Source: Desulfobacterales bacterium
GTDB taxonomy: Bacteria > Desulfobacterota > Desulfobulbia > Desulfobulbales > JAGXFP01
Reading direction: 5' to 3'
Length of the DNA stretch: 64,000 bases
NCBI GenBank assembly: GCA_024637225.1
Contig: JAGXFP010000050.1
Coordinates: forward strand, 11,905 to 75,904
Shown here piece after piece: positions 1 through 64,000 of the stretch; within the stretch, counting starts at the first letter, position 1, and each line of letters begins with the position of its first letter. Below the pieces are notes generated by a model. It saw nothing but the letters and a program-made list of their open reading frames with translations, searched no databases and was not told where the DNA came from. Both the position numbers and the translations under genes were made by a program.

Positions 1-37
1 TCCAAATCAGTATTGCGAACTCACCCAAAGGGGAGCC

Positions 38-931
38 CTATTGGGCAGAAGTAAATATCTGGACGCGGCTGTTTCCGCGGTCTGCGATAAATAAATCACC
101 GCCGGGGTTGATACACAACTGGCCTGGATAATAGAATTGGGCATTTTTCCAGCCGTATCCGAATCTATGTCCCAGGAAAGATCCGTCCTGATTCAAAAGG
201 ACGAGACTGCCCCCATGCTTATCGATCAGGTAAATAGTGCCCCTTCCGTCTACAGCTATATTGGTCGGAAAATTCGCGTACTCGCCGAGTTCCGAGGCCA
301 GCGCCGTGAACCGGTCTTCACCAGGTGCGGCGGCATACAAGGCAACTTCGGTACTGTCCACCAGAAAGACGTTGCCCTGCCGGTCAACGGCGAGGTCGGA
401 AAAGAACCCCGCCTCCTCCGGCACCGGAATATGCCTGAGGTAACTGCCTTCGGCATCGAGAATAAGCACGACTCCCTCTGAGATATCAAGTATGTGGATT
501 GTGTCATTCCGATCGATCTTGAAGCTTCTCGGTATCATTTTCCGGGAAACCGGAGAACCTTTCGGAGCAAGATATCCCTGGTCCGAACCATCGGCGTTGA
601 TGATCACGATTCGCCTGTCTCCGTCAAGGGCGTAGATTACCCCTTTGGAGTTTATCTGCACTATAATCGGAGAATTAACGGGCATTTCGGGAGCCGCCGG
701 TTTCGCGACCCCGTCACTGAAGGTATATTTTACCAGCCGGTTGTTTCCTGTATCGGCAACGACAAAATAATCATCGGTGCAACCCACTCCTTCCGGATGT
801 TTCAGACCGGTACCCTCAACCCCGTCATAGACGGACTGGGCGAAATTTATTTGTAAGGAATCCGCGGCAAAGGCAGCCGGCCCGGCGGAAATTGCATAGG
901 ACAATACTATGAACAGGGCTGATATCCGCAT
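38..931 (-). CDS. Secreted NHL-repeat six-bladed beta-propeller protein (297 aa)
   Basis: I trimmed ORF 38..1153 to Met75, which begins MRISALFIVLSYAISAGPAAFA (signal peptide). This start lies 7 nt after the stop of the upstream cytochrome gene. NHL-type blades are visible (FVVADTGNNRLVKY, IYLIDKHGGSLVLL, LFIADRGNSRVQIF). Confidence 0.75.
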   Translation of the reverse strand: MRISALFIVLSYAISAGPAAFAADSLQINFAQSVYDGVEGTGLKHPEGVGCTDDYFVVADTGNNRLVKYTFSDGVAKPAAPEMPVNSPIIVQINSKGVIYALDGDRRIVIINADGSDQGYLAPKGSPVSRKMIPRSFKIDRNDTIHILDISEGVVLILDAEGSYLRHIPVPEEAGFFSDLAVDRQGNVFLVDSTEVALYAAAPGEDRFTALASELGEYANFPTNIAVDGRGTIYLIDKHGGSLVLLNQDGSFLGHRFGYGWKNAQFYYPGQLCINPGGDLFIADRGNSRVQIFTSAQ

Positions 932-938
932 TATATTA

Positions 939-2210
939 TTACCTCCGAAAAGTGGCATGACATTGAATACATAACTCATTGGCAGTCGAGAAATGAAGGA
1001 AATGGGTGTTCTCGGTTCCATGGGTTCGATGGCAGCTCGTGCATTCGACGCTGCGATTTTTATTGCGCGGATCAGCAAATTCATCACCGATGGGATGGGT
1101 GGTATGACCTCGCCAGTCATGACAATCTCCACACAAATTCCTTTGCGAATCATCCTTCAGCATGAATTGATAATCAGAGCTATGGGGTAAATGGCATTCA
1201 CCGCAATCTCCTTCCGCGATGGGCGGATGCTCGGTTACCGATCTCTCCTGTCTCGCCAATGTGTCGGCATGACACGCGCCGCACACCGCCAGCATGGTTC
1301 CCCGCATAAGTTTTTTCTCCGGCGAGGCGTGGGGGGTGTGACAGTTCATGCAGTTTTTATCGTCAGCCAGGGGCCAGTGCAGATGGGACTTGTTCAGGGT
1401 ATCGTTGATCATTTCATAATGACAGGCCATGCAGGTTTCATATCCCGACGCCTTGAGGGCAAAAGGCTCGGTAGAGCCGGGGGCTACATGACACTGGCCA
1501 CAACTGCCCTTGGCAACCGGATCATGGACGTTATCGTACAGCATTGCCCCCTGGTTCGATCCATGCGGGTCATGACAGGTAGTGCAATCGGCCTTGCCCA
1601 CCGGGTAACCCTTGTGAATTGTCTGGAAGGCCTCCCCGTCCGTTTCGTGGCATTGCAGACAGAGCGCGGGGGTCGCCTCATTGAGAAGTTTGATATTGTC
1701 CGCGGAAGCATGGGCGCCGTGGCAATCGAGACAATTTTCCCTGACCGGGGGGTGGCTGAATTTGTTATTTTCAATTTTGTCGCCAAGTTCCCGGTGACAT
1801 TCAAAACAGAGCTCCTCGCCCTTTTTCAGCAGATTGGAGCGGTTTTGCGAGGCGTGGGGATCATGGCATAAGGTACATTGCCCTTCACCCACGACTTTGT
1901 GGATACTTCGCGCCTCATCCGGGATAAGGTCGCCGTGGCAGGTATAGCATATGGTCTCCTGGGGCGAGGCCATCATCATTTCAAAGTTCGAGGCATGGGG
2001 GTTATGACAGCCGACACACTCGCCATCCGCCAACGGTGTGTGGACGGAGGACTTTTTCATTGCTTCCCGCACCCCGTCGTGACAGCCCAGACAGAGTTTA
2101 CCGCCGGCGCCTTCCTTCAATTTAAAATCAGCCCGCGCATAACAGAGCGCGGGCAGGAAGATGGCGACAGCAACAAGTAATAGAACAGGCTTAGCATTTC
2201 GAAATTTCAT
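939..2210 (-). CDS. Multiheme c-type cytochrome with 16 CXXCH motifs (423 aa)
   Basis: I counted 16 CXXCH motifs. N-terminal signal peptide MKFRNAKPVLLLVAVAIFLPALCYA. Repeated CxxCHxPH(A/G/S)S units match the 'doubled CXXCH' architecture. Confidence 0.9.
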   Translation of the reverse strand: MKFRNAKPVLLLVAVAIFLPALCYARADFKLKEGAGGKLCLGCHDGVREAMKKSSVHTPLADGECVGCHNPHASNFEMMMASPQETICYTCHGDLIPDEARSIHKVVGEGQCTLCHDPHASQNRSNLLKKGEELCFECHRELGDKIENNKFSHPPVRENCLDCHGAHASADNIKLLNEATPALCLQCHETDGEAFQTIHKGYPVGKADCTTCHDPHGSNQGAMLYDNVHDPVAKGSCGQCHVAPGSTEPFALKASGYETCMACHYEMINDTLNKSHLHWPLADDKNCMNCHTPHASPEKKLMRGTMLAVCGACHADTLARQERSVTEHPPIAEGDCGECHLPHSSDYQFMLKDDSQRNLCGDCHDWRGHTTHPIGDEFADPRNKNRSVECTSCHRTHGTENTHFLHFSTANELCIQCHATFRR

Positions 2211-2225
2211 ATAGATTACCTTCCC

Positions 2226-4211
2226 TTACTTCTGTTCAACGATATGGCAGGGATCACACGTTCTCGCGGCAAAAGGTCCATGGAGCTTCTGCTTGAAAAA
2301 TTTCGCATCCTGTGAAGTATGCGGCGTGTGACAATTTACGCAATTAATTACCGCGGGGTCGATGTCAAGATGGGCGTCCTTGAAGCTGTCGCGGTCATAA
2401 TCATGGCATTGGCTGCAGAGATCATGAAGCGGCTGGCTCATCAGCATTGCCGCGTCATCGGAGTAATGCGGCTGATGACAGCGCAGACAATCCCTGGCTG
2501 CCGGCGGATGAATTCTTTCGGTAGCCATTTTATCCTGGATGTCCTGGTGACAGTTAAGGCAAAGCTCGGGGCTTGGGGCCTTAAGCAGGGTTTCCAGCCC
2601 CGATTTATGTGGATCATGGCACTCGGTGCATTGGCCGTCCATCACCACCTGGTGCCTGCTTTCAGCGCTTTTCAGGCCATCCTCAAGGTAATCGTGACAG
2701 GAAAAACAAAGCGACTCCTGCTCAGCCACCAGCATCCCCTTCATATCGCTGGCATGGGGGTCGTGGCAGGTGAGGCAGTCGTCATCCGCAAAGGGAGAAT
2801 GGACATTTTCCCCCGACTCCTTTTTCATTAACGGCTCATGGCATTGCTCACAGAGCTTGTTTCCCCTTTCCTTGAGGAATTTTTTATCGGCGGAGCCGTG
2901 GCCGCTGTGGCAGGCGATGCAGTTGCCCTTCCGGACGGGATCATGAATATTTTTTTTCTGATATTTACTTTCCAGATCCATGTGGCATGAATAACAGACC
3001 TCATCCCCCCTTTTAACCATAAGGTTTGGCAGGTTCGCGCCGTGGGGATTGTGACAGGTTGCGCAATCCGCATCAGCATACGGAGGATGTTGATTTTTCA
3101 GTTTTTTACCCGCGGCCTCGGTCCCGGCGTGGCAGCTGAAACACAACTGATCGACCGCCATGCCGAGCTGGGCCTGATGGGAGCCTGAATGCGCGGCATG
3201 GCAGGATAGACAGCCATCTTCACCCTGCAGGGGTTCATGGGGGAATCTGACGTTTTTCCCGGGATCCTGATGACAGGTAAAGCAGAGAGAATTACCGCCG
3301 GCAACAAGGAGATGCTGCTGATCAGATGTGTGGACATCGTGGCAGGAGAGACATTCACCGCTTTTAAATGGTTCATGCTCGACATCGCCGCCTGCCATCA
3401 AATCGGCTTTATCGTGACAGAAAAAACAGAGCTCCTCGCCTTCCGCCTGAACGGCAAATGGCTTGGCGCCGGAGGGTGATTCGTGGCAGTCTCCGCAAGA
3501 TGCCGATCCAACCGGTTCATGGATGCTGGCTTTCATCAGATTTTTCCGCATTGAGGAGTGCGGCGCGTGACAGCTGTTACAGTCCTCTTTCTCAACGGGA
3601 TATTCACCGTGGGCTTTTTTGAATTTGCCGGCATCACTGTCATGGCAGGAAAGGCAGAGTTCGGGGGCCGTACTGCTGAGCAGATTTTTTTCAGGGGCGG
3701 CATGAACGCTGTGGCAACTCAGGCAGCCATCGTCCTTGATCACCCGGTGTACGACTTTACGATTGTATTCTTCCTCGTCGTGACAGGCAAAACAGACCGA
3801 ATTGCCTTCTGACGCCAGGAGATACGGATCATCGGAGGCATGGGGGTTGTGACAGGAAATACATTCCCCCCTTCTCACCGCGGTATGGACATTCTCCTGG
3901 TTCAGCTTGAGATCCTCAACCTTATGACAGGTATAACAGAGGTTATTCCCATCTTCTTTAAGGATGAGTTTCGCGACTACGCCATGCCGGAGATGACACT
4001 CTTCGCATTTTTCTTCCGCGACCACCTTATGGACGTTCTTCATGGAAAGATACTTTTTGCTGAAATCCGTATGACAGTCCACGCAGCCTTTTTTGGTGAA
4101 TTTCCTTCTCGCGGCCTCGGAATCTTCACTGAAAGCCAAGGCGATCAGGCAGCAGGCGATAACAGCCGCTCCTAAAACGGATAGTTTGCGTTTAAGATTA
4201 TTATTCAACAT
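2226..4211 (-). CDS. Multiheme c-type cytochrome with 26 CXXCH motifs (661 aa)
   Basis: I counted 26 CXXCH motifs, arranged as 13 pairs of about 50 aa each. The hydrophobic N-terminus LSVLGAAVIACCLIALAF is a signal peptide or possible lipobox VIAC. It ends 15 nt upstream of the 16-heme gene. Confidence 0.9.
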   Translation of the reverse strand: MLNNNLKRKLSVLGAAVIACCLIALAFSEDSEAARRKFTKKGCVDCHTDFSKKYLSMKNVHKVVAEEKCEECHLRHGVVAKLILKEDGNNLCYTCHKVEDLKLNQENVHTAVRRGECISCHNPHASDDPYLLASEGNSVCFACHDEEEYNRKVVHRVIKDDGCLSCHSVHAAPEKNLLSSTAPELCLSCHDSDAGKFKKAHGEYPVEKEDCNSCHAPHSSMRKNLMKASIHEPVGSASCGDCHESPSGAKPFAVQAEGEELCFFCHDKADLMAGGDVEHEPFKSGECLSCHDVHTSDQQHLLVAGGNSLCFTCHQDPGKNVRFPHEPLQGEDGCLSCHAAHSGSHQAQLGMAVDQLCFSCHAGTEAAGKKLKNQHPPYADADCATCHNPHGANLPNLMVKRGDEVCYSCHMDLESKYQKKNIHDPVRKGNCIACHSGHGSADKKFLKERGNKLCEQCHEPLMKKESGENVHSPFADDDCLTCHDPHASDMKGMLVAEQESLCFSCHDYLEDGLKSAESRHQVVMDGQCTECHDPHKSGLETLLKAPSPELCLNCHQDIQDKMATERIHPPAARDCLRCHQPHYSDDAAMLMSQPLHDLCSQCHDYDRDSFKDAHLDIDPAVINCVNCHTPHTSQDAKFFKQKLHGPFAARTCDPCHIVEQK

Positions 4212-4241
4212 TATCAGTCCGTTCTTCCATGGGGGTTATTA

Positions 4242-4338
4242 AATGATGGCTTCGCAAAAAAATCGACCTCCTGCGCCGTGGCGAATTTTATCGAACTTCT
4301 TGCTTAGCCATTCGATGACCTTCTGCGACTTTGTCATT
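4242..4338. repeat. Short imperfect-palindrome intergenic element, a degenerate relative of the 33871-34272 repeat family
   Basis: aatgatggcttcgcaaaaaaatcg...gcttagccat...cgatgaccttctgcgactttgtcatt. The arms are roughly complementary. The strings 'tcgcaaaaa..tcg' and 'gcttagccat' match the reverse complement of the tandem unit at 33871. Confidence 0.35.
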
Positions 4339-4391
4339 AAATGATTTATTAATTTTTATTCTTCCGGGCCGGATACTATTGGCGCCTTTTC

Positions 4392-6161
4392 TCACTTACC
4401 GGTATCCGTCAGAAGAATCCTGACGGGATATACTTCCTTGAGCTTCAAGATCCATTCGTCAAGCACCTCTTCGCTTTTCAGACTGAAAACTTTCTTGAGC
4501 ACTTCATCCCTGGCCTCTTCATAGGGCTGCGCTTCCGGCGGATAGACATCGGTCATCAAAAGTACGTAATAAAATTCGCCGTCGGCTGGAGCGTATAGAA
4601 GGGAGTCGCCCTTTTTGACGTCATGGGCGAGCTCTTGCAGATCTTCCGGCAGGGCTGCCAGGCTCAAGAGCTTCTTGTCCAGGGGCAATACTCCATTCGT
4701 GTCCGGGTCGACCAGATTGACGGCATTAGCCGAAATCCAGTTGAAATCGGCTCCCTTGCGCAGTCTGGACAGAGCGAGCTCCGCGTCCGGCCGATTATGG
4801 AGGACCAGGCTTTTTATCCGCAGCATGGTCGAAGAGGAATATTCATCGATATGCTTATCGTAATAGGCGCGGATTTCTTCTTCGGTGACTTCCACCTCGG
4901 GCAGAACGAGCTTGTTCATGAATGTATTGAAGATGACCGATCTTTCAAACTCCTCTACCTTCCTTTTGAAACCTTCCGTCTGGTCAAGACCGAGGCGACG
5001 CGCCTCATAATCGCTGGTGTATCTGAAAATCTTGTTCGCAAGGATTTTCTCTTTGCGGTCATTGACCATTTTCAATTTAGCGGCCTTATCCGCCCCGTGA
5101 TAAAAAGTGCCTTTAAGTTCGGCTGCAAGTTCTGCGACGGTATAGACGAACGGATCAGCATCTCCCTTGGCCTGGGCGAGAATACGCTTGTCCTGGACCA
5201 GTAATTCCAGGTCATTATCAAAATCAAGCTGTTCGTATAATTCTTTATCGACCTTGACATATTTTTCCTGCAGGGCAGCCCCGTATTCCAGAGCCTTCTT
5301 CTTTTGCAGGTTCTCATGAACCCTGCGGTAGGCCTCGTCCCTGGCGGATTGATCCTCGACAAAACGTGTATCGACCAGCCGATACAGGAGGTTGCCTTCC
5401 TCGGTGCGATAAATTTTGCTGTGAGCCCCGGCCTTCATTGCATGCACTTCCTGGGCAATCTCGGATCGCAAGTCCTTTATCTTCACATAGTCATCGTTTT
5501 TCTGTTCCGTTAATTTGCCTTCCTCGATATAGCGTTCGACAACCTGTTCGAAATCGCCATCCTTGATTTCCTCGAGAAACATCCGGGCGGTCGGACCTTC
5601 CGGAAAAAGAAGGGAGTAAAGCTTCACTTCCCGGGATATGTCTCGATACATCTCGTCAACCAGGGCCGAATCAGGCTCAAGGCCCCGAAGATGCTGATTC
5701 ATCAGTTCCTGCCGCAACAGACTCTGCTTGAAATCCTCAATCTGGCTCTTCACATCACCTCTTTCATCCAGGCCGATGTTTATTGCTTCCCGAAAAACAA
5801 GTCTTGCATTTATCAAGCGGTTCAAGACCTGCAGATACTCCTTTTGCCGTTCTTCGGGATCGTCGCTCAACTGCTTATCCTGCCGGGCAAGGGCTTTGGC
5901 CAGCTCATCCTTGGTAACCGCTTCATCATCATCGATCATCGCCACCGGTGTATCGTCGAAAGGCAGTGAAAAAAACGGGGTGGCGAGCTTTTTGAATTTT
6001 TCCGAAGCGGGCTCGGGCATCTGGTTGCCATCGGTTTCAGCGTTGGCTTTGGGCTGGGAATCCTCTCCTCGGGACTCATGGGGATAAAACGGCTGTAAAA
6101 GAATGGCGCCGCAAAAAATGGAAATGCATAGGAAACGATGTATCATTGGATTCACTCTCAT
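4392..6161 (-). CDS. Periplasmic SurA/PpiD-like chaperone with a parvulin-like domain (589 aa)
   Basis: Has an N-terminal signal or anchor sequence and a long helical chaperone-like region. The C-terminal segment (LRIKSLVLHNRPDAELALSRLRKGADF...) looks like a PpiC/parvulin fold, but I cannot see the usual GG(D/E)LG-type motif. Confidence 0.5.
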   Translation of the reverse strand: MRVNPMIHRFLCISIFCGAILLQPFYPHESRGEDSQPKANAETDGNQMPEPASEKFKKLATPFFSLPFDDTPVAMIDDDEAVTKDELAKALARQDKQLSDDPEERQKEYLQVLNRLINARLVFREAINIGLDERGDVKSQIEDFKQSLLRQELMNQHLRGLEPDSALVDEMYRDISREVKLYSLLFPEGPTARMFLEEIKDGDFEQVVERYIEEGKLTEQKNDDYVKIKDLRSEIAQEVHAMKAGAHSKIYRTEEGNLLYRLVDTRFVEDQSARDEAYRRVHENLQKKKALEYGAALQEKYVKVDKELYEQLDFDNDLELLVQDKRILAQAKGDADPFVYTVAELAAELKGTFYHGADKAAKLKMVNDRKEKILANKIFRYTSDYEARRLGLDQTEGFKRKVEEFERSVIFNTFMNKLVLPEVEVTEEEIRAYYDKHIDEYSSSTMLRIKSLVLHNRPDAELALSRLRKGADFNWISANAVNLVDPDTNGVLPLDKKLLSLAALPEDLQELAHDVKKGDSLLYAPADGEFYYVLLMTDVYPPEAQPYEEARDEVLKKVFSLKSEEVLDEWILKLKEVYPVRILLTDTGK

Positions 6162-6319
6162 CTTGTAGTTTTAAAAAAATTAATAGTAAATTTTACCATT
6201 AAACTCAAAAAATCAACATTTTAAATCTCCCACTCCGCACCAAACGGTTTATGATTGCACCGGAGGTATTCGGCTCCGCCCGAGGACGGAAGTTGCCAAA
6301 CATAAAACCCCCGTCACTC

Positions 6320-7567
6320 TTAGCTCCGGGAAGGATTGACCAGCAACCGCACGGTGGCTCTGGACAACTTCCTTAATAAATTGTGCGCGGTATATTCTCT
6401 GCCTAAATCAAAGAAGTAAACCCCATCCGTACCCCTGCGGAAGGCCCTGGCCCCAAAAACGATTTGTCTGCTTTTTTTTTCGATGATCTGCATGGAAAAA
6501 TCCACCTTGGGTTCCCGAGAGGCGCCTTGATAGTCAAAAACTCTGCCCGTCAGCACCAGGTCGGCACCTAATAAATATTCCCCGGTAATCAGATCCGTTT
6601 CCGCAAGTGATGGACCCTGTGGCATATTCGCCCGGATTTTGAGGAGTCCCTCTCTGACCATACCGGGCTCAAACACATCAAAATCAGTCATATTGACCAG
6701 CTCTCTGACGTAATGAAGCTGCGCGATAACCCCGGCATTCTTGCGTGGAGACAGATTGAGCATCGGGATGACAGCTATAGAGTATTGGCTGCCCGGATCA
6801 ACGAGGGGCGAGCGAAAATAATCATAGGGCATGTATTGCCTCTCAAACCATTGCCCCGGCGACAACAAGTTGCCAAGCCGCCCGCTCCTCGGTTGCGGCC
6901 TTGAAAGGTTCCGGCCGTCACCACCGGGAATCCCCGGAACGAAACCGGCCGCCAGAGAGTCGGTCAGCACCCCGACGACTTTTTTTATTAATTCGCTGGA
7001 TTTCCTGATCCGCTTCAGATCAAGAAACCCGGGGGATTCATCCCCCGACAGGCCGACACTGTCCATCCAGATGATTTCCGGACGCGATCCGGATGCAACA
7101 AGTCTTGTGATCAGGGAGATCAGCGGTGGCCCCGCCTCCTGGTATGCCTCCAGGGAGGTGATCAAAACAGCATCGACCCCGGTCTCCTCCAGCAGAGCTT
7201 CCGAAAGAGTTGAATTCACGCCGCCGGTATTGCGCATCCGGTGTTTTTTTCTGAATTGTTCAAGGCGGTTTTTGTCCAACACCCGAAAGCCTTTCTTGAC
7301 AAGCCCTGCGCCGATATAATTCTCGATCTCCTCCAGGGGGGCATTGGTGCCGCTGAGATTTTCAACAGGCAGGACAGCGATGAGAAAATCCCCAATGCCG
7401 GCCGGCCCGGGTTGACCAGTGGTTGCAACCTTTTGTGGTGTTGCCCCGTGTTCGGGAAGAACAGCAAATCCCTCTGTTTTATTGCGGGCGCACCCCCAGA
7501 GATTTGCCGCGAAGAGCACAGCGGTCAAGAGGACCGCTTTATTGAAAAAGCTTGTCGAGAAGCTCAT
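6320..7567 (-). CDS. Lipoprotein with two LpoB/DUF799-like modules (415 aa)
   Basis: I trimmed ORF 6320..7591 to MSFSTSFFNKAVLLTAVLFAANLWG|C (lipobox), which has GGAGAG 6 nt upstream. Two internal modules are present: FLIAVLPVENLSG... and YSIAVIPMLNLSP.... The gene overlaps the upstream gene by 29 nt. Confidence 0.6.
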   Translation of the reverse strand: MSFSTSFFNKAVLLTAVLFAANLWGCARNKTEGFAVLPEHGATPQKVATTGQPGPAGIGDFLIAVLPVENLSGTNAPLEEIENYIGAGLVKKGFRVLDKNRLEQFRKKHRMRNTGGVNSTLSEALLEETGVDAVLITSLEAYQEAGPPLISLITRLVASGSRPEIIWMDSVGLSGDESPGFLDLKRIRKSSELIKKVVGVLTDSLAAGFVPGIPGGDGRNLSRPQPRSGRLGNLLSPGQWFERQYMPYDYFRSPLVDPGSQYSIAVIPMLNLSPRKNAGVIAQLHYVRELVNMTDFDVFEPGMVREGLLKIRANMPQGPSLAETDLITGEYLLGADLVLTGRVFDYQGASREPKVDFSMQIIEKKSRQIVFGARAFRRGTDGVYFFDLGREYTAHNLLRKLSRATVRLLVNPSRS

Positions 7568-8120
7568 CAACACTCTCCAGGGTAATATCATTCATCGGTT
7601 CGCCGCCTCCGCCGAACATCCGATCTGTCAGGGTTATTCCTCCTTTAGTAGAAGAGGCGCTCCAGATGACGGTGCCGGTTTCGGTTTCGCTCATTTGCAG
7701 GCTCAGCGAAATGATATTGGCGGTGCTCGCCCCGGACCTCACCAGATTGTATTCCCGAACCACTCCGGTGATAATGACATCAACACCGAGGATATTGGCG
7801 AGACTCTTGATTTCATCTACCGAAGGGGCCGAGGGATCAACCATGCTTACCCTCCTGATGGCACGATGCACTTCTCCCGGGGGCAGGACATAGAACGCTC
7901 CGGTGGCAAGCAGCATACTGGTGAAAACATCGCGCACCCTTTCCGCGGCATCCTGTTCGTTGGTCAAATTCGCGAAAGGCAGAACCGCGGCGGTTTCTAT
8001 GGCGGCGAAATCAACCATTTCATTATAATAAACCCCTTTCTCCCTGTTGGCGCATCCCCCCAGAAAAACGAGTTGTACACCGACAAGAAGTGCAATGAGC
8101 CCATGTATTTTCCCCTTCAT
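7539..8120 (-). CDS. DUF799/GNA1162-like lipoprotein (193 aa)
   Basis: Lipobox LVFLGG|C. The module AAVLPFANLTNEQDAAERVRDVFTSMLLATGAFYVLPPGEV...GVDVIITGVVREY is typical of the LpoB/DUF799/CsgG-N fold family. The family name is from memory. Confidence 0.55.
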   Translation of the reverse strand: MKGKIHGLIALLVGVQLVFLGGCANREKGVYYNEMVDFAAIETAAVLPFANLTNEQDAAERVRDVFTSMLLATGAFYVLPPGEVHRAIRRVSMVDPSAPSVDEIKSLANILGVDVIITGVVREYNLVRSGASTANIISLSLQMSETETGTVIWSASSTKGGITLTDRMFGGGGEPMNDITLESVDELLDKLFQ

Positions 8121-8144
8121 ATAAAATCTCCCAGAGTAACCGGT

Positions 8145-10364
8145 TTAATAAAAAATCCTGAGGCGAGCCCTGAAACTGTCGAAATCTCTTAATTCCCTGA
8201 TGGTTTCGCGAGTGCCGGTATTATATCCCAGGTCCAGGGATATTCCCGGCCCGACCTTCCAGGTCAGGCTGGGAGATATGCTCTTGGTAGAACTGTCCGC
8301 CTCCTCTGCCTGGCTATAACTGATCCTGAAACGCAAATCGCCATCCGGGAAAGGTGACCAGTTCACATTAAAATCCCTGCTGGAGGTGGAAGAATCGATT
8401 ATTCCTTCCTGCTCCCTGAAATTATAACTCGTAAAAGCACTCACAGTCTCTGTAACGCTCCACAGAAGCTGAGCTCTTCCTGACTGGGTCCTCCCGTCAA
8501 CCCTGTCGTCTTGTTCAACCCAGCTTGAGGAGTAGTTAAAATTTGCAACCAGCTTTGAATTAGGTCGTATATTCGTCGCCAGGGTAAGTGACTTGACGGT
8601 CTGTTCAACTCCGTTCAGCAGGGTGTTAAGCGAGTAACGCAGATCAAGATTCATGCTCAAGCCGGTATAAAAGCCGGCATTGGTCCGCAGGGTAAGCGAT
8701 TTGGAATCGGTGTCGCCCCTGGATTTTTTACTGTTAAACCCGGAGAAGATCAGCGACTGGCTGAGCTTTTCAAAGTAGTCTCCCTTGACGGCAAGACTGT
8801 ACGAATGATCCGTGTCATGCTCTTCACCCTGGGGAGAGCTTCTGATCCGATCCGTACGATTGACTCTGCCGTAGGTTGAAAATATCGGACTGAGGACATG
8901 ACGGAAATTAATTCCGTTGATCCATGAGCTGTTTTTCGAATCCCCGGGATCCGATTCCTGCTCACCGTAGGAAACATGATAATTAAAAATCGTTTTTTCA
9001 ACCGGGACCCAGCCGAGTTTAAAAGAATAATTCTGGGAAAGAGCTTCCGTTTCCCGACTGTCGCCGCTGACGCCTAGGATGGTAAAGGCTCTGATGTTAT
9101 TATAACGAATTTCGCCGGGTGCAAGGGTCAAAGGGGTGGTAGTCACCTTGACGCGACGGGCGTCGACTGCCGAGACCAGACGTATTTCAAAACGATGCTC
9201 GATAATGTTATAGGTGACCGAAGAGATCGAGCGCTCCGTCCAATCCAGTTCCAGCGGGTCAACAGTTTGATCATCATTACTGTAGAACTGCCAGGCCAGG
9301 GAACCGGCAATTTCCGCAATCTGGCTGGGAGAGAGCAGATCGGGGAAGTTTTCAGTATCATCGCTGAGTTGTATGTAGATCGTCGCCACTTCGGTGGAAT
9401 TATCGAAACCAAGACCGACGCTGACCGGATTGATGCCGCCATCCCTGCCGATATTGATGTCGGTTAACGGGTTGCCGGCGCCCACCTCGATCACTTCAAA
9501 GGGATCATTGCCGGTCGGCAGTGAATCATCAAATATATAAAACGGAGTGCCCAGTTCGGCAGCCGGAATATCGACAGTGCTGCCGGGACGGCTGAACTGT
9601 GCGTTTCTCTGGACAATCCGCGCGGATGCATTCACGTTGAATCGATCTTCCTTGTAAGTAAATGCCTTGGCGTAATCAACCTTGCCGTTATGGCTTCTGG
9701 ACCGGATTTCGGAGTCGTCCAGGTGGTTATAAGTATCGTTGCCGCTGAATCCATACTGAAACCGGTATCCCCGGTACTTGTACCTCGTATTGAGACTTAA
9801 CGTATCCCCGGTCGAATCGGCGGTCAAAGGATCATCCCGCAGTTCGGTCCGCCGGAAATTGAGATTAACCGGCGGAAGATCGACCGGATTCCAGTTAAAA
9901 CTCCCATGATATTGATCGATCATGATTTTTCTCGTCTCTCCGGAGTTCAGGTCCGTTTCCACGTCCCTGCTCCGGTAACCCAGATTCAGCCCGTAAAAAG
10001 GATCAGTCAGCCTGACATTCACATAGGGACTGATCGAAGTCTCCGATCTATCCGATTCCGCCCCGGCGAGGTCTGAATCGATAATCCGGCTGGTTGCGTC
10101 TTCATTCTCATAGCTGGTGCCAAGCCCAAGCTTAAGGTTCGGATAGATTCGCCTCGTTAAATCAAAATGATAGCGCTGGGTCAACCGGGAGCTCTCCGAT
10201 TCGGAAACATTTCCGGTGGTCTTTCCGGTAGTCTCGGAATCGGACGAAAAATATCTCAGATCAGCCGTAAGCGAGATCCCGTCCGCATGCAGAATATCGG
10301 GCAACAAAAGCAGCAGCAATGCCGCGGCTGTCGAAATTATGCTGGGAACAGACCGGGCAGACAT
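8145..10364 (-). CDS. Predicted large outer-membrane beta-barrel protein (739 aa)
   Basis: Signal peptide MSARSVPSIISTAAALLLLLLPDILHA. Alternating hydrophobic/polar strand pattern rich in Y, S, T, N, D and G throughout. C-terminal ...FRARLRIFY ends in the aromatic residue typical of BAM substrates. Confidence 0.6.
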   Translation of the reverse strand: MSARSVPSIISTAAALLLLLLPDILHADGISLTADLRYFSSDSETTGKTTGNVSESESSRLTQRYHFDLTRRIYPNLKLGLGTSYENEDATSRIIDSDLAGAESDRSETSISPYVNVRLTDPFYGLNLGYRSRDVETDLNSGETRKIMIDQYHGSFNWNPVDLPPVNLNFRRTELRDDPLTADSTGDTLSLNTRYKYRGYRFQYGFSGNDTYNHLDDSEIRSRSHNGKVDYAKAFTYKEDRFNVNASARIVQRNAQFSRPGSTVDIPAAELGTPFYIFDDSLPTGNDPFEVIEVGAGNPLTDINIGRDGGINPVSVGLGFDNSTEVATIYIQLSDDTENFPDLLSPSQIAEIAGSLAWQFYSNDDQTVDPLELDWTERSISSVTYNIIEHRFEIRLVSAVDARRVKVTTTPLTLAPGEIRYNNIRAFTILGVSGDSRETEALSQNYSFKLGWVPVEKTIFNYHVSYGEQESDPGDSKNSSWINGINFRHVLSPIFSTYGRVNRTDRIRSSPQGEEHDTDHSYSLAVKGDYFEKLSQSLIFSGFNSKKSRGDTDSKSLTLRTNAGFYTGLSMNLDLRYSLNTLLNGVEQTVKSLTLATNIRPNSKLVANFNYSSSWVEQDDRVDGRTQSGRAQLLWSVTETVSAFTSYNFREQEGIIDSSTSSRDFNVNWSPFPDGDLRFRISYSQAEEADSSTKSISPSLTWKVGPGISLDLGYNTGTRETIRELRDFDSFRARLRIFY

Positions 10365-10368
10365 CGCT

Positions 10369-11787
10369 CTAGAATTTACCCATCACAACCAGGGCATGCC
10401 CACCCTCTTCCGTCTCCATCTCCGCCAGTTTTCTCTTGCTGACCAGATTAAACTTATAGACCATATTCCCGTCAGCCGTCAGAATCAGGAGCACATTTTC
10501 TTCCCCGTCAATGGCTATGAAATCTGTTCCCTGACCTGCCCGGAAGCTGTCGATAAACACTTCCGTTAACGGATCGACGACAATAATTTCTCCTGTTTTT
10601 TTGCCGATATAGACATAATTGCCCTGGGGAGCCGCCTGCACCGAAGCGCCCTCGCCGCCGATAAATATTCTTCTGGTTACCTGAAGAGACCGGGTGTCCA
10701 GAACCAGCAGATCGGTTGAATATTCGGCGAGGATAAACAGGCTGTCGCCATCCCTGCTCAATACACCTCGGACAGGAGATTCATCAAGTGGGACGGAAGC
10801 CAGCAAGCTCCCCCCGACCAGATCAATAATGGAAATCGTGTTTGCCATTGTATGCAGGACATAGGCTGTTGTGCCATTTGCTCCAGCCACAATCCATGCC
10901 GGCTCGGGATCAAGCACCAACCGTGCGGTTTCGGAGAGGGAACCGGTATCGATAATGCTGACCGTGCCGGAACCGTAATTGGCTGAAAGAAGGGTCCTGC
11001 CGTCGGGGGTAAGGGTAAGCTCGGAAGGTTTATCGCCGAATTCCAATCTGATCGTGCCTGTTATCTCCAGGGTCGCGATGTTGATGACTTCGATGATGTC
11101 GTCGCCGGCGGCAGCGACATATACTATGCCGTTCGGCTCGTCGAGGGCCATGCCCTTCGGCTCGATGCCGGTATGAATAACCTGGACAACCTCCATAACA
11201 TTCTTGTTGAAAACCGTGACGATATTGTCGTTGGAATTGCTGACAAAACCCAGATGATTCAAGGGCGGCATCGAAGTTTTCCCCAGAGCGAATCGCGGCG
11301 TAAAACGTTCACCGTCGGTGACGAGGAACTCAGATGAGAGCTCAATAAAAAGGGCAAGCGATTCGCCGCGGTGAATGGAAAAGTTGAAATCGAGGACCAG
11401 AGGTTCGGCCGGCGGCATGAGTTCCATGCCGCCATTTTCGGTGACCATGCCCGCCTGCTCGATGGCAAGGGAAATCCCGCTGTACCTCCCAGCGGGAAGC
11501 GGCGTCGCGCTCAGCCGCTTCTGCATATCGGTTGCCTCTTGTCCGCTGATGATCATCCTGGCCGGCAGTACGCTGAGCAGCTCGTCACCCTCCTCGGGAA
11601 TAACGGAAATATTCCCGATGGTAAAACTCAACGACTGCATCTCCTGGGGCAAGGGCTGAAGATAAAGATACAGTTCCCCCAGTTCGCCCAGCGGCTCCTT
11701 GAGTACGGTTATTGTCTTGGGAGTGCTGCATCCACAGACAAGAACCGTGATCATCAGAAAAAAAATAGAGCGTACGATTATCAGCAT
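10369..11787 (-). CDS. Lipoprotein with an N-terminal Ig-like (DUF4382-like) domain and a YVTN-type beta-propeller (472 aa)
   Basis: Lipobox VLVCG|CS. Repeats of the YVTN type are present (IVYVAAAGDDIIEVINIATLE, LLSANYGSGTVSIIDTGSL, AYVLHTMANTISIIDL, LFILAEYSTDLLVLDTRSL). Its stop lies 4 nt before the barrel gene start. Confidence 0.7.
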   Translation of the reverse strand: MLIIVRSIFFLMITVLVCGCSTPKTITVLKEPLGELGELYLYLQPLPQEMQSLSFTIGNISVIPEEGDELLSVLPARMIISGQEATDMQKRLSATPLPAGRYSGISLAIEQAGMVTENGGMELMPPAEPLVLDFNFSIHRGESLALFIELSSEFLVTDGERFTPRFALGKTSMPPLNHLGFVSNSNDNIVTVFNKNVMEVVQVIHTGIEPKGMALDEPNGIVYVAAAGDDIIEVINIATLEITGTIRLEFGDKPSELTLTPDGRTLLSANYGSGTVSIIDTGSLSETARLVLDPEPAWIVAGANGTTAYVLHTMANTISIIDLVGGSLLASVPLDESPVRGVLSRDGDSLFILAEYSTDLLVLDTRSLQVTRRIFIGGEGASVQAAPQGNYVYIGKKTGEIIVVDPLTEVFIDSFRAGQGTDFIAIDGEENVLLILTADGNMVYKFNLVSKRKLAEMETEEGGHALVVMGKF

Positions 11788-11814
11788 AGTTTAAATACTC
11801 CACTCACGAGCGAC

Positions 11815-12996
11815 TCACGCGCCATGGCACTTCTCGCAAAACTGTCCCTGCCCGGGACCGAACTCGATCGAAATATCCCGGTTGTAATAACTGTACAGCA
11901 CGTCATTGCCCGAGACGCCGCCGTCACCCGGACCGGGATGGGATTCCGCCAGCAAAGCAGCATCAAAGTCCCATCTCCCCGCCGATCTGAAAGCCGAGCC
12001 ATGGGCGCGATGACAGGAAAGACACATGACTTTCGAGTTTGCATCGGGACCCTGGGTGCTGGTCGGGTCCAGCAATTGCGGATCGCCTGTTCCGCGTTCA
12101 AAAGGGACGAACTGCAGATAAGCGGTGCCGGCAATCCCCGTGCCCGTGCCGTTTGCCAGCAGGTCCCCGGTATTGATATAGGCGTTATACATGGAGATCG
12201 TTTCAATACTGAGCATTGCGTTGTTGCCGGCGGGGTGCACAAAACTCCCGGCGCCCAGGTGGCTATCCTGCAAAATGGCGCCGTGGCAGTTCCCGCACCA
12301 CTCACTCATTCCGGTACCGTAATCCACGTGGGATTCATCCGTTTCCCCGAATTTCCCGAGGATATTCTGCCTCGCCACCGGGGCGTCATAGGAAAATCGA
12401 TACCCCACGGCCGCGCTCCCTCCCTCGTAACGCGAATCACCCAGCAGCCTGTAGTTGCCGGTTACCCCTCCCCCCCCAGGCAGTTCGCCGTAGGAGCCGG
12501 AGACCGTTAACGGCAGGGCGCCGAGCCGGGTGCCGCCTCCTTTTTTCGCGTGAGGATCATGGCAGCTTATGCAGCTAAGATTTTCGGACGGGTAATTGCC
12601 TCCCGGCGATTCAACCAGACGCTGATCCCGGGTCAAGCCGAAATCAAGGGCAACGACATTATGGCCATGGCTTTCACCCCTGCTTTCACCCCCGCTCCAG
12701 GTGAAGGTCTTGTTAAGCCAGTAAAAATCCCCGCCGGGAGTCATGGCGGAACCGTCGGCACTGAATACCGAGGGGCTGTTCGCCCCACCCGTTCCGGAAT
12801 GGCAGTTCAGGCAGACCGAACTGGGGTCGGATCCCAGCAGCAGTGGCCCCCATTCATTTGCGTTATGCATGGAGTGGCAGCCGTTGCACTCCATCACCCC
12901 GCCGTTGTGAAATGAACGGACCGTACCGACATTGACGAGGAACACCCCGAGAAAAAATGCCGCGGTTGCCGCTATATGAACAGATTTAGGTGTCAT
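11815..12996 (-). CDS. Secreted hexaheme c-type cytochrome (393 aa)
   Basis: Six CXXCH motifs (CNGCH, CLNCH, CISCH, CGNCH, CLSCH, CEKCH). Signal peptide MTPKSVHIAATAAFFLGVFLVNVG. The heme sites are separated by long Gly/Ser-rich non-heme stretches. Confidence 0.85.
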   Translation of the reverse strand: MTPKSVHIAATAAFFLGVFLVNVGTVRSFHNGGVMECNGCHSMHNANEWGPLLLGSDPSSVCLNCHSGTGGANSPSVFSADGSAMTPGGDFYWLNKTFTWSGGESRGESHGHNVVALDFGLTRDQRLVESPGGNYPSENLSCISCHDPHAKKGGGTRLGALPLTVSGSYGELPGGGGVTGNYRLLGDSRYEGGSAAVGYRFSYDAPVARQNILGKFGETDESHVDYGTGMSEWCGNCHGAILQDSHLGAGSFVHPAGNNAMLSIETISMYNAYINTGDLLANGTGTGIAGTAYLQFVPFERGTGDPQLLDPTSTQGPDANSKVMCLSCHRAHGSAFRSAGRWDFDAALLAESHPGPGDGGVSGNDVLYSYYNRDISIEFGPGQGQFCEKCHGA

Positions 12997-13014
12997 AATT
13001 GCAGATGATAGCTC

Positions 13015-14001
13015 TCACTCCCCAACGATCCTGAAGACACTGACTCCCTTCCTCCCACCCTGGGCTATATAAAGAAGTCTCTTCTCATTATTTATGGCGA
13101 GATCGTCCGGGACGATCAGGCTGGAGTCTCGAAAACCCCGAAAGCCGAACTCGGTCAGGAAATTAAAAGAGCTGTCGAAAATCAGCACCACTGAGCGGAG
13201 CCGATCGGTAATATAGATATTCCCCTCGCGGTCGGTGACGATTCCGGCGATAACGCCGAACTTGCCTTTCGCGCCGCCGGATACGCCGAACATCTTGATC
13301 GTACCGTCCATCTGTCGCTTGAAGGTGGTAAACAAAAGAGGCACTGTGAAGAAAATATTTCCTTCCCGGTCGACATAAAATCCGAAAATAGTCATCGATT
13401 CCGGGTCAGCGAACTCGTCTCGACCGGGGCTGTTCTGGAAGGTATCTTTCAGTTCCAACAATTCCGCCTTGAGATGATATCCTTTCTGAAACCGGCCTCC
13501 GGTATCGATCACGACAAGATCCATGGAAGAAGCCTCGACCAGGTAGAGCAGGCCATCGATATACTGCACAAGGGATGGGCTAAACGGTTGAAAATCGGTG
13601 GGGAAATTTTGCAGGCTGATGGCGGGTTGGGGCTCGCCTTTATAATCGAGGCGCAGAATTTCACTAAATCCCTCCCTCCTCGGATATACCAGGTAAATAT
13701 CCCCCTCTGCGCCGATATCAAAATCCGAGGCGCCGGAAAGGGCGACATCATCACCCAATGTGAAAACCTCCATGCCGCGGCTATTGAAGATCCGCATAGT
13801 GTTATCCCGCGGATTAAGGGTAAAGGCCTCCGTTTGATCTTCATCCACGGCAACCCGGGAAAAGAGCGACGGTATAACTCCTTCAAAATCGGCCAGGCGA
13901 TGTAGGAAAACGACCTCAATGCCGCTTGCCTGGCTCGCGCCGAAAATCAGCAGGAAAATCGAAACAAGAAAACTGTAGGTGAGAAAAGATTTTTTCATCA
14001 T
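13015..14001 (-). CDS. Secreted NHL-repeat beta-propeller protein, first gene of the operon (328 aa)
   Basis: I trimmed ORF 13015..14067 to MMKKSFLTYSFLVSIFLLIFGASQASG (signal peptide). NHL-like blades are present (IYITDRLRSVVLIFD, LLYIAQGGRKGVSVFRI). An AT-rich region of about 350 bp lies upstream. Confidence 0.65.
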   Translation of the reverse strand: MMKKSFLTYSFLVSIFLLIFGASQASGIEVVFLHRLADFEGVIPSLFSRVAVDEDQTEAFTLNPRDNTMRIFNSRGMEVFTLGDDVALSGASDFDIGAEGDIYLVYPRREGFSEILRLDYKGEPQPAISLQNFPTDFQPFSPSLVQYIDGLLYLVEASSMDLVVIDTGGRFQKGYHLKAELLELKDTFQNSPGRDEFADPESMTIFGFYVDREGNIFFTVPLLFTTFKRQMDGTIKMFGVSGGAKGKFGVIAGIVTDREGNIYITDRLRSVVLIFDSSFNFLTEFGFRGFRDSSLIVPDDLAINNEKRLLYIAQGGRKGVSVFRIVGE

Positions 14002-14557
14002 GTTGTCTTTAAGTAAGCAAAAAAAGGACGCTTTTCTAAAAGTATCCATTTTATTTTCAAATACCACCGGACCAGCTTGATATTTTTCAAAATAGTTACC
14101 AACAACAAGCTGGCCCCCTGCCCAGGATAACTATTCAAGATTACTTACAAAATTAAAATTTTCGCTTTTATTGCAACCCCAGAATACTTCCTTCCTCATC
14201 CTCCGGTACTACCCCTGAATTATATTTTATAATATGAGCGATGTAAGAAACAACAGGTTGTTTTTCCGGCAGTAATATAGTTCGATTAGATAATGGGAAA
14301 AGGGTCATTTATGGAGGAGCAGGGAGTAATTGCAGATATTAAAATAGCTCATGCTATCAGCCAAGAGCTCTCTGGGCGCCGGGGATTGGGGGCATTTGGA
14401 CGACAACACGGATTACACAGACAGAATTGGCAAAAAGGCATGGGCTGGAGTTTTTCTTAGAGTTGATAATGAATATTGTAAAATTGGTTCCGGCGATTTC
14501 TCCTGGGGCTCGAGAGTTATTTATAGATTAAAAATATCTGGCCGGCTGCCACTGTTT

Positions 14558-16495
14558 ATGCGGGATACAAAACCCTACAGCCTTTTTTTTAATGCGAGGT
14601 GGATCTATCTTATCCTCCTGGTTATTCTGATCGCTGTTTCCTACAGCAATACGCTCCATTCACCATTTCTGCTGGATGACTACCATACCTTTATCGAAGA
14701 TCCCGGGGTGAAAATCAGGGAGGTCTCTTTATCCTCTCTGGAAAAACTGCGCGATACTAAATTCGGCCGGAGCCGCCTGCTTCCGATTATTACCCTGGCG
14801 CTTGACAACTCTCTGGGCGGCGGCAACGTATTCCAGTTTCACCTGACCAACATCGCGATTCATCTTTTATGTACAATTGCCGTTTTTTCCTTGATCAGGG
14901 GATTACTCACGACCAGGGCCGGGGCCGGCTCACTGCAATACCTGTCCGCCGTCGGATTCAGCCTTGTCGCCACCGGACTGTGGGCCTTGAATCCAGTGCA
15001 GACCAACGCGGTCACCTACCTGGTCCAGCGGATGACCTCGATTGCCGCGCTTTTTTATATCAGCGCCCTGGCCTTATACATCCATGGCAGACTGACTGCT
15101 GCTTCCTGGAAGAGGTATGTTTTTTTTGTTTCGGCGGCACTCGCGGCCCTGCTGGCTTTTCTGTCCAAGGAAAATGCCTTCACGCTCCCGGCGGCTCTCC
15201 TGCTTGTTGAGTTTTATTTTCTATCGCCCGGCAGTCTTGGCCGGGTTCTTAAAAAAATAAACAAAAAGCAGTGGTTATTGATCTCCCTGGGGTGTCTGGT
15301 TCTATTGCCGCTGCTGGCAAACCTGTTAGAGGGTGTTACCGCCGGTTACGGTTCAAGGGATTTCACCCTGGCCGAAAGGATGCTTACCCAGTTGCGGGTT
15401 GTGGTTTTTTATATCAGCCTTCTCCTTCTGCCCCTGCCGGGCCGGCTGAACCTGGAGCATGACTTCCCGCTTTCGATTTCGTTATTTTCCCCGCCGGCCA
15501 CCCTGCTTTGCCTCATTCTGCTGTCGGCAATTTTTTTGATCGCCTTAAAAATCAGGAAATCCCACCCTCTTGTCTCCTTTGGGATTATGTGGTTTTTCCT
15601 GAACCTGCTGATTGAATCGACATTCGTTCCCCTGGAAATCATTTTCGAACACCGGCTCTATCTGCCCTCGGTCGGCTTCTTTATTGTTATGACTGTCCTG
15701 CTGGATTTGGCCGCAAGATCGATCCTCAGCAGATATCCAGACCGGTCCGTAAAAAGATTATTGTTTTTCGTCGTCGTCATTCTTTTTTGCTCTTCCTCAT
15801 TTTTAACTTACTCCCGTAATAACGACTGGCGCGATCCCCTGACTTTTTATAGTGATATTGTAAAAAAATCACCGAACAAGGAAAGGCCGCGCAACGATCT
15901 TGCCATGGCATATGCCGAAAGGGGGGATTTTGATAACGCAATAAAGCATAATCTGATCGCCATTGAGATTAATCCGGATTATGCAGCGGTATACAACAAC
16001 CTGGGCAACCTGTACCGCCGGATGGGCATGCTTGACAAAGCCGACAATTACCTCCGCCAGGCCTTGCGGTTAAAACCCGGCATGGCGGGAGCGTATAACA
16101 ACCTTGGCCTGGTGTATAGCCAAAAAGGCATGACGGCCAAAGCCATGGAAGCGTACCGGCGGGCGTTAGAGCTCAATCCCGGGAATTCCGGGGTTTACAA
16201 CAATCTCGGAGAAGCTTATGAAAAGGCCGGCCGGCTGGACGGAGCCGTTCGGATATATCGCGAAGCCCTGCGGATTAACCCGGATAATGCGGAGGCACAT
16301 AATCATCTGGGGATTGCATTGGCCAAAAAAGGCATGGTGGATGAAGCGATCCGCCATTTCCAGCTCGCCTTGCGAATCAAGCCGGATGAGCCGTACTTTC
16401 ATAGCAATCTCGCCAATGCCTATACCATGAAGGGAATGGCAAGGAAGGCCGGCGAACACCGAAGACGAGCCGCGGATCTGCGGGGCGGCAAATAA
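14558..16495 (+). CDS. Polytopic membrane protein with a C-terminal TPR array (TMTC/PMT-like glycosyltransferase-type architecture)
   Basis: About 10 predicted transmembrane helices follow MRDTKPYSLFFNARWIYLILLV. After these come at least 6 TPR repeats (AYNNLGxxYxxxGxxxxAxxxYxxALxxxP). The longer ORF begins at 14351 and I prefer the internal ATG at 14558. Confidence 0.65.
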   Translation: MRDTKPYSLFFNARWIYLILLVILIAVSYSNTLHSPFLLDDYHTFIEDPGVKIREVSLSSLEKLRDTKFGRSRLLPIITLALDNSLGGGNVFQFHLTNIAIHLLCTIAVFSLIRGLLTTRAGAGSLQYLSAVGFSLVATGLWALNPVQTNAVTYLVQRMTSIAALFYISALALYIHGRLTAASWKRYVFFVSAALAALLAFLSKENAFTLPAALLLVEFYFLSPGSLGRVLKKINKKQWLLISLGCLVLLPLLANLLEGVTAGYGSRDFTLAERMLTQLRVVVFYISLLLLPLPGRLNLEHDFPLSISLFSPPATLLCLILLSAIFLIALKIRKSHPLVSFGIMWFFLNLLIESTFVPLEIIFEHRLYLPSVGFFIVMTVLLDLAARSILSRYPDRSVKRLLFFVVVILFCSSSFLTYSRNNDWRDPLTFYSDIVKKSPNKERPRNDLAMAYAERGDFDNAIKHNLIAIEINPDYAAVYNNLGNLYRRMGMLDKADNYLRQALRLKPGMAGAYNNLGLVYSQKGMTAKAMEAYRRALELNPGNSGVYNNLGEAYEKAGRLDGAVRIYREALRINPDNAEAHNHLGIALAKKGMVDEAIRHFQLALRIKPDEPYFHSNLANAYTMKGMARKAGEHRRRAADLRGGK

Positions 16496-16512
16496 CTCCG
16501 CTCCGGTCCCGG

Positions 16513-18228
16513 TTACTTTATCTTTTCAAAAAAGAACCAGGGAGTGCTGCGGTTGTGGGCGGCCGAGATCACCGCGGTCTGGCCCGGCAGCACGTCAATG
16601 ACTGACGGAAAGCGATAGACGCACCACTGCCAGCCCGAGGCCGTTTTTTTCTCCGAGGGATGGTTTTCAAAGACAACCGAGTCATCCATCTCAAGTTTGA
16701 TCCACTGAATTATTCCACAACAGCGCCCCTCCTTTCGCACCACCACCTCAATCGTTTTTCTTTCGTGGGAGGGGACGCGCTCGGTTTGGCTAAAATCGAA
16801 GAAAAAGGCGGTGGCATCATCGCTCAGCAGTTCTATATCGAGATCGTTTCTGCTGATATATTGTTTCCGGGCAATAATTTCGTTGAATTTGCTCAAGTCG
16901 AAGCCGCATACTTCATCAACTCGAATATTCTGTTCCAGGCCGGCACCGCCGAACAGGGCGAATTGAATGGAGCCGCCGGCCGGAATGATGCGGGCGCCCG
17001 GTTTAAGCAGCCTGCGCCTGGCATCTTCGATGCTGCTCAGCACCCCCTCGCCAAGCAGCTCGCTCGAGAGAATCTCCGAGACCAGCAGGTCGGCCCGATC
17101 ATCCATATCCGTCCCGACTTCCATTTTGGACGACATCTTGGGGATCACCGTCACCGGCGGAGTGCAGCCGTTGTCCGCCAGGATTGCCCGGGCGGTCTCG
17201 GCGATTTCGGCAACCGCCTCGCAGGTTGTCACCTGCCGAGCCCCCAGCCTGCCGGCCATCATGGCAAGCAGGCCTGAGCCCGTCCCGATTTCCAGAACAT
17301 GGCTGTCGGGGGTGACCGCATTTTTCAGGGCGGCAAAATAGGCATCATTACGCCGATGGTCGTTCATCATCGGCGGATGCCATAAGGGAACCAGCCGACT
17401 GAGTGCCTGGTTGAGGCCGTCATGGGCCTTTATCCACAGGGGATCGAGATCGATGCATTGCCGATAACAGGGAATGGCGTCGCTGAATTGTCCCCGTCCC
17501 AGCAGGGTATCACCCAGTCCGCTGCAAGCCCGGGCATAATCCGGCTTGAGCGCGAGGGCCTGCCGAAAAGATTTCTCCGCTTCGTCGAGACGGCGAAGTT
17601 CGAGGAGGACATAGCCCAGGTTGCTGTGGGCTTCGGCAAAATCGGGCTTGATGGTCAGGGCATTCCGGTAGCTTGCCTCCGCCTCGTCCAGGCGTCTGAG
17701 TTCCTTGAGGGCATTACCGAGATTATTGTGGGCCTCGGGAAAATCCCACTGATGGACGAGGGCTTCCCAGTAGCTTGCCACCGCTTCTTCAAGACGTCCG
17801 AGTTCCAGAAGGGTAATGCCGAGATTGCTGTGGGCCTGGGCATATTCGGGATTAAGCGCCAGGGCCTGCCGGTAGCGTGCCTCCGCTTCCGGCAAGCGCC
17901 CGAGTCCCAGGAAAACGCTGCCGAGATTTTGATGCGCCTGGGCATCAGCGGGATCAAGCTCTATGCTTTTCGTCAGGAATTTCAAGGCATCAGCCGGTTT
18001 CCCCAGCATAAGATAAAGATTGCCGAGGGCCTTCCAGCCCAGAGAACTGCCGGGCCACTGTTTGACTGCCTCATGGGCCTTCTGTTCAAAAAGAGGCCAC
18101 GCCCCGGCATTAAACAAATCCACCATTTCCTTGACGAAACCCGCCGGTGGCTCAGGAGTGGCTCCGCCTTTTGGGGGAGAGTGTCTGGAATGATGGCTGC
18201 GCGAGCGATTTTTTTTTATTTTTTTCAT
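16513..18228 (-). CDS. TPR-repeat / class I SAM-dependent methyltransferase fusion, PRMT-like (571 aa)
   Basis: The N-terminal half has about 7 TPR repeats. The C-terminal half carries SAM motif I, VLEIGTGSGLLAMMAGRLGA, followed by a beta-rich domain as in protein arginine methyltransferases. Confidence 0.65.
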   Translation of the reverse strand: MKKIKKNRSRSHHSRHSPPKGGATPEPPAGFVKEMVDLFNAGAWPLFEQKAHEAVKQWPGSSLGWKALGNLYLMLGKPADALKFLTKSIELDPADAQAHQNLGSVFLGLGRLPEAEARYRQALALNPEYAQAHSNLGITLLELGRLEEAVASYWEALVHQWDFPEAHNNLGNALKELRRLDEAEASYRNALTIKPDFAEAHSNLGYVLLELRRLDEAEKSFRQALALKPDYARACSGLGDTLLGRGQFSDAIPCYRQCIDLDPLWIKAHDGLNQALSRLVPLWHPPMMNDHRRNDAYFAALKNAVTPDSHVLEIGTGSGLLAMMAGRLGARQVTTCEAVAEIAETARAILADNGCTPPVTVIPKMSSKMEVGTDMDDRADLLVSEILSSELLGEGVLSSIEDARRRLLKPGARIIPAGGSIQFALFGGAGLEQNIRVDEVCGFDLSKFNEIIARKQYISRNDLDIELLSDDATAFFFDFSQTERVPSHERKTIEVVVRKEGRCCGIIQWIKLEMDDSVVFENHPSEKKTASGWQWCVYRFPSVIDVLPGQTAVISAAHNRSTPWFFFEKIK

Positions 18229-18595
18229 CTTTCCGAACCTCCGCGAAGGGAATGGACTTTACTGCAAGGGATCTGGTCCTGAATGATGTATCCGGCCGCA
18301 GAACAGCCAAATTAGTGCACAACAATTAAAACGGAATTTCTATGACTTACTTTTAACAAGGTGCAATGCAACAAAGTGCCTTGTCAAGAAATTCAAAAAA
18401 ATGAAGGGATTTATTGAGGGATTTCGCTATTGCGATGAAATATATTCTGATCGGCCCGGCGGCAGTTGCGCGCTCTCCGGTGAGGCGTTTCCCGGTCCCC
18501 AGAAGCAGTCAAGACTCGGGGGCCGCGCGTCCAAGAGTCAACCCTCCAGACCGCATCGGAATATATCTTCATGCGCAAACCAGCCCCTGAAGAGC

Positions 18596-19768
18596 TCACT
18601 GCTTGAGATGAAAGCCGGCGTCGTTTAACTCAAAGGCGCGGTAGCCTGCATACTTTTGCGGATCGAGGGGATAATCCCAGCAGCCCTGCCGATGGTAGAT
18701 CTCGCCCCCGAAGCCGGTTTTGAACCTGTAGAGGCCGTACATGGGATGGGCCGGTTCGGCCGCAGGGGCCACCCCGAACATGTCGTAGTAGCGGCAGCCC
18801 TTCTCCTTGGCCAGGCGAATCGCCTCCCACTGTAGCGCGTAGGTCCCCATTTTATTACGATTTTCAGCCGAGGAGGCGCCGTAAAGGTACACTGCCTGGT
18901 CGGCCGAAATGGCCAGAAACATCCCGGCCAGACAGTCGCCCTCCGCTTCGGCAAGCAGGAGATGCAGTGAAATATTATGGTCCGCCAGGGAGCGCCTGGC
19001 TTCGAGCATGGCTTGGAAATAGCGTTTGTCATGGACGACGATATTATTGCGCAAGGCGGTTTCCCGGTAGAGCTTGAACCAGAGCTCGAGTTCCCGGCCC
19101 CCGGCTTCAACCACCCGCACGCCTTTTCGCCGGGAAAGCCCGATATTGTAACGGGTTTTGGCCCGCATCCGCCCCAGGATATCCTTCTTGCCTTCCTGCA
19201 AATCCATGAAAAGAGTATTGGTCGGCAGAATATTGGTCGGGGCCTTGCGCAGGTTCTTGGCACTGGTCTCCATGTTCATCCGTATTTCCTGGATTTGCTC
19301 CCGGGGCGGTCCCTGCCACTCGGAGCAGCTGTTATAACAATCAGGGTCATCGGCCCAGGGGGATTGCCAGGGCAGATCGTAACGGATCAAGAAGCAGTCG
19401 GCCGGCAGAGAAGGGCGCAACCCCTCGGAGAGTTCCTCAAGAAAACAACCCTGCAACTCCTCCGGCGGTTCAAACCTGGGTCCGTAAGGCACATGGGCGA
19501 TCAACTTGTTTGGCCCCGCGGAGCGCAGGATGACAAGGATGTCGGTCGCCTGGCCACCGACGGCGATCTCCGAAGCCGTTCCTCCCTCGGCACAAATCCG
19601 CACATCAAAGGCCGCCGCCGTACAGCCCTGCATCTCCTTGACCTTGCCCCAGAAGGCGGTTTGCTGGAGGAGGGGGCCGGTTTCGACTATATCTTTGTTT
19701 TTGGGGGTAAGACCAACTAGCATAAGTTCCGTTTCCTGCTTTGTTTTTCGATGAACAAAGCCGAACAC
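18596..19768 (-). CDS. FemAB-family (aminoacyl-tRNA-dependent peptidyltransferase-like / GNAT-fold) protein
   Basis: The C-terminal region ...AVYLYGASSAENRNKMGTYALQWEAIRLAKEKGCRYYDMFGV... is characteristic of the FemAB family. Confidence 0.6.
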   Translation of the reverse strand: MFGFVHRKTKQETELMLVGLTPKNKDIVETGPLLQQTAFWGKVKEMQGCTAAAFDVRICAEGGTASEIAVGGQATDILVILRSAGPNKLIAHVPYGPRFEPPEELQGCFLEELSEGLRPSLPADCFLIRYDLPWQSPWADDPDCYNSCSEWQGPPREQIQEIRMNMETSAKNLRKAPTNILPTNTLFMDLQEGKKDILGRMRAKTRYNIGLSRRKGVRVVEAGGRELELWFKLYRETALRNNIVVHDKRYFQAMLEARRSLADHNISLHLLLAEAEGDCLAGMFLAISADQAVYLYGASSAENRNKMGTYALQWEAIRLAKEKGCRYYDMFGVAPAAEPAHPMYGLYRFKTGFGGEIYHRQGCWDYPLDPQKYAGYRAFELNDAGFHLKQ

Positions 19769-19874
19769 AGTAAATCACCCTGCCCCATTTGTCAAAAACG
19801 ATGAATTCCCGAGAAATCCCGAAGGCCGAGTCGCTTGCGCGAGGGGCAAAACCGGCTATATGCAGGCTTATATA

Positions 19875-19990
19875 CCTGAATCCGTGAGCGTTCGAGAACG
19901 GTGTAGATGCAAGGCGGCAACGATGTTGATAATACTATTGGTATATCAACGAGTTGCCAACGCGGCAGATGCGCCGTTATCGGGCGCCCC
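19875..19990. repeat. Long imperfect hairpin element (family C)
   Basis: cctgaatccgtgagcgttcgagaacggtgtagatgc...ggcaacgatgttgata[loop]tatcaacgagttgcc...gcagatgcgccgttatcgggcgc. Its left end recurs at 21448-21473. Confidence 0.5.
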
Positions 19991-20087
19991 GCAGGGCTGC
20001 GGGGTGAACCATGGCAATCCAGGGAAAAACGATTATTTTATGCAATTACAAACTGATAGAGGAATTCCCCGCGAAGCCGTCACGGAT

Positions 20088-21233
20088 TCAGGATATAATG
20101 ATCAGCGGCACATAAAGCTCATCGGCCGACAAGCCGCCGTGCACTCCGATCAGTTGTGATTTTTTTTCAGAGAGCAACCGGTCTCTGATAATGTAATCTT
20201 CTCTCATCAATAAAGCATATTCGCCGATCCTTTCTTCCAGCCGCGGGGAGCAGCGGCCCAGCCCGAAATATCCTTCCTGGATCATCTCCCTGCTCTTTTT
20301 AAGCTCGCAGGCAAAGGCGAGTTCCCCGGCAACATATCGTTCGAAATCCTCCCGGCGATCCGAACGTACATAGCAGTAGGCGCAACGCGGCTCTCCGCAC
20401 AGAGGCAGGGTCAGCGTCTCCGCCAGACGGGGATGTTCTTCCAGGTCAATGATCCGCTCAGGGGATGAATCGATCAGACCGTGATCGGCGCAGACCATCA
20501 CAGCCGTCCCGCCACCCGCCAGCCGGGGCAGCGATTCACTGCAGCAGCGATCCAACTCCAGGAAAAGCTCCCTGGCCGCGGGGCTCGATATCCCATGCTC
20601 GTGGGCCAGGCTGTCCAGATGCGGCCAATAGCCGACGATCAAACCGTTACTGTTCCGGGCCGCGAGCTCCTCAAGCTTCCCGAACAATCCCGCCAGATCA
20701 TGGTATCCATGCCTGCCGGCGCTCCCCGACAGTGATTGACTGTAGACCGAGTCGACCAGGGGGCCCGGCAGGACCACGTGACAGGAGCCGGCAAGATCGG
20801 AGAGCTGCGACCTGGCGTCAATCAGCTGTTCCGGCGATATCCCGACCTGAAAAAAATCGGCGCCGCCGAAGCGCGGCTCAAAAGGCAGCACCGTGGCCAC
20901 CGTACCAAGTTCCCGGAAATAGGTATACCAGCCGGTGATGCCGTGCTGCTGAGAGGCGACACCGGTGAAAAAGCTGGTCATCGCCGTGGCCGTGGTGGGC
21001 GGAAAAACCGAAGAGAGCCGGCCCCGGCGATGGCGGCAGAGAAAGCTGTCCGGATGTTTTTTCAGGAAATTATCCCCAAGCCCGTCGATAATCAGCAACA
21101 CAACCGTCCGCCCGGGGAGCTTCAGGGAGTCAAGCTCGGCAAGGGGCGGGTAACCTGGCACCTTGCGGCCCTTGGCTTTGTACAGGGAGACGGCAAGATT
21201 GACTATGCTGTTTTGGTAGTCGGGCTTTAACAT
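20088..21233 (-). CDS. Alkaline-phosphatase-superfamily protein (nucleotide pyrophosphatase/phosphodiesterase-like)
   Basis: VVLLIIDGLGDNF (metal-binding Asp), FPPTTATAMTSFFTG (nucleophile Thr region), VCADHGLID and GVHGG motifs. Confidence 0.6.
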   Translation of the reverse strand: MLKPDYQNSIVNLAVSLYKAKGRKVPGYPPLAELDSLKLPGRTVVLLIIDGLGDNFLKKHPDSFLCRHRRGRLSSVFPPTTATAMTSFFTGVASQQHGITGWYTYFRELGTVATVLPFEPRFGGADFFQVGISPEQLIDARSQLSDLAGSCHVVLPGPLVDSVYSQSLSGSAGRHGYHDLAGLFGKLEELAARNSNGLIVGYWPHLDSLAHEHGISSPAARELFLELDRCCSESLPRLAGGGTAVMVCADHGLIDSSPERIIDLEEHPRLAETLTLPLCGEPRCAYCYVRSDRREDFERYVAGELAFACELKKSREMIQEGYFGLGRCSPRLEERIGEYALLMREDYIIRDRLLSEKKSQLIGVHGGLSADELYVPLIIIS

Positions 21234-21245
21234 TTGGCGGACACC

Positions 21246-21350
21246 GATGGCTTAGCAAAAAGTCGCCAGTTCCTTGCGTTGCTGCAGATTGTCGCATCAT
21301 TGCAGCATACTGAAGTAGGCTTCATATGACGCCTTTCTGCGACGCCATCA
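21246..21350 (-). repeat. Inverted copy of the family A repeat (see 33871-34272)
   Basis: gcaaaaagtcgccagttccttgcgttgctgcagattgtcgcatcattgcagcatactgaagtaggcttcat matches the reverse complement of the tandem unit over about 85 nt. It is followed by a direct-orientation ...ctttctgcgacgccatc end. Confidence 0.6.
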
Positions 21351-21779
21351 ATTATCGTGAAAAAAACAGACCTTACCGACAAGGATAACTTCCCTCGCAT
21401 CGCTTAACCATGATTTTTTTATCGACCCCCGGGTGGTTATCGTTTATCTGAAGCCGTGAGCGTTCAAGAACAGCGCGGATCCACAATCTTCGTTATTTCA
21501 AAATCGGGGAATTCTCACCCACTCGAATAGCCGAATTTATAAATTCGGCATCATTCCGGCCATCGATATCGCTACCGAAACCTCTGAGTTAACCTGACCG
21601 CCTAAGACGTTTTTTTGCTTCACAAGCTTTGCGGAGGGAAGATATACTTAGCAAGGAAGTCACGATGACGGAAAACGCCGGTTTCGGCGAAGCGGGTTAC
21701 GGTGGCACTACCGGCCGATTCGGAGAACAGCTCTTCGCTATTCCCGCAACTCAAAGGAAATATGAGGGAGAGAACAAAC

Positions 21780-23825
21780 ATGTCCCCGCAAAATGCGAAC
21801 CATTCAGGTCACGGCCGAAACAGCAGCGGACAAGGCAATAATCACAACCAGGACAACCATTCGGGTCAGCAGAGCCATCACGCCATGATGGTGGCCGATT
21901 TCCGGCGCCGGTTCTGGATCTCCCTGGTCCTGAGCATTCCGATTATAGTTCTCGCCCCTTTGATCCAGGGGCTTCTCGGGGTCGAGGAGGCATGGAGTTT
22001 CCCGGGAGACAGCTACGTGCAGTTCGGGCTGTCCTCCATCGTTTTTTTCTATGGGGGCTGGCCTTTCCTGACCGGTCTGGCCGATGAGTTGAAGAAAAAA
22101 GAACCGGGGATGATGACCCTGATCGGTCTCGCCATCACTGTCGCTTACGTCTACAGTTCCGCCGTGGTCTTCGGGCTGGCCGGCAAGTTTTTTTTCTGGG
22201 AAATCGCCACCCTGATTGATGTGATGCTGCTCGGCCACTGGTTCGAAATGAAATCGGTGATGGGCGCCTCGGGGGCCCTTGAAGAGCTGGTCAAAATGAT
22301 GCCCTCCGAGGCCCACCGTCTGACCGGCGAAGGCAAAACCGAGGATGTGCCGGTGACCGAGCTGAAGAAAGAGGACCGGGTTCTGGTCAAGCCCGGCGAG
22401 AAGATCCCCACCGACGGAAAAATTATCGAGGGACACACCTCGGTGAACGAATCGATGCTGACCGGGGAGAGCAAGCCGATCGAGAAACAGCAGGGCGACG
22501 AGGTGATCGGCGGGGCGGTCAACGGGGAATCGACCATCACCATCGAGGTCGGCAAGACCGGCAAGGACACATATCTCTCCCAGATCGTCGATATCGTCAG
22601 GAAGGCCCAGGAATCGCGTTCCAGGAGCCAGGATCTGGCCAACCGGGCCGCCTTCTGGCTGACGGTCCTCTCCCTCTCCGTCGGCACCGTCACCCTCCTG
22701 ACCTGGCTCTTCGTCGGCAAGGCGTTAGACTTTTCCCTGGAACGAATGGTCACGGTCATGGTTATCACCTGCCCCCACGCCCTGGGCCTCGCCGTGCCGC
22801 TGGTGGTGGCGGTCTCCACATCCCTCGCCGCTGGGCAGGGCCTGCTGATCCGGGACCGGTCCGCCTTCGAACGGGCCAGGTTGATTGATTCGATTGTCTT
22901 CGACAAAACCGGCACCCTGACCAAAGGGGAGTTCGGGGTCGACGAAATCGTCAGCCTGGGTGAAAGGGAGGAAGAGGAGATCCTCCGTCTGGCCGCGGCC
23001 GTGGAGGCTAATTCGGAACACCCGATCGCCGCCGGCATCGTCAACAAAGCCGAGCAGAATGATCTTGATTTTCCCCAGGCTCGGGACTTTCACGCCATAA
23101 CCGGCAAGGGCGGTGAGGCGACCGTGGAAGAGAGAAACGTCAAAGTGGTCAGCCCCGGCTATCTGAAGGAAAAACGGATCGACTTCCCCGAGGAAAAACT
23201 CCGGAGCATCGCCGAAAAAGGCAAGACCGCGGTCTTCGTCCTGGTCGACGACCAACCGTGGGGTATTATCGGCCTGGCTGATATAATCAGGGAGGAATCC
23301 AGGGAGACCGTCAGGCAGTTAAAGGAAATGGGAGTCCGGGTGATGATGCTGACCGGCGACAGCGAGGCCGTCGCCGCGTCGGTTGCCAAGGAACTGGGCC
23401 TGGACGATTACTTTGCCGAGGTGCTGCCCGACAAGAAGGCGGAAAAGATCAGGGAAGTCAAGGCCGGAGGAGGCGTCACCGCCATGGTCGGCGACGGGGT
23501 CAACGATGCCCCCGCCCTGGTTGAAGCAGATGTGGGTATCGCCATCGGGGCCGGCACCGATGTGGCCATGGAGGCCGCCGACATCGTCCTGGTCCGCTCC
23601 GATCCCAGGGACGTGCTGGCGATCTCCAGACTGGCCCGGGCCACCCACGCCAAAATGATCCAGAATCTCTGGTGGGCGACGGGCTACAATGCCGTCGCCA
23701 TTCCGCTGGCCGCCGGGGTCCTCTACCCAATAGGCTTCGTCCTGCCGCCGGCGGTGGGCGCCCTGGTCATGAGCCTGTCGACGATCATCGTCGCCATCAA
23801 CGCCAAACTCCTGAAAACGGCATAA
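21780..23825 (+). CDS. copB: Copper-translocating P1B-type ATPase of CopB type, with a His-rich N-terminus
   Basis: [15 protein letters not shown] and TGES motifs. The transmembrane CPH motif ([13 protein letters not shown]) is present. N-terminus [30 protein letters not shown]. The start is set at the ATG preceded by GAGGGAGAG. Confidence 0.9.
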
Positions 23826-23834
23826 AAGAGGCGA

Positions 23835-24062
23835 TCATTCCCCGGGAAGATATTGCTCCTCGAGTTTCTTAAGCTCGGCGAGATTGTCGATGAGATGGAC
23901 GGTTTCCACAACCCCGTCGGAATACTCCTTATTTAGACGCACCTTGCCCCCTTTGTCGAGGGCTTCCCGAGCCGCGGCAAACCGCTCTCGGACAGATTGC
24001 CGCTCTTTGCCCTCTCTGGCGGATTGCAGCTCCGATACTTTCAGAATATATTCCTGTCCCAT
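23835..24062 (-). CDS. Small hypothetical protein (75 aa)
   Basis: An ORF with AGAGGTGG immediately upstream of the ATG. Charged and helical, with no recognisable motif. Confidence 0.35.
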   Translation of the reverse strand: MGQEYILKVSELQSAREGKERQSVRERFAAAREALDKGGKVRLNKEYSDGVVETVHLIDNLAELKKLEEQYLPGE

Positions 24063-24181
24063 AACCACCTCTGCTCACTTTCCATGAATTATATATGGGC
24101 CATTTTGCCCATATAAACCTGTAATTACCGTTTACCAGTCCGTGATTGGGATGGAGAGATTCTCACGGCTCAGGCTGTTAA

Positions 24182-24344
24182 CTAGTGTCTGTCCAGGAAT
24201 GAGGACTTTTCTTCGAGAACGAGAAGCAAGGATGTCGGAAAAGCACCCTAAAAGGCATAAACTTCACATACTTGGGTACGTGAGCACTTTCCGACTCTGC
24301 AACCGACGAAGTTCTCGGCAAAAAGACTTTTATGGATAGACACT
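24182..24344. repeat. MITE-like element with terminal inverted repeats (family B, copy 1)
   Basis: Termini are ctagtgtctgtcc...ggatagacact. About 120 nt are shared with 61036-61181 (cgagaacgagaagcaaggatgtcggaaaagc ... gtacgtgagcactttccgactc.gc...gacgaagtt.tcgg.caaaaagact). Confidence 0.7.
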
Positions 24345-24476
24345 CTAATTGTCACATCGATCGGCCAGGCAATTCAAGCGGAGCCGAGCGATGCAATAAA
24401 ATCCTGACTGACAGGACAATTCTTATTCGGCAAGACACCGAAGTTTGCCGACTTCGCACCTCTTCCACTTGAAAAC

Positions 24477-25946
24477 CTACTTACCCTTGGCGACGGTTGT
24501 CGGGCTCAGGTTGTATTTTTTCAGCAGGGCATAGAGCCTTGAGCGTGATATATCGGCAATCTCGCAGGCCCGGCTGACATTGCCGGAACAGGAATTGAGC
24601 AGATCGTCCAGGTATTCCTTTTCCAGCCCGGTCAGGGTGTTTTCCCGAGCCTTTTGGAGAGTGGGAAAAATCTGCCGGCCCTCGTCTCTATTCCCTTTTC
24701 CCCATTCGTCCTGATTAGATGCTCTTTTACAGAGGTTATCGATAGCCTGGACCCGAATGTTGATCGGCAGATGCATCGGCAGGAGAATTTCGCTGTCCGA
24801 GGCTGCGGCGATGGCTCGTTCGATAACATTGAAAAGCTCACGGACATTGCCGGGCCAGCCATAGCGCCGGAGCACGACCAGATACTCGGCCGAAAAGCGC
24901 TTGGTCTTCAGCCGTTTTGCCGCGCAATATTTATTCATGAAAAAGTAGGCAAGTTCGGCCAGATCACCCCGCCGGCTGCGCAAGTTAGGCAGATCGATCT
25001 GGAAGGTTTTCAACCGGAAGAGCAGATCCTCCCGGAATCGTTTCTCAGCGACAAGTTGGTGCAGATCTTTGTTGGTAGCGGCAATAACCCGAAAATCAAC
25101 CCGAATGGTACTGCTGCCGCCGACCGGGCGCAGGGTGCGCTCCTGGAGAACGCGAAGTAGTTTTTTCTGCACGTCCAGGGGCAATTCGCCGATCTCGTCC
25201 AGAAACAGGGTCGACAGATGGGCCTGCCGGATCAGACCTTCACTGGCACGATCGGCTCCGGTAAAGGCGCCCCGGACATGACCGAACAAAATACTCTCCA
25301 CCAGATTTTCCGGCAGGGATGCACAATCGACCACAACCATTTCCTTTTCGCTTCTGGAACTTATGGCATGGGTTGCCTGGGCGAACAGCTCTTTGCCGGT
25401 CCCCGATTCACCGGTGATCAGGACATTGGCGTCGGAGGGACCCGCTTTTACTACCAGATCGATGCACTCCTGGATGGCCGGACTGTTGCCAACGATTCCC
25501 TCGCTTCTGAAATGATCAAAGGCGGCAACATCCTCCGTTTTCACGTTTTCTCCGGCGGTGCGCCGATATTCCAGGATGTTTTTAAAGGAGCCGAGCAGGT
25601 CGGCCTCGGACTCGGATTCGATGATATAGTCCCAAACCCCGTTCTTGAGAAGCTTTTCGGCGGAGAGCGGATCCTTGCCGGGCCCGACGACGACAATAAC
25701 CGGTTTACCGGGCGATTCCGCCAGGCGGGCAACAATCTCTCCGGCGTAACCATCGGGCATATACTCCCGCAAGAGCACAATATCGAAACGGTCGGAAGAA
25801 AGCTTAAGCAGACCCTCGTTGATCCGCGGGACATGGGTGATTCGATACCCCTGGCAATCGGCCAGGGAGGAAATGCTCCGATAGAAATTCCGCTCGTGGT
25901 CCACCACCAGAATTCTACCTTGCAATAAGTCTTTTTTACCTGTCAT
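24477..25946 (-). CDS. Sigma54-dependent transcriptional activator (NtrC family) with a degenerate receiver domain
   Basis: AAA+ sigma54-interaction domain (GESGTGKE, GAFTGA, ...FLDEIGEL...). C-terminal Fis-type HTH. The N-terminal receiver-like domain lacks the phospho-acceptor Asp (VLLREYMPDG). Confidence 0.9.
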   Translation of the reverse strand: MTGKKDLLQGRILVVDHERNFYRSISSLADCQGYRITHVPRINEGLLKLSSDRFDIVLLREYMPDGYAGEIVARLAESPGKPVIVVVGPGKDPLSAEKLLKNGVWDYIIESESEADLLGSFKNILEYRRTAGENVKTEDVAAFDHFRSEGIVGNSPAIQECIDLVVKAGPSDANVLITGESGTGKELFAQATHAISSRSEKEMVVVDCASLPENLVESILFGHVRGAFTGADRASEGLIRQAHLSTLFLDEIGELPLDVQKKLLRVLQERTLRPVGGSSTIRVDFRVIAATNKDLHQLVAEKRFREDLLFRLKTFQIDLPNLRSRRGDLAELAYFFMNKYCAAKRLKTKRFSAEYLVVLRRYGWPGNVRELFNVIERAIAAASDSEILLPMHLPINIRVQAIDNLCKRASNQDEWGKGNRDEGRQIFPTLQKARENTLTGLEKEYLDDLLNSCSGNVSRACEIADISRSRLYALLKKYNLSPTTVAKGK

Positions 25947-26244
25947 GGAAAGGCCTTACCATCCGTTACATTTATCATGAAATTTCATCCCCGAACAGCC
26001 CGCTAAACGACTCCGGTGGAGCACCACTGAACAGGGATTCTCATTCGAGTATAGCAAAGAATGATCTTCCGGGTAAAAGTATTACTAAAATTAAAAACAC
26101 CCCTGAATCCTTGACCTAAGGAGTAAAAATGCGCCTCGCCCCGGAAGATCGGTTTGGATGCCCGCGGGCACGAGTAACGGCCCGGATGCAAAACGAGCCG
26201 GGCGGGGCGCTGGCCGAAAGCCGTCATCGTTAAATAAACCCGAA

Positions 26245-26260
26245 TGGCATGAAAATCGCA
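26245..26260 (+). promoter_or_regulatory. Candidate sigma54 (-24/-12) promoter
   Basis: TGGCATgaaaaTCGCA has the GG-N10-GC spacing. It lies about 105 nt upstream of the 26367 start and is divergent from the sigma54 activator gene. Confidence 0.45.
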
Positions 26261-26366
26261 AAAACCCCATGGTAGCTTAGTTCAGTTGTCTGATCGATCC
26301 CGCCTGAACATCCGATTTAAAATTTGCAGGGGGGTCGGCTTAAAGGTTTTATCGCGGTGAACTGTA

Positions 26367-26996
26367 ATGGATACACCCCATGTCCTGCTGGTGGAAAATA
26401 ACCCCGACAACGTTTCCCTGATCTGCAAGATGCTTGGCCAATCCTGTTCCGACGACTTCAAGATTGAACTGGCTTCAACACTTGCTCAGTCAATCGAGAT
26501 GATGAATGCAACCCCCTTTGACGCCGTACTGCTGGAAATGGTCCTCTCCGATTCCGCCGGACTCAACACGGTCCGCCAGATCACCAAACGCTTTCCGGAA
26601 GCGGCGATCATCGTTTTAAATGAACCGAGCACCAACAGGCTGGCCAGCCAGGCGATACGCTACGGAGCGCAGGATTTTTTGGAAATAAAATTTCTTTCGG
26701 CAAAACGGCTCGCCCAGACCATAAATTGCGCCATCGAACGGAAGAGAAACATAAGTCAGAAAGAAAGACTCCTGGCCGATCTCACCGGAGCCCTTGAAGA
26801 GATCGAAATGTTGCGAAAGATCATTCCGGTCTGTGCCGGCTGCAATAAAATCCACGATGCCAATAACCGGTGGCGGAGCCTGGAGAGCTATCTCCAGAAG
26901 TTTTCAGCCCAGACGCCAAAGATCGCAATTTGTCCGGAATGTGAAGACACTCTTTATTCAGGGTGCTGGCATGACAGAGGAGAAATGAGCAGATAA
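26367..26996 (+). CDS. Atypical receiver-domain protein with a C-terminal four-Cys tail
   Basis: CheY-like fold, but with E at the phospho-acceptor position (AVLLEMVLSDS), N for the conserved Thr, and EN for the acidic pair. C-terminus IPVCAGCNKIHD...ICPEC. Confidence 0.75.
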   Translation: MDTPHVLLVENNPDNVSLICKMLGQSCSDDFKIELASTLAQSIEMMNATPFDAVLLEMVLSDSAGLNTVRQITKRFPEAAIIVLNEPSTNRLASQAIRYGAQDFLEIKFLSAKRLAQTINCAIERKRNISQKERLLADLTGALEEIEMLRKIIPVCAGCNKIHDANNRWRSLESYLQKFSAQTPKIAICPECEDTLYSGCWHDRGEMSR

Positions 26997-27997
26997 TGGA
27001 TATAATCATCTTCGAGGCCGAGGAATGGGATCGTGAATCGTTCGAGACACTGCGAGCCGATCATGACCTGCACCTTATCAATGAAGCGCTCACTCCCGAT
27101 AACGCCGGATCCTTTACGAACGCGGAGATTATCTCGACCTTCATTTATTCGGATCTGGGCAGTGTGACTCTGGCCAAATTCAAAGAACTGCGCCTCATTG
27201 CCACTCGCTCCACCGGCTTCGACCATATCGATCTCGCCTATTGCGATAAACACGGCATAAAAATCGCCAATGTCCCGGATTACGGAGATACGCCGGTAGC
27301 TGAGCATGTCTTTGCCCTGCTGCTCGCCTTGAGCCATCGTCTGATTGAGGCGGCCGATCGGACCCGCCGGGGAGATTTTTCGGGGCGGGATCTGCGCGGC
27401 TTTGACCTGGAAGACAAGACCATCGGCGTCATCGGTGCCGGCGCAATCGGGCAAGGCGTTCTCCGCATCGCAGCAGGCTTCGGAATGAAGAGAATAGCCT
27501 TTGATCCCCGGCCGAACCACTCCACCGCCAAAAGGCTCGAGTTCGAATATGTCGATTTCGAAAGTCTGCTGCAACGGGCCGATATAATCACATTGCACGT
27601 ACCGGCCAACGCGGCTACCATTAAAATGCTGGCCCGCGAACAGTTTGAAAAGATGAAAAAAGGTGTAGTCATAATCAATACCGCCCGGGGCGCCTTAATC
27701 GACGTGGTCGAACTGGTGGCGGCTCTATATTCGGGAAAAGTGGCCGGGGCCGGCCTCGATGTCTTGTCCGCGGAGTCGGATATTCACAAGGGGAACAAAT
27801 TGGCGCGCTCCCTTTTCGGGAAAAAATCGGACCTGGCCCCTTTGCTGGCCGACCAGATCCTGTTGCGCTTACCCAATGTAGTCGTCACCCCGCATAACGC
27901 GTTCAACACCCGCGAAGCGATGTTGCAGATCATCAACACCACTTCCGGAAACATCGCCGGCTACCTGTGCGGCGAGCCGAAAAACTTGATAAACTGA
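26996..27997 (+). CDS. D-isomer-specific 2-hydroxyacid dehydrogenase (D-lactate/glycerate dehydrogenase family)
   Basis: NAD-binding site GVIGAGAIGQGV. A catalytic-domain R/E/H pattern (NTARG..., VVVTPHNAF). Its start overlaps the preceding stop by 1 nt (TAATG). Confidence 0.85.
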   Translation: MDIIIFEAEEWDRESFETLRADHDLHLINEALTPDNAGSFTNAEIISTFIYSDLGSVTLAKFKELRLIATRSTGFDHIDLAYCDKHGIKIANVPDYGDTPVAEHVFALLLALSHRLIEAADRTRRGDFSGRDLRGFDLEDKTIGVIGAGAIGQGVLRIAAGFGMKRIAFDPRPNHSTAKRLEFEYVDFESLLQRADIITLHVPANAATIKMLAREQFEKMKKGVVIINTARGALIDVVELVAALYSGKVAGAGLDVLSAESDIHKGNKLARSLFGKKSDLAPLLADQILLRLPNVVVTPHNAFNTREAMLQIINTTSGNIAGYLCGEPKNLIN

Positions 27998-28009
27998 AGA
28001 GGGTTAAAC

Positions 28010-28957
28010 TTGAAAACCATAGCTACTCTGACCATGAACCCCTCTCTGGACATTTCCTCCTCGGTCCCGGAAGTGGTCCCCACCGACAAGCTCCGCTGCG
28101 GAAAGGTTTTGCGTGAGCCCGGTGGCGGCGGCATCAATGTCGCCAGGGCAATCTATCAACTGGGCGGAAACGCGGTCGCCTTTTATCCGGCCGGAGGCGG
28201 GACCGGCCAGATCGTTAATGAAATGCTGAGCAAGGCCGGAATCGCCACCCATCCCCTGCCGAGCCAACATCTGACCAGAGAGAGTTTCTCGGTGCTCGAC
28301 GAGTCCAGCGGCGAGCAATATCGATTCGTCCTGCCGGGCCCGAAGCTGTGCAAGGCAGAATGGCAACGCTGTATGGCCGAAGTGGTTGCGAAACCGGGAC
28401 CGGATTTTCTGGTAATCAGCGGCAGTCTGCCGCCCGGCGTTCCGGACGACTTCTATGCGGAAATCGCCGGGCGCCTGCAAGGTTCCTCAACCCGCCTGAT
28501 TCTGGACACCTCGGGAGAACCCTTTAATAAAGCCCTGAAGGCCGGAGGCATCTACCTGGCCAAACCAAACCTGAACGAACTGGAAGAGTTCAGCGGCCGA
28601 AAACTCGATTCCGAAGCGGAACAGGAAAAGGTATGCGCCGAACTGATCGACAGCGGCGCCTGTGAAGCCATAGCCCTCTCCCTCGGTAAAGAGGGAGCAC
28701 TGTTGGTGGCTCCCGGAATCCGGAAGAGAATCGATGCCATCCCCACTAAAGTGGTGAGCGGGGTAGGCGCCGGCGACAGTTTTGTGGCGGGAATGAATCT
28801 CGCCCTCTTTCGCGAGCAGAGCCTGGAAGAAGCTTTTTTATACGGAATGGCCGCCGCAACCGCGGCCCTGGTGACCCCGGGTACCGAGCTGTGCAATCTC
28901 GATGACACCAATGCCTATTATCAGCAGCTCCTGGAACGACATCCGTTGGGGGAGTGA
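28010..28957 (+). CDS. PfkB-family sugar kinase (1-phosphofructokinase / phosphofructokinase B-like)
   Basis: N-terminus IATLTMNPSLD and C-terminal GVGAGDSFVAGM anion-hole motif. TTG start with GAAGAGGG upstream. Confidence 0.8.
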   Translation: MKTIATLTMNPSLDISSSVPEVVPTDKLRCGKVLREPGGGGINVARAIYQLGGNAVAFYPAGGGTGQIVNEMLSKAGIATHPLPSQHLTRESFSVLDESSGEQYRFVLPGPKLCKAEWQRCMAEVVAKPGPDFLVISGSLPPGVPDDFYAEIAGRLQGSSTRLILDTSGEPFNKALKAGGIYLAKPNLNELEEFSGRKLDSEAEQEKVCAELIDSGACEAIALSLGKEGALLVAPGIRKRIDAIPTKVVSGVGAGDSFVAGMNLALFREQSLEEAFLYGMAAATAALVTPGTELCNLDDTNAYYQQLLERHPLGE

Positions 28958-29066
28958 GGGGTCTGGGATCAGGAGCCAGGAGCCAGGACGACTCTCCCAC
29001 CCTCCGAGTTCCAACCCCACCTCCTGGATATTCAGCCGGATAGACTCAGCACTGCCGTTCAATGTC

Positions 29067-31508
29067 TCACTTCCCCTCTTCGCCGGCAAATTCCTTCAAC
29101 CCCTTGGCCAGTTCCAGTAATTTATCGTTGACCATTGCGTTGACGGTGCCTTCGGGATAGCGCTTATCGTCGCCGATTTCCCCGGCCCTGATCCCGGTCA
29201 AGAGTTCAAGCCCCTCCTCGACCCTAGCGACCGACCAGATCCTGAACTTGCCTTCCCGGACTGCCGCGATCACATCCTCGCGAAGCATCAGATCGTTGAT
29301 ATTGCTCCGCGGAATCATTACGCCCTGCTCGCCGGTTAAGCCCCTTTTCGCGCAGACATCGAAAAAACCCTCGATCTTTTCGTTGACGCCGCCGATTGCC
29401 TGAATCTCGCCCCGCTGATTAACCGACCCGGTCACCCCGATCCCCTGCTTGATCGGCACATTTGCCAGGCTCGACAGCAGGCAATACAGTTCGGTGCTGG
29501 AGGCGCTGTCTCCCTCGATACCGGAATAGGACTGCTCGAAAGCGATACTGGCACTTACCGACAGGGGTTTATCCTGGGCGTACATCCGCCGCAGGTAGCC
29601 GCTTAAAATCAAGACGCCCTTGTTGTGGATATTGCCGTCCATCTTGGCCTCGCGCTCGATATTGATTACCCCTTGCCGACCCATGGAGACGGTGGCGGTA
29701 ATCCGGCTGGGCCGGCCGAAGCGGTATTCATCCAGATCGATAACCGACAATCCGTTTACCTGGCCCACTGCCGCGCCCTCGGTATCAATGAGCACACTGC
29801 CCCGCTCGATCATCTCCTGCATCTTTTCCTCGATCAGATTGGAGCGATAAATACGATCCTTGATCACCTGCTCGATATGGGCGGCATCGATCTGTTTGGC
29901 CTGATTTGCCGCGCACAGGGTTTCTGCCTCGCAGAGCAGATCGGTCAAAAGGGGCATGCTTATTGAAATTTTTTCCTGCCGGCCCGAAACCCGGACCAGA
30001 TGTTCAAGCAGCGCGCCGACCCCCGAATAATCAAGGGACCTGAGCCCCTGCTCGTCAACAATTGCTCGAATCGCCCCGGTCAATTGCTCCAGCGCTTCCT
30101 CATTCCGATCCATGCTGCTGTCGAAATCGGCCCGCACCTTGAAGACCTTCTGGACGTCCTCGTCGTAATGGCGCAGCAGATAGTAAAAATAGGGTTCCCC
30201 CAGGATAATGACCTTGATCTCCATCTCGATCGGTTCCGGCTTGAGGCCGGTCGAGGTAAACCAGTAAAAAGGATCGAAGGTCTGGATTTCCATCTTCTCG
30301 GTCTTCAGGGCCCGTTTCAGGGAAGGCCAGACACCCGGCTCGATAAGGAGATCGGAAAGATTGAGGACCAGATAGCCGCCGTTCGCCTTCAGAAAAGAGC
30401 CGGCCTTGATCTTGCTGAAATCGGTGCGCCAGACCCCGCTGCGATCGACAATCCGTTCGATGGTCCCGAAAAGATTGCGGTAGTTCGGGAAGGATTCGAT
30501 GATCACCGGGGGCTTCTTTTGCCGGGTATTATCGACCAGCAGATTCACCTGATAGGGCTGAAAACGATCGCCGACCGGCATCGCCATTCCCGGCGGTAAT
30601 TGCTGGTTTTGCTGCTCGACCACGAAGATAGCGATATTTTCGGTCATGTCCTGCAGGGCCGCCTCCAGATAGGTCCGGATTTTCTCCTGCTCATACTTGT
30701 CGAACAGGGGCTGAAACTGTTCGGCGGCCAGATTCCGGAACATCATCCGGTCGAATTTATTGCCTTTTTCCTGGAGTTCTTTCTGTAATTCCCTGATCTC
30801 CAGAAATATCTTGTCTATCTCTTTCTTCAGTTCGTCATACTTTTGCTTAACTTCTTCAAACTCCTTCTCGGGAAAGCGCCCGTTTTCAACTTTCATTTCC
30901 AGGGCGCCCATGGGAATCGGCTCCCCATCCACCACCGGCATCAGCTGGGGCCGCTGTTGCTGCCCGCCGGTGGGGGTCTGGACCAGACTGAAGCCCTTTC
31001 CCTTGACCTTTTTGTCGAGATTTTTGAAGAATTCCCCGGTCTTTTTCTCATAACTCTCCATAATCTCCTTGCGGCGGGAGATATATTCTTCGCTTTCAAA
31101 GAGCTGGGGTACACTGGTCTTGAGATTTTCGACCAGCTCCTGCATATCGCGTTTGAACTCCTGGCCGCCGCCGGCCTTGAAACGCAGCAGGAGCGGGGAT
31201 TCCTCGGTTTTAAAATTATTGACGTAACAGAGGTCGTCAGGCGGTTTTTCCTCGGAGGCGATATCGTGCAGCATTTTTTCCACAGCCTGCATGCGCCCGC
31301 TTCCCGGCCGGCCGGTAACGAAAACGTTGTAACCGCGCTTATTCATCCGCATGGCAAAACGAAAGGCCTGAACTCCGCGGGGCTGGCCGAGGATATCTTC
31401 CCGGGCCGCAACTTCCTCGGTGGACTTGAAGGAGAGGCCGCTGCTGTCAAAACGCCACCTGAGTTTTTCAACGGGGATCTCTAAGGATTTCTCAAGCTGG
31501 TTGCCCAT
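29067..31508 (-). CDS. Lon-like protease (AAA-like domain plus Lon Ser-Lys protease domain; LonC-like)
   Basis: C-terminal Lon protease domain (GDSASSTELYCLLSSLANVPIKQGIGVTGSVNQRGEIQAIGGVNEKIEGF). The N-terminal P-loop-like sequence GRPGSGRM lacks the Walker A Lys. Confidence 0.85.
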   Translation of the reverse strand: MGNQLEKSLEIPVEKLRWRFDSSGLSFKSTEEVAAREDILGQPRGVQAFRFAMRMNKRGYNVFVTGRPGSGRMQAVEKMLHDIASEEKPPDDLCYVNNFKTEESPLLLRFKAGGGQEFKRDMQELVENLKTSVPQLFESEEYISRRKEIMESYEKKTGEFFKNLDKKVKGKGFSLVQTPTGGQQQRPQLMPVVDGEPIPMGALEMKVENGRFPEKEFEEVKQKYDELKKEIDKIFLEIRELQKELQEKGNKFDRMMFRNLAAEQFQPLFDKYEQEKIRTYLEAALQDMTENIAIFVVEQQNQQLPPGMAMPVGDRFQPYQVNLLVDNTRQKKPPVIIESFPNYRNLFGTIERIVDRSGVWRTDFSKIKAGSFLKANGGYLVLNLSDLLIEPGVWPSLKRALKTEKMEIQTFDPFYWFTSTGLKPEPIEMEIKVIILGEPYFYYLLRHYDEDVQKVFKVRADFDSSMDRNEEALEQLTGAIRAIVDEQGLRSLDYSGVGALLEHLVRVSGRQEKISISMPLLTDLLCEAETLCAANQAKQIDAAHIEQVIKDRIYRSNLIEEKMQEMIERGSVLIDTEGAAVGQVNGLSVIDLDEYRFGRPSRITATVSMGRQGVINIEREAKMDGNIHNKGVLILSGYLRRMYAQDKPLSVSASIAFEQSYSGIEGDSASSTELYCLLSSLANVPIKQGIGVTGSVNQRGEIQAIGGVNEKIEGFFDVCAKRGLTGEQGVMIPRSNINDLMLREDVIAAVREGKFRIWSVARVEEGLELLTGIRAGEIGDDKRYPEGTVNAMVNDKLLELAKGLKEFAGEEGK

Positions 31509-31526
31509 GGGTGCTCCTTTGTCTGG

Positions 31527-31964
31527 TTATTTTTCAGCGGACCGGACGGCTATTTTCCTGAAATTAAGTGCTCGGCATTTCGGCAGAATGATTTTCAGCC
31601 GGTGCTTGTCAAATTCGGCCTCAACCTGGTCGGGATCGATCCGGCAGGGCAGCTTGATCCGGCTGGAAAAAGAGATCCTCCGCTCTAACCGGCCGGTGGC
31701 GCCCTCCCGTGCCTCTTTTTTGCCGCTTATCATCAAGCTGTCCGGGGAGGCGGCAACATCCAGATCGGCCGCCTCGACTCCCGGCAATTCAGCGGTGATA
31801 ATCACCGAGTCGCCCTCCTCGGAAATATCCGCCGGTAACATCTCGCCATAAAATTCGTTATATACCGAGCCCCCGAAATCCCGAAAGAAATCAATAATCA
31901 TCCGATCCATTTCGGCCCGCAGCTGTCTCAACTCTTTTTGCTTCCAGAGGGTTAAATCGGCCAT
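31527..31964 (-). CDS. Hsp20/alpha-crystallin small heat-shock protein
   Basis: Alpha-crystallin domain (VIITAELPGVEAADLDVAASPDSLMISGKKE...FSSRIKLPCRIDPDQVEAEFDKHRLKIILPK). I prefer the ATG at 31964 over the TTG at 31997. Confidence 0.85.
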   Translation of the reverse strand: MADLTLWKQKELRQLRAEMDRMIIDFFRDFGGSVYNEFYGEMLPADISEEGDSVIITAELPGVEAADLDVAASPDSLMISGKKEAREGATGRLERRISFSSRIKLPCRIDPDQVEAEFDKHRLKIILPKCRALNFRKIAVRSAEK

Positions 31965-32066
31965 CTTCACAATCCAGTTCTCTAAATTATCCTCCAATCA
32001 AAAGTGGCTCTGCCAGTCCGGATCGCGGCTTCGGCGAGGACGCAAGGCCACCAATGATTTCAGAAG

Positions 32067-32369
32067 TCAGCGGCTCGTTGTACGGTTTTTAAAGCGCAGG
32101 TAGAGCTCTTTCACCCGATTCCTGAGCTTCTTGATCTGCTCATGATCCTCTTCGGCGGCAAAGCGGGGTTCGGAAATCGAATAGATGCTCTTATGCAGAT
32201 CGTCAAGGTAGTGCTCCGTTGACATGCACCATTCATCGGTACAGATCGAACTCATCTCCTCCGCCTGATCGAGTTCCTTCTCCACGGTCTCAAGGGCTTT
32301 GGCCATTTCCTTCATAAAACCGCGGTGCGCCTTCAACATGGTCGCTTCCATATCTTTCTGCATCTGCAT
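32067..32369 (-). CDS. Hypothetical helical protein (100 aa)
   Basis: I trimmed the ORF to MQMQKDMEATML..., which has GGGAGAGAG upstream. No recognisable motif. Confidence 0.4.
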   Translation of the reverse strand: MQMQKDMEATMLKAHRGFMKEMAKALETVEKELDQAEEMSSICTDEWCMSTEHYLDDLHKSIYSISEPRFAAEEDHEQIKKLRNRVKELYLRFKNRTTSR

Positions 32370-32485
32370 GTCATCTCTCTCCCTGTTAAAATGAAAATTC
32401 AAACGTCGGCCGACGGACAAACCTCCTGTCCTTTGCCTTGCCCCTATTTCTTTGCAGTGCTGACCCCGAGCACTTTCCACAACGG

Positions 32486-32644
32486 TCAGAGACCGGTATA
32501 GGCGGTGACCAGCGCAATAGCCGCCACGACGAGCAGGCCGCCTCGCCAGGCGGGATCGAGCGGGGCCAGCACCCCGGCCAGCAGAAGTATCGTGCCCAGG
32601 GCAAAGCGGATTTTTCGATCGATGCCCCCTACATTCTTTTCCAT
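32486..32644 (-). CDS. DUF2892 (YgaP C-terminal-like) small membrane protein, 52 aa; absent from the ORF track
   Basis: My hand translation gives MEKNVGGIDRKIRFALGTILLLAGVLAPLDPAWRGGLLVVAAIALVTAYTGL*. AAGGAGG lies 5 nt upstream of the ATG. The NVGxxDRxIRxxLG signature is that of DUF2892. Confidence 0.55.
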   Translation of the reverse strand: MEKNVGGIDRKIRFALGTILLLAGVLAPLDPAWRGGLLVVAAIALVTAYTGL

Positions 32645-32963
32645 TGCAGCCTCCTTGTTTGAACTCGAAAATTTTAAAAAACCGGAAAAGCCATCGTCAG
32701 GCTAATATTGCAGTATATGTGCCAACCGGATCCTGCCGATGGTCAAGATTTACCGAAAAGATTTCCCCGCCGCTCTTAACTGTATGGCATGATTGCATGG
32801 CAGGATTAAAGAACTCACGAAAAATCAGGGAATGGCTAAGCAAGGCAGCGGGCAACGGCTGGAGATCTCCAGATTCTTGACCTAAATCCTGCTATAATCA
32901 TGGCATAATTCCTGCTACAATTTATTTGCAGCCTGCCGATAAAAATAAAAAAGGAGATAATGC

Positions 32964-33506
32964 ATGCATTCCCCACACTCGCGAATCTGGTGGTCTTTTT
33001 TCTTTCGAGGAGTAATCGCTATCCTTTTCGGCCTGACGGCCCTATTACTGCCCACCGTCACCATCGAGATTTTGGTCATTCTGATCGGCGCCTTTTTCTT
33101 TGCCGACGGGGTGTTGTCGATTATCGGTTCCTTCGCAAGCAAGGAAGTCGAAACCAGCTGGTGGGTTTCCCTTCTCGAAGGCCTGGCCGGGATTTCCATC
33201 GGCATCCTGACTTTTATCTGGCCGAGCGCGACCCTGGTCGCGATCATCCTGTTGATCGCGATCTGGGCCCTGCTTACCGGGGCGCTGGAAATTATCGCCG
33301 CCATCCGCCTGCGCAAGCTCATAAGAGGCGAATGGTTCCTCGGCTTAAGCGGGATCATCTCCATCCTGTTTGGCGCCATCCTGTTAGCAAGGCCGGGAGT
33401 GGGAGCCGTGGCCCTGGTCTGGATCATTGGCGCCTATGCGATATTTTTCGGGATTTTAATGATTTTTCTCGGTTTCAAACTGAAAAAACCGCTCCCTGAA
33501 CAATGA
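32964..33506 (+). CDS. hdeD: HdeD-family (DUF308) membrane protein
   Basis: Six hydrophobic helices with repeated ...GVIAILFG... and ...GIISILFGAILLARPGVGAVALVWIIGAYAIFFGILMI... segments. AAGGAG is upstream. Confidence 0.7.
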   Translation: MHSPHSRIWWSFFFRGVIAILFGLTALLLPTVTIEILVILIGAFFFADGVLSIIGSFASKEVETSWWVSLLEGLAGISIGILTFIWPSATLVAIILLIAIWALLTGALEIIAAIRLRKLIRGEWFLGLSGIISILFGAILLARPGVGAVALVWIIGAYAIFFGILMIFLGFKLKKPLPEQ

Positions 33507-33644
33507 TGCCAAGTTCGCAAGAAGCATAAAGCCCTTCACCGGCTCATGGAAAAAAAATCCTGCGAGACAGGACAAACTTTCCCGTATAAGAAGAAAATCA
33601 ACGAACCGGTCAATAAGACCAAAAGTCAACAGGAGGAAGAGATC

Positions 33645-33842
33645 ATGGCGGAACCTTTTTATATAGACTATGACGAATGCATTGCCTGTGGAACCTGTGC
33701 GGAAATCTGTCCGGATTGCTTCAAGTTTGACGACTCCATGGCGCATGCGGAAGTCACGGGCTTTGACTGCCCAAAGGATCTGGTCCAGGAAGCAATGGAT
33801 AATTGCCCGGTCACCTGTATTTACTGGGGAGAAGAACCTTAA
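33645..33842 (+). CDS. Small single-cluster ferredoxin (65 aa)
   Basis: I trimmed the ORF to MAEPFYIDYDECIACGTCAEICPDC...CP, which has AGGAGGAAG upstream. CxxCxxCxxxCP motif. Confidence 0.8.
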   Translation: MAEPFYIDYDECIACGTCAEICPDCFKFDDSMAHAEVTGFDCPKDLVQEAMDNCPVTCIYWGEEP

Positions 33843-33870
33843 TAAAGTTGACAAAGTCGCAAGTCACTGG

Positions 33871-34272
33871 ATGGCTAAGCTAAAATCGCCGAATCCAAGG
33901 CGCGCGAATTTCGAGGAATGATGCGTACTTCAGTACGCTGCGACGAGAGAATTTGCAGCAACGCGGGAGCCGGCGACTTTTTGCGACGCCGTCATTCTCG
34001 ATGGGAATGGCTAAGCTAAAATCGTCAGATCCAAGGCGCCCAAATTTCGAGGAATGAAGCGTACTTCAGTACGCTGCAATGACGAGACAATTTGCAGCAA
34101 CGCGGGAGCTGGCGACTTTTTGCGACGCCGTCATTCTCGATGGGAATGGCTAAGCTAAAATCGTCAGATCCAAGGCGCGCAAATTTCGAGGAATGAAGCG
34201 TACTTCAGTACGCTGCAATGACGAGACAATTTGCAGCAACGCGGGAGCTGGCGACTTTTTGCGACGCCATCT
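33871..34272 (+). repeat. Tandem array of three 136-139-bp imperfect-palindrome units (family A)
   Basis: The unit starts (atggctaagctaaaatcg...) lie at 33871, 34007 and 34146. Each unit contains an agcgtac-ttca-gtacgct hairpin at its centre and arms that are roughly reverse-complementary. Confidence 0.9.
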
Positions 34273-34274
34273 TT

Positions 34275-35696
34275 TCAGCAGAGCGGTTCCAGGGAAGTAC
34301 TGCGGCACATGAGGTTTTCCAGTTCCGGCCGCTCGCAGGAAAGCTTCTTCATGCCGTTCCGTAAAGCCGATTGCAACCCTTCCTCCACGGTCGGATGGTA
34401 GTAGGGAAAGCGGAGAATATCGAAAACGGTCAAATTCTCCTGAATGGCCCAGGCCAGCAGATGGGCGAGATGCTCACCGCCTGGGGCTGCCATCTCGCCT
34501 CCCAGCAGGCGGCCGTCATTCTTGTCGAGATAGATCCGGGCGAGTCCCCGGTTTTCAGCGCGCATCCGCGCCCGCCCCTGTCTGCCGAAATCATATTCAC
34601 CGATAACCACATCATCAGAGTCGCTGAGCTCCGCAAACGATGCCCCGACCATGGCGATCTGGGGATCGGAATAGACAATCGCCAAAGGTGTCCGCCGCCG
34701 GAAGCAGTTGGCTTCCTTACGCACGGCGTTGTAACCGGCGATATGACCTTCGTCGTTGGCCTCATGGAGAATGGCTCGTTCGTTGTTCACGTCTCCGGCA
34801 ATAAAGATCGGCGAGTCCCCGATCCGCATCGATTCACGATCGAAGACGGGAACCCCGTGGGCGTCAGTTTCGAGATCAAGCTCCTCAAGGCCCAGACCGG
34901 AGAGATTGGGCCGCCGCCCCGTGCATAACAGGGCCTTTTCGACCATAACCCGCTGATTCCTGCTCTGAAGGAGCAATTCTTCGCCCTGCCGAAGCGGGTC
35001 CACTTTAGCGCCGAGATTGATTGAGTATTCCTCCCGCAGAGCGGCCAGCGCCGCCGAGTTCACTTCCGGGTCGGTCAGCCCCGCCGCCATATCGGCGAGA
35101 TGAAAACCGTGCACCTCAATCCCCAGACGGCTTAAGGCCTGGGAGAACTCGATCCCGGAAGGGCCGAGCCCGATTACCGCCATGCGGCGGGGCAGTTGAT
35201 CTAGTTCGAAAAATTGATCGGTGGTGACCACCAGACCGCCCAGGTTTTCCCAGCCGGATGGAATTATCGGACTGGAGCCGGTGGCGATTACCACCCGGCC
35301 CGCCTCGACGATGTCGTCGCCGATCCGCAGAACCGCGGGCTCGATAAACCGCGCCGGCGCCTCGATGCTTTTTTCACCGAGAGCCTTGGTTCCCTTGACT
35401 GTCCCGGCCACGAAGCGATCCCGCAGACCTTTGACGTAGGCCAGGGCATCCTTCGACTCCAGGCTCAGATTTTCTACCCCGGCAACTCCCATCCCGGCCA
35501 TGATCCGGCGGGAATGGAAGACCGCGGCGACTTCGCACAGGGTTTTGGTAGGCATGCAGGCCACCCGGGCGCAAGTAGTGCCGTAGGGTCCCTGATTGAC
35601 CAGCAGGAAGTCATCGGTTACCCGTTTGACCTCGGCCACCGCCGACAGCCCCGCCGTTCCGGCGCCGATAATCACCACTTCAACTCTCTTCGTCAT
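34275..35696 (-). CDS. Class I pyridine-nucleotide-disulfide oxidoreductase (dihydrolipoamide dehydrogenase-like flavoprotein)
   Basis: FAD-binding site VVIIGAGTAGLSA. Redox-active CxxxxC (TTCARVACMPTK). Second dinucleotide fold MAVIGLGPSGIE. C-terminal HPTVEE dimer-interface motif. The start overlaps the atpG stop (ATGA). Confidence 0.85.
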   Translation of the reverse strand: MTKRVEVVIIGAGTAGLSAVAEVKRVTDDFLLVNQGPYGTTCARVACMPTKTLCEVAAVFHSRRIMAGMGVAGVENLSLESKDALAYVKGLRDRFVAGTVKGTKALGEKSIEAPARFIEPAVLRIGDDIVEAGRVVIATGSSPIIPSGWENLGGLVVTTDQFFELDQLPRRMAVIGLGPSGIEFSQALSRLGIEVHGFHLADMAAGLTDPEVNSAALAALREEYSINLGAKVDPLRQGEELLLQSRNQRVMVEKALLCTGRRPNLSGLGLEELDLETDAHGVPVFDRESMRIGDSPIFIAGDVNNERAILHEANDEGHIAGYNAVRKEANCFRRRTPLAIVYSDPQIAMVGASFAELSDSDDVVIGEYDFGRQGRARMRAENRGLARIYLDKNDGRLLGGEMAAPGGEHLAHLLAWAIQENLTVFDILRFPYYHPTVEEGLQSALRNGMKKLSCERPELENLMCRSTSLEPLC

Positions 35697-36613
35697 GTGA
35701 TCTCCTCCTCTGAGCCTTGCTTTTGCGCCAATGCTTCAAACCCGGCAACTATATCGAGCAGTTCCTCGGTAATCGACATCTGCCGATTGCGGTTATATTC
35801 GGCTTGCAGATCTTCAAGGCGCTCCTTGATGCTTTTTTCCGCGCCTTGCATGGAGGCGAGGCGGCTGGCGTTTTCACTGGCCAGGGAGGCGGCAAGCGCT
35901 TTGAACAGAGAGACAAAAAGATATTGGCGGATCAGGCTGGCGAAAAGGGTCGCCCAAGGCACCGTGAAACGGGGCAGATTGTTGGTCGGCCACTCATTGC
36001 GCCGGTACTCGACCAGGCGGGGATGTTCCACCGGCAGCAATTGCAGGTCCCGGGGATCAAACCGGGCGCCGCCGACCGGTTCGCAATAGCAGAGCAGGAT
36101 CCGGCCCACCTTTTCCCGCTGCCGCCATTCATCGATAATCAGTAGAATCTCCTGAACCTTGGCGCCGATATGGCTTGCCGAAGTGGGCACGGTCAGATAT
36201 TCCCCGACCGTGGCCCCAGCTTCTTCCAGACGCCCGACTACCCGTTCGCCGATCGCCAGGAAATAAGTCTCGGCATCGGCTCCGTTACCCTTATGTTTTT
36301 CCAGGGTTTTCAGGGCGTGGGAAACCACCAGGTCGTTGAGCTGCCCGCACATGCCCATGTCGGACCCGAAGACAATGACTCCGATCGGGCCTTCCGCCTC
36401 CGCATAAGCCTTCCGGTCAAGGCGGCCCGCTTCCTCCGATGAAAGGGCCACCCCGAGGCCGAGCTCGACGGTGCGAAAATATTCCCGCAACGACTCCACC
36501 GCCCGCTCGAATTGCCTGATGTTCACCGCCGCCATGGCCTTCATGGTCTTGACCACGGTGTGCAGATCGGTGGTGCTGGCGATGGTTTTCTTCAATCCCT
36601 CAATGGTCTGCAT
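35693..36613 (-). CDS. atpG: N-type ATPase gamma subunit
   Basis: N-terminus MQTIEGLKKTIASTTDLHTVVKTMKAMAAV and C-terminal ...RQMSITEELLDIV helix, both typical of F-type gamma. Last gene in the atpDCQRBEFAG order. Confidence 0.85.
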   Translation of the reverse strand: MQTIEGLKKTIASTTDLHTVVKTMKAMAAVNIRQFERAVESLREYFRTVELGLGVALSSEEAGRLDRKAYAEAEGPIGVIVFGSDMGMCGQLNDLVVSHALKTLEKHKGNGADAETYFLAIGERVVGRLEEAGATVGEYLTVPTSASHIGAKVQEILLIIDEWRQREKVGRILLCYCEPVGGARFDPRDLQLLPVEHPRLVEYRRNEWPTNNLPRFTVPWATLFASLIRQYLFVSLFKALAASLASENASRLASMQGAEKSIKERLEDLQAEYNRNRQMSITEELLDIVAGFEALAQKQGSEEEIT

Positions 36614-36622
36614 CGACGCCTC

Positions 36623-38134
36623 TCAACGGTCCAGCTGTCTCCTCGCCATCTCGGCCAGGCTTTGCAGTTCTTTATCGTCCAACTTTTCGCCGTTCTCGAT
36701 TTTCCGGGTCAGGGCTTCGAACTCTTGATCGAAGTTCTTGCGGATTTTTTCCTCCACCGCGCCGATTTCCTCCGGTTCGATGCCGTCGAAGACCCCCTGG
36801 TTGGCCGCGACCAGGATGCCGATCTGATGTGCGGCCGGCATCGGGTTGTACTGTTTCTGTTTCAACACCGCCCGGATCCGGCGACCCCGGTCCAGAGTCT
36901 TCCGGGTATCTTCGTCAAGCCGGGTGCCGAAACGCGAAAAGGCCTCCAGTTCTTCGAACTGGCTGTAGGCGAGTTTGAGATCCCCGGTCACCGCCCGGTA
37001 GGCAGCGAGCTGGGTCTTACCACCCACCCTGGAAACCGAGCGGCCGACATCGACCGCCGGCAGGATGCCCTTGCGGAAAAGCTCCGGCGACAGGTAGATC
37101 TGGCCGTCGGTAATCGAAATCAGGTTGGTGGGGATATAGGCGGAAATATTCTGGGCCTCGGTCTCGACGATGGGCAGGGTGGTAAGCGAGCCGCCGCCGT
37201 GTTCCTCCCTCAGATGGGTGGAGCGCTCAAGCAGGCGGGCGTGGATATAAAAGATGTCGCCGGGAAAGGCCTCCCGGCCCGGCGGCCGGCGCAGCAACAG
37301 CGACAGTTCCCGGTAGGCGCGGGCATGCCGGGTCAGGTCGTCCAAAACGATCAGCACGTCCCGGCCGCGGGACATGTGATATTCACCCAGGCTCATCGCG
37401 GCATAGGGGGCGGAGAATTGCAGCCCCGGCGGATCGTCCTCGGAGCTCATCACCACCGTGGTGTAATTCATGGCCCCATATTGCTTCAGATCAGCAATGA
37501 CCTTGGCCACCGCCGAGGCCCTTTTGCCGATCGCGCAGTAAATGCAGAGCACATCCCGACCCCGCTGATTGATAATCGCATCCACCGCAATCGCGGTTTT
37601 GCCGGTCTGGCGGTCGCCCAGGATCAATTCCCGCTGGCCCCGGCCGATCGGAATCAGGGCATCGACGACCTTGATGCCTGAGGCGAGGGGCTCGGTAACC
37701 GGGGCTCGATCCATAATGCCGGGAGCCGGACGCTCCACCGGCCAGCGTTCGTCGGCGATAATGGCGCCCTGGGCGTCGAGGGGATTGCCCAGGGCATCGA
37801 CCACCCTGCCGGCAAGGCTTTCGGATACCGGAAAATCAAGGACCCGGTTCTCGCCGCGCACCTCGCCGCCGGAGCCGATTCCAGCGCTGCTGCCCAGCAG
37901 AACCGCACCGGTCAGATCGCGATCCAGATTGAAGGCAAGCCCCCTGGTACCATCGGCGAAGACCAGGATCTCGTCAACCAGCACTCCCTGGAGATCACTT
38001 ACCAGGGCAATCCCGGAGCCGACATAGCTCACCGTGCCGGCCTGCCGGGCCGACGGTTTCGGAGGAACCTTCTCCCGGGCCTGTCGGAAAGCGGTTTCGG
38101 CTTCCTCCAGGATTTTCTGCAAATCCTCAGTCAC
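36623..38134 (-). CDS. atpA: N-type ATPase alpha subunit
   Basis: Walker A GDRQTGKT and overall alpha-subunit sequence. I chose the GTG at 38134 as the start. It gives an 8-nt overlap with the atpF stop, the same geometry as three other junctions in this operon. Confidence 0.9.
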   Translation of the reverse strand: MTEDLQKILEEAETAFRQAREKVPPKPSARQAGTVSYVGSGIALVSDLQGVLVDEILVFADGTRGLAFNLDRDLTGAVLLGSSAGIGSGGEVRGENRVLDFPVSESLAGRVVDALGNPLDAQGAIIADERWPVERPAPGIMDRAPVTEPLASGIKVVDALIPIGRGQRELILGDRQTGKTAIAVDAIINQRGRDVLCIYCAIGKRASAVAKVIADLKQYGAMNYTTVVMSSEDDPPGLQFSAPYAAMSLGEYHMSRGRDVLIVLDDLTRHARAYRELSLLLRRPPGREAFPGDIFYIHARLLERSTHLREEHGGGSLTTLPIVETEAQNISAYIPTNLISITDGQIYLSPELFRKGILPAVDVGRSVSRVGGKTQLAAYRAVTGDLKLAYSQFEELEAFSRFGTRLDEDTRKTLDRGRRIRAVLKQKQYNPMPAAHQIGILVAANQGVFDGIEPEEIGAVEEKIRKNFDQEFEALTRKIENGEKLDDKELQSLAEMARRQLDR

Positions 38135-38972
38135 CTTGATCCCCGTTATTATCGGTTTCCCCGGCGTCGTCGACCGGTTCGGCGTTATCGTCCTTTGCAG
38201 CGGAATCCCCGCCTTGCCGACTGGCGAAAAGTTCCTGCAGCTGATCCTCAAGCATGGTCAGATACCGGCTCAGGGAGAGTGAGATCCGGTAACCGGCCAC
38301 CTGCAATTCCAGACCCATAATCACCTCGGGGCTGGTGGTAAACCGGACCCGGTGTTCCCGGTCAACAATCTCGGCACAGACCTTCTCGATCTCCTGGCGT
38401 TGCTTATCGTCAAGCTCGTATGCACTTACCACCGTGACCTTGCCGCCGCCCTTTGCCACTCCGGCCGCCAAGGCCTGCCGGTCCTCCTGCTCAAGCTCTT
38501 TAACCATTTTGACAAAACGTTCGACCAGACGCCCTTCCAGTTCCCGGTCTCCCAGGTCGGCGAAAAAACTCCCGGCCATGGCGTAGGTCTCCCGGCCGAT
38601 CAGCTCCTTGAGATGGTGCACGAAAGATTTTTTCTCGCGATCAAGGTCCTCCCGCCATCGTTCGCGGAGTTTTTCGACCTCCCCGCGCGCTTCCGATATC
38701 TTTGCCCCGCGCCATTTCCGGGCCTCTTCGCGCGCCTCATCGAGCATCGCCTTCTTGCGCTCGTCTAACTCGCGGCGTTCCTCGCCCAGTTCCTGCCTCT
38801 CCTCTTCCGCCGCCTTTTTGGTCTCCTCGCTGTCGGTGAGACGCTCATCGATTTTCCGCTGCCGTTCGTCCATAACCGCGATCACCCGATCATAGAGAAA
38901 ATATTTCAACAGCCCCATCAGGATCAGAAAATTGATGATCTGGGCGATAACGGTAAACCAGTCGATCAGCAC
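38127..38972 (-). CDS. atpF: N-type ATPase b subunit, with a C-terminal extension that looks delta/OSCP-like
   Basis: One N-terminal transmembrane helix and a long charged coiled coil. This is followed by ...VTVVSAYELDDKQRQEIEKV...VRFTTSPEVIMGLELQVAGYRISLSL..., resembling the delta C-terminal domain. There is no separate delta gene in the operon. Confidence 0.7.
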   Translation of the reverse strand: MLIDWFTVIAQIINFLILMGLLKYFLYDRVIAVMDERQRKIDERLTDSEETKKAAEEERQELGEERRELDERKKAMLDEAREEARKWRGAKISEARGEVEKLRERWREDLDREKKSFVHHLKELIGRETYAMAGSFFADLGDRELEGRLVERFVKMVKELEQEDRQALAAGVAKGGGKVTVVSAYELDDKQRQEIEKVCAEIVDREHRVRFTTSPEVIMGLELQVAGYRISLSLSRYLTMLEDQLQELFASRQGGDSAAKDDNAEPVDDAGETDNNGDQGD

Positions 38973-38976
38973 CCTC

Positions 38977-39255
38977 TCACCCTCCCGCCGCGTCCTTGAA
39001 ATATTCCCAGAACGGATTGGCGAACAATAGAATCATCGAGACCACGAAACAGTAGATCGCGGTGGACTCGATCATCGCCAGCCCCACGAAGAGCGTCCTG
39101 GTTATGGTGTTGGTTTCGTCGGGCTGCTGGGCGATGGCGCTCAAGGCCTGGGCCACGGCCCGGCCTTCGCCGAGGGCCGGGCCGATGGCGCCGATGGCGA
39201 TGGTGATGCCGGCCGTAAAGACCGAGACCATGCCGATTAGAGCAATGCTATCCAT
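38977..39255 (-). CDS. atpE: N-type ATPase c subunit (92 aa)
   Basis: MDSIALIGMVSVFTAGITIAIGAIGPALGEGRAVAQALSAIAQQPDE...LFVGLAMIESTAIYCFVVSMILLF. This is a hairpin proteolipid with an ESTxxY ion-site motif. Confidence 0.9.
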   Translation of the reverse strand: MDSIALIGMVSVFTAGITIAIGAIGPALGEGRAVAQALSAIAQQPDETNTITRTLFVGLAMIESTAIYCFVVSMILLFANPFWEYFKDAAGG

Positions 39256-39991
39256 GTTCTTCTCCTTTATTGATTTGCGGTTGATTGTTCTTTTCAAGTT
39301 GTTTCTCTTCTTTCTGCCGGCGGGCGCGGGTGGCGGAAGCAATATAGACCGCCGCCAGAACCGCAAAGATATAGGCCTGGATCAGGCCGGTGAGCAATCC
39401 CAGGGCATGCATCAGCACCGGCACGAAAAGAGGGGCTATTGAAAGCAGGATCAGAATGATCTTGCCGCCGCTCATCATGTTGCCGAACAGACGGACCGCC
39501 AGGGCCAGGGTCCGCGACAGCTCCCCCATGATATTGAAAGGCAGCATGAAGGGCGTCGGGGTGATATAGAGCTTGAGATAGCCCCGCAAGCCCTGGTCCC
39601 TGATCCCGAATAGCGGCACCGCGAAAAATACCGCCAGAGCCAGACCGGCGGTGGTCGACAGTGACGAGGTGGGCGCGATAAATCCGGGGATTACGGTCAG
39701 GGTGTTGGAGACCACGATAAACAGGAACAGCGTGCCGATAAACGGCAGATAGGTCAGGGGATCCTGATGAACGATCTGGCCGAGCTGCTCGCGCATCTGG
39801 CTGACCACTATTTCCAGAAGATTCTGCCAGCGGCTCATCTTGTAGCCCGCGGAAATTCTTCTGGTAATGAGAATAGCGGCCAGGACCAGGAGCAGCATGA
39901 CAAGCCAGGTGAAGACGATGGTGGCATTCAGCGAAGCCCACTGCCATTGCCAATAGATGACCTGATCGGGGCTTATATCCTGGATATTCAT
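39248..39991 (-). CDS. atpB: N-type ATPase a subunit
   Basis: Polytopic protein with the conserved stator Arg in LALAVRLFGNMMSG. The start overlaps the atpR stop (ATGA) and the stop overlaps the atpE start by 8 nt. Confidence 0.85.
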   Translation of the reverse strand: MNIQDISPDQVIYWQWQWASLNATIVFTWLVMLLLVLAAILITRRISAGYKMSRWQNLLEIVVSQMREQLGQIVHQDPLTYLPFIGTLFLFIVVSNTLTVIPGFIAPTSSLSTTAGLALAVFFAVPLFGIRDQGLRGYLKLYITPTPFMLPFNIMGELSRTLALAVRLFGNMMSGGKIILILLSIAPLFVPVLMHALGLLTGLIQAYIFAVLAAVYIASATRARRQKEEKQLEKNNQPQINKGEEHG

Positions 39992-40290
39992 TGCCTGACT
40001 CCACGTTCAACGTCCGGCCCCGATGCATCGGGGCCATAAAACCGGGTCATCGCCATCCGGGCCGCAATAAAGCCCAGAGCCGCGCCGGCATAGATCAAAG
40101 GCTGCCTCCCGGCGACCATGAACAAAACCCCGCCCGCGATCAGGACCCGGCACAGGAAACTTCCGAAGAGAAAACGGCCGGGATGCCTGCACGAAGGCAT
40201 CCGCCGGACCGTCCACCAGAGACCGCCGAAATAGCCCGCCCCGGCAAGAATCCCCACCGCCGCCCCCATGAAAATATCGCCTGAAAACAT
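39988..40290 (-). CDS. atpR: N-ATPase accessory membrane protein AtpR
   Basis: Three transmembrane helices and a GGLWWTVRR motif. GAGGAGGAGGAG lies upstream of the ATG. It sits between atpQ and atpB, as in N-ATPase operons. Confidence 0.7.
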   Translation of the reverse strand: MFSGDIFMGAAVGILAGAGYFGGLWWTVRRMPSCRHPGRFLFGSFLCRVLIAGGVLFMVAGRQPLIYAGAALGFIAARMAMTRFYGPDASGPDVERGVRQ

Positions 40291-40300
40291 CTCCTCCTCC

Positions 40301-40498
40301 TCAGCTTAAGGCGGCCATTTGACCAGCAGCGGCTTGACGGCCAGGGGCGCAACAATGCAGCTTATCGCCGAGACAATGGCCAGTTTCCTTATGCAAGACT
40401 TGCTCTTCCCGCCAGACACCAACCGAGATGCCGACACTGGTGGCGGTCATGGCACTCAGCAGAACGAGCAGGGGATAGTCAATATTGTATTCAGTCAT
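40301..40498 (-). CDS. Possible extra small ORF (65 aa, one transmembrane helix) between atpQ and atpR
   Basis: MTEYNIDYPLLVLLSAMTATSVGISVGVW.... GGGAGGG lies 5 nt upstream. There is an 8-nt overlap with the atpQ stop (ATGACTGA). It fills an otherwise unexplained gap of about 200 nt. Confidence 0.3.
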   Translation of the reverse strand: MTEYNIDYPLLVLLSAMTATSVGISVGVWREEQVLHKETGHCLGDKLHCCAPGRQAAAGQMAALS

Positions 40499-40805
40499 GC
40501 CGGCCCTCCCGCTGCACCCATAACCAGGCGTTAAGACAACCAAGCGCAACCCCGATCACCATGCACATCAGGGTCCAAGAAAAACGGCTGTTGGTTGTTT
40601 TATCCAACCAGACCCCCAGGGCAATTCCAGCCAGGGTCGGAATTGCCACCGACCAACCAACCAGGCCGAACATCCCGAGACCGAACCAGACATCGCGGCC
40701 CTTCTCCCGCCGGGCCCGGATTTTACGGGATTCCTTGTCCGCGATCCGGTCAAGCAGTCCGGAAACCCTCTTGGTCTCGCCCTTTTCCGTTCTCTTCTCA
40801 GCCAT
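40491..40805 (-). CDS. atpQ: N-ATPase accessory membrane protein AtpQ (AtpZ/AtpI-like, 'ATPase_gene1' family)
   Basis: I trimmed the ORF to MAEKRTEKGE.... The segment FGLGMFGLVGWSVAIPTLAGIALGVWLD...WTLMCMVIGVALGCLNAWLWV matches my memory of this family. It overlaps the atpC stop by 8 nt. Confidence 0.75.
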   Translation of the reverse strand: MAEKRTEKGETKRVSGLLDRIADKESRKIRARREKGRDVWFGLGMFGLVGWSVAIPTLAGIALGVWLDKTTNSRFSWTLMCMVIGVALGCLNAWLWVQREGRHD

Positions 40806-41189
40806 ATTTCTGCATATCGTAAAATTTCCTGATAAAGCCAGTTTCGATCCGGGCCGCGGCCGCCCGGCTCTTTTTTTCCTGTTCATCAAGGTTCCGGAAC
40901 CGTTCCCCGATCAACCTTTCCAGCTCACCCAGATCTTCCCCCAGCACCCCGTCCCGGCTCGAAACCAGAACTTCGTCGCCCTGCTTGACTAATACCCCTT
41001 CATCGATGGCCAGAAATCGTTCTTTGCCGGCCGCGGCAGGAACAAAACTGAGGATGCCGGCAACCAGGGGCGCCACGCAATCGATATGGCGAGGCAGGAG
41101 ACCGAAAGAACCATCGGCGGCCTCAACCACAATCTTATCCACCTTTTCATCGACCAGGATGGCGGTGGGCAGCATTACCTTGAGTCGCA

Positions 41190-41190
<1 letters not shown>
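40798..41190 (-). CDS. atpC: N-type ATPase epsilon subunit
   Basis: MRLKVMLPTAILVDEKVDKIVVEAADGSFGLLPRHIDCVAPLVAGIL is the typical epsilon beta-sandwich. Its start overlaps the atpD stop. Confidence 0.85.
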
Positions 41191-42665
<1,475 letters not shown>

Positions 42666-43133
42666 TCAAAAGTTACCGGGATCAGGGGCAGCAGGTTTAC
42701 CCGGGCGGCCGAATACAGGTTAGTTCAATTTTCATACCATTATCGGGACAATCCGCGAAGGCAAATATCGATTGCTGCAAAATGGCGTCCCGGGCCGATT
42801 CGAACTAAAAAACAAAAGAGAGACCGGATCGACAGAAGGTGGAGGCAAGGGATTTTAGCGAATATATTCCCTTCTCTTACCGGTTTGACTTTCCTGTAGA
42901 ACAGGACATCTTCCTGTTGAGCAGGATATAGCCCACAATAACGGCCTCTGGATCGGCTTCCCTTCCGGGCCTTGGAAATCGTCAAATACCGGACCAGCAA
43001 CTGCAAGAAAAGAAGCGTACGAGCACCGGCGCTTAACTCATTCCGATTACGACAGGAAGAGCCTCGCCGGGCTCAAGCCTTTGGCATGCTAATTGAAAGA
43101 TTATCATCAAGGGACCGGGAATAAAATAAAATT

Positions 43134-43499
43134 ATGAGAAACATCATCGTCCAGCAATTTTTTAAAATAACCGGCAATTTCATCTACCTGATCGCCAGTA
43201 TCGCCTTGGTATCGATCAGTACGGTGATGATCGTTTATGCGCTTTCCCAGGTAATCCAGGCGATAATTACCCAGGAGCTGGTTATCGACAAGCTGCAGGG
43301 CGGGATCAGTTTGATCGTCATCGCCATCGCCGGTTTCGATGTAAGTAAATACCTGACCGAGGAAGAGGTATTGCGGGAAAGAGAACTCCGCTCTCCCCGG
43401 GAGGCCCGGCAGACGCTGACCAAATTCATGATCATTATCCTCATCGAGATCAGTCTTAATCCCTGGTCTTCACCTTCGGTTATGGCAAGAAAGATGTGA
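43134..43499 (+). CDS. Hypothetical membrane protein, possibly truncated by frameshifts
   Basis: Two clear transmembrane helices. Membrane-protein-like sequence continues downstream in the two other frames, to 43608. Confidence 0.4.
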   Translation: MRNIIVQQFFKITGNFIYLIASIALVSISTVMIVYALSQVIQAIITQELVIDKLQGGISLIVIAIAGFDVSKYLTEEEVLRERELRSPREARQTLTKFMIIILIEISLNPWSSPSVMARKM

Positions 43500-43710
43500 C
43501 GCCCTTATCTACCCCGCGATGCTGCTCGGGTTTGTCACCCTATTACTAATCGGAGTCGGCATCTACCAACGGATAAGTGTCAGAGTGGAGTATGAGAACA
43601 GGCCGTAGTCAGCCAAGTAAGGGCCAGGAATGTCAGTTAATAAATGAAAAGCGCCTGTCCCCGGGGACAGGACAACCCTGCCGGATAATCCTGAACAAAG
43701 GAGAAAAATC

Positions 43711-44106
43711 ATGAGTAAAATCGGGGAACTTTACCAAAGCGACGACTGGAAAAATGAAAAACACGTACCGGCAATCGAGGTTTCTGACACGGTGAAAAAG
43801 GGAGAGCCCTTTCAGGTCTCGGTCGGGGTGGGTAAGGAGATCTCTCACCCGAACACTACCGAGCACCACATCCGCTGGATCCAGCTGTTTTTCAAACCGG
43901 GCAACCACAAATTCCCTTACCAGGTCGGGGAATTCGCCTTCACGGCCCATACCGAATCGGCCGAAGGGGCCGACAAGGGACCGGTGATCACCGACCATCA
44001 GGTGGTCTGTACCTTGTCGGTCAAGGATTCCGGAACCCTGATCGCTACTTCGTTCTGCAATATCCACGGGCTTTGGGAAAACAGCATGGAGGTCAAGGCC
44101 GACTGA
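43711..44106 (+). CDS. sor: Superoxide reductase, 1Fe neelaredoxin type (class II SORL domain)
   Basis: EKHVP, HPNTTEHHIRWI and CNIHGLW ligand motifs. There is no N-terminal desulforedoxin domain. Confidence 0.9.
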   Translation: MSKIGELYQSDDWKNEKHVPAIEVSDTVKKGEPFQVSVGVGKEISHPNTTEHHIRWIQLFFKPGNHKFPYQVGEFAFTAHTESAEGADKGPVITDHQVVCTLSVKDSGTLIATSFCNIHGLWENSMEVKAD

Positions 44107-44205
44107 GTGAAAAGGGCAACCCGCCGACATCCCAATGAAATCATGCTGCCGGCGGAACCAATCCGGCATCCGCCTCAAAATCTAAAATCGAGGAGATATA
44201 CGCAA

Positions 44206-44682
44206 ATGAAGATTAATAAGTCGTATCTTGCCGTTCCCATTTTGGTCGGGGCTACCGCCTTTAGCCTCACCCTTTTGCAACAGGCGATTGCATCAAGCCA
44301 TAAGACCTCGATCAAGGAGGTCAAGCAGGAAACCCGGGAACTGGCCGAGACCCTGAAAGACTATTCCGCTGAACAACGGGATAAAGCGATCAAGGAAACC
44401 CGAAAAGCCCTGGACGATATAGACAAGAGTATCGCGTCACTGGAAGACGGGATCGACAGGGATTGGGACAAGATGAACAAAGCCGCCCGGCGCGAGGCCC
44501 GGCAAAGTCTGAAGGAGCTTCGCAGGCAACGCAACAAGGTCGCCGAATGGTACGGTAGTATGAAAAACAGTTCGGTCGAGGCCTGGGAACATATGAAGGA
44601 AGGTTTTTCGGATGCCTACGGCGAACTCTACGATGCCTGGAAATTGTCGACGGAGCAGTTCAAATCAGGGAACGGGGAATAA
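44206..44682 (+). CDS. Secreted helical hypothetical protein (158 aa)
   Basis: I trimmed the ORF to MKINKSYLAVPILVGATAFSLTLLQQAIA (signal peptide), which has GAGGAG upstream. The remainder is charged and helical. Confidence 0.5.
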   Translation: MKINKSYLAVPILVGATAFSLTLLQQAIASSHKTSIKEVKQETRELAETLKDYSAEQRDKAIKETRKALDDIDKSIASLEDGIDRDWDKMNKAARREARQSLKELRRQRNKVAEWYGSMKNSSVEAWEHMKEGFSDAYGELYDAWKLSTEQFKSGNGE

Positions 44683-44824
44683 CGACATTCACAAACGGCA
44701 CCTTGGACAGACCATTTATCTCCTAGCCTCCCGGCTGTCGGGTCCGCCGCAAAGCAGGCCCGCGACCTTGGAAACAAAAAGAAAAATAGATCCCGGTTCC
44801 TGAAATCATCAAAGGAGAACTCTG

Positions 44825-45250
44825 ATGGTAGTCTCAGATCTGCTTTTTTCCATTTTCCTCGCCTTGATTATTAGTGTTATTTTCGCTGGGATTATTCTCA
44901 GAAAAGGCCCGCGCCGGGGCTTCTTCTGGTTTTTCATGTTGATATTTCTTGCTGTCTTCGCCGTCGGCATCTGGGGTAAACCCTTTGGCACTCCCCTGTC
45001 CGGCTCAAACTGGCTGCCGTTTTTAATTTCCGGAGTGTTGATGGCCTTGTTGCTCATTCTGCTGGCCCCCAAACACCCCGAGGTGGGCCGCCAAAGTCAG
45101 TTTGATCGCGAAGAGACCATGGAGATGCTTGACAAGATCGAACAAGAGAAAAAGTTCACCACTCTGGCCTATATCTCGTTCAATGTCTTCTTGTGGGTCT
45201 TGCTGGCCATGATTCTGGTTGCAATCATCACAAGATTTTTAATCTTATAA
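44825..45250 (+). CDS. Hypothetical four-transmembrane-helix membrane protein (141 aa)
   Basis: AAAGGAGAA upstream. Hydrophobic helices. It ends 11 nt before ftsH. Confidence 0.5.
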   Translation: MVVSDLLFSIFLALIISVIFAGIILRKGPRRGFFWFFMLIFLAVFAVGIWGKPFGTPLSGSNWLPFLISGVLMALLLILLAPKHPEVGRQSQFDREETMEMLDKIEQEKKFTTLAYISFNVFLWVLLAMILVAIITRFLIL

Positions 45251-45261
45251 AAAGATTTTAG

Positions 45262-47163
45262 ATGGAAACCAGCCCGCGTCCCCCAGCCCAGTCCTCCCCG
45301 AATCAACAAAAATATTCATTGATTCTGTTATCCTTATTCCTCTGGCTGACTTTCATCTCCCTCTTCAATTTTTATAACTCCGGCCAGGGCACGGAGATGC
45401 TCTCCTACACCGATTTCAAGCAAAAAGCACGGGCCGGAGAGATCAGTTCGGTGACCATCAAGGGCAGCGAAATTACCGGTAACTTAGCCGCGCAGGACTC
45501 CGGAAAAAAAGAAGAGACGCGGCAACCTGACCGTTTCAAGACCATAATGCCGTCGGTCGAAGACAGTTCGCTTCTTGATCTTCTGGAAAACCAGAAAATA
45601 ACCATTCACGCCCAAAAGGAGGAGAGATCTATCTTCTGGAGCATCGTCATCTCGATGCTGCCCTGGCTTTTGATCATTGGTTTTTTCGTCTATACGAGCA
45701 GAAAGATGACCGAACGCTATAAAGGCGCCGACGGCCCCTTCAGTTTCGGCAAATCGAAGGCCAAGCTCTATACCAAATCCAAAGTAAGCACCACTTTCAA
45801 AGACGTGGCCGGACTCGATAACGCCAAACAGGAACTGATAGAGGTGGTCGACTTCCTGCGTAAGCCCGATAAGTATCAGGAACTGGGCGCGGAACTGCCA
45901 AAAGGAATCCTCCTGGTCGGACCGCCGGGAGTTGGCAAAACCCTGCTGGTCAGGGCTACCGCCGGTGAAGCCGATGTGACCTTCTACAGCATCAGCGGCA
46001 GCGAATTTATCGAGATGTTCGTCGGAGTGGGCGCCTCCCGGGTCCGCGACATGTTCGCCAATGCCAAAAAGGAAGCGCCGGCAATTGTTTTTATCGACGA
46101 GCTCGACTCCATCGGCCGGATTCGCGGCAGCGGGGTCGGCGGCGGTCATGACGAGCGGGAACAGACCCTGAACCAGATCCTTTCCGAAATGGACGGATTC
46201 TCACCCCAGGAATCGGTTATAGTAGTTGCGGCAACCAATCGCCCTGATGTACTCGATCCAGCCCTGATAAGACCGGGCCGCTTCGACCGCCAGATCACGC
46301 TCGACTATCCCAGCCGCGAAGCCCGCCGTAAAATTCTCGAACTGCATATCGGGGATAAACCGGTCGAAAAGAGCATTGATCTGGAAAGCCTTGCCGCCCG
46401 AACCGTCGGTTTTACCGGAGCCGACCTGAAGAACCTGGTCAACGAGGCGGTGATGATGGCCGCCCGCAAGGACAGGAAGAAGATCACCCGGGAGGACTTC
46501 GAGGAAGGCCGCGACAAGATTATTCTCGGCATTGCCCGAGAAGATCTGGTCACCGAAGACGAAAAAGACGTCATCGCCTGCCACGAGTCCGGACATGCCC
46601 TGATGGCGATTCTCACCCCCGGCGCCGATCCGATCAAGAAGGTGACCATCATCCCCCACGGCCGCTCCCTGGGGGCAACCGAACAAATCCCCAAGGAGGA
46701 TCAACACAATCTGGGCCGCAAGGCTTTGGTAAATCGTTTGAAAGTTCTTCTGGGAGGACAGGCCGCCGAAATTCTGACCTACGACGATATTACCACCGGC
46801 GCCGGCGATGATCTAAAAAAAGCCACCGAACTGGCCCGAAGGATGATTTCACAATGGGGAATGAGCGAGGAACTGGGACCGGTATCCTATCAACACGGCA
46901 CGCCTCATCCTTTCCTTGGCCGGCAGCTGTCCGAACCGAAAGATTACAGCGAAAAGACCGCCTGGCTGATCGACAAGGAGGTCCAGGATCTCCTCAACAA
47001 CATAAAAAAAGAGGCCATGGCAACCCTCGGCAGTCATCGTGATCAACTGGACCAGTTGCGCAAGGAACTTCGCAAGAAGGAAACCCTCTCGATCGACGAG
47101 ATCAGAAAATTGCTGGATATGAAAGAAGAAGAAAAAGGAGATAAAGGAAAAGCGAAAAAATAA
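45262..47163 (+). CDS. ftsH: ATP-dependent zinc metalloprotease FtsH
   Basis: Two N-terminal transmembrane helices. Walker A GPPGVGKT, Walker [12 protein letters not shown] region [19 protein letters not shown], and HESGH zinc site. Confidence 0.95.
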
Positions 47164-47167
47164 AACC

Positions 47168-47218
47168 CAGAAGCGGCAAGCGGCCGGAAATCTTCCTTGA
47201 AACCACTTGCCGCTTCTG
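47168..47218. terminator. Stem-loop between convergent genes (likely bidirectional terminator)
   Basis: cagaagcggcaag-N25-cttgccgcttctg forms a perfect 13-bp stem. Confidence 0.5.
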
Positions 47219-47246
47219 AAAAGAATAATTAAATCAGAAAACCTTC

Positions 47247-47519
47247 CTAGCCCCCGTATTTCGCCGAGCCGTGTAGCTCTTCGATGGTTTTCCGCAGCTG
47301 GGCGATCTCAAGGCCCAGGGAGACGCACTGCTTTCCCTCCAGACATTTTTCTGCCTCCGGGGTCTCGATATAAGTTTTCAGTTCATGTTCATCCTTTTTC
47401 AAATCGATCACCCAGGCTTTTTGCGCCTCATCGTAAGCGACCTTGACGTCGATGCCGCAGGCTCCGATATCCGGGTAAATTTCGGTTATTTTTTTGCAGA
47501 TTTCTTCTTTGTTAAGCAT
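47247..47519 (-). CDS. Small hypothetical protein with four Cys (90 aa)
   Basis: AGGAGGTG upstream. It is the last gene of the rubrerythrin operon. Confidence 0.5.
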   Translation of the reverse strand: MLNKEEICKKITEIYPDIGACGIDVKVAYDEAQKAWVIDLKKDEHELKTYIETPEAEKCLEGKQCVSLGLEIAQLRKTIEELHGSAKYGG

Positions 47520-47548
47520 AGTGTCACCTCCTGTATATTTTTTTGGGG

Positions 47549-48220
47549 TTATTTCTCAAAAACGAGGGCTGATGAATCGGCTCCCAGTTCCTGCAGAAAG
47601 CGCCTCACGCCTTTGACAAACGACGGCGGCCCGCAGACATAGAACTGCTGCGCCAGGTCGGATATCTCTTCCTGGAGGAAATCTAAATCAACCCGTTCAT
47701 CGCTATAGCCGGGGCATTTTTCCCGGGTGCAGGTAAAAATGGACCGGTCGCCGAAGTAGTGCCGCAATTCATTCTCGCAAATCACGTCGGCCGGTGTTTT
47801 GTTGGAATAGATCAGTTTATTGCCGGCCAGCTCCCCTTGATCGGCCAGGTCCCTGAAAATGGCCAAGAATGGGGTGATCCCGGCCCCGGCGGCGATAAAG
47901 GTCCCCTTGCCCTGATAGGTTATGGCCCCGTAAGGAGAAGAGATCATGATCTCGCAACCGGGCTTGAGATCGTGCAGTTTCTCGGTAAAGCCGTGGTGGG
48001 CCGGATAGCCCTTGATGACAAACTCCAGCGCCTTGTCGTAAATCCGGCCGGTCGGAGTAAAGGGACGACTCTTGGGCCCGTCCCAGTCCGGATCGGCGAA
48101 AGAAAGCTTCACCGCCTGGCCCGGATTCCACTGAAAATCGTCAGGCCGGGAAAGCACGAAACTCCTGGTATCCGGCGTAACGAACCCGCTCATCAGCAGG
48201 GTAGCGGTAAAGTTCATCAT
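47549..48220 (-). CDS. Ferredoxin-NAD(P)+ reductase-like flavoprotein (FAD/NAD(P)-binding two-domain oxidoreductase, 223 aa)
   Basis: I trimmed the ORF to MMNFTATL..., which has AAGGAGAA upstream. RPFTP FAD-binding motif and GAGITPFLAIF NAD(P)-binding motif. Confidence 0.75.
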   Translation of the reverse strand: MMNFTATLLMSGFVTPDTRSFVLSRPDDFQWNPGQAVKLSFADPDWDGPKSRPFTPTGRIYDKALEFVIKGYPAHHGFTEKLHDLKPGCEIMISSPYGAITYQGKGTFIAAGAGITPFLAIFRDLADQGELAGNKLIYSNKTPADVICENELRHYFGDRSIFTCTREKCPGYSDERVDLDFLQEEISDLAQQFYVCGPPSFVKGVRRFLQELGADSSALVFEK

Positions 48221-48373
48221 TTCTCCTTGCAAAGCCCTGCTGCCCGGACCCGGCGGCAGCCGTGGCGGATACCGCCGCCTTTCCCGAGGTTCCTCCATTC
48301 ACCGGAGCCGGGCTGGTTTTTTTGATTGCCCGCTCCCGATCCGAAATTTATCCGGAGCGCCGCCCCTTGTCCG

Positions 48374-48574
48374 TCAACCACTGACCACCCCGGTGCCGTC
48401 GCAGGTCGGACAAACCTCCGAGGGGGTGCACTTGCAGTCGCTCCACTCCGACTCTCCCTGGGTGCCGCGCCACTCCATATCGCAGGTACAGGTGCCGGCT
48501 ATGGTTTTTTCGCCTTTGCATAACGGGCAGACCCTCTCCCCCTGACTGTTTCTCTCCCTAGGTAACTCGCACAT
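48374..48574 (-). CDS. Cys-rich mini-protein with DnaJ-type CxxCxGxG zinc-finger motifs (66 aa, 9 Cys)
   Basis: CPLCKGEK ... CPTCDGTG. GAGGAGGAAAG upstream. Confidence 0.5.
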   Translation of the reverse strand: MCELPRERNSQGERVCPLCKGEKTIAGTCTCDMEWRGTQGESEWSDCKCTPSEVCPTCDGTGVVSG

Positions 48575-48593
48575 ACTTTCCTCCTCTGGCGGT

Positions 48594-49142
48594 TTATTCG
48601 AAGGCGGTGAATTTTTCTTTCTTTGCGTTGCAGACCGGACACTTGTCCGGCGCCTCTCCTTCCATGGTATAGCCGCAGACTTCGCAGACCTGGACCGTGC
48701 CGAGTTCCGTGTCCTTGCCGCTCATCACATGCTGGTGTGCGCTAGTGAACAGTTTCTTATGCATCTTTTCGGTGGCGTAAGACCACTCGAATGAGCGCTG
48801 CGCCCCCTTTTCCCCCTGCATTCTGGCGACTTCGATATAAGAGGGGTACATCTCCTCGATCTCGAAGGTTTCGCCGTCAATCGCCAGTTGCAGGTTTTTT
48901 TCGGTATAGCCGGGGCCGAAGGCGCCCATACTGTTGGCCACGAAACCGCCCTTCAGGTGCTTGACCTCGCGGTAATGGTCGCCGGCATGGATAAACTCGG
49001 CATAGGCGATGGCCCGGAAGAGACGGGCCACATTGGCGAAATCCTCCTTTTCGGCCTGATTACCAAAATGAAGATAGCGCATATGGGCCATGCTCTCACC
49101 GCCGAAGGCGTTGATAAGGTGCTGTTCGGTCATCTGGTGCAT
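48594..49142 (-). CDS. rbr: Rubrerythrin
   Basis: Di-iron four-helix bundle (E..H motifs: GESMAHMRY, AYAEFIH) and a C-terminal rubredoxin-like domain CEVCGY...CPVC. Confidence 0.9.
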   Translation of the reverse strand: MHQMTEQHLINAFGGESMAHMRYLHFGNQAEKEDFANVARLFRAIAYAEFIHAGDHYREVKHLKGGFVANSMGAFGPGYTEKNLQLAIDGETFEIEEMYPSYIEVARMQGEKGAQRSFEWSYATEKMHKKLFTSAHQHVMSGKDTELGTVQVCEVCGYTMEGEAPDKCPVCNAKKEKFTAFE

Positions 49143-49463
49143 ATGTTTTCACCTCTATTGTAGTGGAAAAATCGATAAGATTGCCACAGGCTGTAAACTA
49201 ACTTGCCGACACCAATCTTTTTTCGCGCCGGATAATTCTAGGAAACCGTCCTTTTCCAGGACACCAATCATTCAGTAAAATTAATTGTATTATAGAAAAA
49301 CCGGGAGGTGCAAGTTATAAAATGGACAACCATTGCCTTGGAAAGGGAAGCCGTTGAACAGGAAGAAAGCTTAATTAATTGAATTAAATCTGCTATTCTA
49401 GACCGCCACAATTCAGGAGGCGTCAAACCTCACTCCATCAACCAGCCCAAAGAGAAACCAACC

Positions 49464-51578
49464 ATGCCGCCTTCCAGCAAATATCGGGCCTTCAGATTAT
49501 TGGTCTTTCTGATAATTACGATCCTGCCACTTTATTCGGTCTTTGTCATGACCCCGCTGTTCACCGACCTGATCTTCGGCAATTTGGAGGCCAGCGCCAT
49601 TAATTCGGCCAGACATCTTTCCCGGATGATCGTCGGCAGCCCGGGCATAACCGCGGCAAGCATCCCCTCCGAACTGGGGGAGGAATCAAGAAAATTCCTC
49701 AACGATTTCAAGATATTAAAAATCAAAATATTTTCGGTCGACGGCACCGTCGTTTTTTCAACAACCCCGGAGGACCTCGGCGAAACTTATCCCGATGCCG
49801 GCTTCTGGGGAAAAATAGCCAATGGGTCGAGCTATTCGAAGATCGTCAAGGAAAAAAAGCTTTCCGTCGACAATGAGTCCTTTCAGCATGATGTTATCGA
49901 AACCTATTATCCGCTGACCAGGGAAGGCAAACTGATCGGAGCCGTGGAAATATACACCAATGTCTCCCTGCAGCAGAAAGCCCTTTCCTCGCTCAAACTG
50001 AAACACAATCTGATGATAATCAGCATCCTGCTGTTGGTGACGGCGACCTTCATCATCGCCGGGGAAAAGGAAAAAAAGCATCGCAAAGAGCAGCACGACG
50101 CGCAAAACCGGATTCTTAACGCCAAGGTGGAGTGGGAGAAGACCTTTGACGCCATTGACGACGTAATCGCCATCATCGATCCTTCCTTCAACATCACAAG
50201 GATCAACAAGGCGGGCCGGGAGAGGCTCCATAGCGATTTTCCCGAACTGATCGATCACCGATGTCATGAGGTATTCGAGCAGTCATCCGAGGTCTGTCAC
50301 GATTGCCCCATTCCCCTGGTTATTGAAGACGGCAAGCCCCACCATATCGAAAAGCACACCCGCGCCACCGGGCAGACCCTGTGGATCTCGGCCGCGCCGC
50401 TCTTCGACGAATATGGTCATATAAACGGCTTTGTCCACACCTCCCGGGACATCACCCATCAACGCATCATGGAGCAACAGATCCAGAAAGGTCAGAAGAT
50501 GGACGCCCTGGCCGTATTGACCAAAGGCATAGCCCACAACTTCAGGAATATCCTGGCCGGCATCCTGATGAACAGTCAGGTCCTCCAGAGTAACCACGAG
50601 GACGATCCGCAAATCCAGGAAGTAACCTCCTGGATTAACGGTTCCGTCCAGGCCGGTTCGAGACTGGTCTCCGGGCTCATGCAGTTTTCCCAGCCAAAGA
50701 GAGAACGGGAATTTCAGGAAATCGACCTGGCCCAGCTGATTCCCGATGCCTACACCCTGATCAAAAGTTCGGTGGGCAAGGATGTCAACCTGACCTACGA
50801 GGCCCCGGAGTCCCTGGAAGTCATGGGGGATCCGGCCGCCCTTTTCCAGGTCCTGGCCAATATTTGCGCAAACTCCGCCGACGCCATGCCCCGGGGAGGG
50901 GATCTTAAAATCAAGCTTCTGGGAGTCGATGCCGAGGTTTCGATTATTATTACCGACACCGGTTCAGGCATGGATGAAAAGATTATCGACAAGGTTTTCG
51001 AACCATTCTTTACCACCAAGGAAGTCGACAAGGGAACCGGCCTGGGGCTCTCCTCCAGTTACGGGATAATCCGGGAACACGGCGGCGATATAAAAATAGA
51101 ATCCGCCTTGGGAATCGGGACCACGGCAACCATAACCTTGCCCCTCTGCGACCGCAGCGCCACCCGGAACCGGCTCACTCCCCTGAAGGACATCGAGGGA
51201 CTGGGCCAAAGAATCCTGATCGTCGACGACGAGGCGCAAGCCATTGTCCCGATGACCCGACTGCTCGATAAAATCGGCTACGAAACCGCCAGCGCCGCTA
51301 ATTGCCAAGAGGCCCTTGCCGCGCTCAACAGCTGGCAGCCCGACCTGATTATTCTCGATTACAATATGCCGACCGGCAACGGACTCGATTGCGCCGTGGA
51401 AATTAACCGCCTGAACCCGTCGGTAAGGATTATAATCCTCTCCGGCGACACAACCGAGAAGATCGAGGGAGTCATTGAGGAACGGAGGATAAATTTCATC
51501 AGCAGCTGTCTGGAAAAACCGATCGGCATCGACAAACTCGGTAAAGCCGTGGGACAGGCCCTGGATGAACCGGACTGA
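49464..51578 (+). CDS. Hybrid sensor histidine kinase / response regulator with periplasmic and PAS domains
   Basis: Two transmembrane helices flank a loop of about 150 aa. PAS domain, H-box LTKGIAHNFRNIL, HATPase (DTGSGMD, GTGLGLS), and a C-terminal receiver (ILIVDDE...LIILDYNMP). Confidence 0.9.
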   Translation: MPPSSKYRAFRLLVFLIITILPLYSVFVMTPLFTDLIFGNLEASAINSARHLSRMIVGSPGITAASIPSELGEESRKFLNDFKILKIKIFSVDGTVVFSTTPEDLGETYPDAGFWGKIANGSSYSKIVKEKKLSVDNESFQHDVIETYYPLTREGKLIGAVEIYTNVSLQQKALSSLKLKHNLMIISILLLVTATFIIAGEKEKKHRKEQHDAQNRILNAKVEWEKTFDAIDDVIAIIDPSFNITRINKAGRERLHSDFPELIDHRCHEVFEQSSEVCHDCPIPLVIEDGKPHHIEKHTRATGQTLWISAAPLFDEYGHINGFVHTSRDITHQRIMEQQIQKGQKMDALAVLTKGIAHNFRNILAGILMNSQVLQSNHEDDPQIQEVTSWINGSVQAGSRLVSGLMQFSQPKREREFQEIDLAQLIPDAYTLIKSSVGKDVNLTYEAPESLEVMGDPAALFQVLANICANSADAMPRGGDLKIKLLGVDAEVSIIITDTGSGMDEKIIDKVFEPFFTTKEVDKGTGLGLSSSYGIIREHGGDIKIESALGIGTTATITLPLCDRSATRNRLTPLKDIEGLGQRILIVDDEAQAIVPMTRLLDKIGYETASAANCQEALAALNSWQPDLIILDYNMPTGNGLDCAVEINRLNPSVRIIILSGDTTEKIEGVIEERRINFISSCLEKPIGIDKLGKAVGQALDEPD

Positions 51579-51623
51579 ACTGCGGATTTTTCTGGATATT
51601 TTTTGCTGATTCCTGAATTTGCT

Positions 51624-51669
51624 AAAAAAAACGGACCGTCCTCCAAACAGGGAGACGATCCGTTTTTTA
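51624..51669. terminator. Bidirectional rho-independent terminator
   Basis: aaaaaaa-acggaccgtcctcc-aaaca-gggagacgatccgt-ttttt. The stem is flanked by an A-run and a T-run, between convergent genes. Confidence 0.55.
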
Positions 51670-51695
51670 GTTGCAGACAGCCGGGAAACTGATTC

Positions 51696-52862
51696 TTAGA
51701 ACTCGGCGGCCAGCTGCAGGGTGTAGACATCCCAGTCGGCGCCGGTGCCGCCGTCGGCCACATCGTAATCCTCTTCGTTCAACCACTCCAGGGCCAGGGA
51801 GGTGCCGTCCATGATCTCCACCGCCACGGCGGTCACGATCCGTTTCTCGGCCAAACCGGCCCAGAGGGCCTCATCGGTCTCCTGATAACCGACGGCAACA
51901 TAGGCATCCCGGCCAGCCAGGGGGAAGAACACGCCCGCTTCAACGTTATAGGCGGAGATCCGTGAATTGCTCCCGGCCCCGCCCAGATCGTCATCGGCCC
52001 CGACATACTCGCCGATCAGGGTCACCGGTCCAAGGCCGGCGACCAGATGGGCGGCATAGCCGTCAACATAGTCGCTGACTACTTCGTCTCCCGGCGCGGC
52101 AATAATCGCACCGCTCAGCCCGTCGCTGTCGCGGATGGCGCTGGTCCAGCTGCCGCCGATATCGAAGCTCACCGCCTCGGCCTCGAAGGCGTATCCGGCG
52201 TTGGCCCCGTAATGCTCGACCACGTCGTCGCCACCGTCAACAAAATCGCCGTTAAAGCCGTAGAGCGAGGCATAAAAACCCGCCGCCTCGACCCCCGCCA
52301 GAATCGCGTCTTCCTGGGCTTCGCCGATCTCGAGGGTCAGGGGATCGGAGATCATCTGGGACTCGTAATTACCGAACGGCACGTACATTTTTCCCGCCGT
52401 CAGATAGAAGGGATTATTCAAGGTATTGCCGAGGGTGATAAAAGCCTCGTCAACCTGGAGATCCTCATCGTCCTCATAGAGGAGGAGGACATGGGCGGAG
52501 CTGAAGTCGCTGACCTCGGCCTCGACACCCAGTTCGACGGCGGCCACCGCAATATCACTCGCATTGAAGGTGTCATCTCCCTGTTCACCATCATTGTAAT
52601 TGGCCTCGACTTCAACCACGCCGCCGATAGTCAGCCGATCGCTCCAGGTCGGCTCGACCGGCGCGGGCTCGGTAATCCCGGCCGCGATCTCCACATTAAC
52701 CAGCTTGGACCAGATCTTGTCGATCTCGGCTTTCAGCTCCGCCTCGCCGGCATGGGAAACAGCCGGGATGACCGCCGCTGCAACCGCCGCCGCCAGCATA
52801 AAAGCCGTCCACGAAACAGCGCCCCGGAGGGAAAAACTCAACATTTCACCGCGGATTTTCAT
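51696..52862 (-). CDS. Outer-membrane porin-like beta-barrel protein (388 aa)
   Basis: I trimmed the ORF to MKIRGEML..., which has AGGAGAG upstream. Signal peptide ...AAVIPAVSHA. A short coiled segment is followed by a beta-strand pattern. C-terminal ...YTLQLAAEF. Confidence 0.55.
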   Translation of the reverse strand: MKIRGEMLSFSLRGAVSWTAFMLAAAVAAAVIPAVSHAGEAELKAEIDKIWSKLVNVEIAAGITEPAPVEPTWSDRLTIGGVVEVEANYNDGEQGDDTFNASDIAVAAVELGVEAEVSDFSSAHVLLLYEDDEDLQVDEAFITLGNTLNNPFYLTAGKMYVPFGNYESQMISDPLTLEIGEAQEDAILAGVEAAGFYASLYGFNGDFVDGGDDVVEHYGANAGYAFEAEAVSFDIGGSWTSAIRDSDGLSGAIIAAPGDEVVSDYVDGYAAHLVAGLGPVTLIGEYVGADDDLGGAGSNSRISAYNVEAGVFFPLAGRDAYVAVGYQETDEALWAGLAEKRIVTAVAVEIMDGTSLALEWLNEEDYDVADGGTGADWDVYTLQLAAEF

Positions 52863-53326
52863 GATCTCTCCTGTCATCAGAATAAATTTAATTACAAATA
52901 ATATGCGCAAGCCAGGCCCCCCTGAACCGCGACAAGTCGGCCCATATAAGAAAATGAGAGAGGAACAAAGTCAATTAAAAAAAAGTTCCATAAATCCGAA
53001 AATTACCTCTTCGAGCCCGGCAAATGCCACACCGTCGCACATAATCTCAGGGTCTCTGATTAACCTTGGAATCTAATTTGCTATAGATATCAACCAAATA
53101 CCATAAACGGATAAGAATAATTCCCCGACAAAAAAGCCTGACATAATCCTATCTATTAAATTATTTACAAGACTCCAATCTTTTGTTATATGTACCAGGA
53201 ATTCAAAAAAACTATACGCTTCATTGAATTACATGATAGAATGCGCGCTGTCCTTTGTAAGGGGGGGGCTTTCCGAATGTCATTACCAAATCTTTTTTCT
53301 ATCTCCAAAGGGTTGGAGACGAGCGC

Positions 53327-55075
53327 ATGAACAAGGTGCTGATCGTCGACGACTCCCAGGAACTGCTTAACCCCATCGTTCTGGGTCTGCGGAAATACGA
53401 ATCTGATTTCGAGATCCTGACCGCGGCCAATGGTGAAGAAGCGGTCTGCCTGCTCAAAAAAGAGAGCGTCTCCGCTCTGGTTACCGACCTTTACATGCCG
53501 AAGATGGACGGTCTGGAACTGCTGGCCTACATGAGCCAGAACCAGCCCAGAGTCCCCTGCATCGTCATGACCGCCTTCGGCAGCGCCGAAATTCAAGATA
53601 TCCTTGACCAGCGCGGCATCTTTCACTATCTCGAAAAACCCATTGATCTCCAGGCCCTCGCCAACGCCATCATCGATGCCCTGGCCCAGTTCGAACAGGG
53701 CACCTCCCTTGACGGCCTTTCAGTCGCCGGCTTTCTGCAGCTTATCGAAATGGAAGAGAAGAGCTGCATCCTGGAAGCCAGCAACGCCAGGAAGGAGACC
53801 GGCCGCTTCTATTTCGTCAAGGGCAGGCTCCACAATGCGGAATATCAAGATCTGACCGCCGACCGCGCGGCCATGACCATGATCGGCTGGAAAAGCGCCA
53901 GGCTCCGGATAAAAAGTCTGCCCGAGGAAAAACAGGAAAAAAAAATCGGCTTCGGACTCAAAACCTTGATCCTGGAAAGCGCCAGGCGCAAGGATGAGCT
54001 TAAAAAAAATGTGATATCTTCCGAGCCGCTCAAAAAGTCCGACACCCGAGATCTGCTCTACCAGGCAATCAGGCGGGCGGAAGCCAACGAGAACAAGCAG
54101 GCCCAGCAGATGCTGGCTACCCTGCTGAAACAGAATCCGCGCAATAGCGTGGCCTGGCTCTGGTATTCCAGGGTAACCGACAACATAAAAGCGGTTGAGG
54201 CCGCCCTGGATAATGCCAAAATCCTGGCGGAGAACAATCCGGAAGTCGCCGAGGAAATCAAAAAGCTGCAAGTAGCCTACGAAAATGGCTGCTCCAAAAG
54301 CACGGCCATCAGACACTGCCCCTTCTGCCGGACCCCCTACGTCGAAAGTCCCGAGTCCTGCGCGCACTGCAAGGCCTATTTCCGGATCACCCCGGCCATG
54401 CTGAGATCCCCCAAAAAGCAGGTAAATAAAGAGATCATCGACCTGGCGATCCACCGGTACACCAAGATTATTCTGGTCGAGAAAAAGCCCCGGATCCACT
54501 TCAACCTCGCCTTGGCCCATCTCAATCGCAATCAATGGGAAGAGGGACTCGACCAATTATACAAAACCAGAAAAATGGACCCGGACAATGAACAGTGCCG
54601 TCGGCAACTGAACCTTCTCCTGGACCATATGGCAAATGTCGAGCTGCCCATGGGCGATAACTCCAGCCAGGCGCCTGATAAAAAAATCGTCGCCGCCACC
54701 GAAAACCGCCGGGACAAAACGGTCCTGGTGGTCGAGGACAGCGCCACCACCCGCAAGGTGATCACCGTCATCCTCCGGCACGAAGGTTTTGACGTTATCG
54801 AGGCCAAGGACGGCATCGAGGCGATGGCCAGGTTCAACGAGATGACTCCGGACCTGGTTCTCCTTGACATCGTCATGCCGGGCATGGACGGTTATCAGGT
54901 TTTATCCACCATGAAACACAACAACAATTTCAGGAAGATCCCGGTCATCATGCTGACGGCCAGGGACGGCATGATCGACAAGGTCAAGGGCAGGATGTCC
55001 GGCTGCAACGAATATCTGACCAAACCCTTCACCCCGGAAGAGTTGACGGCCAGAGTCAGAAAATATTTAAAGTAA
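53327..55075 (+). CDS. Double-receiver response regulator with DUF4388-like, TPR-like and zinc-ribbon segments
   Basis: N-terminal REC (VLIVDDS...LVTDLYMP...MTAF...EKP). Then LDGLSVAGFLQLIEMEEKSCILEA...GRFYFVKGRLHNAEY (DUF4388-like). Then CPFCRTPY...CAHCKAYF. C-terminal REC (VLVVEDS...VLLDIVMP...LTAR...TKP). Confidence 0.8.
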   Translation: MNKVLIVDDSQELLNPIVLGLRKYESDFEILTAANGEEAVCLLKKESVSALVTDLYMPKMDGLELLAYMSQNQPRVPCIVMTAFGSAEIQDILDQRGIFHYLEKPIDLQALANAIIDALAQFEQGTSLDGLSVAGFLQLIEMEEKSCILEASNARKETGRFYFVKGRLHNAEYQDLTADRAAMTMIGWKSARLRIKSLPEEKQEKKIGFGLKTLILESARRKDELKKNVISSEPLKKSDTRDLLYQAIRRAEANENKQAQQMLATLLKQNPRNSVAWLWYSRVTDNIKAVEAALDNAKILAENNPEVAEEIKKLQVAYENGCSKSTAIRHCPFCRTPYVESPESCAHCKAYFRITPAMLRSPKKQVNKEIIDLAIHRYTKIILVEKKPRIHFNLALAHLNRNQWEEGLDQLYKTRKMDPDNEQCRRQLNLLLDHMANVELPMGDNSSQAPDKKIVAATENRRDKTVLVVEDSATTRKVITVILRHEGFDVIEAKDGIEAMARFNEMTPDLVLLDIVMPGMDGYQVLSTMKHNNNFRKIPVIMLTARDGMIDKVKGRMSGCNEYLTKPFTPEELTARVRKYLK

Positions 55076-55162
55076 TCGGGGCCTGCTCGCAGCTGTTTGC
55101 TGCCAGCCCTCGGGAAAAGGGATAACCCCGAACAACGAATCAGCATTTTAAAAAGTTAAAAC

Positions 55163-56206
55163 ATGGCCCGGAAAACCAAAATACTGATTGTCGACGATTC
55201 AGGCTTGATGCGCAAAGCGGTCAGGGATATCTTCGCGGCCAACAGCGCCATGGAGGTAGTGGGCGAGGCGGTGAACGGCAGCGAGGCCCTGCGGCTGATT
55301 CCCCGGCTGAACCCGGATGTAATCGTCCTGGACGTCAACATGCCGGAAATGGACGGCATCACCACCCTGAAACACATGATGATCCAATTCCCGACTCCGA
55401 CCATCATGCTCAGCACCCTCACCAGGGACGGCGCCACCGTGACCTTTGACTCCCTGAAATACGGGGCCGTGGACTTTCTGACCAAACCATCCTCCCTTGA
55501 CGGCGACATGCGGGAGCAAACCGCTAAAATAACCGACAAGGTAGCAACCGCCGCCGGAGTGGAACTGGAGGCCATGCAATTCATCAGAACCGGGGTCCGA
55601 AAATCCCCGGCTGCCGCGGCCGGAACCAGCGACGGGATAATAAAAAGAATTGTCATCATCGGCGCGGCCGAGGGCGGATACAGCGCCCTGCTGAAATTCA
55701 TCCCCGGCCTCGATCCCGAACTGGCCGCCGCCTACATCGCGGTCCTTCACGCGGCACCCGAGCACATCGACGCTTTTGTCGATTATCTGGACCGCTGTTC
55801 GGAGCTGCCGGTCAGAAGGGCCGCCGAGGGCGCCCTCTTGGAAAAGGGAGTCTGTTACATCGGTTCCGGAAACGAGTACATAACCCTCCGCGAAGAGGAC
55901 GGTGAATTTCTGCTCCATGTCAGCCCGGCCCCCTTCTCGACCCGGCGCGGCGCAATCGACATGCTGATGCTGTCGACCGCGGAGTCGGCCGGCCGGAAAA
56001 GCGTCGGGGTGATCCTTTCCGGCACCGGCGACGACGGGGCCGAAGGCCTTGGCGAAATCATCGCCCACGGCGGCGAGGCCGTCGTCCAGAAACCGCGGTC
56101 ATGCATGTACCGGGAAATGCCCGAAAACGCCCTGGCCAGATGCCGGACAAACTTTGTCGTCGGCGACGCCGGCCTGGCCGCGGCGATAAATTTATGTTGT
56201 GCCTGA
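55163..56206 (+). CDS. cheB: CheB-like receiver/methylesterase protein whose nucleophile Ser appears replaced by Ala
   Basis: Canonical N-terminal REC. The C-terminal CheB_methylest-like domain has the His (VLHAAPEH) and Asp (LSGTGDDG) regions, but reads GAAEGG where CheB has GASTGG. Confidence 0.8.
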   Translation: MARKTKILIVDDSGLMRKAVRDIFAANSAMEVVGEAVNGSEALRLIPRLNPDVIVLDVNMPEMDGITTLKHMMIQFPTPTIMLSTLTRDGATVTFDSLKYGAVDFLTKPSSLDGDMREQTAKITDKVATAAGVELEAMQFIRTGVRKSPAAAAGTSDGIIKRIVIIGAAEGGYSALLKFIPGLDPELAAAYIAVLHAAPEHIDAFVDYLDRCSELPVRRAAEGALLEKGVCYIGSGNEYITLREEDGEFLLHVSPAPFSTRRGAIDMLMLSTAESAGRKSVGVILSGTGDDGAEGLGEIIAHGGEAVVQKPRSCMYREMPENALARCRTNFVVGDAGLAAAINLCCA

Positions 56207-56321
56207 CCCTGGAGACGGGACGGTTCAGCCGGGAAGAAAGGCGGCCGCGGGCCGCTTAAGCATATTTCTTACGAAAAAACTACAACTGCATTAAGCAAAC
56301 TCACAAAAGGAGGAGGGTGCC

Positions 56322-58880
56322 TTGAATTGGAAAAACTTAAAGATCCAGAACAAACTGTTGCTCGGCTTCACGCCGGTAATCCTTGTGCTCTTGATCGTAG
56401 GTGGATTGGGATATTTTAACATCTCGGCGATCAGGGGCGCGATGACCGAGGTCAACAAGGCGGCTTCCGTGGCCGACGCCTCGATGGAAATGGCCCTGGC
56501 CCTGACCAACGACCGCTTGATCCTCATGGAGATCCTCACCGCCGGGGACAAGACCGAACTCGACGGGATGTGGCAGGAGCGCCAGAAGTTCGACGCGGAA
56601 TTCGACGGTTACGCCGCGGCGATTCTGAAGGGCGGTGAAACCGCGATGGGCATCATCCATAAGGTTGAAGACCAAAAGCTGGCCAATGAGGTCGCCGAGG
56701 TCGCCAAGATGCACGACGCCGAGTTCACCCCCCAGATGCAGGAGGTTTACCGGAACATGAACTCCAAGTTTGCCGCGGAAAAAGACGAAGCGGCGGGAAT
56801 GGCGAACATGGAAGGATCCTTCCGGGAGCTGCTGACCGCGCTGACCGAACTGGAAGAGGGCGTCGACGGGCTGGTCGATTCGGCGATTCGCTCGGGAACC
56901 TCGGTCCAGTCGTTGGCCGAGAGGGAGAATAAATGGAAAGACCTTTCCATGGAAATCGCCCTGTCGACCGGCGCTGCCCGATTGGCCATTGAAGAATTTG
57001 TCCAGTCATCCGACAGCGCGCAACAGACCACGCTCCGGCAACAATTCGCCGAAAATATCGACGAGGCCAAAATCTGGCTGAACGGCATGGCAAAAGGCGC
57101 CGACACCAAAACGATGGGGCAGATCAGGGCCCTCACCGACAGCAATCTGAAGTCGATGGCCGCAACAACCCTGACCATGGTCAATAACCGGTTCGAACCG
57201 GCCGCCATGCGGGTTATGGACAACCACGCCGCCACCGTCAAAATCGAGCAGACCCTGGACGATCTCGATACCTCGATCGATAACCTCGGTATCGTCCTTG
57301 CCGACAAGGTTGGACAGGTGGAGGCGGATGCTAAAGAGATTATCCGGGCTGCGAATGCCACCGCCGACCGCACTACGGCCGCCGCGACTTTGCAGAATAT
57401 CGCCGGTATCGTCATCGGGACCTTCTTCGCCTTCCTGATCGCCTACTTCATCGCTCAGGCAATCTCGGTACCGATTGCCGCCATTGCCAACCTGATCCGG
57501 AAAGTTGCCCGGGAGAAGGATCTGACCATCAAAGTTCCGGTTGCGGGCCAGGACGAGGTCGGCATGATGGCGGTTGACTTCAACTCCATGATCGACGAGC
57601 TGAACAAGTCATTCATCGAGGTAACCAACGCCTCCCAGCAGGTGGCAACCGGCGCCATTGAGGTTTCCAAACGCGCTTCGAGCAACAAGAGCCGGGCCGA
57701 GCACGAGGTGGAGCAAACCTCCCGGGCCGCCTCGATCATCAAGGAAATGGCCGGTACGGCCGGGATGGTCAACCAGGCCTCCACCGGTCAGAAAAACGCG
57801 GCGACCAAATCGACCAAGACCCTGGAAGCTCTGCTGCAATCGATGAAGGAGGCCGCCGAGGCCGCCGATGCCCAGAACATGGAGGCCCGCGAAGCCGCCG
57901 CCAGGGTGGCCGAGATGGGCGAGACCGGTGGCAAGGTTGCCGCCACCGCCCAGGAGCAGGGCAAGATGGTGGTCAGCGTGACCGCTTCGGTAAACGAAAT
58001 CGCCAAGGCGGTGGATGAGATGAACAAAGCGGTGGCCCGGGCCACCGAGCACGGCACCGCCTCCCTGGCCGCGGCCGAGGAAGGCAGCACCTCGGTTGCC
58101 GCCACCGTTGAAGGTATGCGTTCCATCTCCGAATCTTCCGAGCAGATCTCCGAGATCATCGGGGTTATTACCGATATTGCCGAGCAGACCAACCTTCTCG
58201 CCCTTAACGCCGCTATCGAGGCGGCCCGGGCCGGCGCCCACGGTAAAGGTTTTGCGGTTGTTGCCGACGAGGTTGGTAAACTCGCCCAGCGCTCCTCTGA
58301 GGCTGCCAAAGAGATCACCCAGCTGATCAAGGATTCGACCAACAGGGTAACCGAGGGAACCCAGTTGACCGACAGTTCCCGAAAGGCGCTGGCCAGGATC
58401 GATGAGAGCGGCAAGGTAAACATGGAGGCGATCACCGAGATCTCCACGGTCTCGGCCATGCTGGCCCAAAGCACCGGCCAGGTACAGATCCTGATGAAGG
58501 AGCTGAACGATCTGGCCGAGAACATCGGCACGATGGCTCTTGAGCAGGGTCCCCGTCGGCAGGCCGCCGAGGCCGCCCTGAAGGCCCTGCAGGAAAAATC
58601 GGCGGAAATTACCGAACAGGTCCGCCAGGCCAACCTGGGCGCCGCCAACATCAACACCGAGATGCACGAGATCGTCAGCCGGACCATGGAGATGACGGTA
58701 ATGACCGGCGAGCAGGCCAAACGGTCCCAAGCGGTAATGGAAATTTCGAACCAGTCCTCGGCGGCGGCGACCCAGACCTCCGAAGGCGCCGGGATCGTAA
58801 TGAATATTACCGACGAGCTGCAAAGCCAGTCCCAGGCCCTGAAACTTCAGGTTGAGCAGTTCAAGGTACAGCAGGCTTAA
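56322..58880 (+). CDS. Methyl-accepting chemotaxis protein (852 aa) with a large periplasmic helical domain and HAMP
   Basis: TTG start with AAAGGAGGAGGG upstream. Two transmembrane helices. Conserved signalling hairpin [38 protein letters not shown]. Confidence 0.9.
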
Positions 58881-58916
58881 CCGGTCGGAACCGCAGATTT
58901 TTGATTCTCCAGGTCG

Positions 58917-58982
58917 CCGCGGGGTGGGGGTGGGTTTTCGCCCAAAACCCCATCCACCCCGCGGTGGCGCTGCTGATTTTTA
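58917..58982 (+). terminator. Rho-independent terminator-like hairpin after the MCP gene
   Basis: ccgcggggtgg...gggttttcgcccaaaaccc...ccaccccgcgg forms a nested stem. It is followed by ctgctgattttt. Confidence 0.5.
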
Positions 58983-59054
58983 ATTCAAAAACTCCGGTGG
59001 CCCTTTTCAGCGGCGCTGACCGAAAATTTTACCAGTGAAGGGAGAAACCACGCC

Positions 59055-59573
59055 ATGGCTGACAGGTATGCAGCTACCGAGAAACTTGAAGCCGAACAGG
59101 AGTTGATGCAGCTGGTCGGTTTCACCATCGGCAAGGAGCTGTTCGGTGTCGATATCTTAATGGTTCAGGAGATCATCCGGGCCGCCCCGATAACCCCGGT
59201 TCCCAATTCACCGGAATTCGTTGAAGGAGTCATCAACCTGCGCGGCAACATCCTGCCGGTTATCGATCTGCGTAAACGCTTGAGTTTACTAAGCAGCGAG
59301 TCCGCTCACGATGATACCTGGATCTTGATCCTCGATATCCAGAACAAAACCACCGGTTTTATTGTCGACTCGGTAACCGAGGTCATAAAGATCCAGGAGA
59401 ACACCATCGAAGCGCCGCCCGACATCATCAAGGCGGGACTTGAAAGCCAGTATCTGCGGGGCGTTTGCGATATCGGCGCCCAGCTTCTGATCCTCCTCGA
59501 TTTTAAACGGATTCTGTTGCAGGAAGAGTTCAAGAAACTGAAGTCAATGGATGAAGCCGAAGGGAACGACTAG
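59055..59573 (+). CDS. cheW: Chemotaxis coupling protein CheW
   Basis: Typical CheW sequence (LVGFTIGKELFGVDILMVQEI..., INLRGNILPVIDLRKRL, GFIVDSVTEV). Confidence 0.9.
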   Translation: MADRYAATEKLEAEQELMQLVGFTIGKELFGVDILMVQEIIRAAPITPVPNSPEFVEGVINLRGNILPVIDLRKRLSLLSSESAHDDTWILILDIQNKTTGFIVDSVTEVIKIQENTIEAPPDIIKAGLESQYLRGVCDIGAQLLILLDFKRILLQEEFKKLKSMDEAEGND

Positions 59574-59726
59574 ACTCGTAACCTTGATGGATGACCGTTC
59601 CATCCCGGGCTCGTCCGCAGAATCCGGCTTTGCCCCTGGGAATCTTACGGAAACCTGCTCCATCCGTGACAAGAACTCCCGGCCGCTTCTTCTAAATTAA
59701 GCCGTAAGCAAAAAAGGATCAAATTA

Positions 59727-60080
59727 ATGAGTAAACGCATTCTGGTAGTTGACGACTCATCGATGATGCGAAAAATGATCGCCAATATCCTCAATCCCCC
59801 CGGCCACATCGTGATCGGCCAGGCCAAAAGCGGGGAAGAGGCGGTGGAGATGTATCAGGAACTGAAACCGGATCTGGTGACCATGGACATCACCATGCGG
59901 GGCATGGACGGCATTACCGCTGCCAGGGAGATTTTAAATCTTGATGCGAACGCCCAGATCATCTTCCTCTCGAACCTTAACGAGGAGAAGTACCAGAAAG
60001 AGGTGGAGGAGATGGGCGCCGTCGGTTTCGTCAACAAGTACAAGGCCGCCGAAATCCTTGATCTGATCAACGGAATATGA
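59727..60080 (+). CDS. cheY: CheY-like single-domain response regulator
   Basis: ILVVDDSSMMRKM...DLVTMDITMRGMDG...IFLSN...VNKY. Canonical acidic pocket, Asp and Lys. Confidence 0.9.
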   Translation: MSKRILVVDDSSMMRKMIANILNPPGHIVIGQAKSGEEAVEMYQELKPDLVTMDITMRGMDGITAAREILNLDANAQIIFLSNLNEEKYQKEVEEMGAVGFVNKYKAAEILDLINGI

Positions 60081-60106
60081 CCTCCGCTCCCCTGGGTTCA
60101 GGCCTC

Positions 60107-60274
60107 AATATTCGTAATCGTTCACGGGCCGGTCGCCAAAGTACCACAACCTCTGGACTGTAACCGTTCAGCAGTGGTGCGGATTTGGACAAGCGGACCG
60201 GCGCCGCTTACCTCGTGTACGTAAGCCGGGCCGATCGTCAGAAGATGTGGTGCTGCTGAACGGTTACGAATATT
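60107..60274. repeat. Nested inverted/direct repeat element (long hairpin)
   Basis: aatattcgtaatcgttc (60107-60123) pairs with gaacggttacgaatatt (60258-60274). An inner copy gtaaccgttcagcag (60160) pairs with ctgctgaacggttac. The central hairpin is gcttac-N9-gtaagc. Confidence 0.5.
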
Positions 60275-60299
60275 CGGTATAGCCCAAAAGGTACAAACA

Positions 60300-61034
60300 A
60301 TGGAGAACTGCGCTTTGTTAAGCTCCAAACTGGACATGGATCTTGAGCCCTCCCAAAGTCGGCTGGGGGTAATCGGTTCCGGGCTCCACAAAAAAACCCT
60401 GGTTTTTTTCACTATCCTGATTCTGCTGGCTTCGCTGCTGAGCGTTGTGGCCGTTTACCATCATAACCGGGGCGAAGCGATCTTAAATACCATCGCCTTT
60501 ACCGACGGCGAACCGATAGCCGGCAGAAGTCCGGCAAATCTCGGTAATGAAGCCCTGGCCCGCACCCATGTCGCCCTGGAATACGGCTTGACCGTCATGA
60601 CCCTGGTTCTGGCGGGCATCCTGATCCTGTTCATGGTTTTTTTCGTCCGTAACATTATCCAACCCCTCGATAAACTCGAGAAGTTCAGCCGGGACATGGC
60701 TGACGGCCGTCTGGACCGTCTGGTCAGTGACAGCGAGAACGCCGGCTGTTCGATCGGCGCGATCGGTGAAAACGTCAACTCCCTGGCCATGAATCTGCAA
60801 GAGGTTCTGCTGCTGGTCTGGAATCTCAGCGACCACAATCTGGGGATTGTCGAAGAGACCATCAAAACCCTGGAGAAACCCCAGGGAGTGTCCCGGGAAC
60901 AGATCCTGGAACGCCTCGAACTAATCAGGGCGGAGCTGGAGCAGATGCAGGATCTCACCAGCCAATTCGAATTCTTCGACGTAACCCTGCGGGGAAAAAT
61001 GGCATTAGCCAAAGACGATGCCGGGAAATCGTAA
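60300..61034 (+). CDS. Membrane protein with HAMP domain and no recognisable output domain (244 aa)
   Basis: Two transmembrane helices are followed by FFVRNIIQPLDKLEKFSRDMADGRLDRLV...IGAIGENVNSLAMNLQ (HAMP). The start is uncertain; an alternative ATG lies at 60336. Confidence 0.55.
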   Translation: MENCALLSSKLDMDLEPSQSRLGVIGSGLHKKTLVFFTILILLASLLSVVAVYHHNRGEAILNTIAFTDGEPIAGRSPANLGNEALARTHVALEYGLTVMTLVLAGILILFMVFFVRNIIQPLDKLEKFSRDMADGRLDRLVSDSENAGCSIGAIGENVNSLAMNLQEVLLLVWNLSDHNLGIVEETIKTLEKPQGVSREQILERLELIRAELEQMQDLTSQFEFFDVTLRGKMALAKDDAGKS

Positions 61035-61035
61035 T

Positions 61036-61181
61036 CTAGTGCCTGTCGAGAAATGAGGATTTTTGTCCGAGAACGAGAAGCAAGGATGTCGGAAAAGCGC
61101 AGCGTACTCAGGTACGTGAGCACTTTCCGACTCCGCGGCGACGAAGTTATCGGGCAAAAAGACTATTTATGGACAGGCGCT
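61036..61181. repeat. MITE-like element with terminal inverted repeats (family B, copy 2)
   Basis: Termini are ctagtgcctgtcg...ggacaggcgct. The core matches 24182-24344. The central hairpin is cgtac-tcag-gtacg. It sits between the HAMP gene stop and the cheA start. Confidence 0.7.
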
Positions 61182-61203
61182 AACTAATCAGAGAGTGGAT
61201 ATC

Positions 61204-64000
61204 ATGATTGATTTATCGCTACTTCAGGATTTCATCACCGAAGCCAACGAGCATCTTGAAGAGATGGAATCGGGCCTGCTCAAACTCGAAAGGGAGCCGG
61301 AGGACCTTGGGATCCTTAACGATATATTCCGGGCCATCCATACCATCAAGGGGGCCTCGCAGTTCGTCGGACTGCCCAGGGTATCGGAACTGTCCCACAA
61401 GATGGAAAACCTGCTCGATCTCCTGCGTCAGGGTGAGAAGAAAGTAAATCAGGATATCATCGACACCTTAATCGAGACCCGGGACCGCTTGATTAACCTC
61501 ACCAAGGAACTCGAAATCAATCAGGCCGAGGAAAGCGAAATTGAGGACCTGCTGGCCAGGATCCTGGCATTATCCGGTGAGGCCGCGCCGGCTGTTGATT
61601 GTCCTGAAGAGCCTCCGGCTGAGGCCTCCTCAGATGAGACCGATCTGAGGAGTGCTCTGGAAGAGGCCCTCGACACCTCCATCCTGGACGACGATATCGC
61701 CGGCGGCTCGGCGGCCTCGATCAACGACGACGACCTTGACACCTCGATACTGGGTGACTTTTTCGGTGAGGATCCGCCACCAGACCTGCCGGACCAGGAA
61801 GAGCCGTTCGCCGTCTCCTCCGAACCGCTCAACGAAGAACTCATCCGCAATGAACTGCGGGGAGAGGAACACGATGAAGAACTCTTCGATATTTTCATCG
61901 GGCAGACCCGGAACAATCTCGACAAACTCCGGCAACTTACCGCGCAATTACCCGATCCGGCGAACGGCGCGGAGAGCTTCGCGGGTTGCCGGGATCTCCT
62001 GGCAAACCTCAGGTCTTCCGCCAACTATATGAGCTATGCCAATCTGGTTGGCCTCTACGATCTCTGGCAGGCCGAACTTTCCGCCGCCGGGGAAAGCCTG
62101 GCGGAATCCGCCGTAACCGATTTTTCTTTTATGGACGACCATCTGGCCCGGATTTTCCGGACCATCCCCCGGCTGAACGACTCGCAAGCGGCCGCCTCAG
62201 ACCCTTTCGCGGAAAACCAGGATGGTGAAGACCTTGCCGCTCCGGCATTTACCGGGGTATGTGCAACCGATGAAGAAACAATCAGGGCCGAAATTTCGGA
62301 AGAGCTTTACGACGACGAACTCTTTGAAATCTTCCTCAAACAGGTTTCGGAAAACCTTGGCTCAATCCGCCTGGCCATGGCCGAAGGCGGGTGCGGCGAT
62401 CGGGCGAACCTGCTCGAACTCTGCCGGGACTGCGTCGCCAAACTTAAGTCCTCGGCTAACTACATGGGATACGCAAACCTGGTCAATCTCTACGAGAGAT
62501 GGCACGGCCAGATCAGCGAGGCCGGAATGGACGACAATCCGGATTTTATAAACGACTATCTTGGCCTGATGAGCGCTCTGTTCCCGGACTTGCCGGATAC
62601 CGGCCTAGAAGAGGAACCTCGGTTATTCGACGATAATTCCGCCGGGGGCCGCGCCGAACCATCCTCCGGCGGCGAAGGGCGGAGCGACGAAGATGATTTA
62701 TTCGCAACCCTGAGCAATTCGATCGACACCGCCATGGCCGGCGGCAACCGGCAGAGCATGGAACCGTTGCACGGCATCCTGGAGGAGATGTTGTTCGGCG
62801 AAGAGTCCCCTGCCGCCGAGGAAGCCCCGGTTGAAAAACCCGCAGCCCCCGAGCTTGGTGAAGAGCCGAATGGGACCGAAAGCGTCGAGGAACTTGTTGC
62901 AGCACCAAGCGAAGTCGCGGCACCGGAATCCGGCGGGGAGGAACGCCGCCGGACTGAACGCCGGCGGGAAGAGCGCCGGGAGAGCGGTGAACGCACCTAT
63001 AAGCAGAGCATCCGGGTCGACTCCGAAAAGATCGATTCCCTGATGAACCAGGTGGGCGAACTAGTGGTCAGCCGCGCCTATTTTGCCCAGATCTTCAACT
63101 ACCTGAAGGAGTTTCAACAGGAGATGAAGGAGGAAGGCGGCTTCGACGCCAAGGGCTTGAAACCGATCAGGGAACTGGCCTTCAAGCTCGGCGAAGCCAC
63201 CGTCGGCCTGGGCCGGGTATCGAACGAGCTCCAGGAAGGCGTCATGAAAATCAGGATGCTGCCGGTTGCCCAGCTCTTCAACCGTTACCCGCGCCTGGTC
63301 CGCGACCTGATCCACAAGACCGGCAAAAAAGTTAATCTGGAGGTTCGCGGCGAGGAAACCGAACTCGATAAAATGGTGATCGAGGAAATCTCCGACCCCC
63401 TGATCCACATTATCCGCAACGCGGTCGACCACGGCCTTGAAACCCCGGAGGAACGGCGCAAAGCGGGCAAGGACGAAACCGGCTCCCTGGTTCTCGAAGC
63501 CTATCATGAAAGTAATCATATCGTCATCGAAATCACCGATGACGGCCGCGGCATCGACATCGACAAGATCAAGAGCAAGGCCGTCGCCAAGGGCTTGATA
63601 AGCCAGCAGGAGATGTCCCGCATTTCCGATGCCGAGGCGCGAAGGTTCATCATGATGCCGGGCTTCTCTACCGCCGAAACCGCCACCGAAACCTCGGGCC
63701 GCGGGGTCGGCATGGACGTGATCAAAACCAATATCGAAAAGCTGAACGGCACCGTCGAAGTCGAGTCACAGCAGGGCGTGCAGACCATGATCCGGATCAA
63801 GATCCCCCTGACCCTGGCCATCATCCAGGCCCTGATGGTCAGGGTCGGCGATGAACTTTTCACCATCCCCCTATCGGTGGTGGAGGAAACCCTGCGGATC
63901 TTCGAACACGACACCTCCACCATCGAGGGCGTGGAGGTTATTCATATGCGCGATACGACCATGCCCATATTCCGGCTGGCCGATATTTTCGGAATCGAAG
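61204..64000 (+). CDS. cheA: Chemotaxis histidine kinase CheA, 3'-truncated by the window end; absent from the ORF track
   Basis: I translated this frame by hand from the ATG at 61204 through about 63090 with no stop; the remaining codons to 64000 were only read through by eye. Hpt domain (FRAIHTIKGASQF), dimerisation domain (IRVDSEKIDSLMNQVGELVV), HATPase (NAVDHGLE, DDGRGID, GRGVGMD), and the beginning of the CheW-like P5 domain. Confidence 0.9.
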   Translation, partial: MIDLSLLQDFITEANEHLEEMESGLLKLEREPEDLGILNDIFRAIHTIKGASQFVGLPRVSELSHKMENLLDLLRQGEKKVNQDIIDTLIETRDRLINLTKELEINQAEESEIEDLLARILALSGEAAPAVDCPEEPPAEASSDETDLRSALEEALDTSILDDDIAGGSAASINDDDLDTSILGDFFGEDPPPDLPDQEEPFAVSSEPLNEELIRNELRGEEHDEELFDIFIGQTRNNLDKLRQLTAQLPDPANGAESFAGCRDLLANLRSSANYMSYANLVGLYDLWQAELSAAGESLAESAVTDFSFMDDHLARIFRTIPRLNDSQAAASDPFAENQDGEDLAAPAFTGVCATDEETIRAEISEELYDDELFEIFLKQVSENLGSIRLAMAEGGCGDRANLLELCRDCVAKLKSSANYMGYANLVNLYERWHGQISEAGMDDNPDFINDYLGLMSALFPDLPDTGLEEEPRLFDDNSAGGRAEPSSGGEGRSDEDDLFATLSNSIDTAMAGGNRQSMEPLHGILEEMLFGEESPAAEEAPVEKPAAPELGEEPNGTESVEELVAAPSEVAAPESGGEERRRTERRREERRESGERTYKQSIRVDSEKIDSLMNQVGELVVSRAYFAQIFNYLKEFQQEMKEEGGFDAKGLKPIRELAFKLGEATVGLGRVSNELQEGVMKIRMLPVAQLFNRYPRLVRDLIHKTGKKVNLEVRGEETELDKMVIEEISDPLIHIIRNAVDHGLETPEERRKAGKDETGSLVLEAYHESNHIVIEITDDGRGIDIDKIKSKAVAKGLISQQEMSRISDAEARRFIMMPGFSTAETATETSGRGVGMDVIKTNIEKLNGTVEVESQQGVQTMIRIKIPLTLAIIQALMVRVGDELFTIPLSVVEETLRIFEHDTSTIEGVEVIHMRDTTMPIFRLADIFGIE

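Follow-up and report, generated by a model that had tools for sequence, protein, structure and literature searches.

Ten minus-strand open reading frames lie head to tail between positions 38 and 14067 of the window (the whole 64,000-nt stretch of contig JAGXFP010000050.1, assembly GCA_024637225.1, that was analyzed). Their coordinates are given in Table 1. A preliminary description of this DNA had counted eleven tightly packed same-strand genes; the strand and the packing hold, but the number does not, and the parts named in that description also total ten. After start refinement, the gaps from A to K are 18, 27, 4, 24, -29 (overlap), 158, 180, 15, and 7 nt, which matches the earlier reading of 4- to 27-nt gaps or overlaps plus two larger spacers. 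The reading frame 38-1153 was rejected as over-extended; its true start is at 931, with GGAGG upstream and 297 aa that align to an ortholog. The earlier inventory of products was accurate: the CXXCH counts of 26, 16, and 6 (48 in all) are exact, three products are propellers, and a signal peptide or lipobox can be seen by inspection at the N terminus of every product (lipoboxes read by eye as ...LVCGC in D, ...LGGC in F, and ...LWGC in G). Compared with a relative at 93 to 96% nucleotide identity, mismatches at codon positions 1/2/3 number 189/121/507, and on this comparison of sequences purifying selection acts on all ten frames.

The single sigma-70-like site upstream of A should be read against counts of such sites across the whole region that are at chance level, and a consensus scan of 14002..14350 found no sigma-54 consensus. 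The spacer between G and H folds with an MFE of -46.8 kcal/mol (z = -4.8 versus 40 shuffles); a consensus scan found neither a terminator nor a promoter in it. One possibility is that this spacer divides two modules as an internal attenuator and promoter. The divergent neighbor is a PMT_2-like/TPR membrane protein, here and in Geobacter. At the other end of the cluster, no same-strand open reading frame of at least 100 aa follows K within the remaining 540 nt of the comparison locus L001.

Table 1. Features of the cluster in window coordinates, listed from A to K
Feature	Position	Strand	Basis or remark
Intergenic region upstream of A, divergent	14002..14350	-	One sigma-70-like site, CTTACA-17-TATAAT, at 14247-14219
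A, secreted NHL-like beta-propeller, ~328 aa from MMKKSF start	13015..14001	-	Pfam SBBP; NCBIfam ScyF-NHL
C, OmcS-family hexaheme c-type cytochrome, 393 aa	11815..12996	-	6 CXXCH; OmcS PDB match
D, lipoprotein, N-terminal domain plus YVTN/YncE-type beta-propeller (OscD/GSU2500 equivalent)	10369..11787	-	YNCE 1.3e-12; TIGR02276 1e-23
E, outer-membrane beta-barrel, 739 aa, ~28 strands, C-terminal ...RIFY (GSU2499/OscE equivalent)	8145..10364	-	AF2 model
Beta-sandwich domain inserted in E, residues ~258-430	9075..9593	-	DSSP pattern breaks barrel
F, lipoprotein, 193 aa, LpoB/GNA1162/PelC-like superfamily (GSU2498/OscF equivalent)	7539..8120	-	Pfam, PDB
G, lipoprotein, 415 aa, two F-like modules (GSU2497/OscG equivalent)	6320..7567	-	BLASTP; 29-nt overlap with F
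G-H spacer, 158 nt	6162..6319	-	GC-rich hairpin, then AT-rich stretch
H, SurA/PpiD-like periplasmic chaperone, PPIC-type prolyl isomerase, 589 aa (GSU2496/OscH equivalent)	4392..6161	-	Rotamase_2, E = 5.6e-18
H-I spacer, 180 nt	4212..4391	-	Structure ordinary, z = -0.7
I, 26-heme periplasmic MtrA/DmsE-type cytochrome (GSU2495/OscI equivalent)	2226..4211	-	26 CXXCH
J, 16-heme periplasmic MtrA/DmsE-type cytochrome (GSU2494/OscJ equivalent)	939..2210	-	16 CXXCH
K, secreted six-bladed NHL beta-propeller, 297 aa (GSU2493 position), last in cluster	38..931	-	NHL 5.6e-14; 297 aa align to L001

Cytochromes, barrel, and accessory proteins

The C product aligns over its full length (residues 29 to 392) with the OmcS structures PDB 6EF8 and 6NEF (E = 4.4e-64), and its predicted signal-peptide cleavage precedes FHNGG, as in OmcS, after a leader of the signal-peptidase-I type. 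All 12 heme-ligand histidines that are universally conserved in the family are present, including His16 and His332, and the 6 CXXCH motifs and 6 distal histidines are invariant across 15 aligned family members. Identity is 38% to OmcS and 37.5% to a GSU2501-like paralog; OmcS, OmcT, and the GSU2501-like protein each share ~40% identity with C. A neighbor-joining tree, unbootstrapped, groups C with D-adjacent hexahemes of Desulfobulbaceae and Geopsychrobacter in a separate clade. Judged by these alignments, C is an OmcS-family filament-type cytochrome and a candidate filament subunit, and it is not a strict OmcS ortholog. It is the single six-heme gene in the cluster. Filament formation has been demonstrated for OmcS alone, the functions of OmcT, GSU2501, and OmcJ being undefined (PMC12977616).

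Gene I encodes one heme per 25 aa, with regular heme-motif spacing of 23 to 28 aa and 55 histidines. It matches Paired_CXXCH_1 12 times and scores 305.6 bits with TIGR03508, whose curated DmsE/MtrA cutoff is 192.2; in the PDB, MtrA of the Mtr complex (6r2q_A, E = 5.7e-19) is its sole sequence match. J is a paralog of I (29 to 37% identity to three registers of I) that barely passes the same cutoff (195.9 bits) and has 35 histidines for its 16 hemes. The histidine supply (55/26 in I and 35/16 in J) would permit bis-His ligation of all hemes. In Geobacter, oscI is GSU2495 and oscJ is GSU2494 (PMC13194489), and GSU2495 is an ~70-kDa protein with 26 hemes (PMC12977616).

The E product, described earlier as a predicted barrel, does model as a large beta-barrel, nearly all beta (AF2 mean pLDDT, 81.7). 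Pfam, NCBIfam, and PDB sequence searches with E returned no match, and MtrB_PioB (PF11854) gave none even at E ≤ 10. Among 894 Foldseek matches, the best barrel TM-score is that of MtrB (6r2q_B; TMq 0.41/TMt 0.46, at 7% sequence identity). At E ≤ 1e-3, the E family has 906 representative clusters, almost all of them 700 to 770 aa long. The inserted domain contains some of the protein's most conserved motifs (RFEI and RxIKVxT) and is kept in 10 of 10 aligned orthologs, Geobacter included. The orthologs' inserts match Pfam F5_F8_type_C_2 just below cutoff (E = 2e-5 to 8e-5), and the window's own insert gave no match to this profile. By sequence resemblance, the insert is probably a discoidin/galactose-binding-like domain.

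The preliminary description was also right that two lipoproteins share one repeated module: by BLASTP, the 193-aa F module recurs in the 415-aa G product, in its C-terminal half at E = 2e-11 and in its N-terminal half at E = 0.038. F matches the Pfam families GNA1162-like (3e-6) and LpoB (1.5e-4) and, weakly (E of ~1e-4), PelC structures in the PDB (9h80_C, E = 2.4e-4; also 5t11 and 5t10); its single-sequence structure model is of low confidence (pLDDT, 34). Profile matches of G are weak (CsgG, 0.029; LpoB, 0.12). H is the SurA/PpiD-like chaperone of the earlier inventory (Rotamase_2, E = 6e-18), with NCBIfam matches to PpiD-type PRK10788 and to EpsD that are both below cutoff.

Correspondence with the Geobacter omcS/osc cluster

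Direct alignment with G. sulfurreducens subsp. ethanolicus (locus L014, which ends after G) covers A and C to G. A matches a 327-aa protein (36% identity, E = 4e-55); C matches OmcS (E = 7e-78) and a GSU2501-like protein (E = 1e-75); D matches a 492-aa protein over its full length (34%, E = 9e-91); E matches a 725-aa protein over residues 28 to 714 (25%, E = 2e-39); F matches a 199-aa protein (51%, E = 4e-68); and G matches a 392-aa protein (38%, E = 3e-79). These six genes stand in the same order as in the omcS/osc ("omcS-companion") cluster that Shen et al. 2025, as cited in later papers, described in G. sulfurreducens. A corresponds in position and sequence to the 327-aa gene that lies upstream of omcS (GSU2505 position). 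D differs from the Geobacter protein in lacking its CSGCH motif. The earlier proposal of a parts list unlike MtrCAB or Geobacter Pcc is not supported as regards Geobacter: A and C to G match this cluster gene for gene in the same order. The cluster was rightly distinguished from MtrCAB and OmaB/OmbB/OmcB, its barrel having no MtrB_PioB match.

Synteny of A-C-D-E-F-G-H-I-J-K, or of as much of it as is visible, extends to Desulfobulbaceae, unclassified Deltaproteobacteria, Syntrophorhabdus, and Acidobacteriota, and the cluster is also found in cultured Geopsychrobacter electrodiphilus; in Gemmatimonadota, E-F alone is visible, on a short contig. A stands first in seven of the comparison loci, and H orthologs come after G in seven. 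After every GSU2501-type hexaheme comes the eight-gene block GSU2500-2493, a block tied to nanowire maturation and secretion (PMC12977616). The earlier statement that similar clusters occur in sulfate-reducing ANME partners was correct, an operon of 26-heme, 16-heme, PPIase, and propeller genes being present in SEEP-SRB1 (PMC5539420). The accompanying statement that such clusters are functionally uncharacterized no longer holds: as cited in PMC13194489 and PMC12977616, Shen et al. 2025 assign roles to the Osc proteins, with OscH in folding of OmcS, OscE/F/G in its secretion, and OscD in filament morphology (PMC13194489).

Probable filament secretion and alternative readings

We conclude that the cluster is a further copy of an already described system and not a new conduit type; its earlier interpretation as an extracellular-electron-transfer apparatus is supported. 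It is probably the Desulfurivibrionaceae copy of an osc-type cluster, whose products would make an extracellular OmcS-family hexaheme filament, export it, and feed it electrically. Sec would export all ten products, and the three cytochromes would be loaded with heme in the periplasm, as their signal peptides and CXXCH motifs suggest. Based on the Geobacter roles, H would fold C, and E would be the outer-membrane passage for C, with F and G on its periplasmic face, possibly in a ring like that of PelC on PelB (an analogy of our own). Outside the cell, C may polymerize head to tail, with His16 reaching heme 5 of the next subunit, as its conserved ligand set would allow. A, D, and K may tune polymerization or bundling; in Geobacter, filament morphology has been connected with OscD. 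I and J would be long periplasmic wires between inner-membrane quinol oxidases and the filament base, and perhaps enter the barrel as MtrA enters MtrB.

The MtrA-type character of I and J would also fit a porin-cytochrome conduit, in which E is an MtrB-like sheath, I and/or J thread its lumen, electrons pass to C on the surface, and F and G just stabilize the assembly. The I score above the DmsE/MtrA cutoff and the marginal J score, the match of I to MtrA, the possible bis-His ligation of all hemes, and MtrB as the top barrel TM-score are consistent with this, as are the ~28 strands of E, near the 26 of MtrB. However, the MtrB TM-score is below 0.5 at 7% identity, PF11854 is unmatched, and the ~170-residue insert could fill the lumen or a loop. 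The cluster has no MtrC/OmcB-type surface lipoprotein cytochrome, the leader of C being of the signal-peptidase-I type, and the periplasmic partners in known conduits have 8 to 12 hemes, not 26. Geobacter genetics, as cited in PMC13194489, tie E/F/G to OmcS secretion, and a barrel threaded by a heme chain departs from that published view. We therefore regard a cluster that is mainly a trans-outer-membrane wire, and not a secretion machine, as unlikely, and it is compatible with the secreted-filament explanation if the barrel does both.

Expression data come from Desulfurivibrio alkaliphilus, in which the OmcS-like DA_765 rises from 7 to 13,832 RPKM (log2FC 11) and the 16-heme MtrA-like DA_758 is up by a log2FC of 5.7 on ferrihydrite/FeS; DA_765 to DA_757 are nine minus-strand genes (PMC12545173 and its supplement). 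This run agrees with C to K of the window in gene number and strand, and the stretch of six unlisted genes that separates DA_765 from DA_758 spans ~8.8 kb, compared with ~9.6 kb for D to I. Against the secreted-filament explanation, predictors place DA_765 in the periplasm (MISO supplement, PMC12545173), and it has been argued that neither growth on anodes nor the reduction of Fe(III) oxide requires OmcS wires (PMC13194489).

The "core four" operon (PPIase, 26-heme, 16-heme, and six-bladed propeller) occurs in SEEP-SRB1, Geobacter, and D. alkaliphilus; that its genes were not expressed in several cultured organisms respiring metals (Skennerton 2017, PMC5539420) also counts against the secreted-filament explanation. 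The cluster might alternatively be read as an electron-uptake apparatus that draws electrons from a partner or mineral, with the hexaheme as a surface cytochrome or filament on the acceptor side. SEEP-SRB1 and "Ca. Desulfofervidus," both of which take electrons from ANME, are enriched in the core-four operon, which has been detected in situ by metaproteomics (PMC5539420); heme wires are reversible in principle. Against this, the window belongs to Desulfurivibrionaceae, no ANME-partner clade (93 to 96% nucleotide identity to MAG JAWOIQ01), the likely D. alkaliphilus orthologs are induced with Fe(III) oxide as the acceptor (PMC12545173), and the trees of Skennerton place D. alkaliphilus with Desulfuromonas and outside the ANME-partner clade (PMC5539420), which makes dedicated uptake improbable.

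That E and F/G export or anchor a polysaccharide or other matrix component, with the cytochromes merely colocated, is highly improbable: PelC of the Pel polysaccharide exporter is the best solved relative of F, the orthologs' E insert resembles a galactose-binding domain, and the PMT_2-like/TPR neighbor recurs in Geobacter, but the PelC and discoidin signals are both subthreshold, a Pfam scan found no glycosyltransferase or polymerase genes within the operon, in every locus with a visible flank E, F, and G adjoin an OmcS-family hexaheme and D, and the literature, as cited in PMC13194489, ties E/F/G to OmcS secretion.

Three features of the cluster may be novel: the discoidin-like domain in the barrel, the weak resemblance of the small lipoprotein to PelC, and the presence of only one six-heme gene, which is not a strict OmcS ortholog. 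OmcS-like cytochromes of Desulfurivibrionaceae are strongly induced in sulfide-driven Fe(III)-oxide respiration (PMC12545173). The likely use of the cluster in this family is the respiration of Fe(III) oxide with electrons from sulfide (MISO), and the apparatus could also serve for electron uptake.

Gene content and conservation of the cluster

Between positions 38 and 14067, the minus strand of the window carries ten head-to-tail ORFs, lettered A and C to K (see the table; gene starts were refined by means of upstream Shine-Dalgarno sequences and orthologue alignment). From A to K, the intergenic distances are 18, 27, 4 and 24 nt, a 29-nt overlap, and then 158, 180, 15 and 7 nt. All ten products have N-terminal export signals, and the cytochromes C, I and J contain 6, 26 and 16 CXXCH motifs, respectively. 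The preliminary description counted eleven genes; a search for an eleventh found none, and the parts list in that description also amounts to ten. Its remaining account of gaps, CXXCH counts and parts is accurate, and the feature is real. Relative to the homologous locus of a Desulfurivibrionaceae MAG (L001), which is 93 to 96% identical at the nucleotide level, there are 189, 121 and 507 substitutions at codon positions 1, 2 and 3 of the minus-strand frames. Since the substitutions track the minus-strand codon phase, we conclude that all ten genes are real and under purifying selection. For the same reason, plus-strand ORFs within the region (e.g., 11371 to 12510) are not genes.

Features of the window, with BLASTP matches of cluster products to the Geobacter sulfurreducens subsp. 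ethanolicus omcS locus (L014)
Feature	Position	Strand	Description	L014 match (BLASTP E value)
A	13015-14001	-	NHL-like beta-propeller, secreted	327 aa (4e-55)
C	11815-12996	-	hexahaem cytochrome, OmcS-family	OmcS (7e-78); 437-aa hexahaem (1e-75)
D	10369-11787	-	YVTN/YncE propeller lipoprotein	492 aa (9e-91)
E	8145-10364	-	outer-membrane barrel, 739 aa	725 aa (2e-39)
F	7539-8120	-	LpoB/GNA1162-like lipoprotein, 193 aa	199 aa (4e-68)
G	6320-7567	-	lipoprotein, 415 aa, two F-like modules	392 aa (3e-79)
G-H spacer	6162-6319	-	158 nt, -46.8 kcal/mol, z = -4.8	
H	4392-6161	-	PPIase, SurA/PpiD-like	
I	2226-4211	-	cytochrome, 26-haem	
J	939-2210	-	cytochrome, 16-haem	
K	38-931	-	NHL propeller, secreted	
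Divergent neighbour	14351-16495	+	714 aa, multi-pass membrane N-terminal part, C-terminal TPRs	
Repeat element	19866-20003		~135 nt, long imperfect hairpin, -68.9 kcal/mol	
Sigma-54 activator	24477-25946		nearest to the cluster, ~10 kb off	

A profile of the E barrel recovered 13 genomic loci, Geobacter not among them; the Geobacter locus L014 was located through an OmcS query. Among the barrel-profile loci, every contig of sufficient length keeps the order A-C-D-E-F-G-H-I-J-K. The relatives include the Desulfurivibrionaceae MAG (92% amino-acid identity), three Desulfobulbaceae MAGs that have the cluster and a second, upstream hexahaem, unclassified Deltaproteobacteria, Syntrophorhabdus, an Acidobacteriota MAG, and a Gemmatimonadota MAG in which E-F alone is visible on a short contig. 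The cultured Geopsychrobacter electrodiphilus (L017) has the same cluster with two hexahaems. In one Deltaproteobacteria MAG (L012, 158 to 14073), the H-I-J block runs in the opposite direction and diverges from A-C-D-E-F-G, which indicates that the cluster consists of two separable modules. The G-H spacer folds far better than shuffled sequences: a GC-rich hairpin comes directly behind the stop codon of G, and AT-rich sequence comes next. The folding of the H-I spacer is unremarkable. The folding of the G-H spacer, together with the arrangement in L012, suggests that A-G and H-K are expressed as separate modules.

Individual loci have peculiarities of their own. In a Desulfobulbaceae-like MAG (L007, 2364 to 18867), A, E, G, H and I are each split into two ORFs, and a C-type hexahaem matches as a fragment only, inside the D-matching ORF, which suggests either assembly frameshift errors or a decaying cluster. 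In Geopsychrobacter (15407 to 18865), the G-position gene has grown to 1152 aa and has faint PKD/Ig-like matches. The ~135-nt hairpin element of the window lies between FemAB-like and phosphodiesterase-like genes, and a 93%-identical copy is present in reverse orientation inside the cluster of L001 (8440 to 8572), where it occupies the C-D gap that measures just 27 nt in the window. In appearance, this element resembles a small repeat of the mobile or REP-like kind.

Relationship to the osc and core-four genes

The preliminary description presented the parts list of this cluster as unlike MtrCAB or Geobacter Pcc. The system itself is already in the literature: a 2017 paper described it as an operon without a known function, and according to citing papers it was published in 2025 as the machinery of OmcS nanowire assembly. 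The L014 locus encodes, in order, a 327-aa protein, OmcS, OmcT, a 1017-aa spermine-synthase-like protein, a 437-aa hexahaem, and then proteins of 492, 725, 199 and 392 aa. The matches of A and C-G to this locus are near full length and their order is identical, so that across the osc (omcS-companion) region (GSU2505 to GSU2493) A and C-G are homologous and colinear in the window and Geobacter. Directly behind the hexahaem, the window has homologues of GSU2500, GSU2499, GSU2498 and GSU2497 (OscD, E, F and G), ordered as in Geobacter. L014 ends after G, and H-K agree in composition and order with the published descriptions of GSU2496 to GSU2493, as well as with loci L001, L002, L005, L013 and L017. 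The osc operon was described by Shen et al. 2025 (Cell Chem Biol 32:239), and PMC13194489, which cites that work, gives its gene assignments: oscC is GSU2501, oscI is GSU2495 and oscJ is GSU2494; GSU2495 is a ~70 kDa, 26-haem protein (PMC12977616).

H-K also correspond by description to the core four of Skennerton 2017, i.e., adjacent 26-haem and 16-haem cytochromes, a PPIase and a six-bladed propeller, all periplasmic, with signal peptides and no TM segments. That study gave no function for these genes and found no recognisable porin (PMC5539420). It treated the four genes as a unit, whereas the window joins them to a hexahaem/barrel/lipoprotein module. The taxa listed are SEEP-SRB1 (SEEP-SRB1a/c among the hosts), Ca. 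Desulfofervidus (Ca. Desulfofervidus auxilii), Geobacter, Anaeromyxobacter, Desulfuromonas and Desulfurivibrio alkaliphilus (strain AHT2; two copies), the last of which is from the same bacterial family as the window (PMC5539420). The statement in the preliminary description that such clusters occur in ANME-partner sulfate reducers was thus correct. We conclude that the 26/16-haem core four of ANME partners and the Geobacter osc genes are probably one system, and that the cluster in the window belongs to it, the operon having also been noted in the same bacterial family.

The window and Geobacter differ in hexahaem number, with one in the window and three in Geobacter (OmcS, OmcT and GSU2501). 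Wherever a genome encodes a GSU2501-type hexahaem, the eight-gene block GSU2500-2493 lies downstream of it, and some Geobacter genomes have the eight-gene block without omcS (PMC12977616), so the presence of omcS and omcT is not strictly defining. A GSU2502-type 1017-aa spermine-synthase-like membrane protein was not found by tblastn anywhere in the window. A histidine-kinase/sigma-54 regulator pair lies just upstream in Geobacter (L014, 2972 to 6500) and Geopsychrobacter, but not in the window. The window has 4 matches to the sigma-54 consensus versus 4.3 expected, none of them upstream of the cluster and gene A, and scans for sigma-70 promoters (14 versus 13.8) and terminators (23 versus 16.6) were near chance. 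No Rfam family reached its gathering score over the whole window. The divergent 714-aa protein beside gene A has a counterpart upstream of the omcS cluster in Geobacter, a PMT_2+TPR protein with which it shares 25% identity over 523 aa (E = 1e-19); such a neighbour is common to the window, L001 and Geobacter only, and may be a glycosyl/mannosyl-transferase-like accessory protein.

C aligns with Geobacter OmcS (6EF8/6NEF) over residues 29 to 392, which is the whole mature length (E = 4.4e-64), and it retains the complete haem-ligand set of the family. Exactly twelve histidines are invariant among 15 aligned OmcS-family members (H2, 13, 16, 51, 110, 144, 147, 243, 257, 332, 335 and 406 in OmcS numbering). 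Six of these belong to CXXCH motifs, and the others (H2, H16, H110, H147, H257 and H335) are the distal ligands. Wang et al. are said to have found in 2019 that H16 of OmcS is a ligand of haem 5 in the neighbouring filament subunit. The mature N-terminus FH(N/S)GG is also kept in the family alignment. C is ~40% identical to each of the Geobacter paralogues OmcS, OmcT and GSU2501. In an unbootstrapped NJ tree it joins the D-adjacent hexahaems of Desulfobulbaceae and Geopsychrobacter, apart from the upstream paralogues of those organisms and from the Geobacter OmcS/OmcT/GSU2501 clade. Judged by its sequence, C is a member of the OmcS family and is not an OmcS orthologue.

A second hexahaem paralogue lies upstream of the D-adjacent one in L002 (4790 to 5968), L003 (5381 to 6571), L005 (5323 to 6681) and L017 (8540 to 9679). 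These paralogues are ~42 to 45% identical to window C and are absent from the window and L001. L002 has an additional 264-aa ORF with 6 CXXCH beyond K.

The barrel, its lipoproteins and the large cytochromes

E has no sequence relative in Pfam, NCBIfam or PDB. Against Pfam it does not match MtrB_PioB (PF11854) at E ≤ 10 and gives just OMP_b-brl (E = 0.08) and BBP2 (E = 0.16), and its profile finds nothing among PDB sequences at E ≤ 1. The structural model (pLDDT 81.7) is a barrel of about 28 strands, in which a beta-rich domain of ~170 residues intervenes behind roughly the first eleven. The best fold match by Foldseek is MtrB (TM 0.41/0.46, 7% identity); the others are generic 22-strand TonB-dependent receptors (TM 0.22 to 0.29). 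By sequence-family membership, we ruled out that E is an MtrB, LptD or BamA family barrel, and neither sequence nor fold places it among the alginate or cellulose export, LptD or BamA families. The preliminary description had allowed that the barrel might belong to a characterised non-redox family, and no such match was found. The E family is large, as an exhaustive profile search at E ≤ 1e-3 returned 906 representative clusters, nearly all of 700 to 770 residues. The inserted domain is conserved in all aligned orthologues, and in four of them it matches a NedA-like galactose-binding (discoidin) domain just under the Pfam cutoff (E = 2e-5 to 8e-5). Because the insert of the window's own E has no such match, the discoidin-like assignment, which is made by sequence, is tentative.

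F scores above the cutoff for GNA1162-like lipoproteins (27.3 versus 25.9 bits) and just short of it for LpoB (22.2 versus 22.3 bits), and G holds two copies of the F module. The best solved relative of F is PelC, although this similarity is weak (E = 2.4e-4 for F alone and 2.7e-4 for a profile of 13 sequences). As in PelB/PelC (PDB 9h80, 5t11), a small lipoprotein, probably of this superfamily, is encoded beside an outer-membrane barrel. However, the similarity to that system is weak overall (E about 2e-4 to 3e-3), the window lacks a TPR-porin fusion, and the Pel proteins export polysaccharide, while a haem protein is the presumed cargo here. In the Pel complex, twelve PelC subunits make up a ring under the PelB pore. 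H is a PPIC-type prolyl isomerase of the SurA/PpiD-like kind with a Rotamase_2 match, and K has an NHL match. D has no CXXCH in the window or in nine other orthologues examined. The D-type protein of L014 (15790 to 17268) has one CXXCH (CSGCH) at its lipobox. Shen et al. are said to have described haem loading of OscD; if so, this feature would be specific to Geobacter.

The chemistry of I and J is of the MtrA type. Both are built of paired-CXXCH modules with ~25 residues per haem, and both have enough histidines for bis-His ligation at every haem. Against the DmsE/MtrA family (TIGR03508, cutoff 192.2 bits), I scores 305.6 bits and J 195.9 bits, which is barely above the cutoff, and the sole PDB sequence match of I is MtrA (6r2q_A, E = 5.7e-19). 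In contrast, the scores against the OmcA/MtrC model (TIGR03507) are far under its cutoff of 209.3 bits (52.8 for I and 54.4 for J). Since the ten haems of MtrA span ~8 nm, 26 haems could cover most of the periplasm.

Comparison with known conduits and proposed role

Like MtrCAB of Shewanella and OmaB/OmbB/OmcB of Geobacter, the cluster combines a large barrel with MtrA/DmsE-type periplasmic multihaem cytochromes. It differs from them in that its barrel is outside MtrB_PioB and has an inserted domain, and in that its MtrA-type cytochromes have 26 and 16 haems, compared with 10 in MtrA. A surface lipoprotein cytochrome of the MtrC/OmcB type is not found in the window, as C, I and J have no lipobox, and three propellers, two LpoB-like lipoproteins and a PPIase are present in addition. 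The earlier claim that the cluster is unlike MtrCAB and Pcc conduits is upheld. The same design is found in the OmcE clusters, which encode two multihaem cytochromes, two beta-propeller lipoproteins, a filament subunit and a large beta-barrel (bioRxiv 10.1101/2025.10.22.684050), but their subunit is OmcE, a tetrahaem protein that has no sequence relationship to OmcS. OmcS-like filaments have also been proposed in ANME partners (Murali 2023, PMC10553843).

D. alkaliphilus can use sulfide for the respiration of Fe(III) oxide, a trait conserved in Desulfurivibrionaceae, and OmcS-like cytochromes are among its most induced genes on Fe(III) oxide (PMC12545173). According to the supplement of PMC12545173, the OmcS-like DA_765 rises from 7 to 13,832 RPKM, the 16-haem MtrA-like DA_758 is up on ferrihydrite (log2FC 5.7), DA_765 to DA_757 make up a run of nine genes on the minus strand, and the six genes between DA_765 and DA_758, which are not listed there, take up about 8.8 kb, compared with about 9.6 kb for D-I in the window. 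DA_765 and DA_758 lie on the same strand at a distance of seven gene numbers, as do C and J. Based on gene numbers, strand and sizes, we infer that DA_765 to DA_757 are an orthologous cluster. The authors of PMC12545173 centre on DA_402, at another locus, and do not discuss barrel, lipoprotein or PPIase companions.

The Geobacter roles cited in PMC13194489 are folding for OscH, secretion for OscE/F/G and filament morphology for OscD. By analogy, the most likely mode of action is that H folds the hexahaem, E/F/G form an outer-membrane export channel, and D shapes the filament. F and G might assemble into a ring at the periplasmic side of E, like PelC on PelB. I and J would be long periplasmic wires that charge the base of the filament, and they may insert into the barrel in the way MtrA does into MtrB. 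Joining these elements, we tentatively suggest, as a possibility to which we give rather low odds, that the D-adjacent hexahaem as sole client forms a distinct, still unseen OmcS-family filament; that the ~28-strand barrel, its discoidin-like insert and a PelC-like ring make up a hybrid port at which the 26- and 16-haem MtrA-type wires dock; that one complex both extrudes the filament and injects electrons at its base; and that this complex is what Desulfurivibrionaceae use to respire Fe(III) oxide with electrons from sulfide. The purpose of the cluster in this family is likely electron disposal to Fe(III) oxides, and electron uptake through the same hardware is possible.

The cluster is best annotated as an osc-type nanowire cassette and not as a novel conduit. 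The conserved insert of E and the MtrA-type wires are where a link between secretion and electron injection should be sought. Cytochrome filaments are the current structural explanation of long-range extracellular electron transfer, and a distinct filament, if it exists, would bear on the question asked by the Bond laboratory of whether GSU2501, and thus a cytochrome of this type, is an uncharacterised wire (PMC12977616). To this the window adds a compact, single-hexahaem assembly cluster from a family that couples sulfide oxidation to Fe(III) oxide reduction, and this combination offers a clean natural way to test which of the hexahaems the machinery works for.

Follow-up and report, generated by a model that had tools for sequence, protein, structure and literature searches.

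The closest known relatives of the protein considered here are outer-membrane barrels encoded in the oet and osc cytochrome clusters. One is OetI, described by Murali et al. 2023 (PMC10553843) from the Oet conduit of syntrophic sulfate reducers; Skennerton et al. 2017 (PMC5539420) were the first to note its cluster, oet. OscE belongs to the osc (omcS-companion) cluster of G. sulfurreducens (Shen et al. 2025, Cell Chem Biol 32:239, as cited in PMC13194489 and PMC12977616). In PMC13194489, OscE, OscF and OscG are proposed to act in secretion of OmcS, OscH in folding and OscD in morphology, and Shen et al. (2025) are credited with the genetic evidence that ties OscEFG to the secretion of OmcS in G. 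sulfurreducens. The block GSU2500-GSU2493 has been described as a 'nanowire secretion' block (PMC12977616), while a preprint (10.1101/2025.10.22.684050) refers to a 'porin-like pathway'; the route of cytochrome filaments across the outer membrane, and the way in which they attach to it, is still called an open question (PMC12307469).

The barrel gene, its operon and its family

In the window, i.e. the whole 64,000-nucleotide stretch of Desulfobacterales DNA analysed here, a barrel gene occupies positions 8145..10364 of the minus strand, on which all other features given below also lie, and encodes 739 aa plus a stop codon from an ATG start. Its N-terminus (MSARSVPSIISTAAALLLLLLPDILHA, followed by DG) was read from the sequence as a signal peptide of aa 1-27 (10284..10364) with predicted cleavage after LHA; A27 is invariant across 22 homologues, and in an AlphaFold2 model residues 5-19 form a low-confidence helix, with the first predicted strand from residue 29. 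The C-terminus, ...ARLRIFY, resembles a beta-signal, and an aromatic F/Y ends 169 of 213 members of the family (last residue F in 125, Y in 44 and L in 29). The gene lies 4 nt from the preceding YVTN gene (TAG-AGCG-ATG) and 24 nt, including a GGGAGA Shine-Dalgarno-like site, from the next lipoprotein gene. In all these respects (the reading frame, signal peptide, terminal LRIFY, both spacers and the central place of the gene in a cytochrome operon) our results agree with the preliminary description of this DNA.

The operon is headed by an NHL/beta-propeller protein (13015..14067), whose true start is probably internal, followed by an OmcS-like hexaheme cytochrome (11815..12996; 6 CxxCH) in the OscC/GSU2501 position, which matches OmcS (PDB 6EF8) over its full length at E 4.4e-64 and keeps the mature OmcS N-terminus, FHxGGVxECxGCHxMH. 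A YVTN beta-propeller lipoprotein of 472 aa in the OscD position (10369..11787) then immediately precedes the barrel gene. On the other side of the barrel come a 193-aa PelC/GNA1162/LpoB-like lipoprotein in the OscF position (7539..8120) and, overlapping its gene by 53 nt, a 423-aa lipoprotein in the OscG position (6320..7591). These are followed by a SurA/PpiC-type peptidyl-prolyl isomerase (PPIase) in the OscH position (4392..6161; Pfam Rotamase_2, E 5.6e-18), a 26-heme cytochrome in the OscI/GSU2495 position (2226..4211; 26 CxxCH), a 16-heme cytochrome in the OscJ/GSU2494 position (939..2210; 16 CxxCH) and, at the tail of the operon, an NHL-repeat six-bladed propeller assigned by Pfam (NHL, E 5.6e-14) and synteny (38..934). 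A promoter and terminator scan gave counts not above shuffled expectation; the sole suggestive site, at 14247-14219 and ahead of the first gene, was a match to -35/-10 elements.

This arrangement closely follows the osc cluster of G. sulfurreducens, in which OscE holds the same position in the block, together with the hexaheme gene oscC/GSU2501, an OscD of nearly identical length (473 aa, PMC13194489, versus 472 aa here), the two lipoproteins OscF and OscG, the PPIase OscH, the 26-heme oscI/GSU2495 and the 16-heme oscJ/GSU2494. It differs in that the window has only the GSU2501-type hexaheme and no omcS/omcT pair upstream, and in that the barrel sequence is highly divergent. The oet cluster and the window have four core genes in common (the 16-heme and 26-heme cytochromes, the PPIase and the six-bladed propeller), whereas the oet clusters of SEEP-SRB also encode two further cytochromes, one periplasmic and ExtA-like and the other an 'omc' lipoprotein (OetA, OetB), both of which are missing from the window.

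A profile search recovered 898 representative relatives of the barrel, nearly all of them full-length proteins of 700-770 aa. Among these, MBN2332760.1 (P0025 in our set) aligns with the target over its full length at 38% identity (E 4e-170) and figures among the leaves of the published OetI tree, beside sequences from G. sulfurreducens and Desulfurivibrio; that tree also holds sequences from Desulfobulbaceae. OetI and the target thus belong to one protein family. A more distant homologue from Geotalea uraniireducens (BDV42816.1; 25% identity, E 9e-46) lies in the same gene block on its contig. The order NHL, OmcS-like 6-heme, YVTN, barrel, two lipoproteins, PPIase, 26-heme, 16-heme and NHL is kept in 13 loci, including loci labelled Desulfobulbaceae, Syntrophorhabdus, Gemmatimonadota and Acidobacteriota. 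Within this cassette the barrel is the fastest-evolving gene, with identities of 23-28% as opposed to 47-56% for the small lipoprotein.

Given the relative in the OetI tree at 38% identity, the shared osc/oet neighbourhood and the Geotalea copy in the same block, the protein is, as judged from sequence and gene order, an orthologue of OscE/OetI, the barrel of the osc/oet nanowire cluster. Its equation with GSU2499 is by gene order, together with the presence of WP_010943136.1 of G. sulfurreducens in the OetI tree; GSU2499 was not among the matches to the Geotalea protein or to a 25-sequence family profile. Because the OscE/OetI family has already been described, the protein adds one more instance of a known machine and does not represent a new type. 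The earlier remark that it lacked an obvious family signature therefore stands as far as the databases are concerned, but not as to its identity. Searches of Pfam and NCBIfam returned no significant family (best, OMP_b-brl at E 0.08), PDB sequences gave no match, and ten diverse members of the family likewise matched no barrel family in Pfam or NCBIfam. With no Pfam or NCBIfam model for the 898 representatives, genome pipelines annotate the family as 'hypothetical protein'.

Predicted architecture of the barrel and its loop 6 insert

The AlphaFold2 model of the protein (mean pLDDT 80.4) supports the earlier view of it as a barrel candidate, predicting a very large transmembrane barrel of 28 strands (DSSP) arranged as 11 + 17 around an inserted domain. 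Strands beta1-beta11 span aa 28-257 (9594..10283) and beta12-beta28 span aa 438-739 (8148..9053). Across 213 homologous sequences, loop-length variability alternates as a 28-strand register with an external insert predicts (SD 1.44 versus 0.50, p 1e-4). By idealised geometry, such a barrel would have a C-alpha diameter of about 50 A, from which we infer a free lumen of roughly 35-40 A if it is round and unplugged.

Foldseek matches to the model were dominated by TonB-dependent receptors, with E-values down to 1e-9, but at TM-scores of only 0.20-0.26, which marks them as generic barrel similarity. Receptors of that class have a 22-strand barrel with an N-terminal plug; the protein matches neither TonB_dep_Rec nor Plug in Pfam, and its strand 1 follows directly on the signal peptide, so that it has no plug. 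Nor did Pfam, NCBIfam or Foldseek assign it with confidence to some other transporter family without ties to cytochromes, an outcome that the preliminary description had raised.

The amphipathic strands do not run throughout the protein as previously described, since about a quarter of it, residues ~258-437 (9054..9593), forms a soluble discoidin/CBM32-like (galactose-binding-like) domain. This insert of 180 residues lies between beta11 and beta12, which the model and the loop alternation place in extracellular loop L6. The Pfam models F5_F8_type_C and F5_F8_type_C_2 (PF00754 / PF22633) match 15 and 17, respectively, of 38 family inserts (E<=0.01; best E 1e-5). The target's own insert matches neither, and the whole-protein discoidin matches of the ten family members checked were all under the gathering score. 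Profile matches of the insert to PDB are nonetheless headed by CBM32 and F5/8 type C domains. A separate model of the domain (pLDDT 78.8) found almost exclusively galactose-binding-like folds among its best 50 Foldseek matches (probability ~1.0, TM 0.4-0.55), including CBM32, the BgaA CBM, chitobiase F5/8-C, galactose oxidase, APC10/DOC, BIRC6 and DDR1. The insert is thus predicted to have the jelly-roll fold of the galactose-binding-like superfamily.

The two lipoproteins encoded directly downstream of the barrel carry three PelC-like modules between them. PelC is the lipoprotein of the Pel export pore that assembles into a ring beneath the outer-membrane barrel. The 193-aa protein matches the GNA1162-like Pfam family (E 3e-6) and, in PDB, PelC itself (9h80_C at E 2.4e-4, as well as 5t11 and 5t10). 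The 423-aa protein holds two such modules, which align with the 193-aa protein in BLASTP at aa 259-387 (E 2e-11) and aa 72-151 (E 0.038).

These lipoproteins, together with the carbohydrate-binding-module fold of the insert, would also suit an export pore of the PelB-PelC type (PDB 9H80, 5T11) for an exopolysaccharide or other non-cytochrome product. In that case the CBM-like loop would bind the exported glycan, and what is exported would serve as a matrix holding the cytochromes. The UniRef label of the Geotalea homologue, PEP-CTERM-associated outer-membrane protein, points the same way, but the corresponding model, TIGR03016, is matched neither by the target (E<=0.1) nor by ten diverse members of the family (E<=0.01). 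Furthermore, Pfam and NCBIfam reveal no glycosyltransferase, polymerase or other polysaccharide gene in the operon, the barrel lacks a PelB-like TPR part, and an OmcS-like gene is found within ~5 kb upstream of the barrel in all 11 sampled genomes. We therefore regard such a pore as very improbable. The system also differs from Pel in that its barrel is unrelated to PelB, in that its three PelC-like modules are spread over two proteins where Pel has one, and in its cargo, presumably a cytochrome and not a polysaccharide.

Secretion, anchoring or electron conduit

Two partners accompany the barrel throughout the sample, namely the OmcS-like hexaheme and, directly downstream in 10 of 10 informative genomes (11 sampled), a PelC-like lipoprotein gene. 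The constancy of these partners argues less for an MtrB-type sheath than for a channel by which an OmcS-like filament is secreted or anchored, and such a channel is probably what the OscE/OetI protein described here provides. In the periplasm beneath the barrel, the two lipoproteins would contribute their three PelC-like modules to a ring or funnel. The PPIase chaperone would bring the OmcS-like hexaheme, whose gene lies two places upstream of that of the barrel, and this folded, heme-loaded 40 kDa subunit would cross the outer membrane via the barrel, or else the barrel would hold the filament at its base. The discoidin-like domain, on the outside of the cell, may cap, gate or dock the emerging filament. 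The fold, family membership, gene order and identities of the neighbours used here come from this analysis and the link of OscEFG to OmcS from the literature; from these we infer that the filament passes through the barrel or is anchored by it, that the lipoproteins form a ring, and what the insert does.

The ushers FimD and PapC offer a working analogy only, one also drawn in the preprint 10.1101/2025.10.22.684050, in that they combine a large barrel, a beta-sandwich domain inserted mid-barrel and a periplasmic chaperone with ATP-independent polymerisation at the outer membrane. In contrast to ushers, the target matches no Usher HMM and has its insert in an extracellular loop and not in a periplasmic turn, and the chaperone of the system is a PPIase, not an Ig-fold protein.

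The main alternative to such a channel is the one proposed in the OetI model, to which the comparison with MtrB in the preliminary description also points, i.e. that the barrel is the MtrB-like sheath of a porin-cytochrome conduit, which insulates a heme wire and secretes nothing, with the 16- or 26-heme cytochrome threading the barrel and passing electrons to an extracellular cytochrome. Like the target, MtrB (Shewanella MtrCAB; PDB 6R2Q chain B) is a very large outer-membrane barrel from a multiheme cytochrome operon, and it gave the best TM-score among PDB chains (6r2q_B; TM 0.42/0.47, rmsd 14 A, 8% identity), a level that is generic for large barrels. The large lumen of a 28-strand barrel would suit a conduit, and OetI was named as the porin of one by Murali et al. 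2023 (PMC10553843). Moreover, a DmsE-family decaheme model, TIGR03508, scores the 26- and 16-heme proteins above its cut-off (305 and 196 bits versus 192), as expected of DmsE/MtrA-family cytochromes.

Against a sheath of this kind, the target matches MtrB_PioB in neither Pfam nor NCBIfam (E<=0.1), and the absence of an MtrB-like N-terminal CxxC, already remarked on in the preliminary description, is complete, there being no cysteine anywhere in the 739 aa. MtrB also has 26 strands where 28 are predicted here, and the target differs from it in the discoidin-like loop domain. The immediate neighbours of the barrel are a propeller lipoprotein and PelC-like lipoproteins, in place of the MtrA-/MtrC-type decahemes that accompany MtrB, and neither PelC-like lipoproteins nor such a PPIase are known from Mtr or Pcc systems. 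The only cytochromes in the window are the 6-, 16- and 26-heme proteins; an OetB/MtrC-type lipoprotein cytochrome of the outer surface and an ExtA-like periplasmic partner are both missing from it. The barrel is tightly flanked by the OmcS-like gene and the genes of the PelC-like lipoproteins, whereas the large cytochromes lie 3-4 genes away, beyond two spacers of 158 and 180 nt.

Co-occurrence is largely uninformative in choosing between secretion and conduit, because the 26-heme gene is linked to the barrel too. Of the sampled genomes, all 9 informative ones have the 26- and 16-heme genes on the barrel's contig, an arrangement that would suit a conduit just as well, and only one complete chromosome (5.57 Mb) has the six-gene barrel module with no 26-heme homologue at E<=1e-20, which counts against one. 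On this evidence we consider a simple MtrB-like sheath possible but unlikely.

Both functions could also reside in one barrel, which would then be a pore and an electrical feed-through, i.e. a secretion usher and a porin-cytochrome conduit combined, although we think this rather doubtful. OmcS-like subunits would be exported and polymerised on the barrel in the manner of an usher, with the extracellular discoidin-like L6 domain clamping the base of the filament. Twelve PelC-like modules, e.g. from four copies each of the one- and two-module lipoproteins, would form the periplasmic funnel, and the MtrA-like 26-heme wire would enter the same lumen from below and charge the filament. If true, this would be an architecture not known from any system.

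Taken as an OscE/OetI orthologue in a conserved cassette, the barrel yields statements about its family that can be tested: a 28-strand barrel, a conserved discoidin-like domain on loop 6, and three PelC-like modules in the partner lipoproteins. With this locus, a Desulfurivibrionaceae-type genome joins the carriers of a complete OmcS-nanowire assembly cassette. This is relevant to extracellular electron transfer in the sulfide-oxidising, iron-reducing Desulfobulbales, a metabolism in which Desulfurivibrio alkaliphilus strongly upregulates an OmcS-like cytochrome (PMC12545173).

An outer-membrane barrel of a known family

The minus-strand ORF at 8145-10364 starts with ATG and encodes 739 amino acids. 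Its N-terminus, MSARSVPSIISTAAALLLLLLPDILHA|DG, has the n-, h- and c-region layout of a signal peptide; A27 does not vary across 22 homologues, and the first barrel strand of the AlphaFold2 model is predicted from residue 29. The C-terminus reads ...ARLRIFY, and the last residue is F in 125 and Y in 44 of 213 family members, which fits the expected outer-membrane beta-signal. The barrel ATG lies 4 nt from the stop of the YVTN lipoprotein gene, and the barrel stop lies 24 nt from the start of the next gene, ahead of which is a GGGAGA site. There is a single copy in the genome. The sequence bears out the preliminary description as to the ORF, signal peptide, LRIFY end and both spacers, and also the lack of an MtrB-like CxxC, as cysteine is absent from the protein altogether. 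The lack of an obvious family signature held too, with no significant match to the barrel in Pfam, NCBIfam or the PDB sequence library.

The reading of the gene as a large barrel in a cytochrome operon stands, but the family is already published (OetI/OscE), known though uncurated. Four core genes were described by Skennerton et al. (2017, PMC5539420), encoding 16-heme and 26-heme proteins, a PPIase and a six-bladed propeller, with two copies of the cluster in Desulfurivibrio alkaliphilus. The barrel was named OetI, porin of a proposed conduit, by Murali et al. (2023, PMC10553843), whose OetI tree includes MBN2332760.1 (38% identical to our protein, E 4e-170) along with Desulfurivibrio, Desulfobulbaceae and G. 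sulfurreducens sequences. In the osc (omcS-companion) cluster of G. sulfurreducens, oscC is GSU2501, oscI GSU2495 and oscJ GSU2494, and OscD has 473 aa (PMC13194489); by gene order our protein corresponds to OscE (GSU2499), and that account assigns OscE/F/G to secretion and OscH to folding. G. uraniireducens is listed among carriers of the GSU2500-GSU2493 'nanowire secretion' block (PMC12977616). Our protein is 25% identical to the family member of this species (E 9e-46), and precisely this block is found on a contig encoding a protein 99% identical to that member.

A word-based search returned 23 relatives, the closest 92% identical, and those with a named source were Desulfurivibrionaceae, Desulfobulbaceae or Desulfobacterales MAG proteins. 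Searching 1.84 billion representatives with a profile yielded 898 proteins at E<=1e-3, 371 of them at E<=1e-30, and almost all sequences are 700-770 aa long and align end to end. The distribution is patchy, with matches in 25 of 401 sampled genomes of the phylum and in none of the 13 same-order genomes of that sample; labels on related loci are Gemmatimonadota, Acidobacteriota and Syntrophorhabdus. In two MAG loci (L008:6608-8699 and L013:9995-12185) the frame is broken in two by a frameshift or assembly error. Seven genomes of one genus (family f23, genus g25; G019, G061, G098, G131, G193, G253, G281) carry 755-783-aa open frames in which only the first ~330 positions of the barrel profile are matched (E 1e-24 to 1e-28); they may belong to a sister family of large barrels that is more distantly related.

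Predicted fold and a discoidin-like insert

The AlphaFold2 model, built from a 22-sequence alignment, has a mean pLDDT of 80.4 and a pTM of 0.65, and its DSSP assignment gives 11 long strands over residues 29-257, then a separate domain at about 258-437 and lastly 17 further strands (438-738). A transmembrane barrel is thus predicted, as proposed, with 28 strands when residues 99-120 are counted as a single kinked 22-residue strand (strands of equal length exist elsewhere in the barrel), an even number, which any outer-membrane barrel needs. The register was checked against connection lengths in 213 family members: those assigned to the periplasmic side are almost constant and those outside are variable (mean SD 0.50 versus 1.44 residues, Mann-Whitney p 1e-4). 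For an idealised barrel with n = 28 the C-alpha diameter comes to 49-52 A, and the free lumen would be about 35-40 A, provided that the barrel is round and unplugged.

The separate domain follows strand 11 and is therefore part of extracellular loop 6. An insert of 164-208 residues is present in all 213 family members. Of 38 aligned inserts, 17 hit Pfam F5_F8_type_C_2 and 15 hit F5_F8_type_C with E<=0.01; every F5_F8 match from the ten whole family proteins examined falls under the gathering score, and the insert of our protein gives no direct Pfam F5_F8 match. Against the PDB, a profile of the insert alignment matches solely galactose-binding-like domains (YeCBM32, an F5/8 type C protein, hyaluronoglucosaminidase CBM32 and galactose oxidase; E 0.024-0.13). 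Modelled alone by AF2 from 12 sequences (the window and fetched loci), the insert reaches a pLDDT of 78.8 and in Foldseek comes closest to CBM32 modules, BgaA CBM, chitobiase F5/8-C, galactose oxidase, APC10/DOC, BIRC6 and DDR1 (E from 1.7e-4, probability about 1.0, TM 0.4-0.55). The insert is a discoidin/CBM32-like jelly-roll, so that the beta-strand periodicity described as running throughout the protein holds for residues 29-257 and 438-738 and gives way between them to another fold. Our protein and its two closest relatives carry a short additional segment within the insert, DQTVDPLE (aa 365-372, window 9240-9270), the sole region of the mature protein with pLDDT <50.

Operon partners and conserved gene order

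The minus-strand operon encodes, in order, an NHL propeller, a 6-heme cytochrome, the YVTN lipoprotein, the barrel, lipoproteins of 193 and 423 aa, a PpiC-type PPIase, 26-heme and 16-heme proteins and an NHL propeller. The barrel, gene 4 of 10, is central as described, with the 6-heme gene before it and the 26- and 16-heme genes after it, and these three are the only cytochrome genes within the 64-kb window. The 6-heme protein (11815-12996, minus strand) matches OmcS (PDB 6EF8) over its full length (E 4.4e-64) and keeps the mature OmcS N-terminus, FHxGGVxECxGCHxMH, including the equivalent of His16, the inter-subunit heme ligand of OmcS filaments; its sequence is consistent with an ability to polymerise.

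In the PDB the 193-aa lipoprotein hits PelC (9h80_C, E 2.4e-4, as well as 5t11 and 5t10), and in Pfam the GNA1162-like family. The 423-aa lipoprotein, whose gene overlaps the preceding one by 53 nt, contains two modules paralogous to the 193-aa protein (E 2e-11 and 0.038), giving three PelC-like modules in total (window 6320-8120). PelC is a 12-mer, so four copies of each lipoprotein would, speculatively, make twelve modules. That the barrel is itself a PelBC-like glycan exporter seems very improbable, since the operon lacks polysaccharide genes.

The same arrangement of genes is seen in 13 fetched loci, and in the distant ones the barrel is the most divergent cassette member (23-28% identity versus 47-56% for the small lipoprotein). 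Among 11 sampled genomes with strong barrel matches, an OmcS-like gene lies at most about 5 kb upstream in 11/11, a PelC-like lipoprotein directly downstream in 10/10 informative cases, and a 26-heme gene on the same contig in 9/9 informative cases. The complete 5.57-Mb chromosome CP070652 ('Deltaproteobacteria bacterium bin85') carries a minimal six-gene module (L010:6173-14051) of NHL propeller, OmcS-like hexaheme, YVTN lipoprotein, barrel and two PelC-like lipoproteins; PPIase, 26-heme and 16-heme genes were not found within 8 kb. Elsewhere, a transposase-like ORF (L004:14201-15232) lies directly behind the second lipoprotein gene, where the cluster is broken, and that genome has more distant 26-heme-like genes on a different contig. 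Another sampled genome has three tandem OmcS-like genes directly upstream of the barrel module (G380:C86:1514-5569) and further copies on a different contig.

Possible roles in filament secretion and as an electron conduit

One reading of the barrel is an MtrB-like sheath around one of the DmsE/MtrA-like 16- or 26-heme wires. The best TM-score match of the barrel model is MtrB, the 16- and 26-heme proteins score above the TIGR03508 cut-off, and the linkage of the large cytochromes to the barrel is constant. Nevertheless, the barrel matches no MtrB family model and lacks the CxxC, an MtrC/OetB-type partner is absent from the window, the large cytochromes sit more loosely in the operon, and a search at E<=1e-20 finds no 26-heme homologue in one genome with the barrel module (CP070652). 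We consider a sheath rather unlikely.

We lean instead, with some confidence, towards the barrel serving an OmcS-type filament machine as its channel or anchor in the outer membrane. The predicted fold, family, synteny and partner identities come from the present analysis, and the genetic link of the cluster to secretion from the literature (PMC13194489). In such a machine, the heme-loaded subunit would be handled in the periplasm by the PPIase, and PelC-like modules may build a funnel beneath the barrel, by analogy with PelC under PelB; we infer this lipoprotein ring, as we do subunit passage and the role of the insert. The 28-strand barrel would then pass the subunit, or grip the filament base, and the extracellular discoidin-like domain may cap, gate or dock the filament. 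Secretion and conduit roles of the barrel do not exclude each other.

Follow-up and report, generated by a model that had tools for sequence, protein, structure and literature searches.

A tandem array between convergent ferredoxin and oxidoreductase genes that very probably consists of three units of a MITE from the Desulfobulbales

The window analysed here is the whole stretch of 64,000 nucleotides, taken from the genome of a member of the Desulfurivibrionaceae (MAG G000, 88 % complete, with the smallest contigs not under 5 kb). Near its middle, a ferredoxin gene and a flavoprotein gene converge on a short array of near-identical hairpin units, and the question raised by this locus is what the units are, whether they have a role as RNA, and how three of them came to lie head-to-tail in one gap. 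An earlier note made from the sequence had suggested a terminator, an RNA-stability element or a non-coding RNA. The features of the locus, together with one relative of the unit found elsewhere in the window, are as follows.

21246..21349, minus strand: short or truncated relative, 104 bp, bearing the left and right terminal repeats and some of the family-A core (sequence match)
33645..33842, plus strand: ferredoxin gene, left flank, 65 aa, 4Fe-4S (Pfam Fer4_13, E 3.5e-13)
33840-33842, plus strand: ferredoxin stop codon TAA, 7 nt before the array
33850..33870, plus strand: degenerate outer left terminal inverted repeat, GACAAAGTCGCAAGTCACTGG (sequence)
33871..33993, plus strand: unit 1, ATGGCTAAGC...GCGACGCCGTC, body and right-end repeat (alignment)
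33994..34006, plus strand: junction 1, the 6-nt spacer ATTCTC followed by GATGGGA, a shortened left repeat (sequence)
34007..34132, plus strand: unit 2, body and right-end repeat (alignment, blastn)
34133..34145, plus strand: junction 2, identical to junction 1 (sequence)
34146..34271, plus strand: unit 3, body and canonical right end GACTTTTTGCGACGCCATC (alignment)
34275..35696, minus strand: pyridine-nucleotide-disulfide oxidoreductase gene, right flank (Pfam Pyr_redox_2, E 2.3e-35)

Tandem Repeats Finder reported positions 33871-34268 as a repeat with a period of 139 bp, 2.9 copies, 95 % matches and a score of 719, by far the strongest tandem repeat of the window, and the three units aligned with a mean column identity of 94 %, which bears out the near-identical tandem units read from 33871 onwards. 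Units 2 and 3 are 97.7-98 % alike and differ at one or two positions; unit 1 is about 92 % alike, is the most diverged of the three (88 % to the family consensus) and carries a 3-nt deletion. Each unit is an imperfect hairpin, and the units are arranged head-to-tail. The repeat therefore stands as first described, with its boundaries redrawn: the element begins at 33850, at the degenerate left repeat, and ends at 34271. With this outer left end the array takes up 422 of the 432 nt between the two flanking stop codons, leaving 3 nt between the end of unit 3 and the TGA of the oxidoreductase gene (34275-34277), and the description of an array filling the gap between the ferredoxin gene and the end of a convergent operon was confirmed, with Pfam domains on both flanks. 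A single outer left end is present, and the internal junctions are short of about 21 nt of the left repeat. The absence of a coding frame was likewise upheld, the longest ORF touching the array being 52 aa and the 139-bp period shifting the frame from unit to unit. A CRISPR array is ruled out, as had been proposed, because the units abut through identical 13-nt junctions and there are no unique spacers.

Other repeats were seen in the window. Positions 17575-17910 hold a 102-bp tandem repeat (3.3 copies, 71 % matches) that probably encodes a protein repeat, and a different MITE-like element with CTAGTGTCTGTCC ends has been reported at 24182-24344 and 61036-61181.

A dispersed family with inverted ends and target duplications

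The unit is not a local feature. When one unit was compared with its own genome (3.28 Mb, 74 contigs) by blastn, 143 hits were obtained, and the 97-nt core gave 131 hits at about 114-115 loci (101 single, 9 double and 4 triple), so that some 130 units are dispersed genome-wide. Several contigs of this genome start or stop within a family copy. Alignment of 117 copies with their flanks revealed that the 127-bp unit ATGGCTAAGC...GCGACGCCATC is usually preceded by a stretch of about 28 nt, GAYRAGTTCGCAAAAAGTCAAAAATGGG, which is an inverted copy of the right end GACTTTTTGCGACGCCATC. The full element is thus about 154 bp long, with imperfect terminal inverted repeats of 19-21 bp (GATGRNKTCGCAAAAAGTC...GACTTTTTGCGACGCCATC). 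In the family consensus the left end reads GAYRAGTTCGCAAAAAGTC and the right end GACTTTTTGCGACGCCATC; the terminal motif is TCGCAAAAAGTC. The right end is conserved at 90 % or more per position and the left end at 50-70 %. Long forms of about 193-230 bp have additional GC hairpin modules, one or two in number and about 20 nt each, or else a left-arm module of about 55 nt. With a consensus of 154 bp and no ORF longer than 52 aa touching the array, the element falls within the size range of MITEs (non-coding, less than about 300 bp), and it has their inverted ends (GAYRAGTTCGCAAAAAGTC against GACTTTTTGCGACGCCATC).

These ends are shared with other repeat families whose bodies are quite different. 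At least three other families of the same genome end in CTTTTTGCGACGCCATCA (for example at C7:524, C27:25642, C34:178621 and C38:34789), their bodies reading ...AGATTTCTCCCGTTGGTCGAAATGACATTATGGCAATCCCGA, ...GGATTGCTTCGCTACGCTCGCAATGACT... and ...GAGGCCATACATGTGGTATGCCGAAGGAGCAAAAATGCGCTACGACGCAGTAGATCGGAG, and the families that share this right end form a superfamily with interchangeable bodies. Solitary right-end-like motifs were also seen elsewhere in the window, at 4244-4261 and 6101-6118.

Within the genus the distribution is patchy: of the seven other genomes, three (G002, G003, G005) have many copies, and no copy was found in the remaining four (G001, G004, G006, G007). Elsewhere in the order, three other families have single copies, 81-87 % identical. 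Titles of public contigs with the element name Desulfurivibrionaceae, Desulfurivibrio, Desulfobulbaceae and Desulfobulbales MAGs, with a few looser labels. Of 121 genomes sampled across the order, 67 (in 36 of 54 genera) contain a 17-mer of the right end, with one mismatch allowed; the reversed 17-mer, used as a control, had almost no matches among the sampled genomes. About 500 right-end-like motifs were counted in the array's own genome, against about 30 predicted from a shuffled contig. Many contigs of G002 break 77-78 nt into the element (for example C443:1-78, C6:1-77 and C80:1-78), the pattern left when an assembly breaks at a repeat with many near-identical copies. No paper on MITEs of Desulfobulbales or Desulfurivibrio was found in the literature searched.

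Evidence for mobility was obtained from the 87 elements of which both ends could be recognised. Target duplications peaked sharply at exactly 6 bp, with 18 of the 87 elements having exact 6-bp flanks (0.88 expected from shuffled pairings) and 44 having flanks with at most one mismatch; duplications of 5, 7 or 8 bp were not in excess among these elements. The target is an AT-rich hexamer with the consensus A-W-N-N-T-T. In four cases the outer bases depart from this consensus and still agree with each other, which favours a duplication of 6 bp over one of 4 bp with longer ends. On contig C43 a 289-bp copy of two units has ATAATT on each side; at the corresponding site of G002 and G003 a single ATAATT stands between flanks that are 95-96 % identical, with nothing inserted, which is an empty site. 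The family is therefore present in many dispersed copies that differ in presence or absence between sister species. A matching target duplication is missing at the window array, which is bordered by AAAGTT on its left and by TTTTCA on its right, and likewise at the orthologues in G002 and G003. No empty site was found at the window locus, the oxidoreductase gene having no orthologue in those genomes of the genus that lack the family.

Taken together, the terminal inverted repeats, the 6-bp AWNNTT duplication and the two-unit copy whose site is empty in G002 and G003 make it very probable that the array is built from three units, placed head-to-tail, of a MITE. This non-autonomous DNA transposon, about 154 bp long, is abundant among the Desulfurivibrionaceae and also in other Desulfobulbales.

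RNA folding and docking on stop codons

The best-surviving alternative is that the units, or the family, are a selected cis-acting RNA, a terminator, 3'-end protector or insulator, a role that may coexist with a MITE origin. Folding gives it some support. The central motif AGCGTAC-TTCA-GTACGCT and the arms quoted in the earlier note are present and coincide with helices of the comparative consensus structure. The 139-nt unit, taken in the phase first chosen, folds no better than shuffles (z -1.6 and -1.3), and better values were obtained with the 154-nt family consensus (-55 kcal/mol, z -4.5, with none of 200 shuffles as good) and with the whole array (z -3.0). When the consensus helices were mapped onto 63 diverse copies, 97.7 % of cells paired. 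Five base pairs persist through two-sided changes, seen in 45 cells against 10 in shuffles and far fewer in slid controls; the number of pairs with double changes (5 against 3.6 in shuffles) is not significant and the copies are related, so that the compensatory changes amount to few independent events.

The position of the copies gives further support. Of the 87 elements, 23 are flanked by a long ORF whose stop codon falls inside the duplicated hexamer; for random intergenic AWNNTT sites the share is 2 %. In 18 cases the stop is a TGA, the duplication supplying its final T and the element its terminal GA. Counted another way, about 22-26 of 107 copies, roughly a quarter, have their right end exactly on a facing stop codon and often create the TGA, again against 2 % for random AWNNTT sites. 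For family A such docking was found at 24 of 82 right ends and at 1 of 39 left ends (Fisher p = 0.0005). An intact element in the stop-docked orientation presents a hairpin followed by CCAUUUUUGACUUUUU in the consensus, which is terminator-like, and the window array, where the oxidoreductase TGA is the local example of a stop beside a right end, sits at the 3' ends of two genes.

Against such a role, no intrinsic-terminator-like site of hairpin plus T-run was found within 33850-34271 on either strand (two sites were found at 33529-33573), the U-rich left region being degenerate or deleted and the CCAUUUUUGACUUUUU tract lost from the window array. Rfam, searched at a permissive threshold, gave no match in the array and three chance-level hits outside it (E 1.7-5.6), and a consensus scan found no sigma-70-like promoter in the array. 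With crude ORF calling, gaps that hold family copies were convergent in 25 cases, divergent in 34 and tandem in 41, so that copies also occur on the promoter side of genes; of the copies in tandem contexts, 19 share the strand of the genes and 22 have the opposite one, and a stop is faced by 40 right ends, a start by 42. The lack of an overall orientation bias argues against a strand-specific function of the family as a whole, and together with the absence of an Rfam match, promoter or terminator it leaves the suggested terminator, RNA-stability or non-coding RNA reading unsupported. A selected cis-acting RNA is accordingly considered unlikely, and the effect of the MITE array on the two convergent transcripts, if any, would be a by-product of its hairpins.

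The docking on stop codons and the conserved hairpin nevertheless hint at constraints beyond mobility. A more far-reaching proposal can be built on them, in which the conserved right end is a portable module for gene 3' ends: docking in one orientation, it would regenerate the stop codon as T|GA and place a selected hairpin, with the U-rich tract where this is intact, after the coding sequence, so that the spread of the MITE would have rewired transcript ends across the Desulfobulbales and the window array would be a triple version. This proposal is given a slightly smaller chance still than the cis-acting RNA in general.

Junctions, probable growth of the array and the predicted mobilizing enzyme

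Two types of junction between units occur in the genome. In the first, a right end, 6 nt and a complete left end follow one another, and the period is 152-160 bp. In some 40-50 % of elements the left duplication is preceded by the five bases CCATC, which indicates that elements often lie head-to-tail against an older right end. In the second, which is that of the window array, GCGACGCCGTC is followed by ATTCTC, GATGGGA and ATGGCTAAGC, and the period is 139-141 bp. To judge from the sequences, this second junction would be a full junction minus 21 nt of the left repeat between ATG triplets, GATG[AGTTCGCAAAAAGTCAAAAAT]GGG. Junctions made up of a right end, NNTCTC, GATGGG and ATGGCTAAGC recur at ten or more other loci, sometimes after an element of another family, and the same type was found in three-unit arrays of independent assemblies (contig C95 of G003, and locus L084). 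This recurrence points to a common origin and not to duplications made at each locus; as this holds for the spacer ATTCTC too, the window array is not accounted for by simple repeated insertion. The 289-bp dimer on C43, with its ATAATT flanks and empty sister sites, shows that such a composite transposes as a single piece.

At the window locus, G002 has one unit with an identical 21-nt degenerate left end, in the short form and with 26 extra nt on the right flank. The orthologue in G003 (L146, contig C178; corresponding to window positions 33843-34274) is one long-form unit, about 190 bp in length, whose ends are perfect and which contains two additional GC hairpin modules, ATGCAATGCCCCCTTGCGGGTG and TTTATGCCCTTCAGGGTGC. 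The single unit in both sisters, and the lack of a duplication in any of the three genomes, imply that G000 gained the junction-plus-unit sequence after the split.

These observations suggest the following course of events. Elements often land beside an existing right end, a pattern seen in the right end-N6-left end junctions, and in one lineage a deletion of 21 nt would have removed the internal left repeat, fusing two units as a composite. At the window locus the ancestor probably had one unit, as G002 and G003 do now. The gain in G000 would most simply have come about by ectopic recombination or gene conversion with another array, which fits with the CCGTC variant shared by the right end of unit 1 and the C43 junction. 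Unit 2/3 may then have doubled through unequal exchange; unit 2 has its closest relative in unit 3 and vice versa (97.7 %), which argues for a recent local duplication. An age gradient across arrays, with old units on the left and young units on the right, was considered and dropped (7 of 9 arrays, p = 0.18).

The alternative that the array is an assembly artefact, with a single unit expanded or a longer array collapsed, would agree with the one or two differences between units 2 and 3, with a short-read MAG whose contigs are broken by repeats, and with the single unit at this site in the sister genomes. It is nonetheless very improbable, as unit 1 differs from units 2 and 3 by about 8 %, the junction sequences are specific, and arrays of two or three units with the same type of junction occur at ten or more loci and in the independent assemblies named above.

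As to the enzyme, the fixed length of the duplication suggests a DDE-type transposase, which is predicted to bind the conserved ends of the MITE and to move it in trans. An autonomous partner was searched for as pairs of left and right ends 600-4500 bp apart in the array's own genome and about 140 fetched loci, and none was found; relaxed 10-mer end pairs, with a check for duplications, enclosed ordinary genes between MITEs. None of the Pfam rve (one) and DDE_Tnp_1 (two) genes of the genome carries the repeat. The neighbours of orphan ends in G083 and of solitary right ends in G050, G090, G011 and G078 were ordinary genes. The loci of NCBIfam ISNCY_1 transposases of the order are without the repeat; the ISDol1 group reportedly makes target duplications of 6-7 bp. 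A plasmid collection gave no match. As the MAG is 88 % complete and lacks contigs below 5 kb, a multi-copy IS could be missing from the assembly.

The IS4-type DDE_Tnp_1 genes of this genome lie at contig edges (C49:54107-55318 and C35:2-493) and have no MITE terminal repeat, and the sequence after the C35 gene resembles a repeat beside C29:13072, possibly another MITE derived from that IS. A fragment at C31:3401-3856 was judged to be IS110-like by eye from its translation.

The weakest alternative, that the units are REP/REPIN-like elements moved by a Y1 (RAYT/IS200-like) transposase, can draw on the hairpin-rich, clustered nature of the elements and on multi-copy ORFs in which the motif ...CLMSNHYHLL..., typical of IS200-like Y1 transposases, was recognised by eye in translations (C56:3-665, 681-1343 and 3884-4798; C58:6028-6682), but is regarded as the least probable of all, because there is a fixed 6-bp duplication with a clean empty site whereas Y1 enzymes leave no duplication, the terminal inverted repeats read GATGG...CCATC with no GTAG-type REP head, and no copies were seen flanking the Y1-like ORFs.

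Significance and comparison with known systems

With the MITE reading, a structured array is explained as ordinary mobile DNA and can be taken off the list of candidate regulatory RNAs. The family and its same-ended relatives account for hundreds of intergenic repeats in annotation, and yield spurious small ORFs and contig breaks in MAGs of the Desulfobulbales. Two features may interest specialists, namely the junction-deleted composite dimers that transpose as one, and the supply of TGA at stop codons by the right end only.

Among known systems, the dimer and circle junctions of IS elements (IS30, IS21, IS911 and IS256) likewise have abutted ends; here the junction is CCATC-N6-GATG, its spacer having the length of a target duplication and being equal to the flanking one, so that repeated insertion at one hexamer would fit as well as dimer formation would. 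MIRU elements form tandem arrays of variable unit number in operon gaps, and their ends overlap flanking stop codons. The likeness in this tandem, stop-codon-touching habit is a lead only, as MIRU are 46-101 bp long and contain small ORFs, and unlike the present family they have no terminal inverted repeats or target duplication.

In kind the family is closest to the ERIC/IRU and Correia elements. The Correia elements of Neisseria (NEMIS/CREE) are, like the present family, MITEs of 100-155 bp with inverted ends, in very high copy number and often near gene ends, and their hairpin RNA can affect neighbouring transcripts. They differ in having a TA duplication, 26-bp repeats and an IHF site, whereas this family has a 6-bp AWNNTT duplication and unrelated ends. 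The ERIC/IRU elements of the Enterobacteriaceae, imperfect palindromes of about 127 bp, are alike in size, in the long imperfect hairpin, in intergenic position and in high copy number, and both are lengthened by optional insertions, which in this family are two GC hairpin modules of about 20 nt. There is no relation in sequence, and the present family is set apart by its 6-bp duplication, empty sites, head-to-tail arrays and hosts among the Desulfobulbales.
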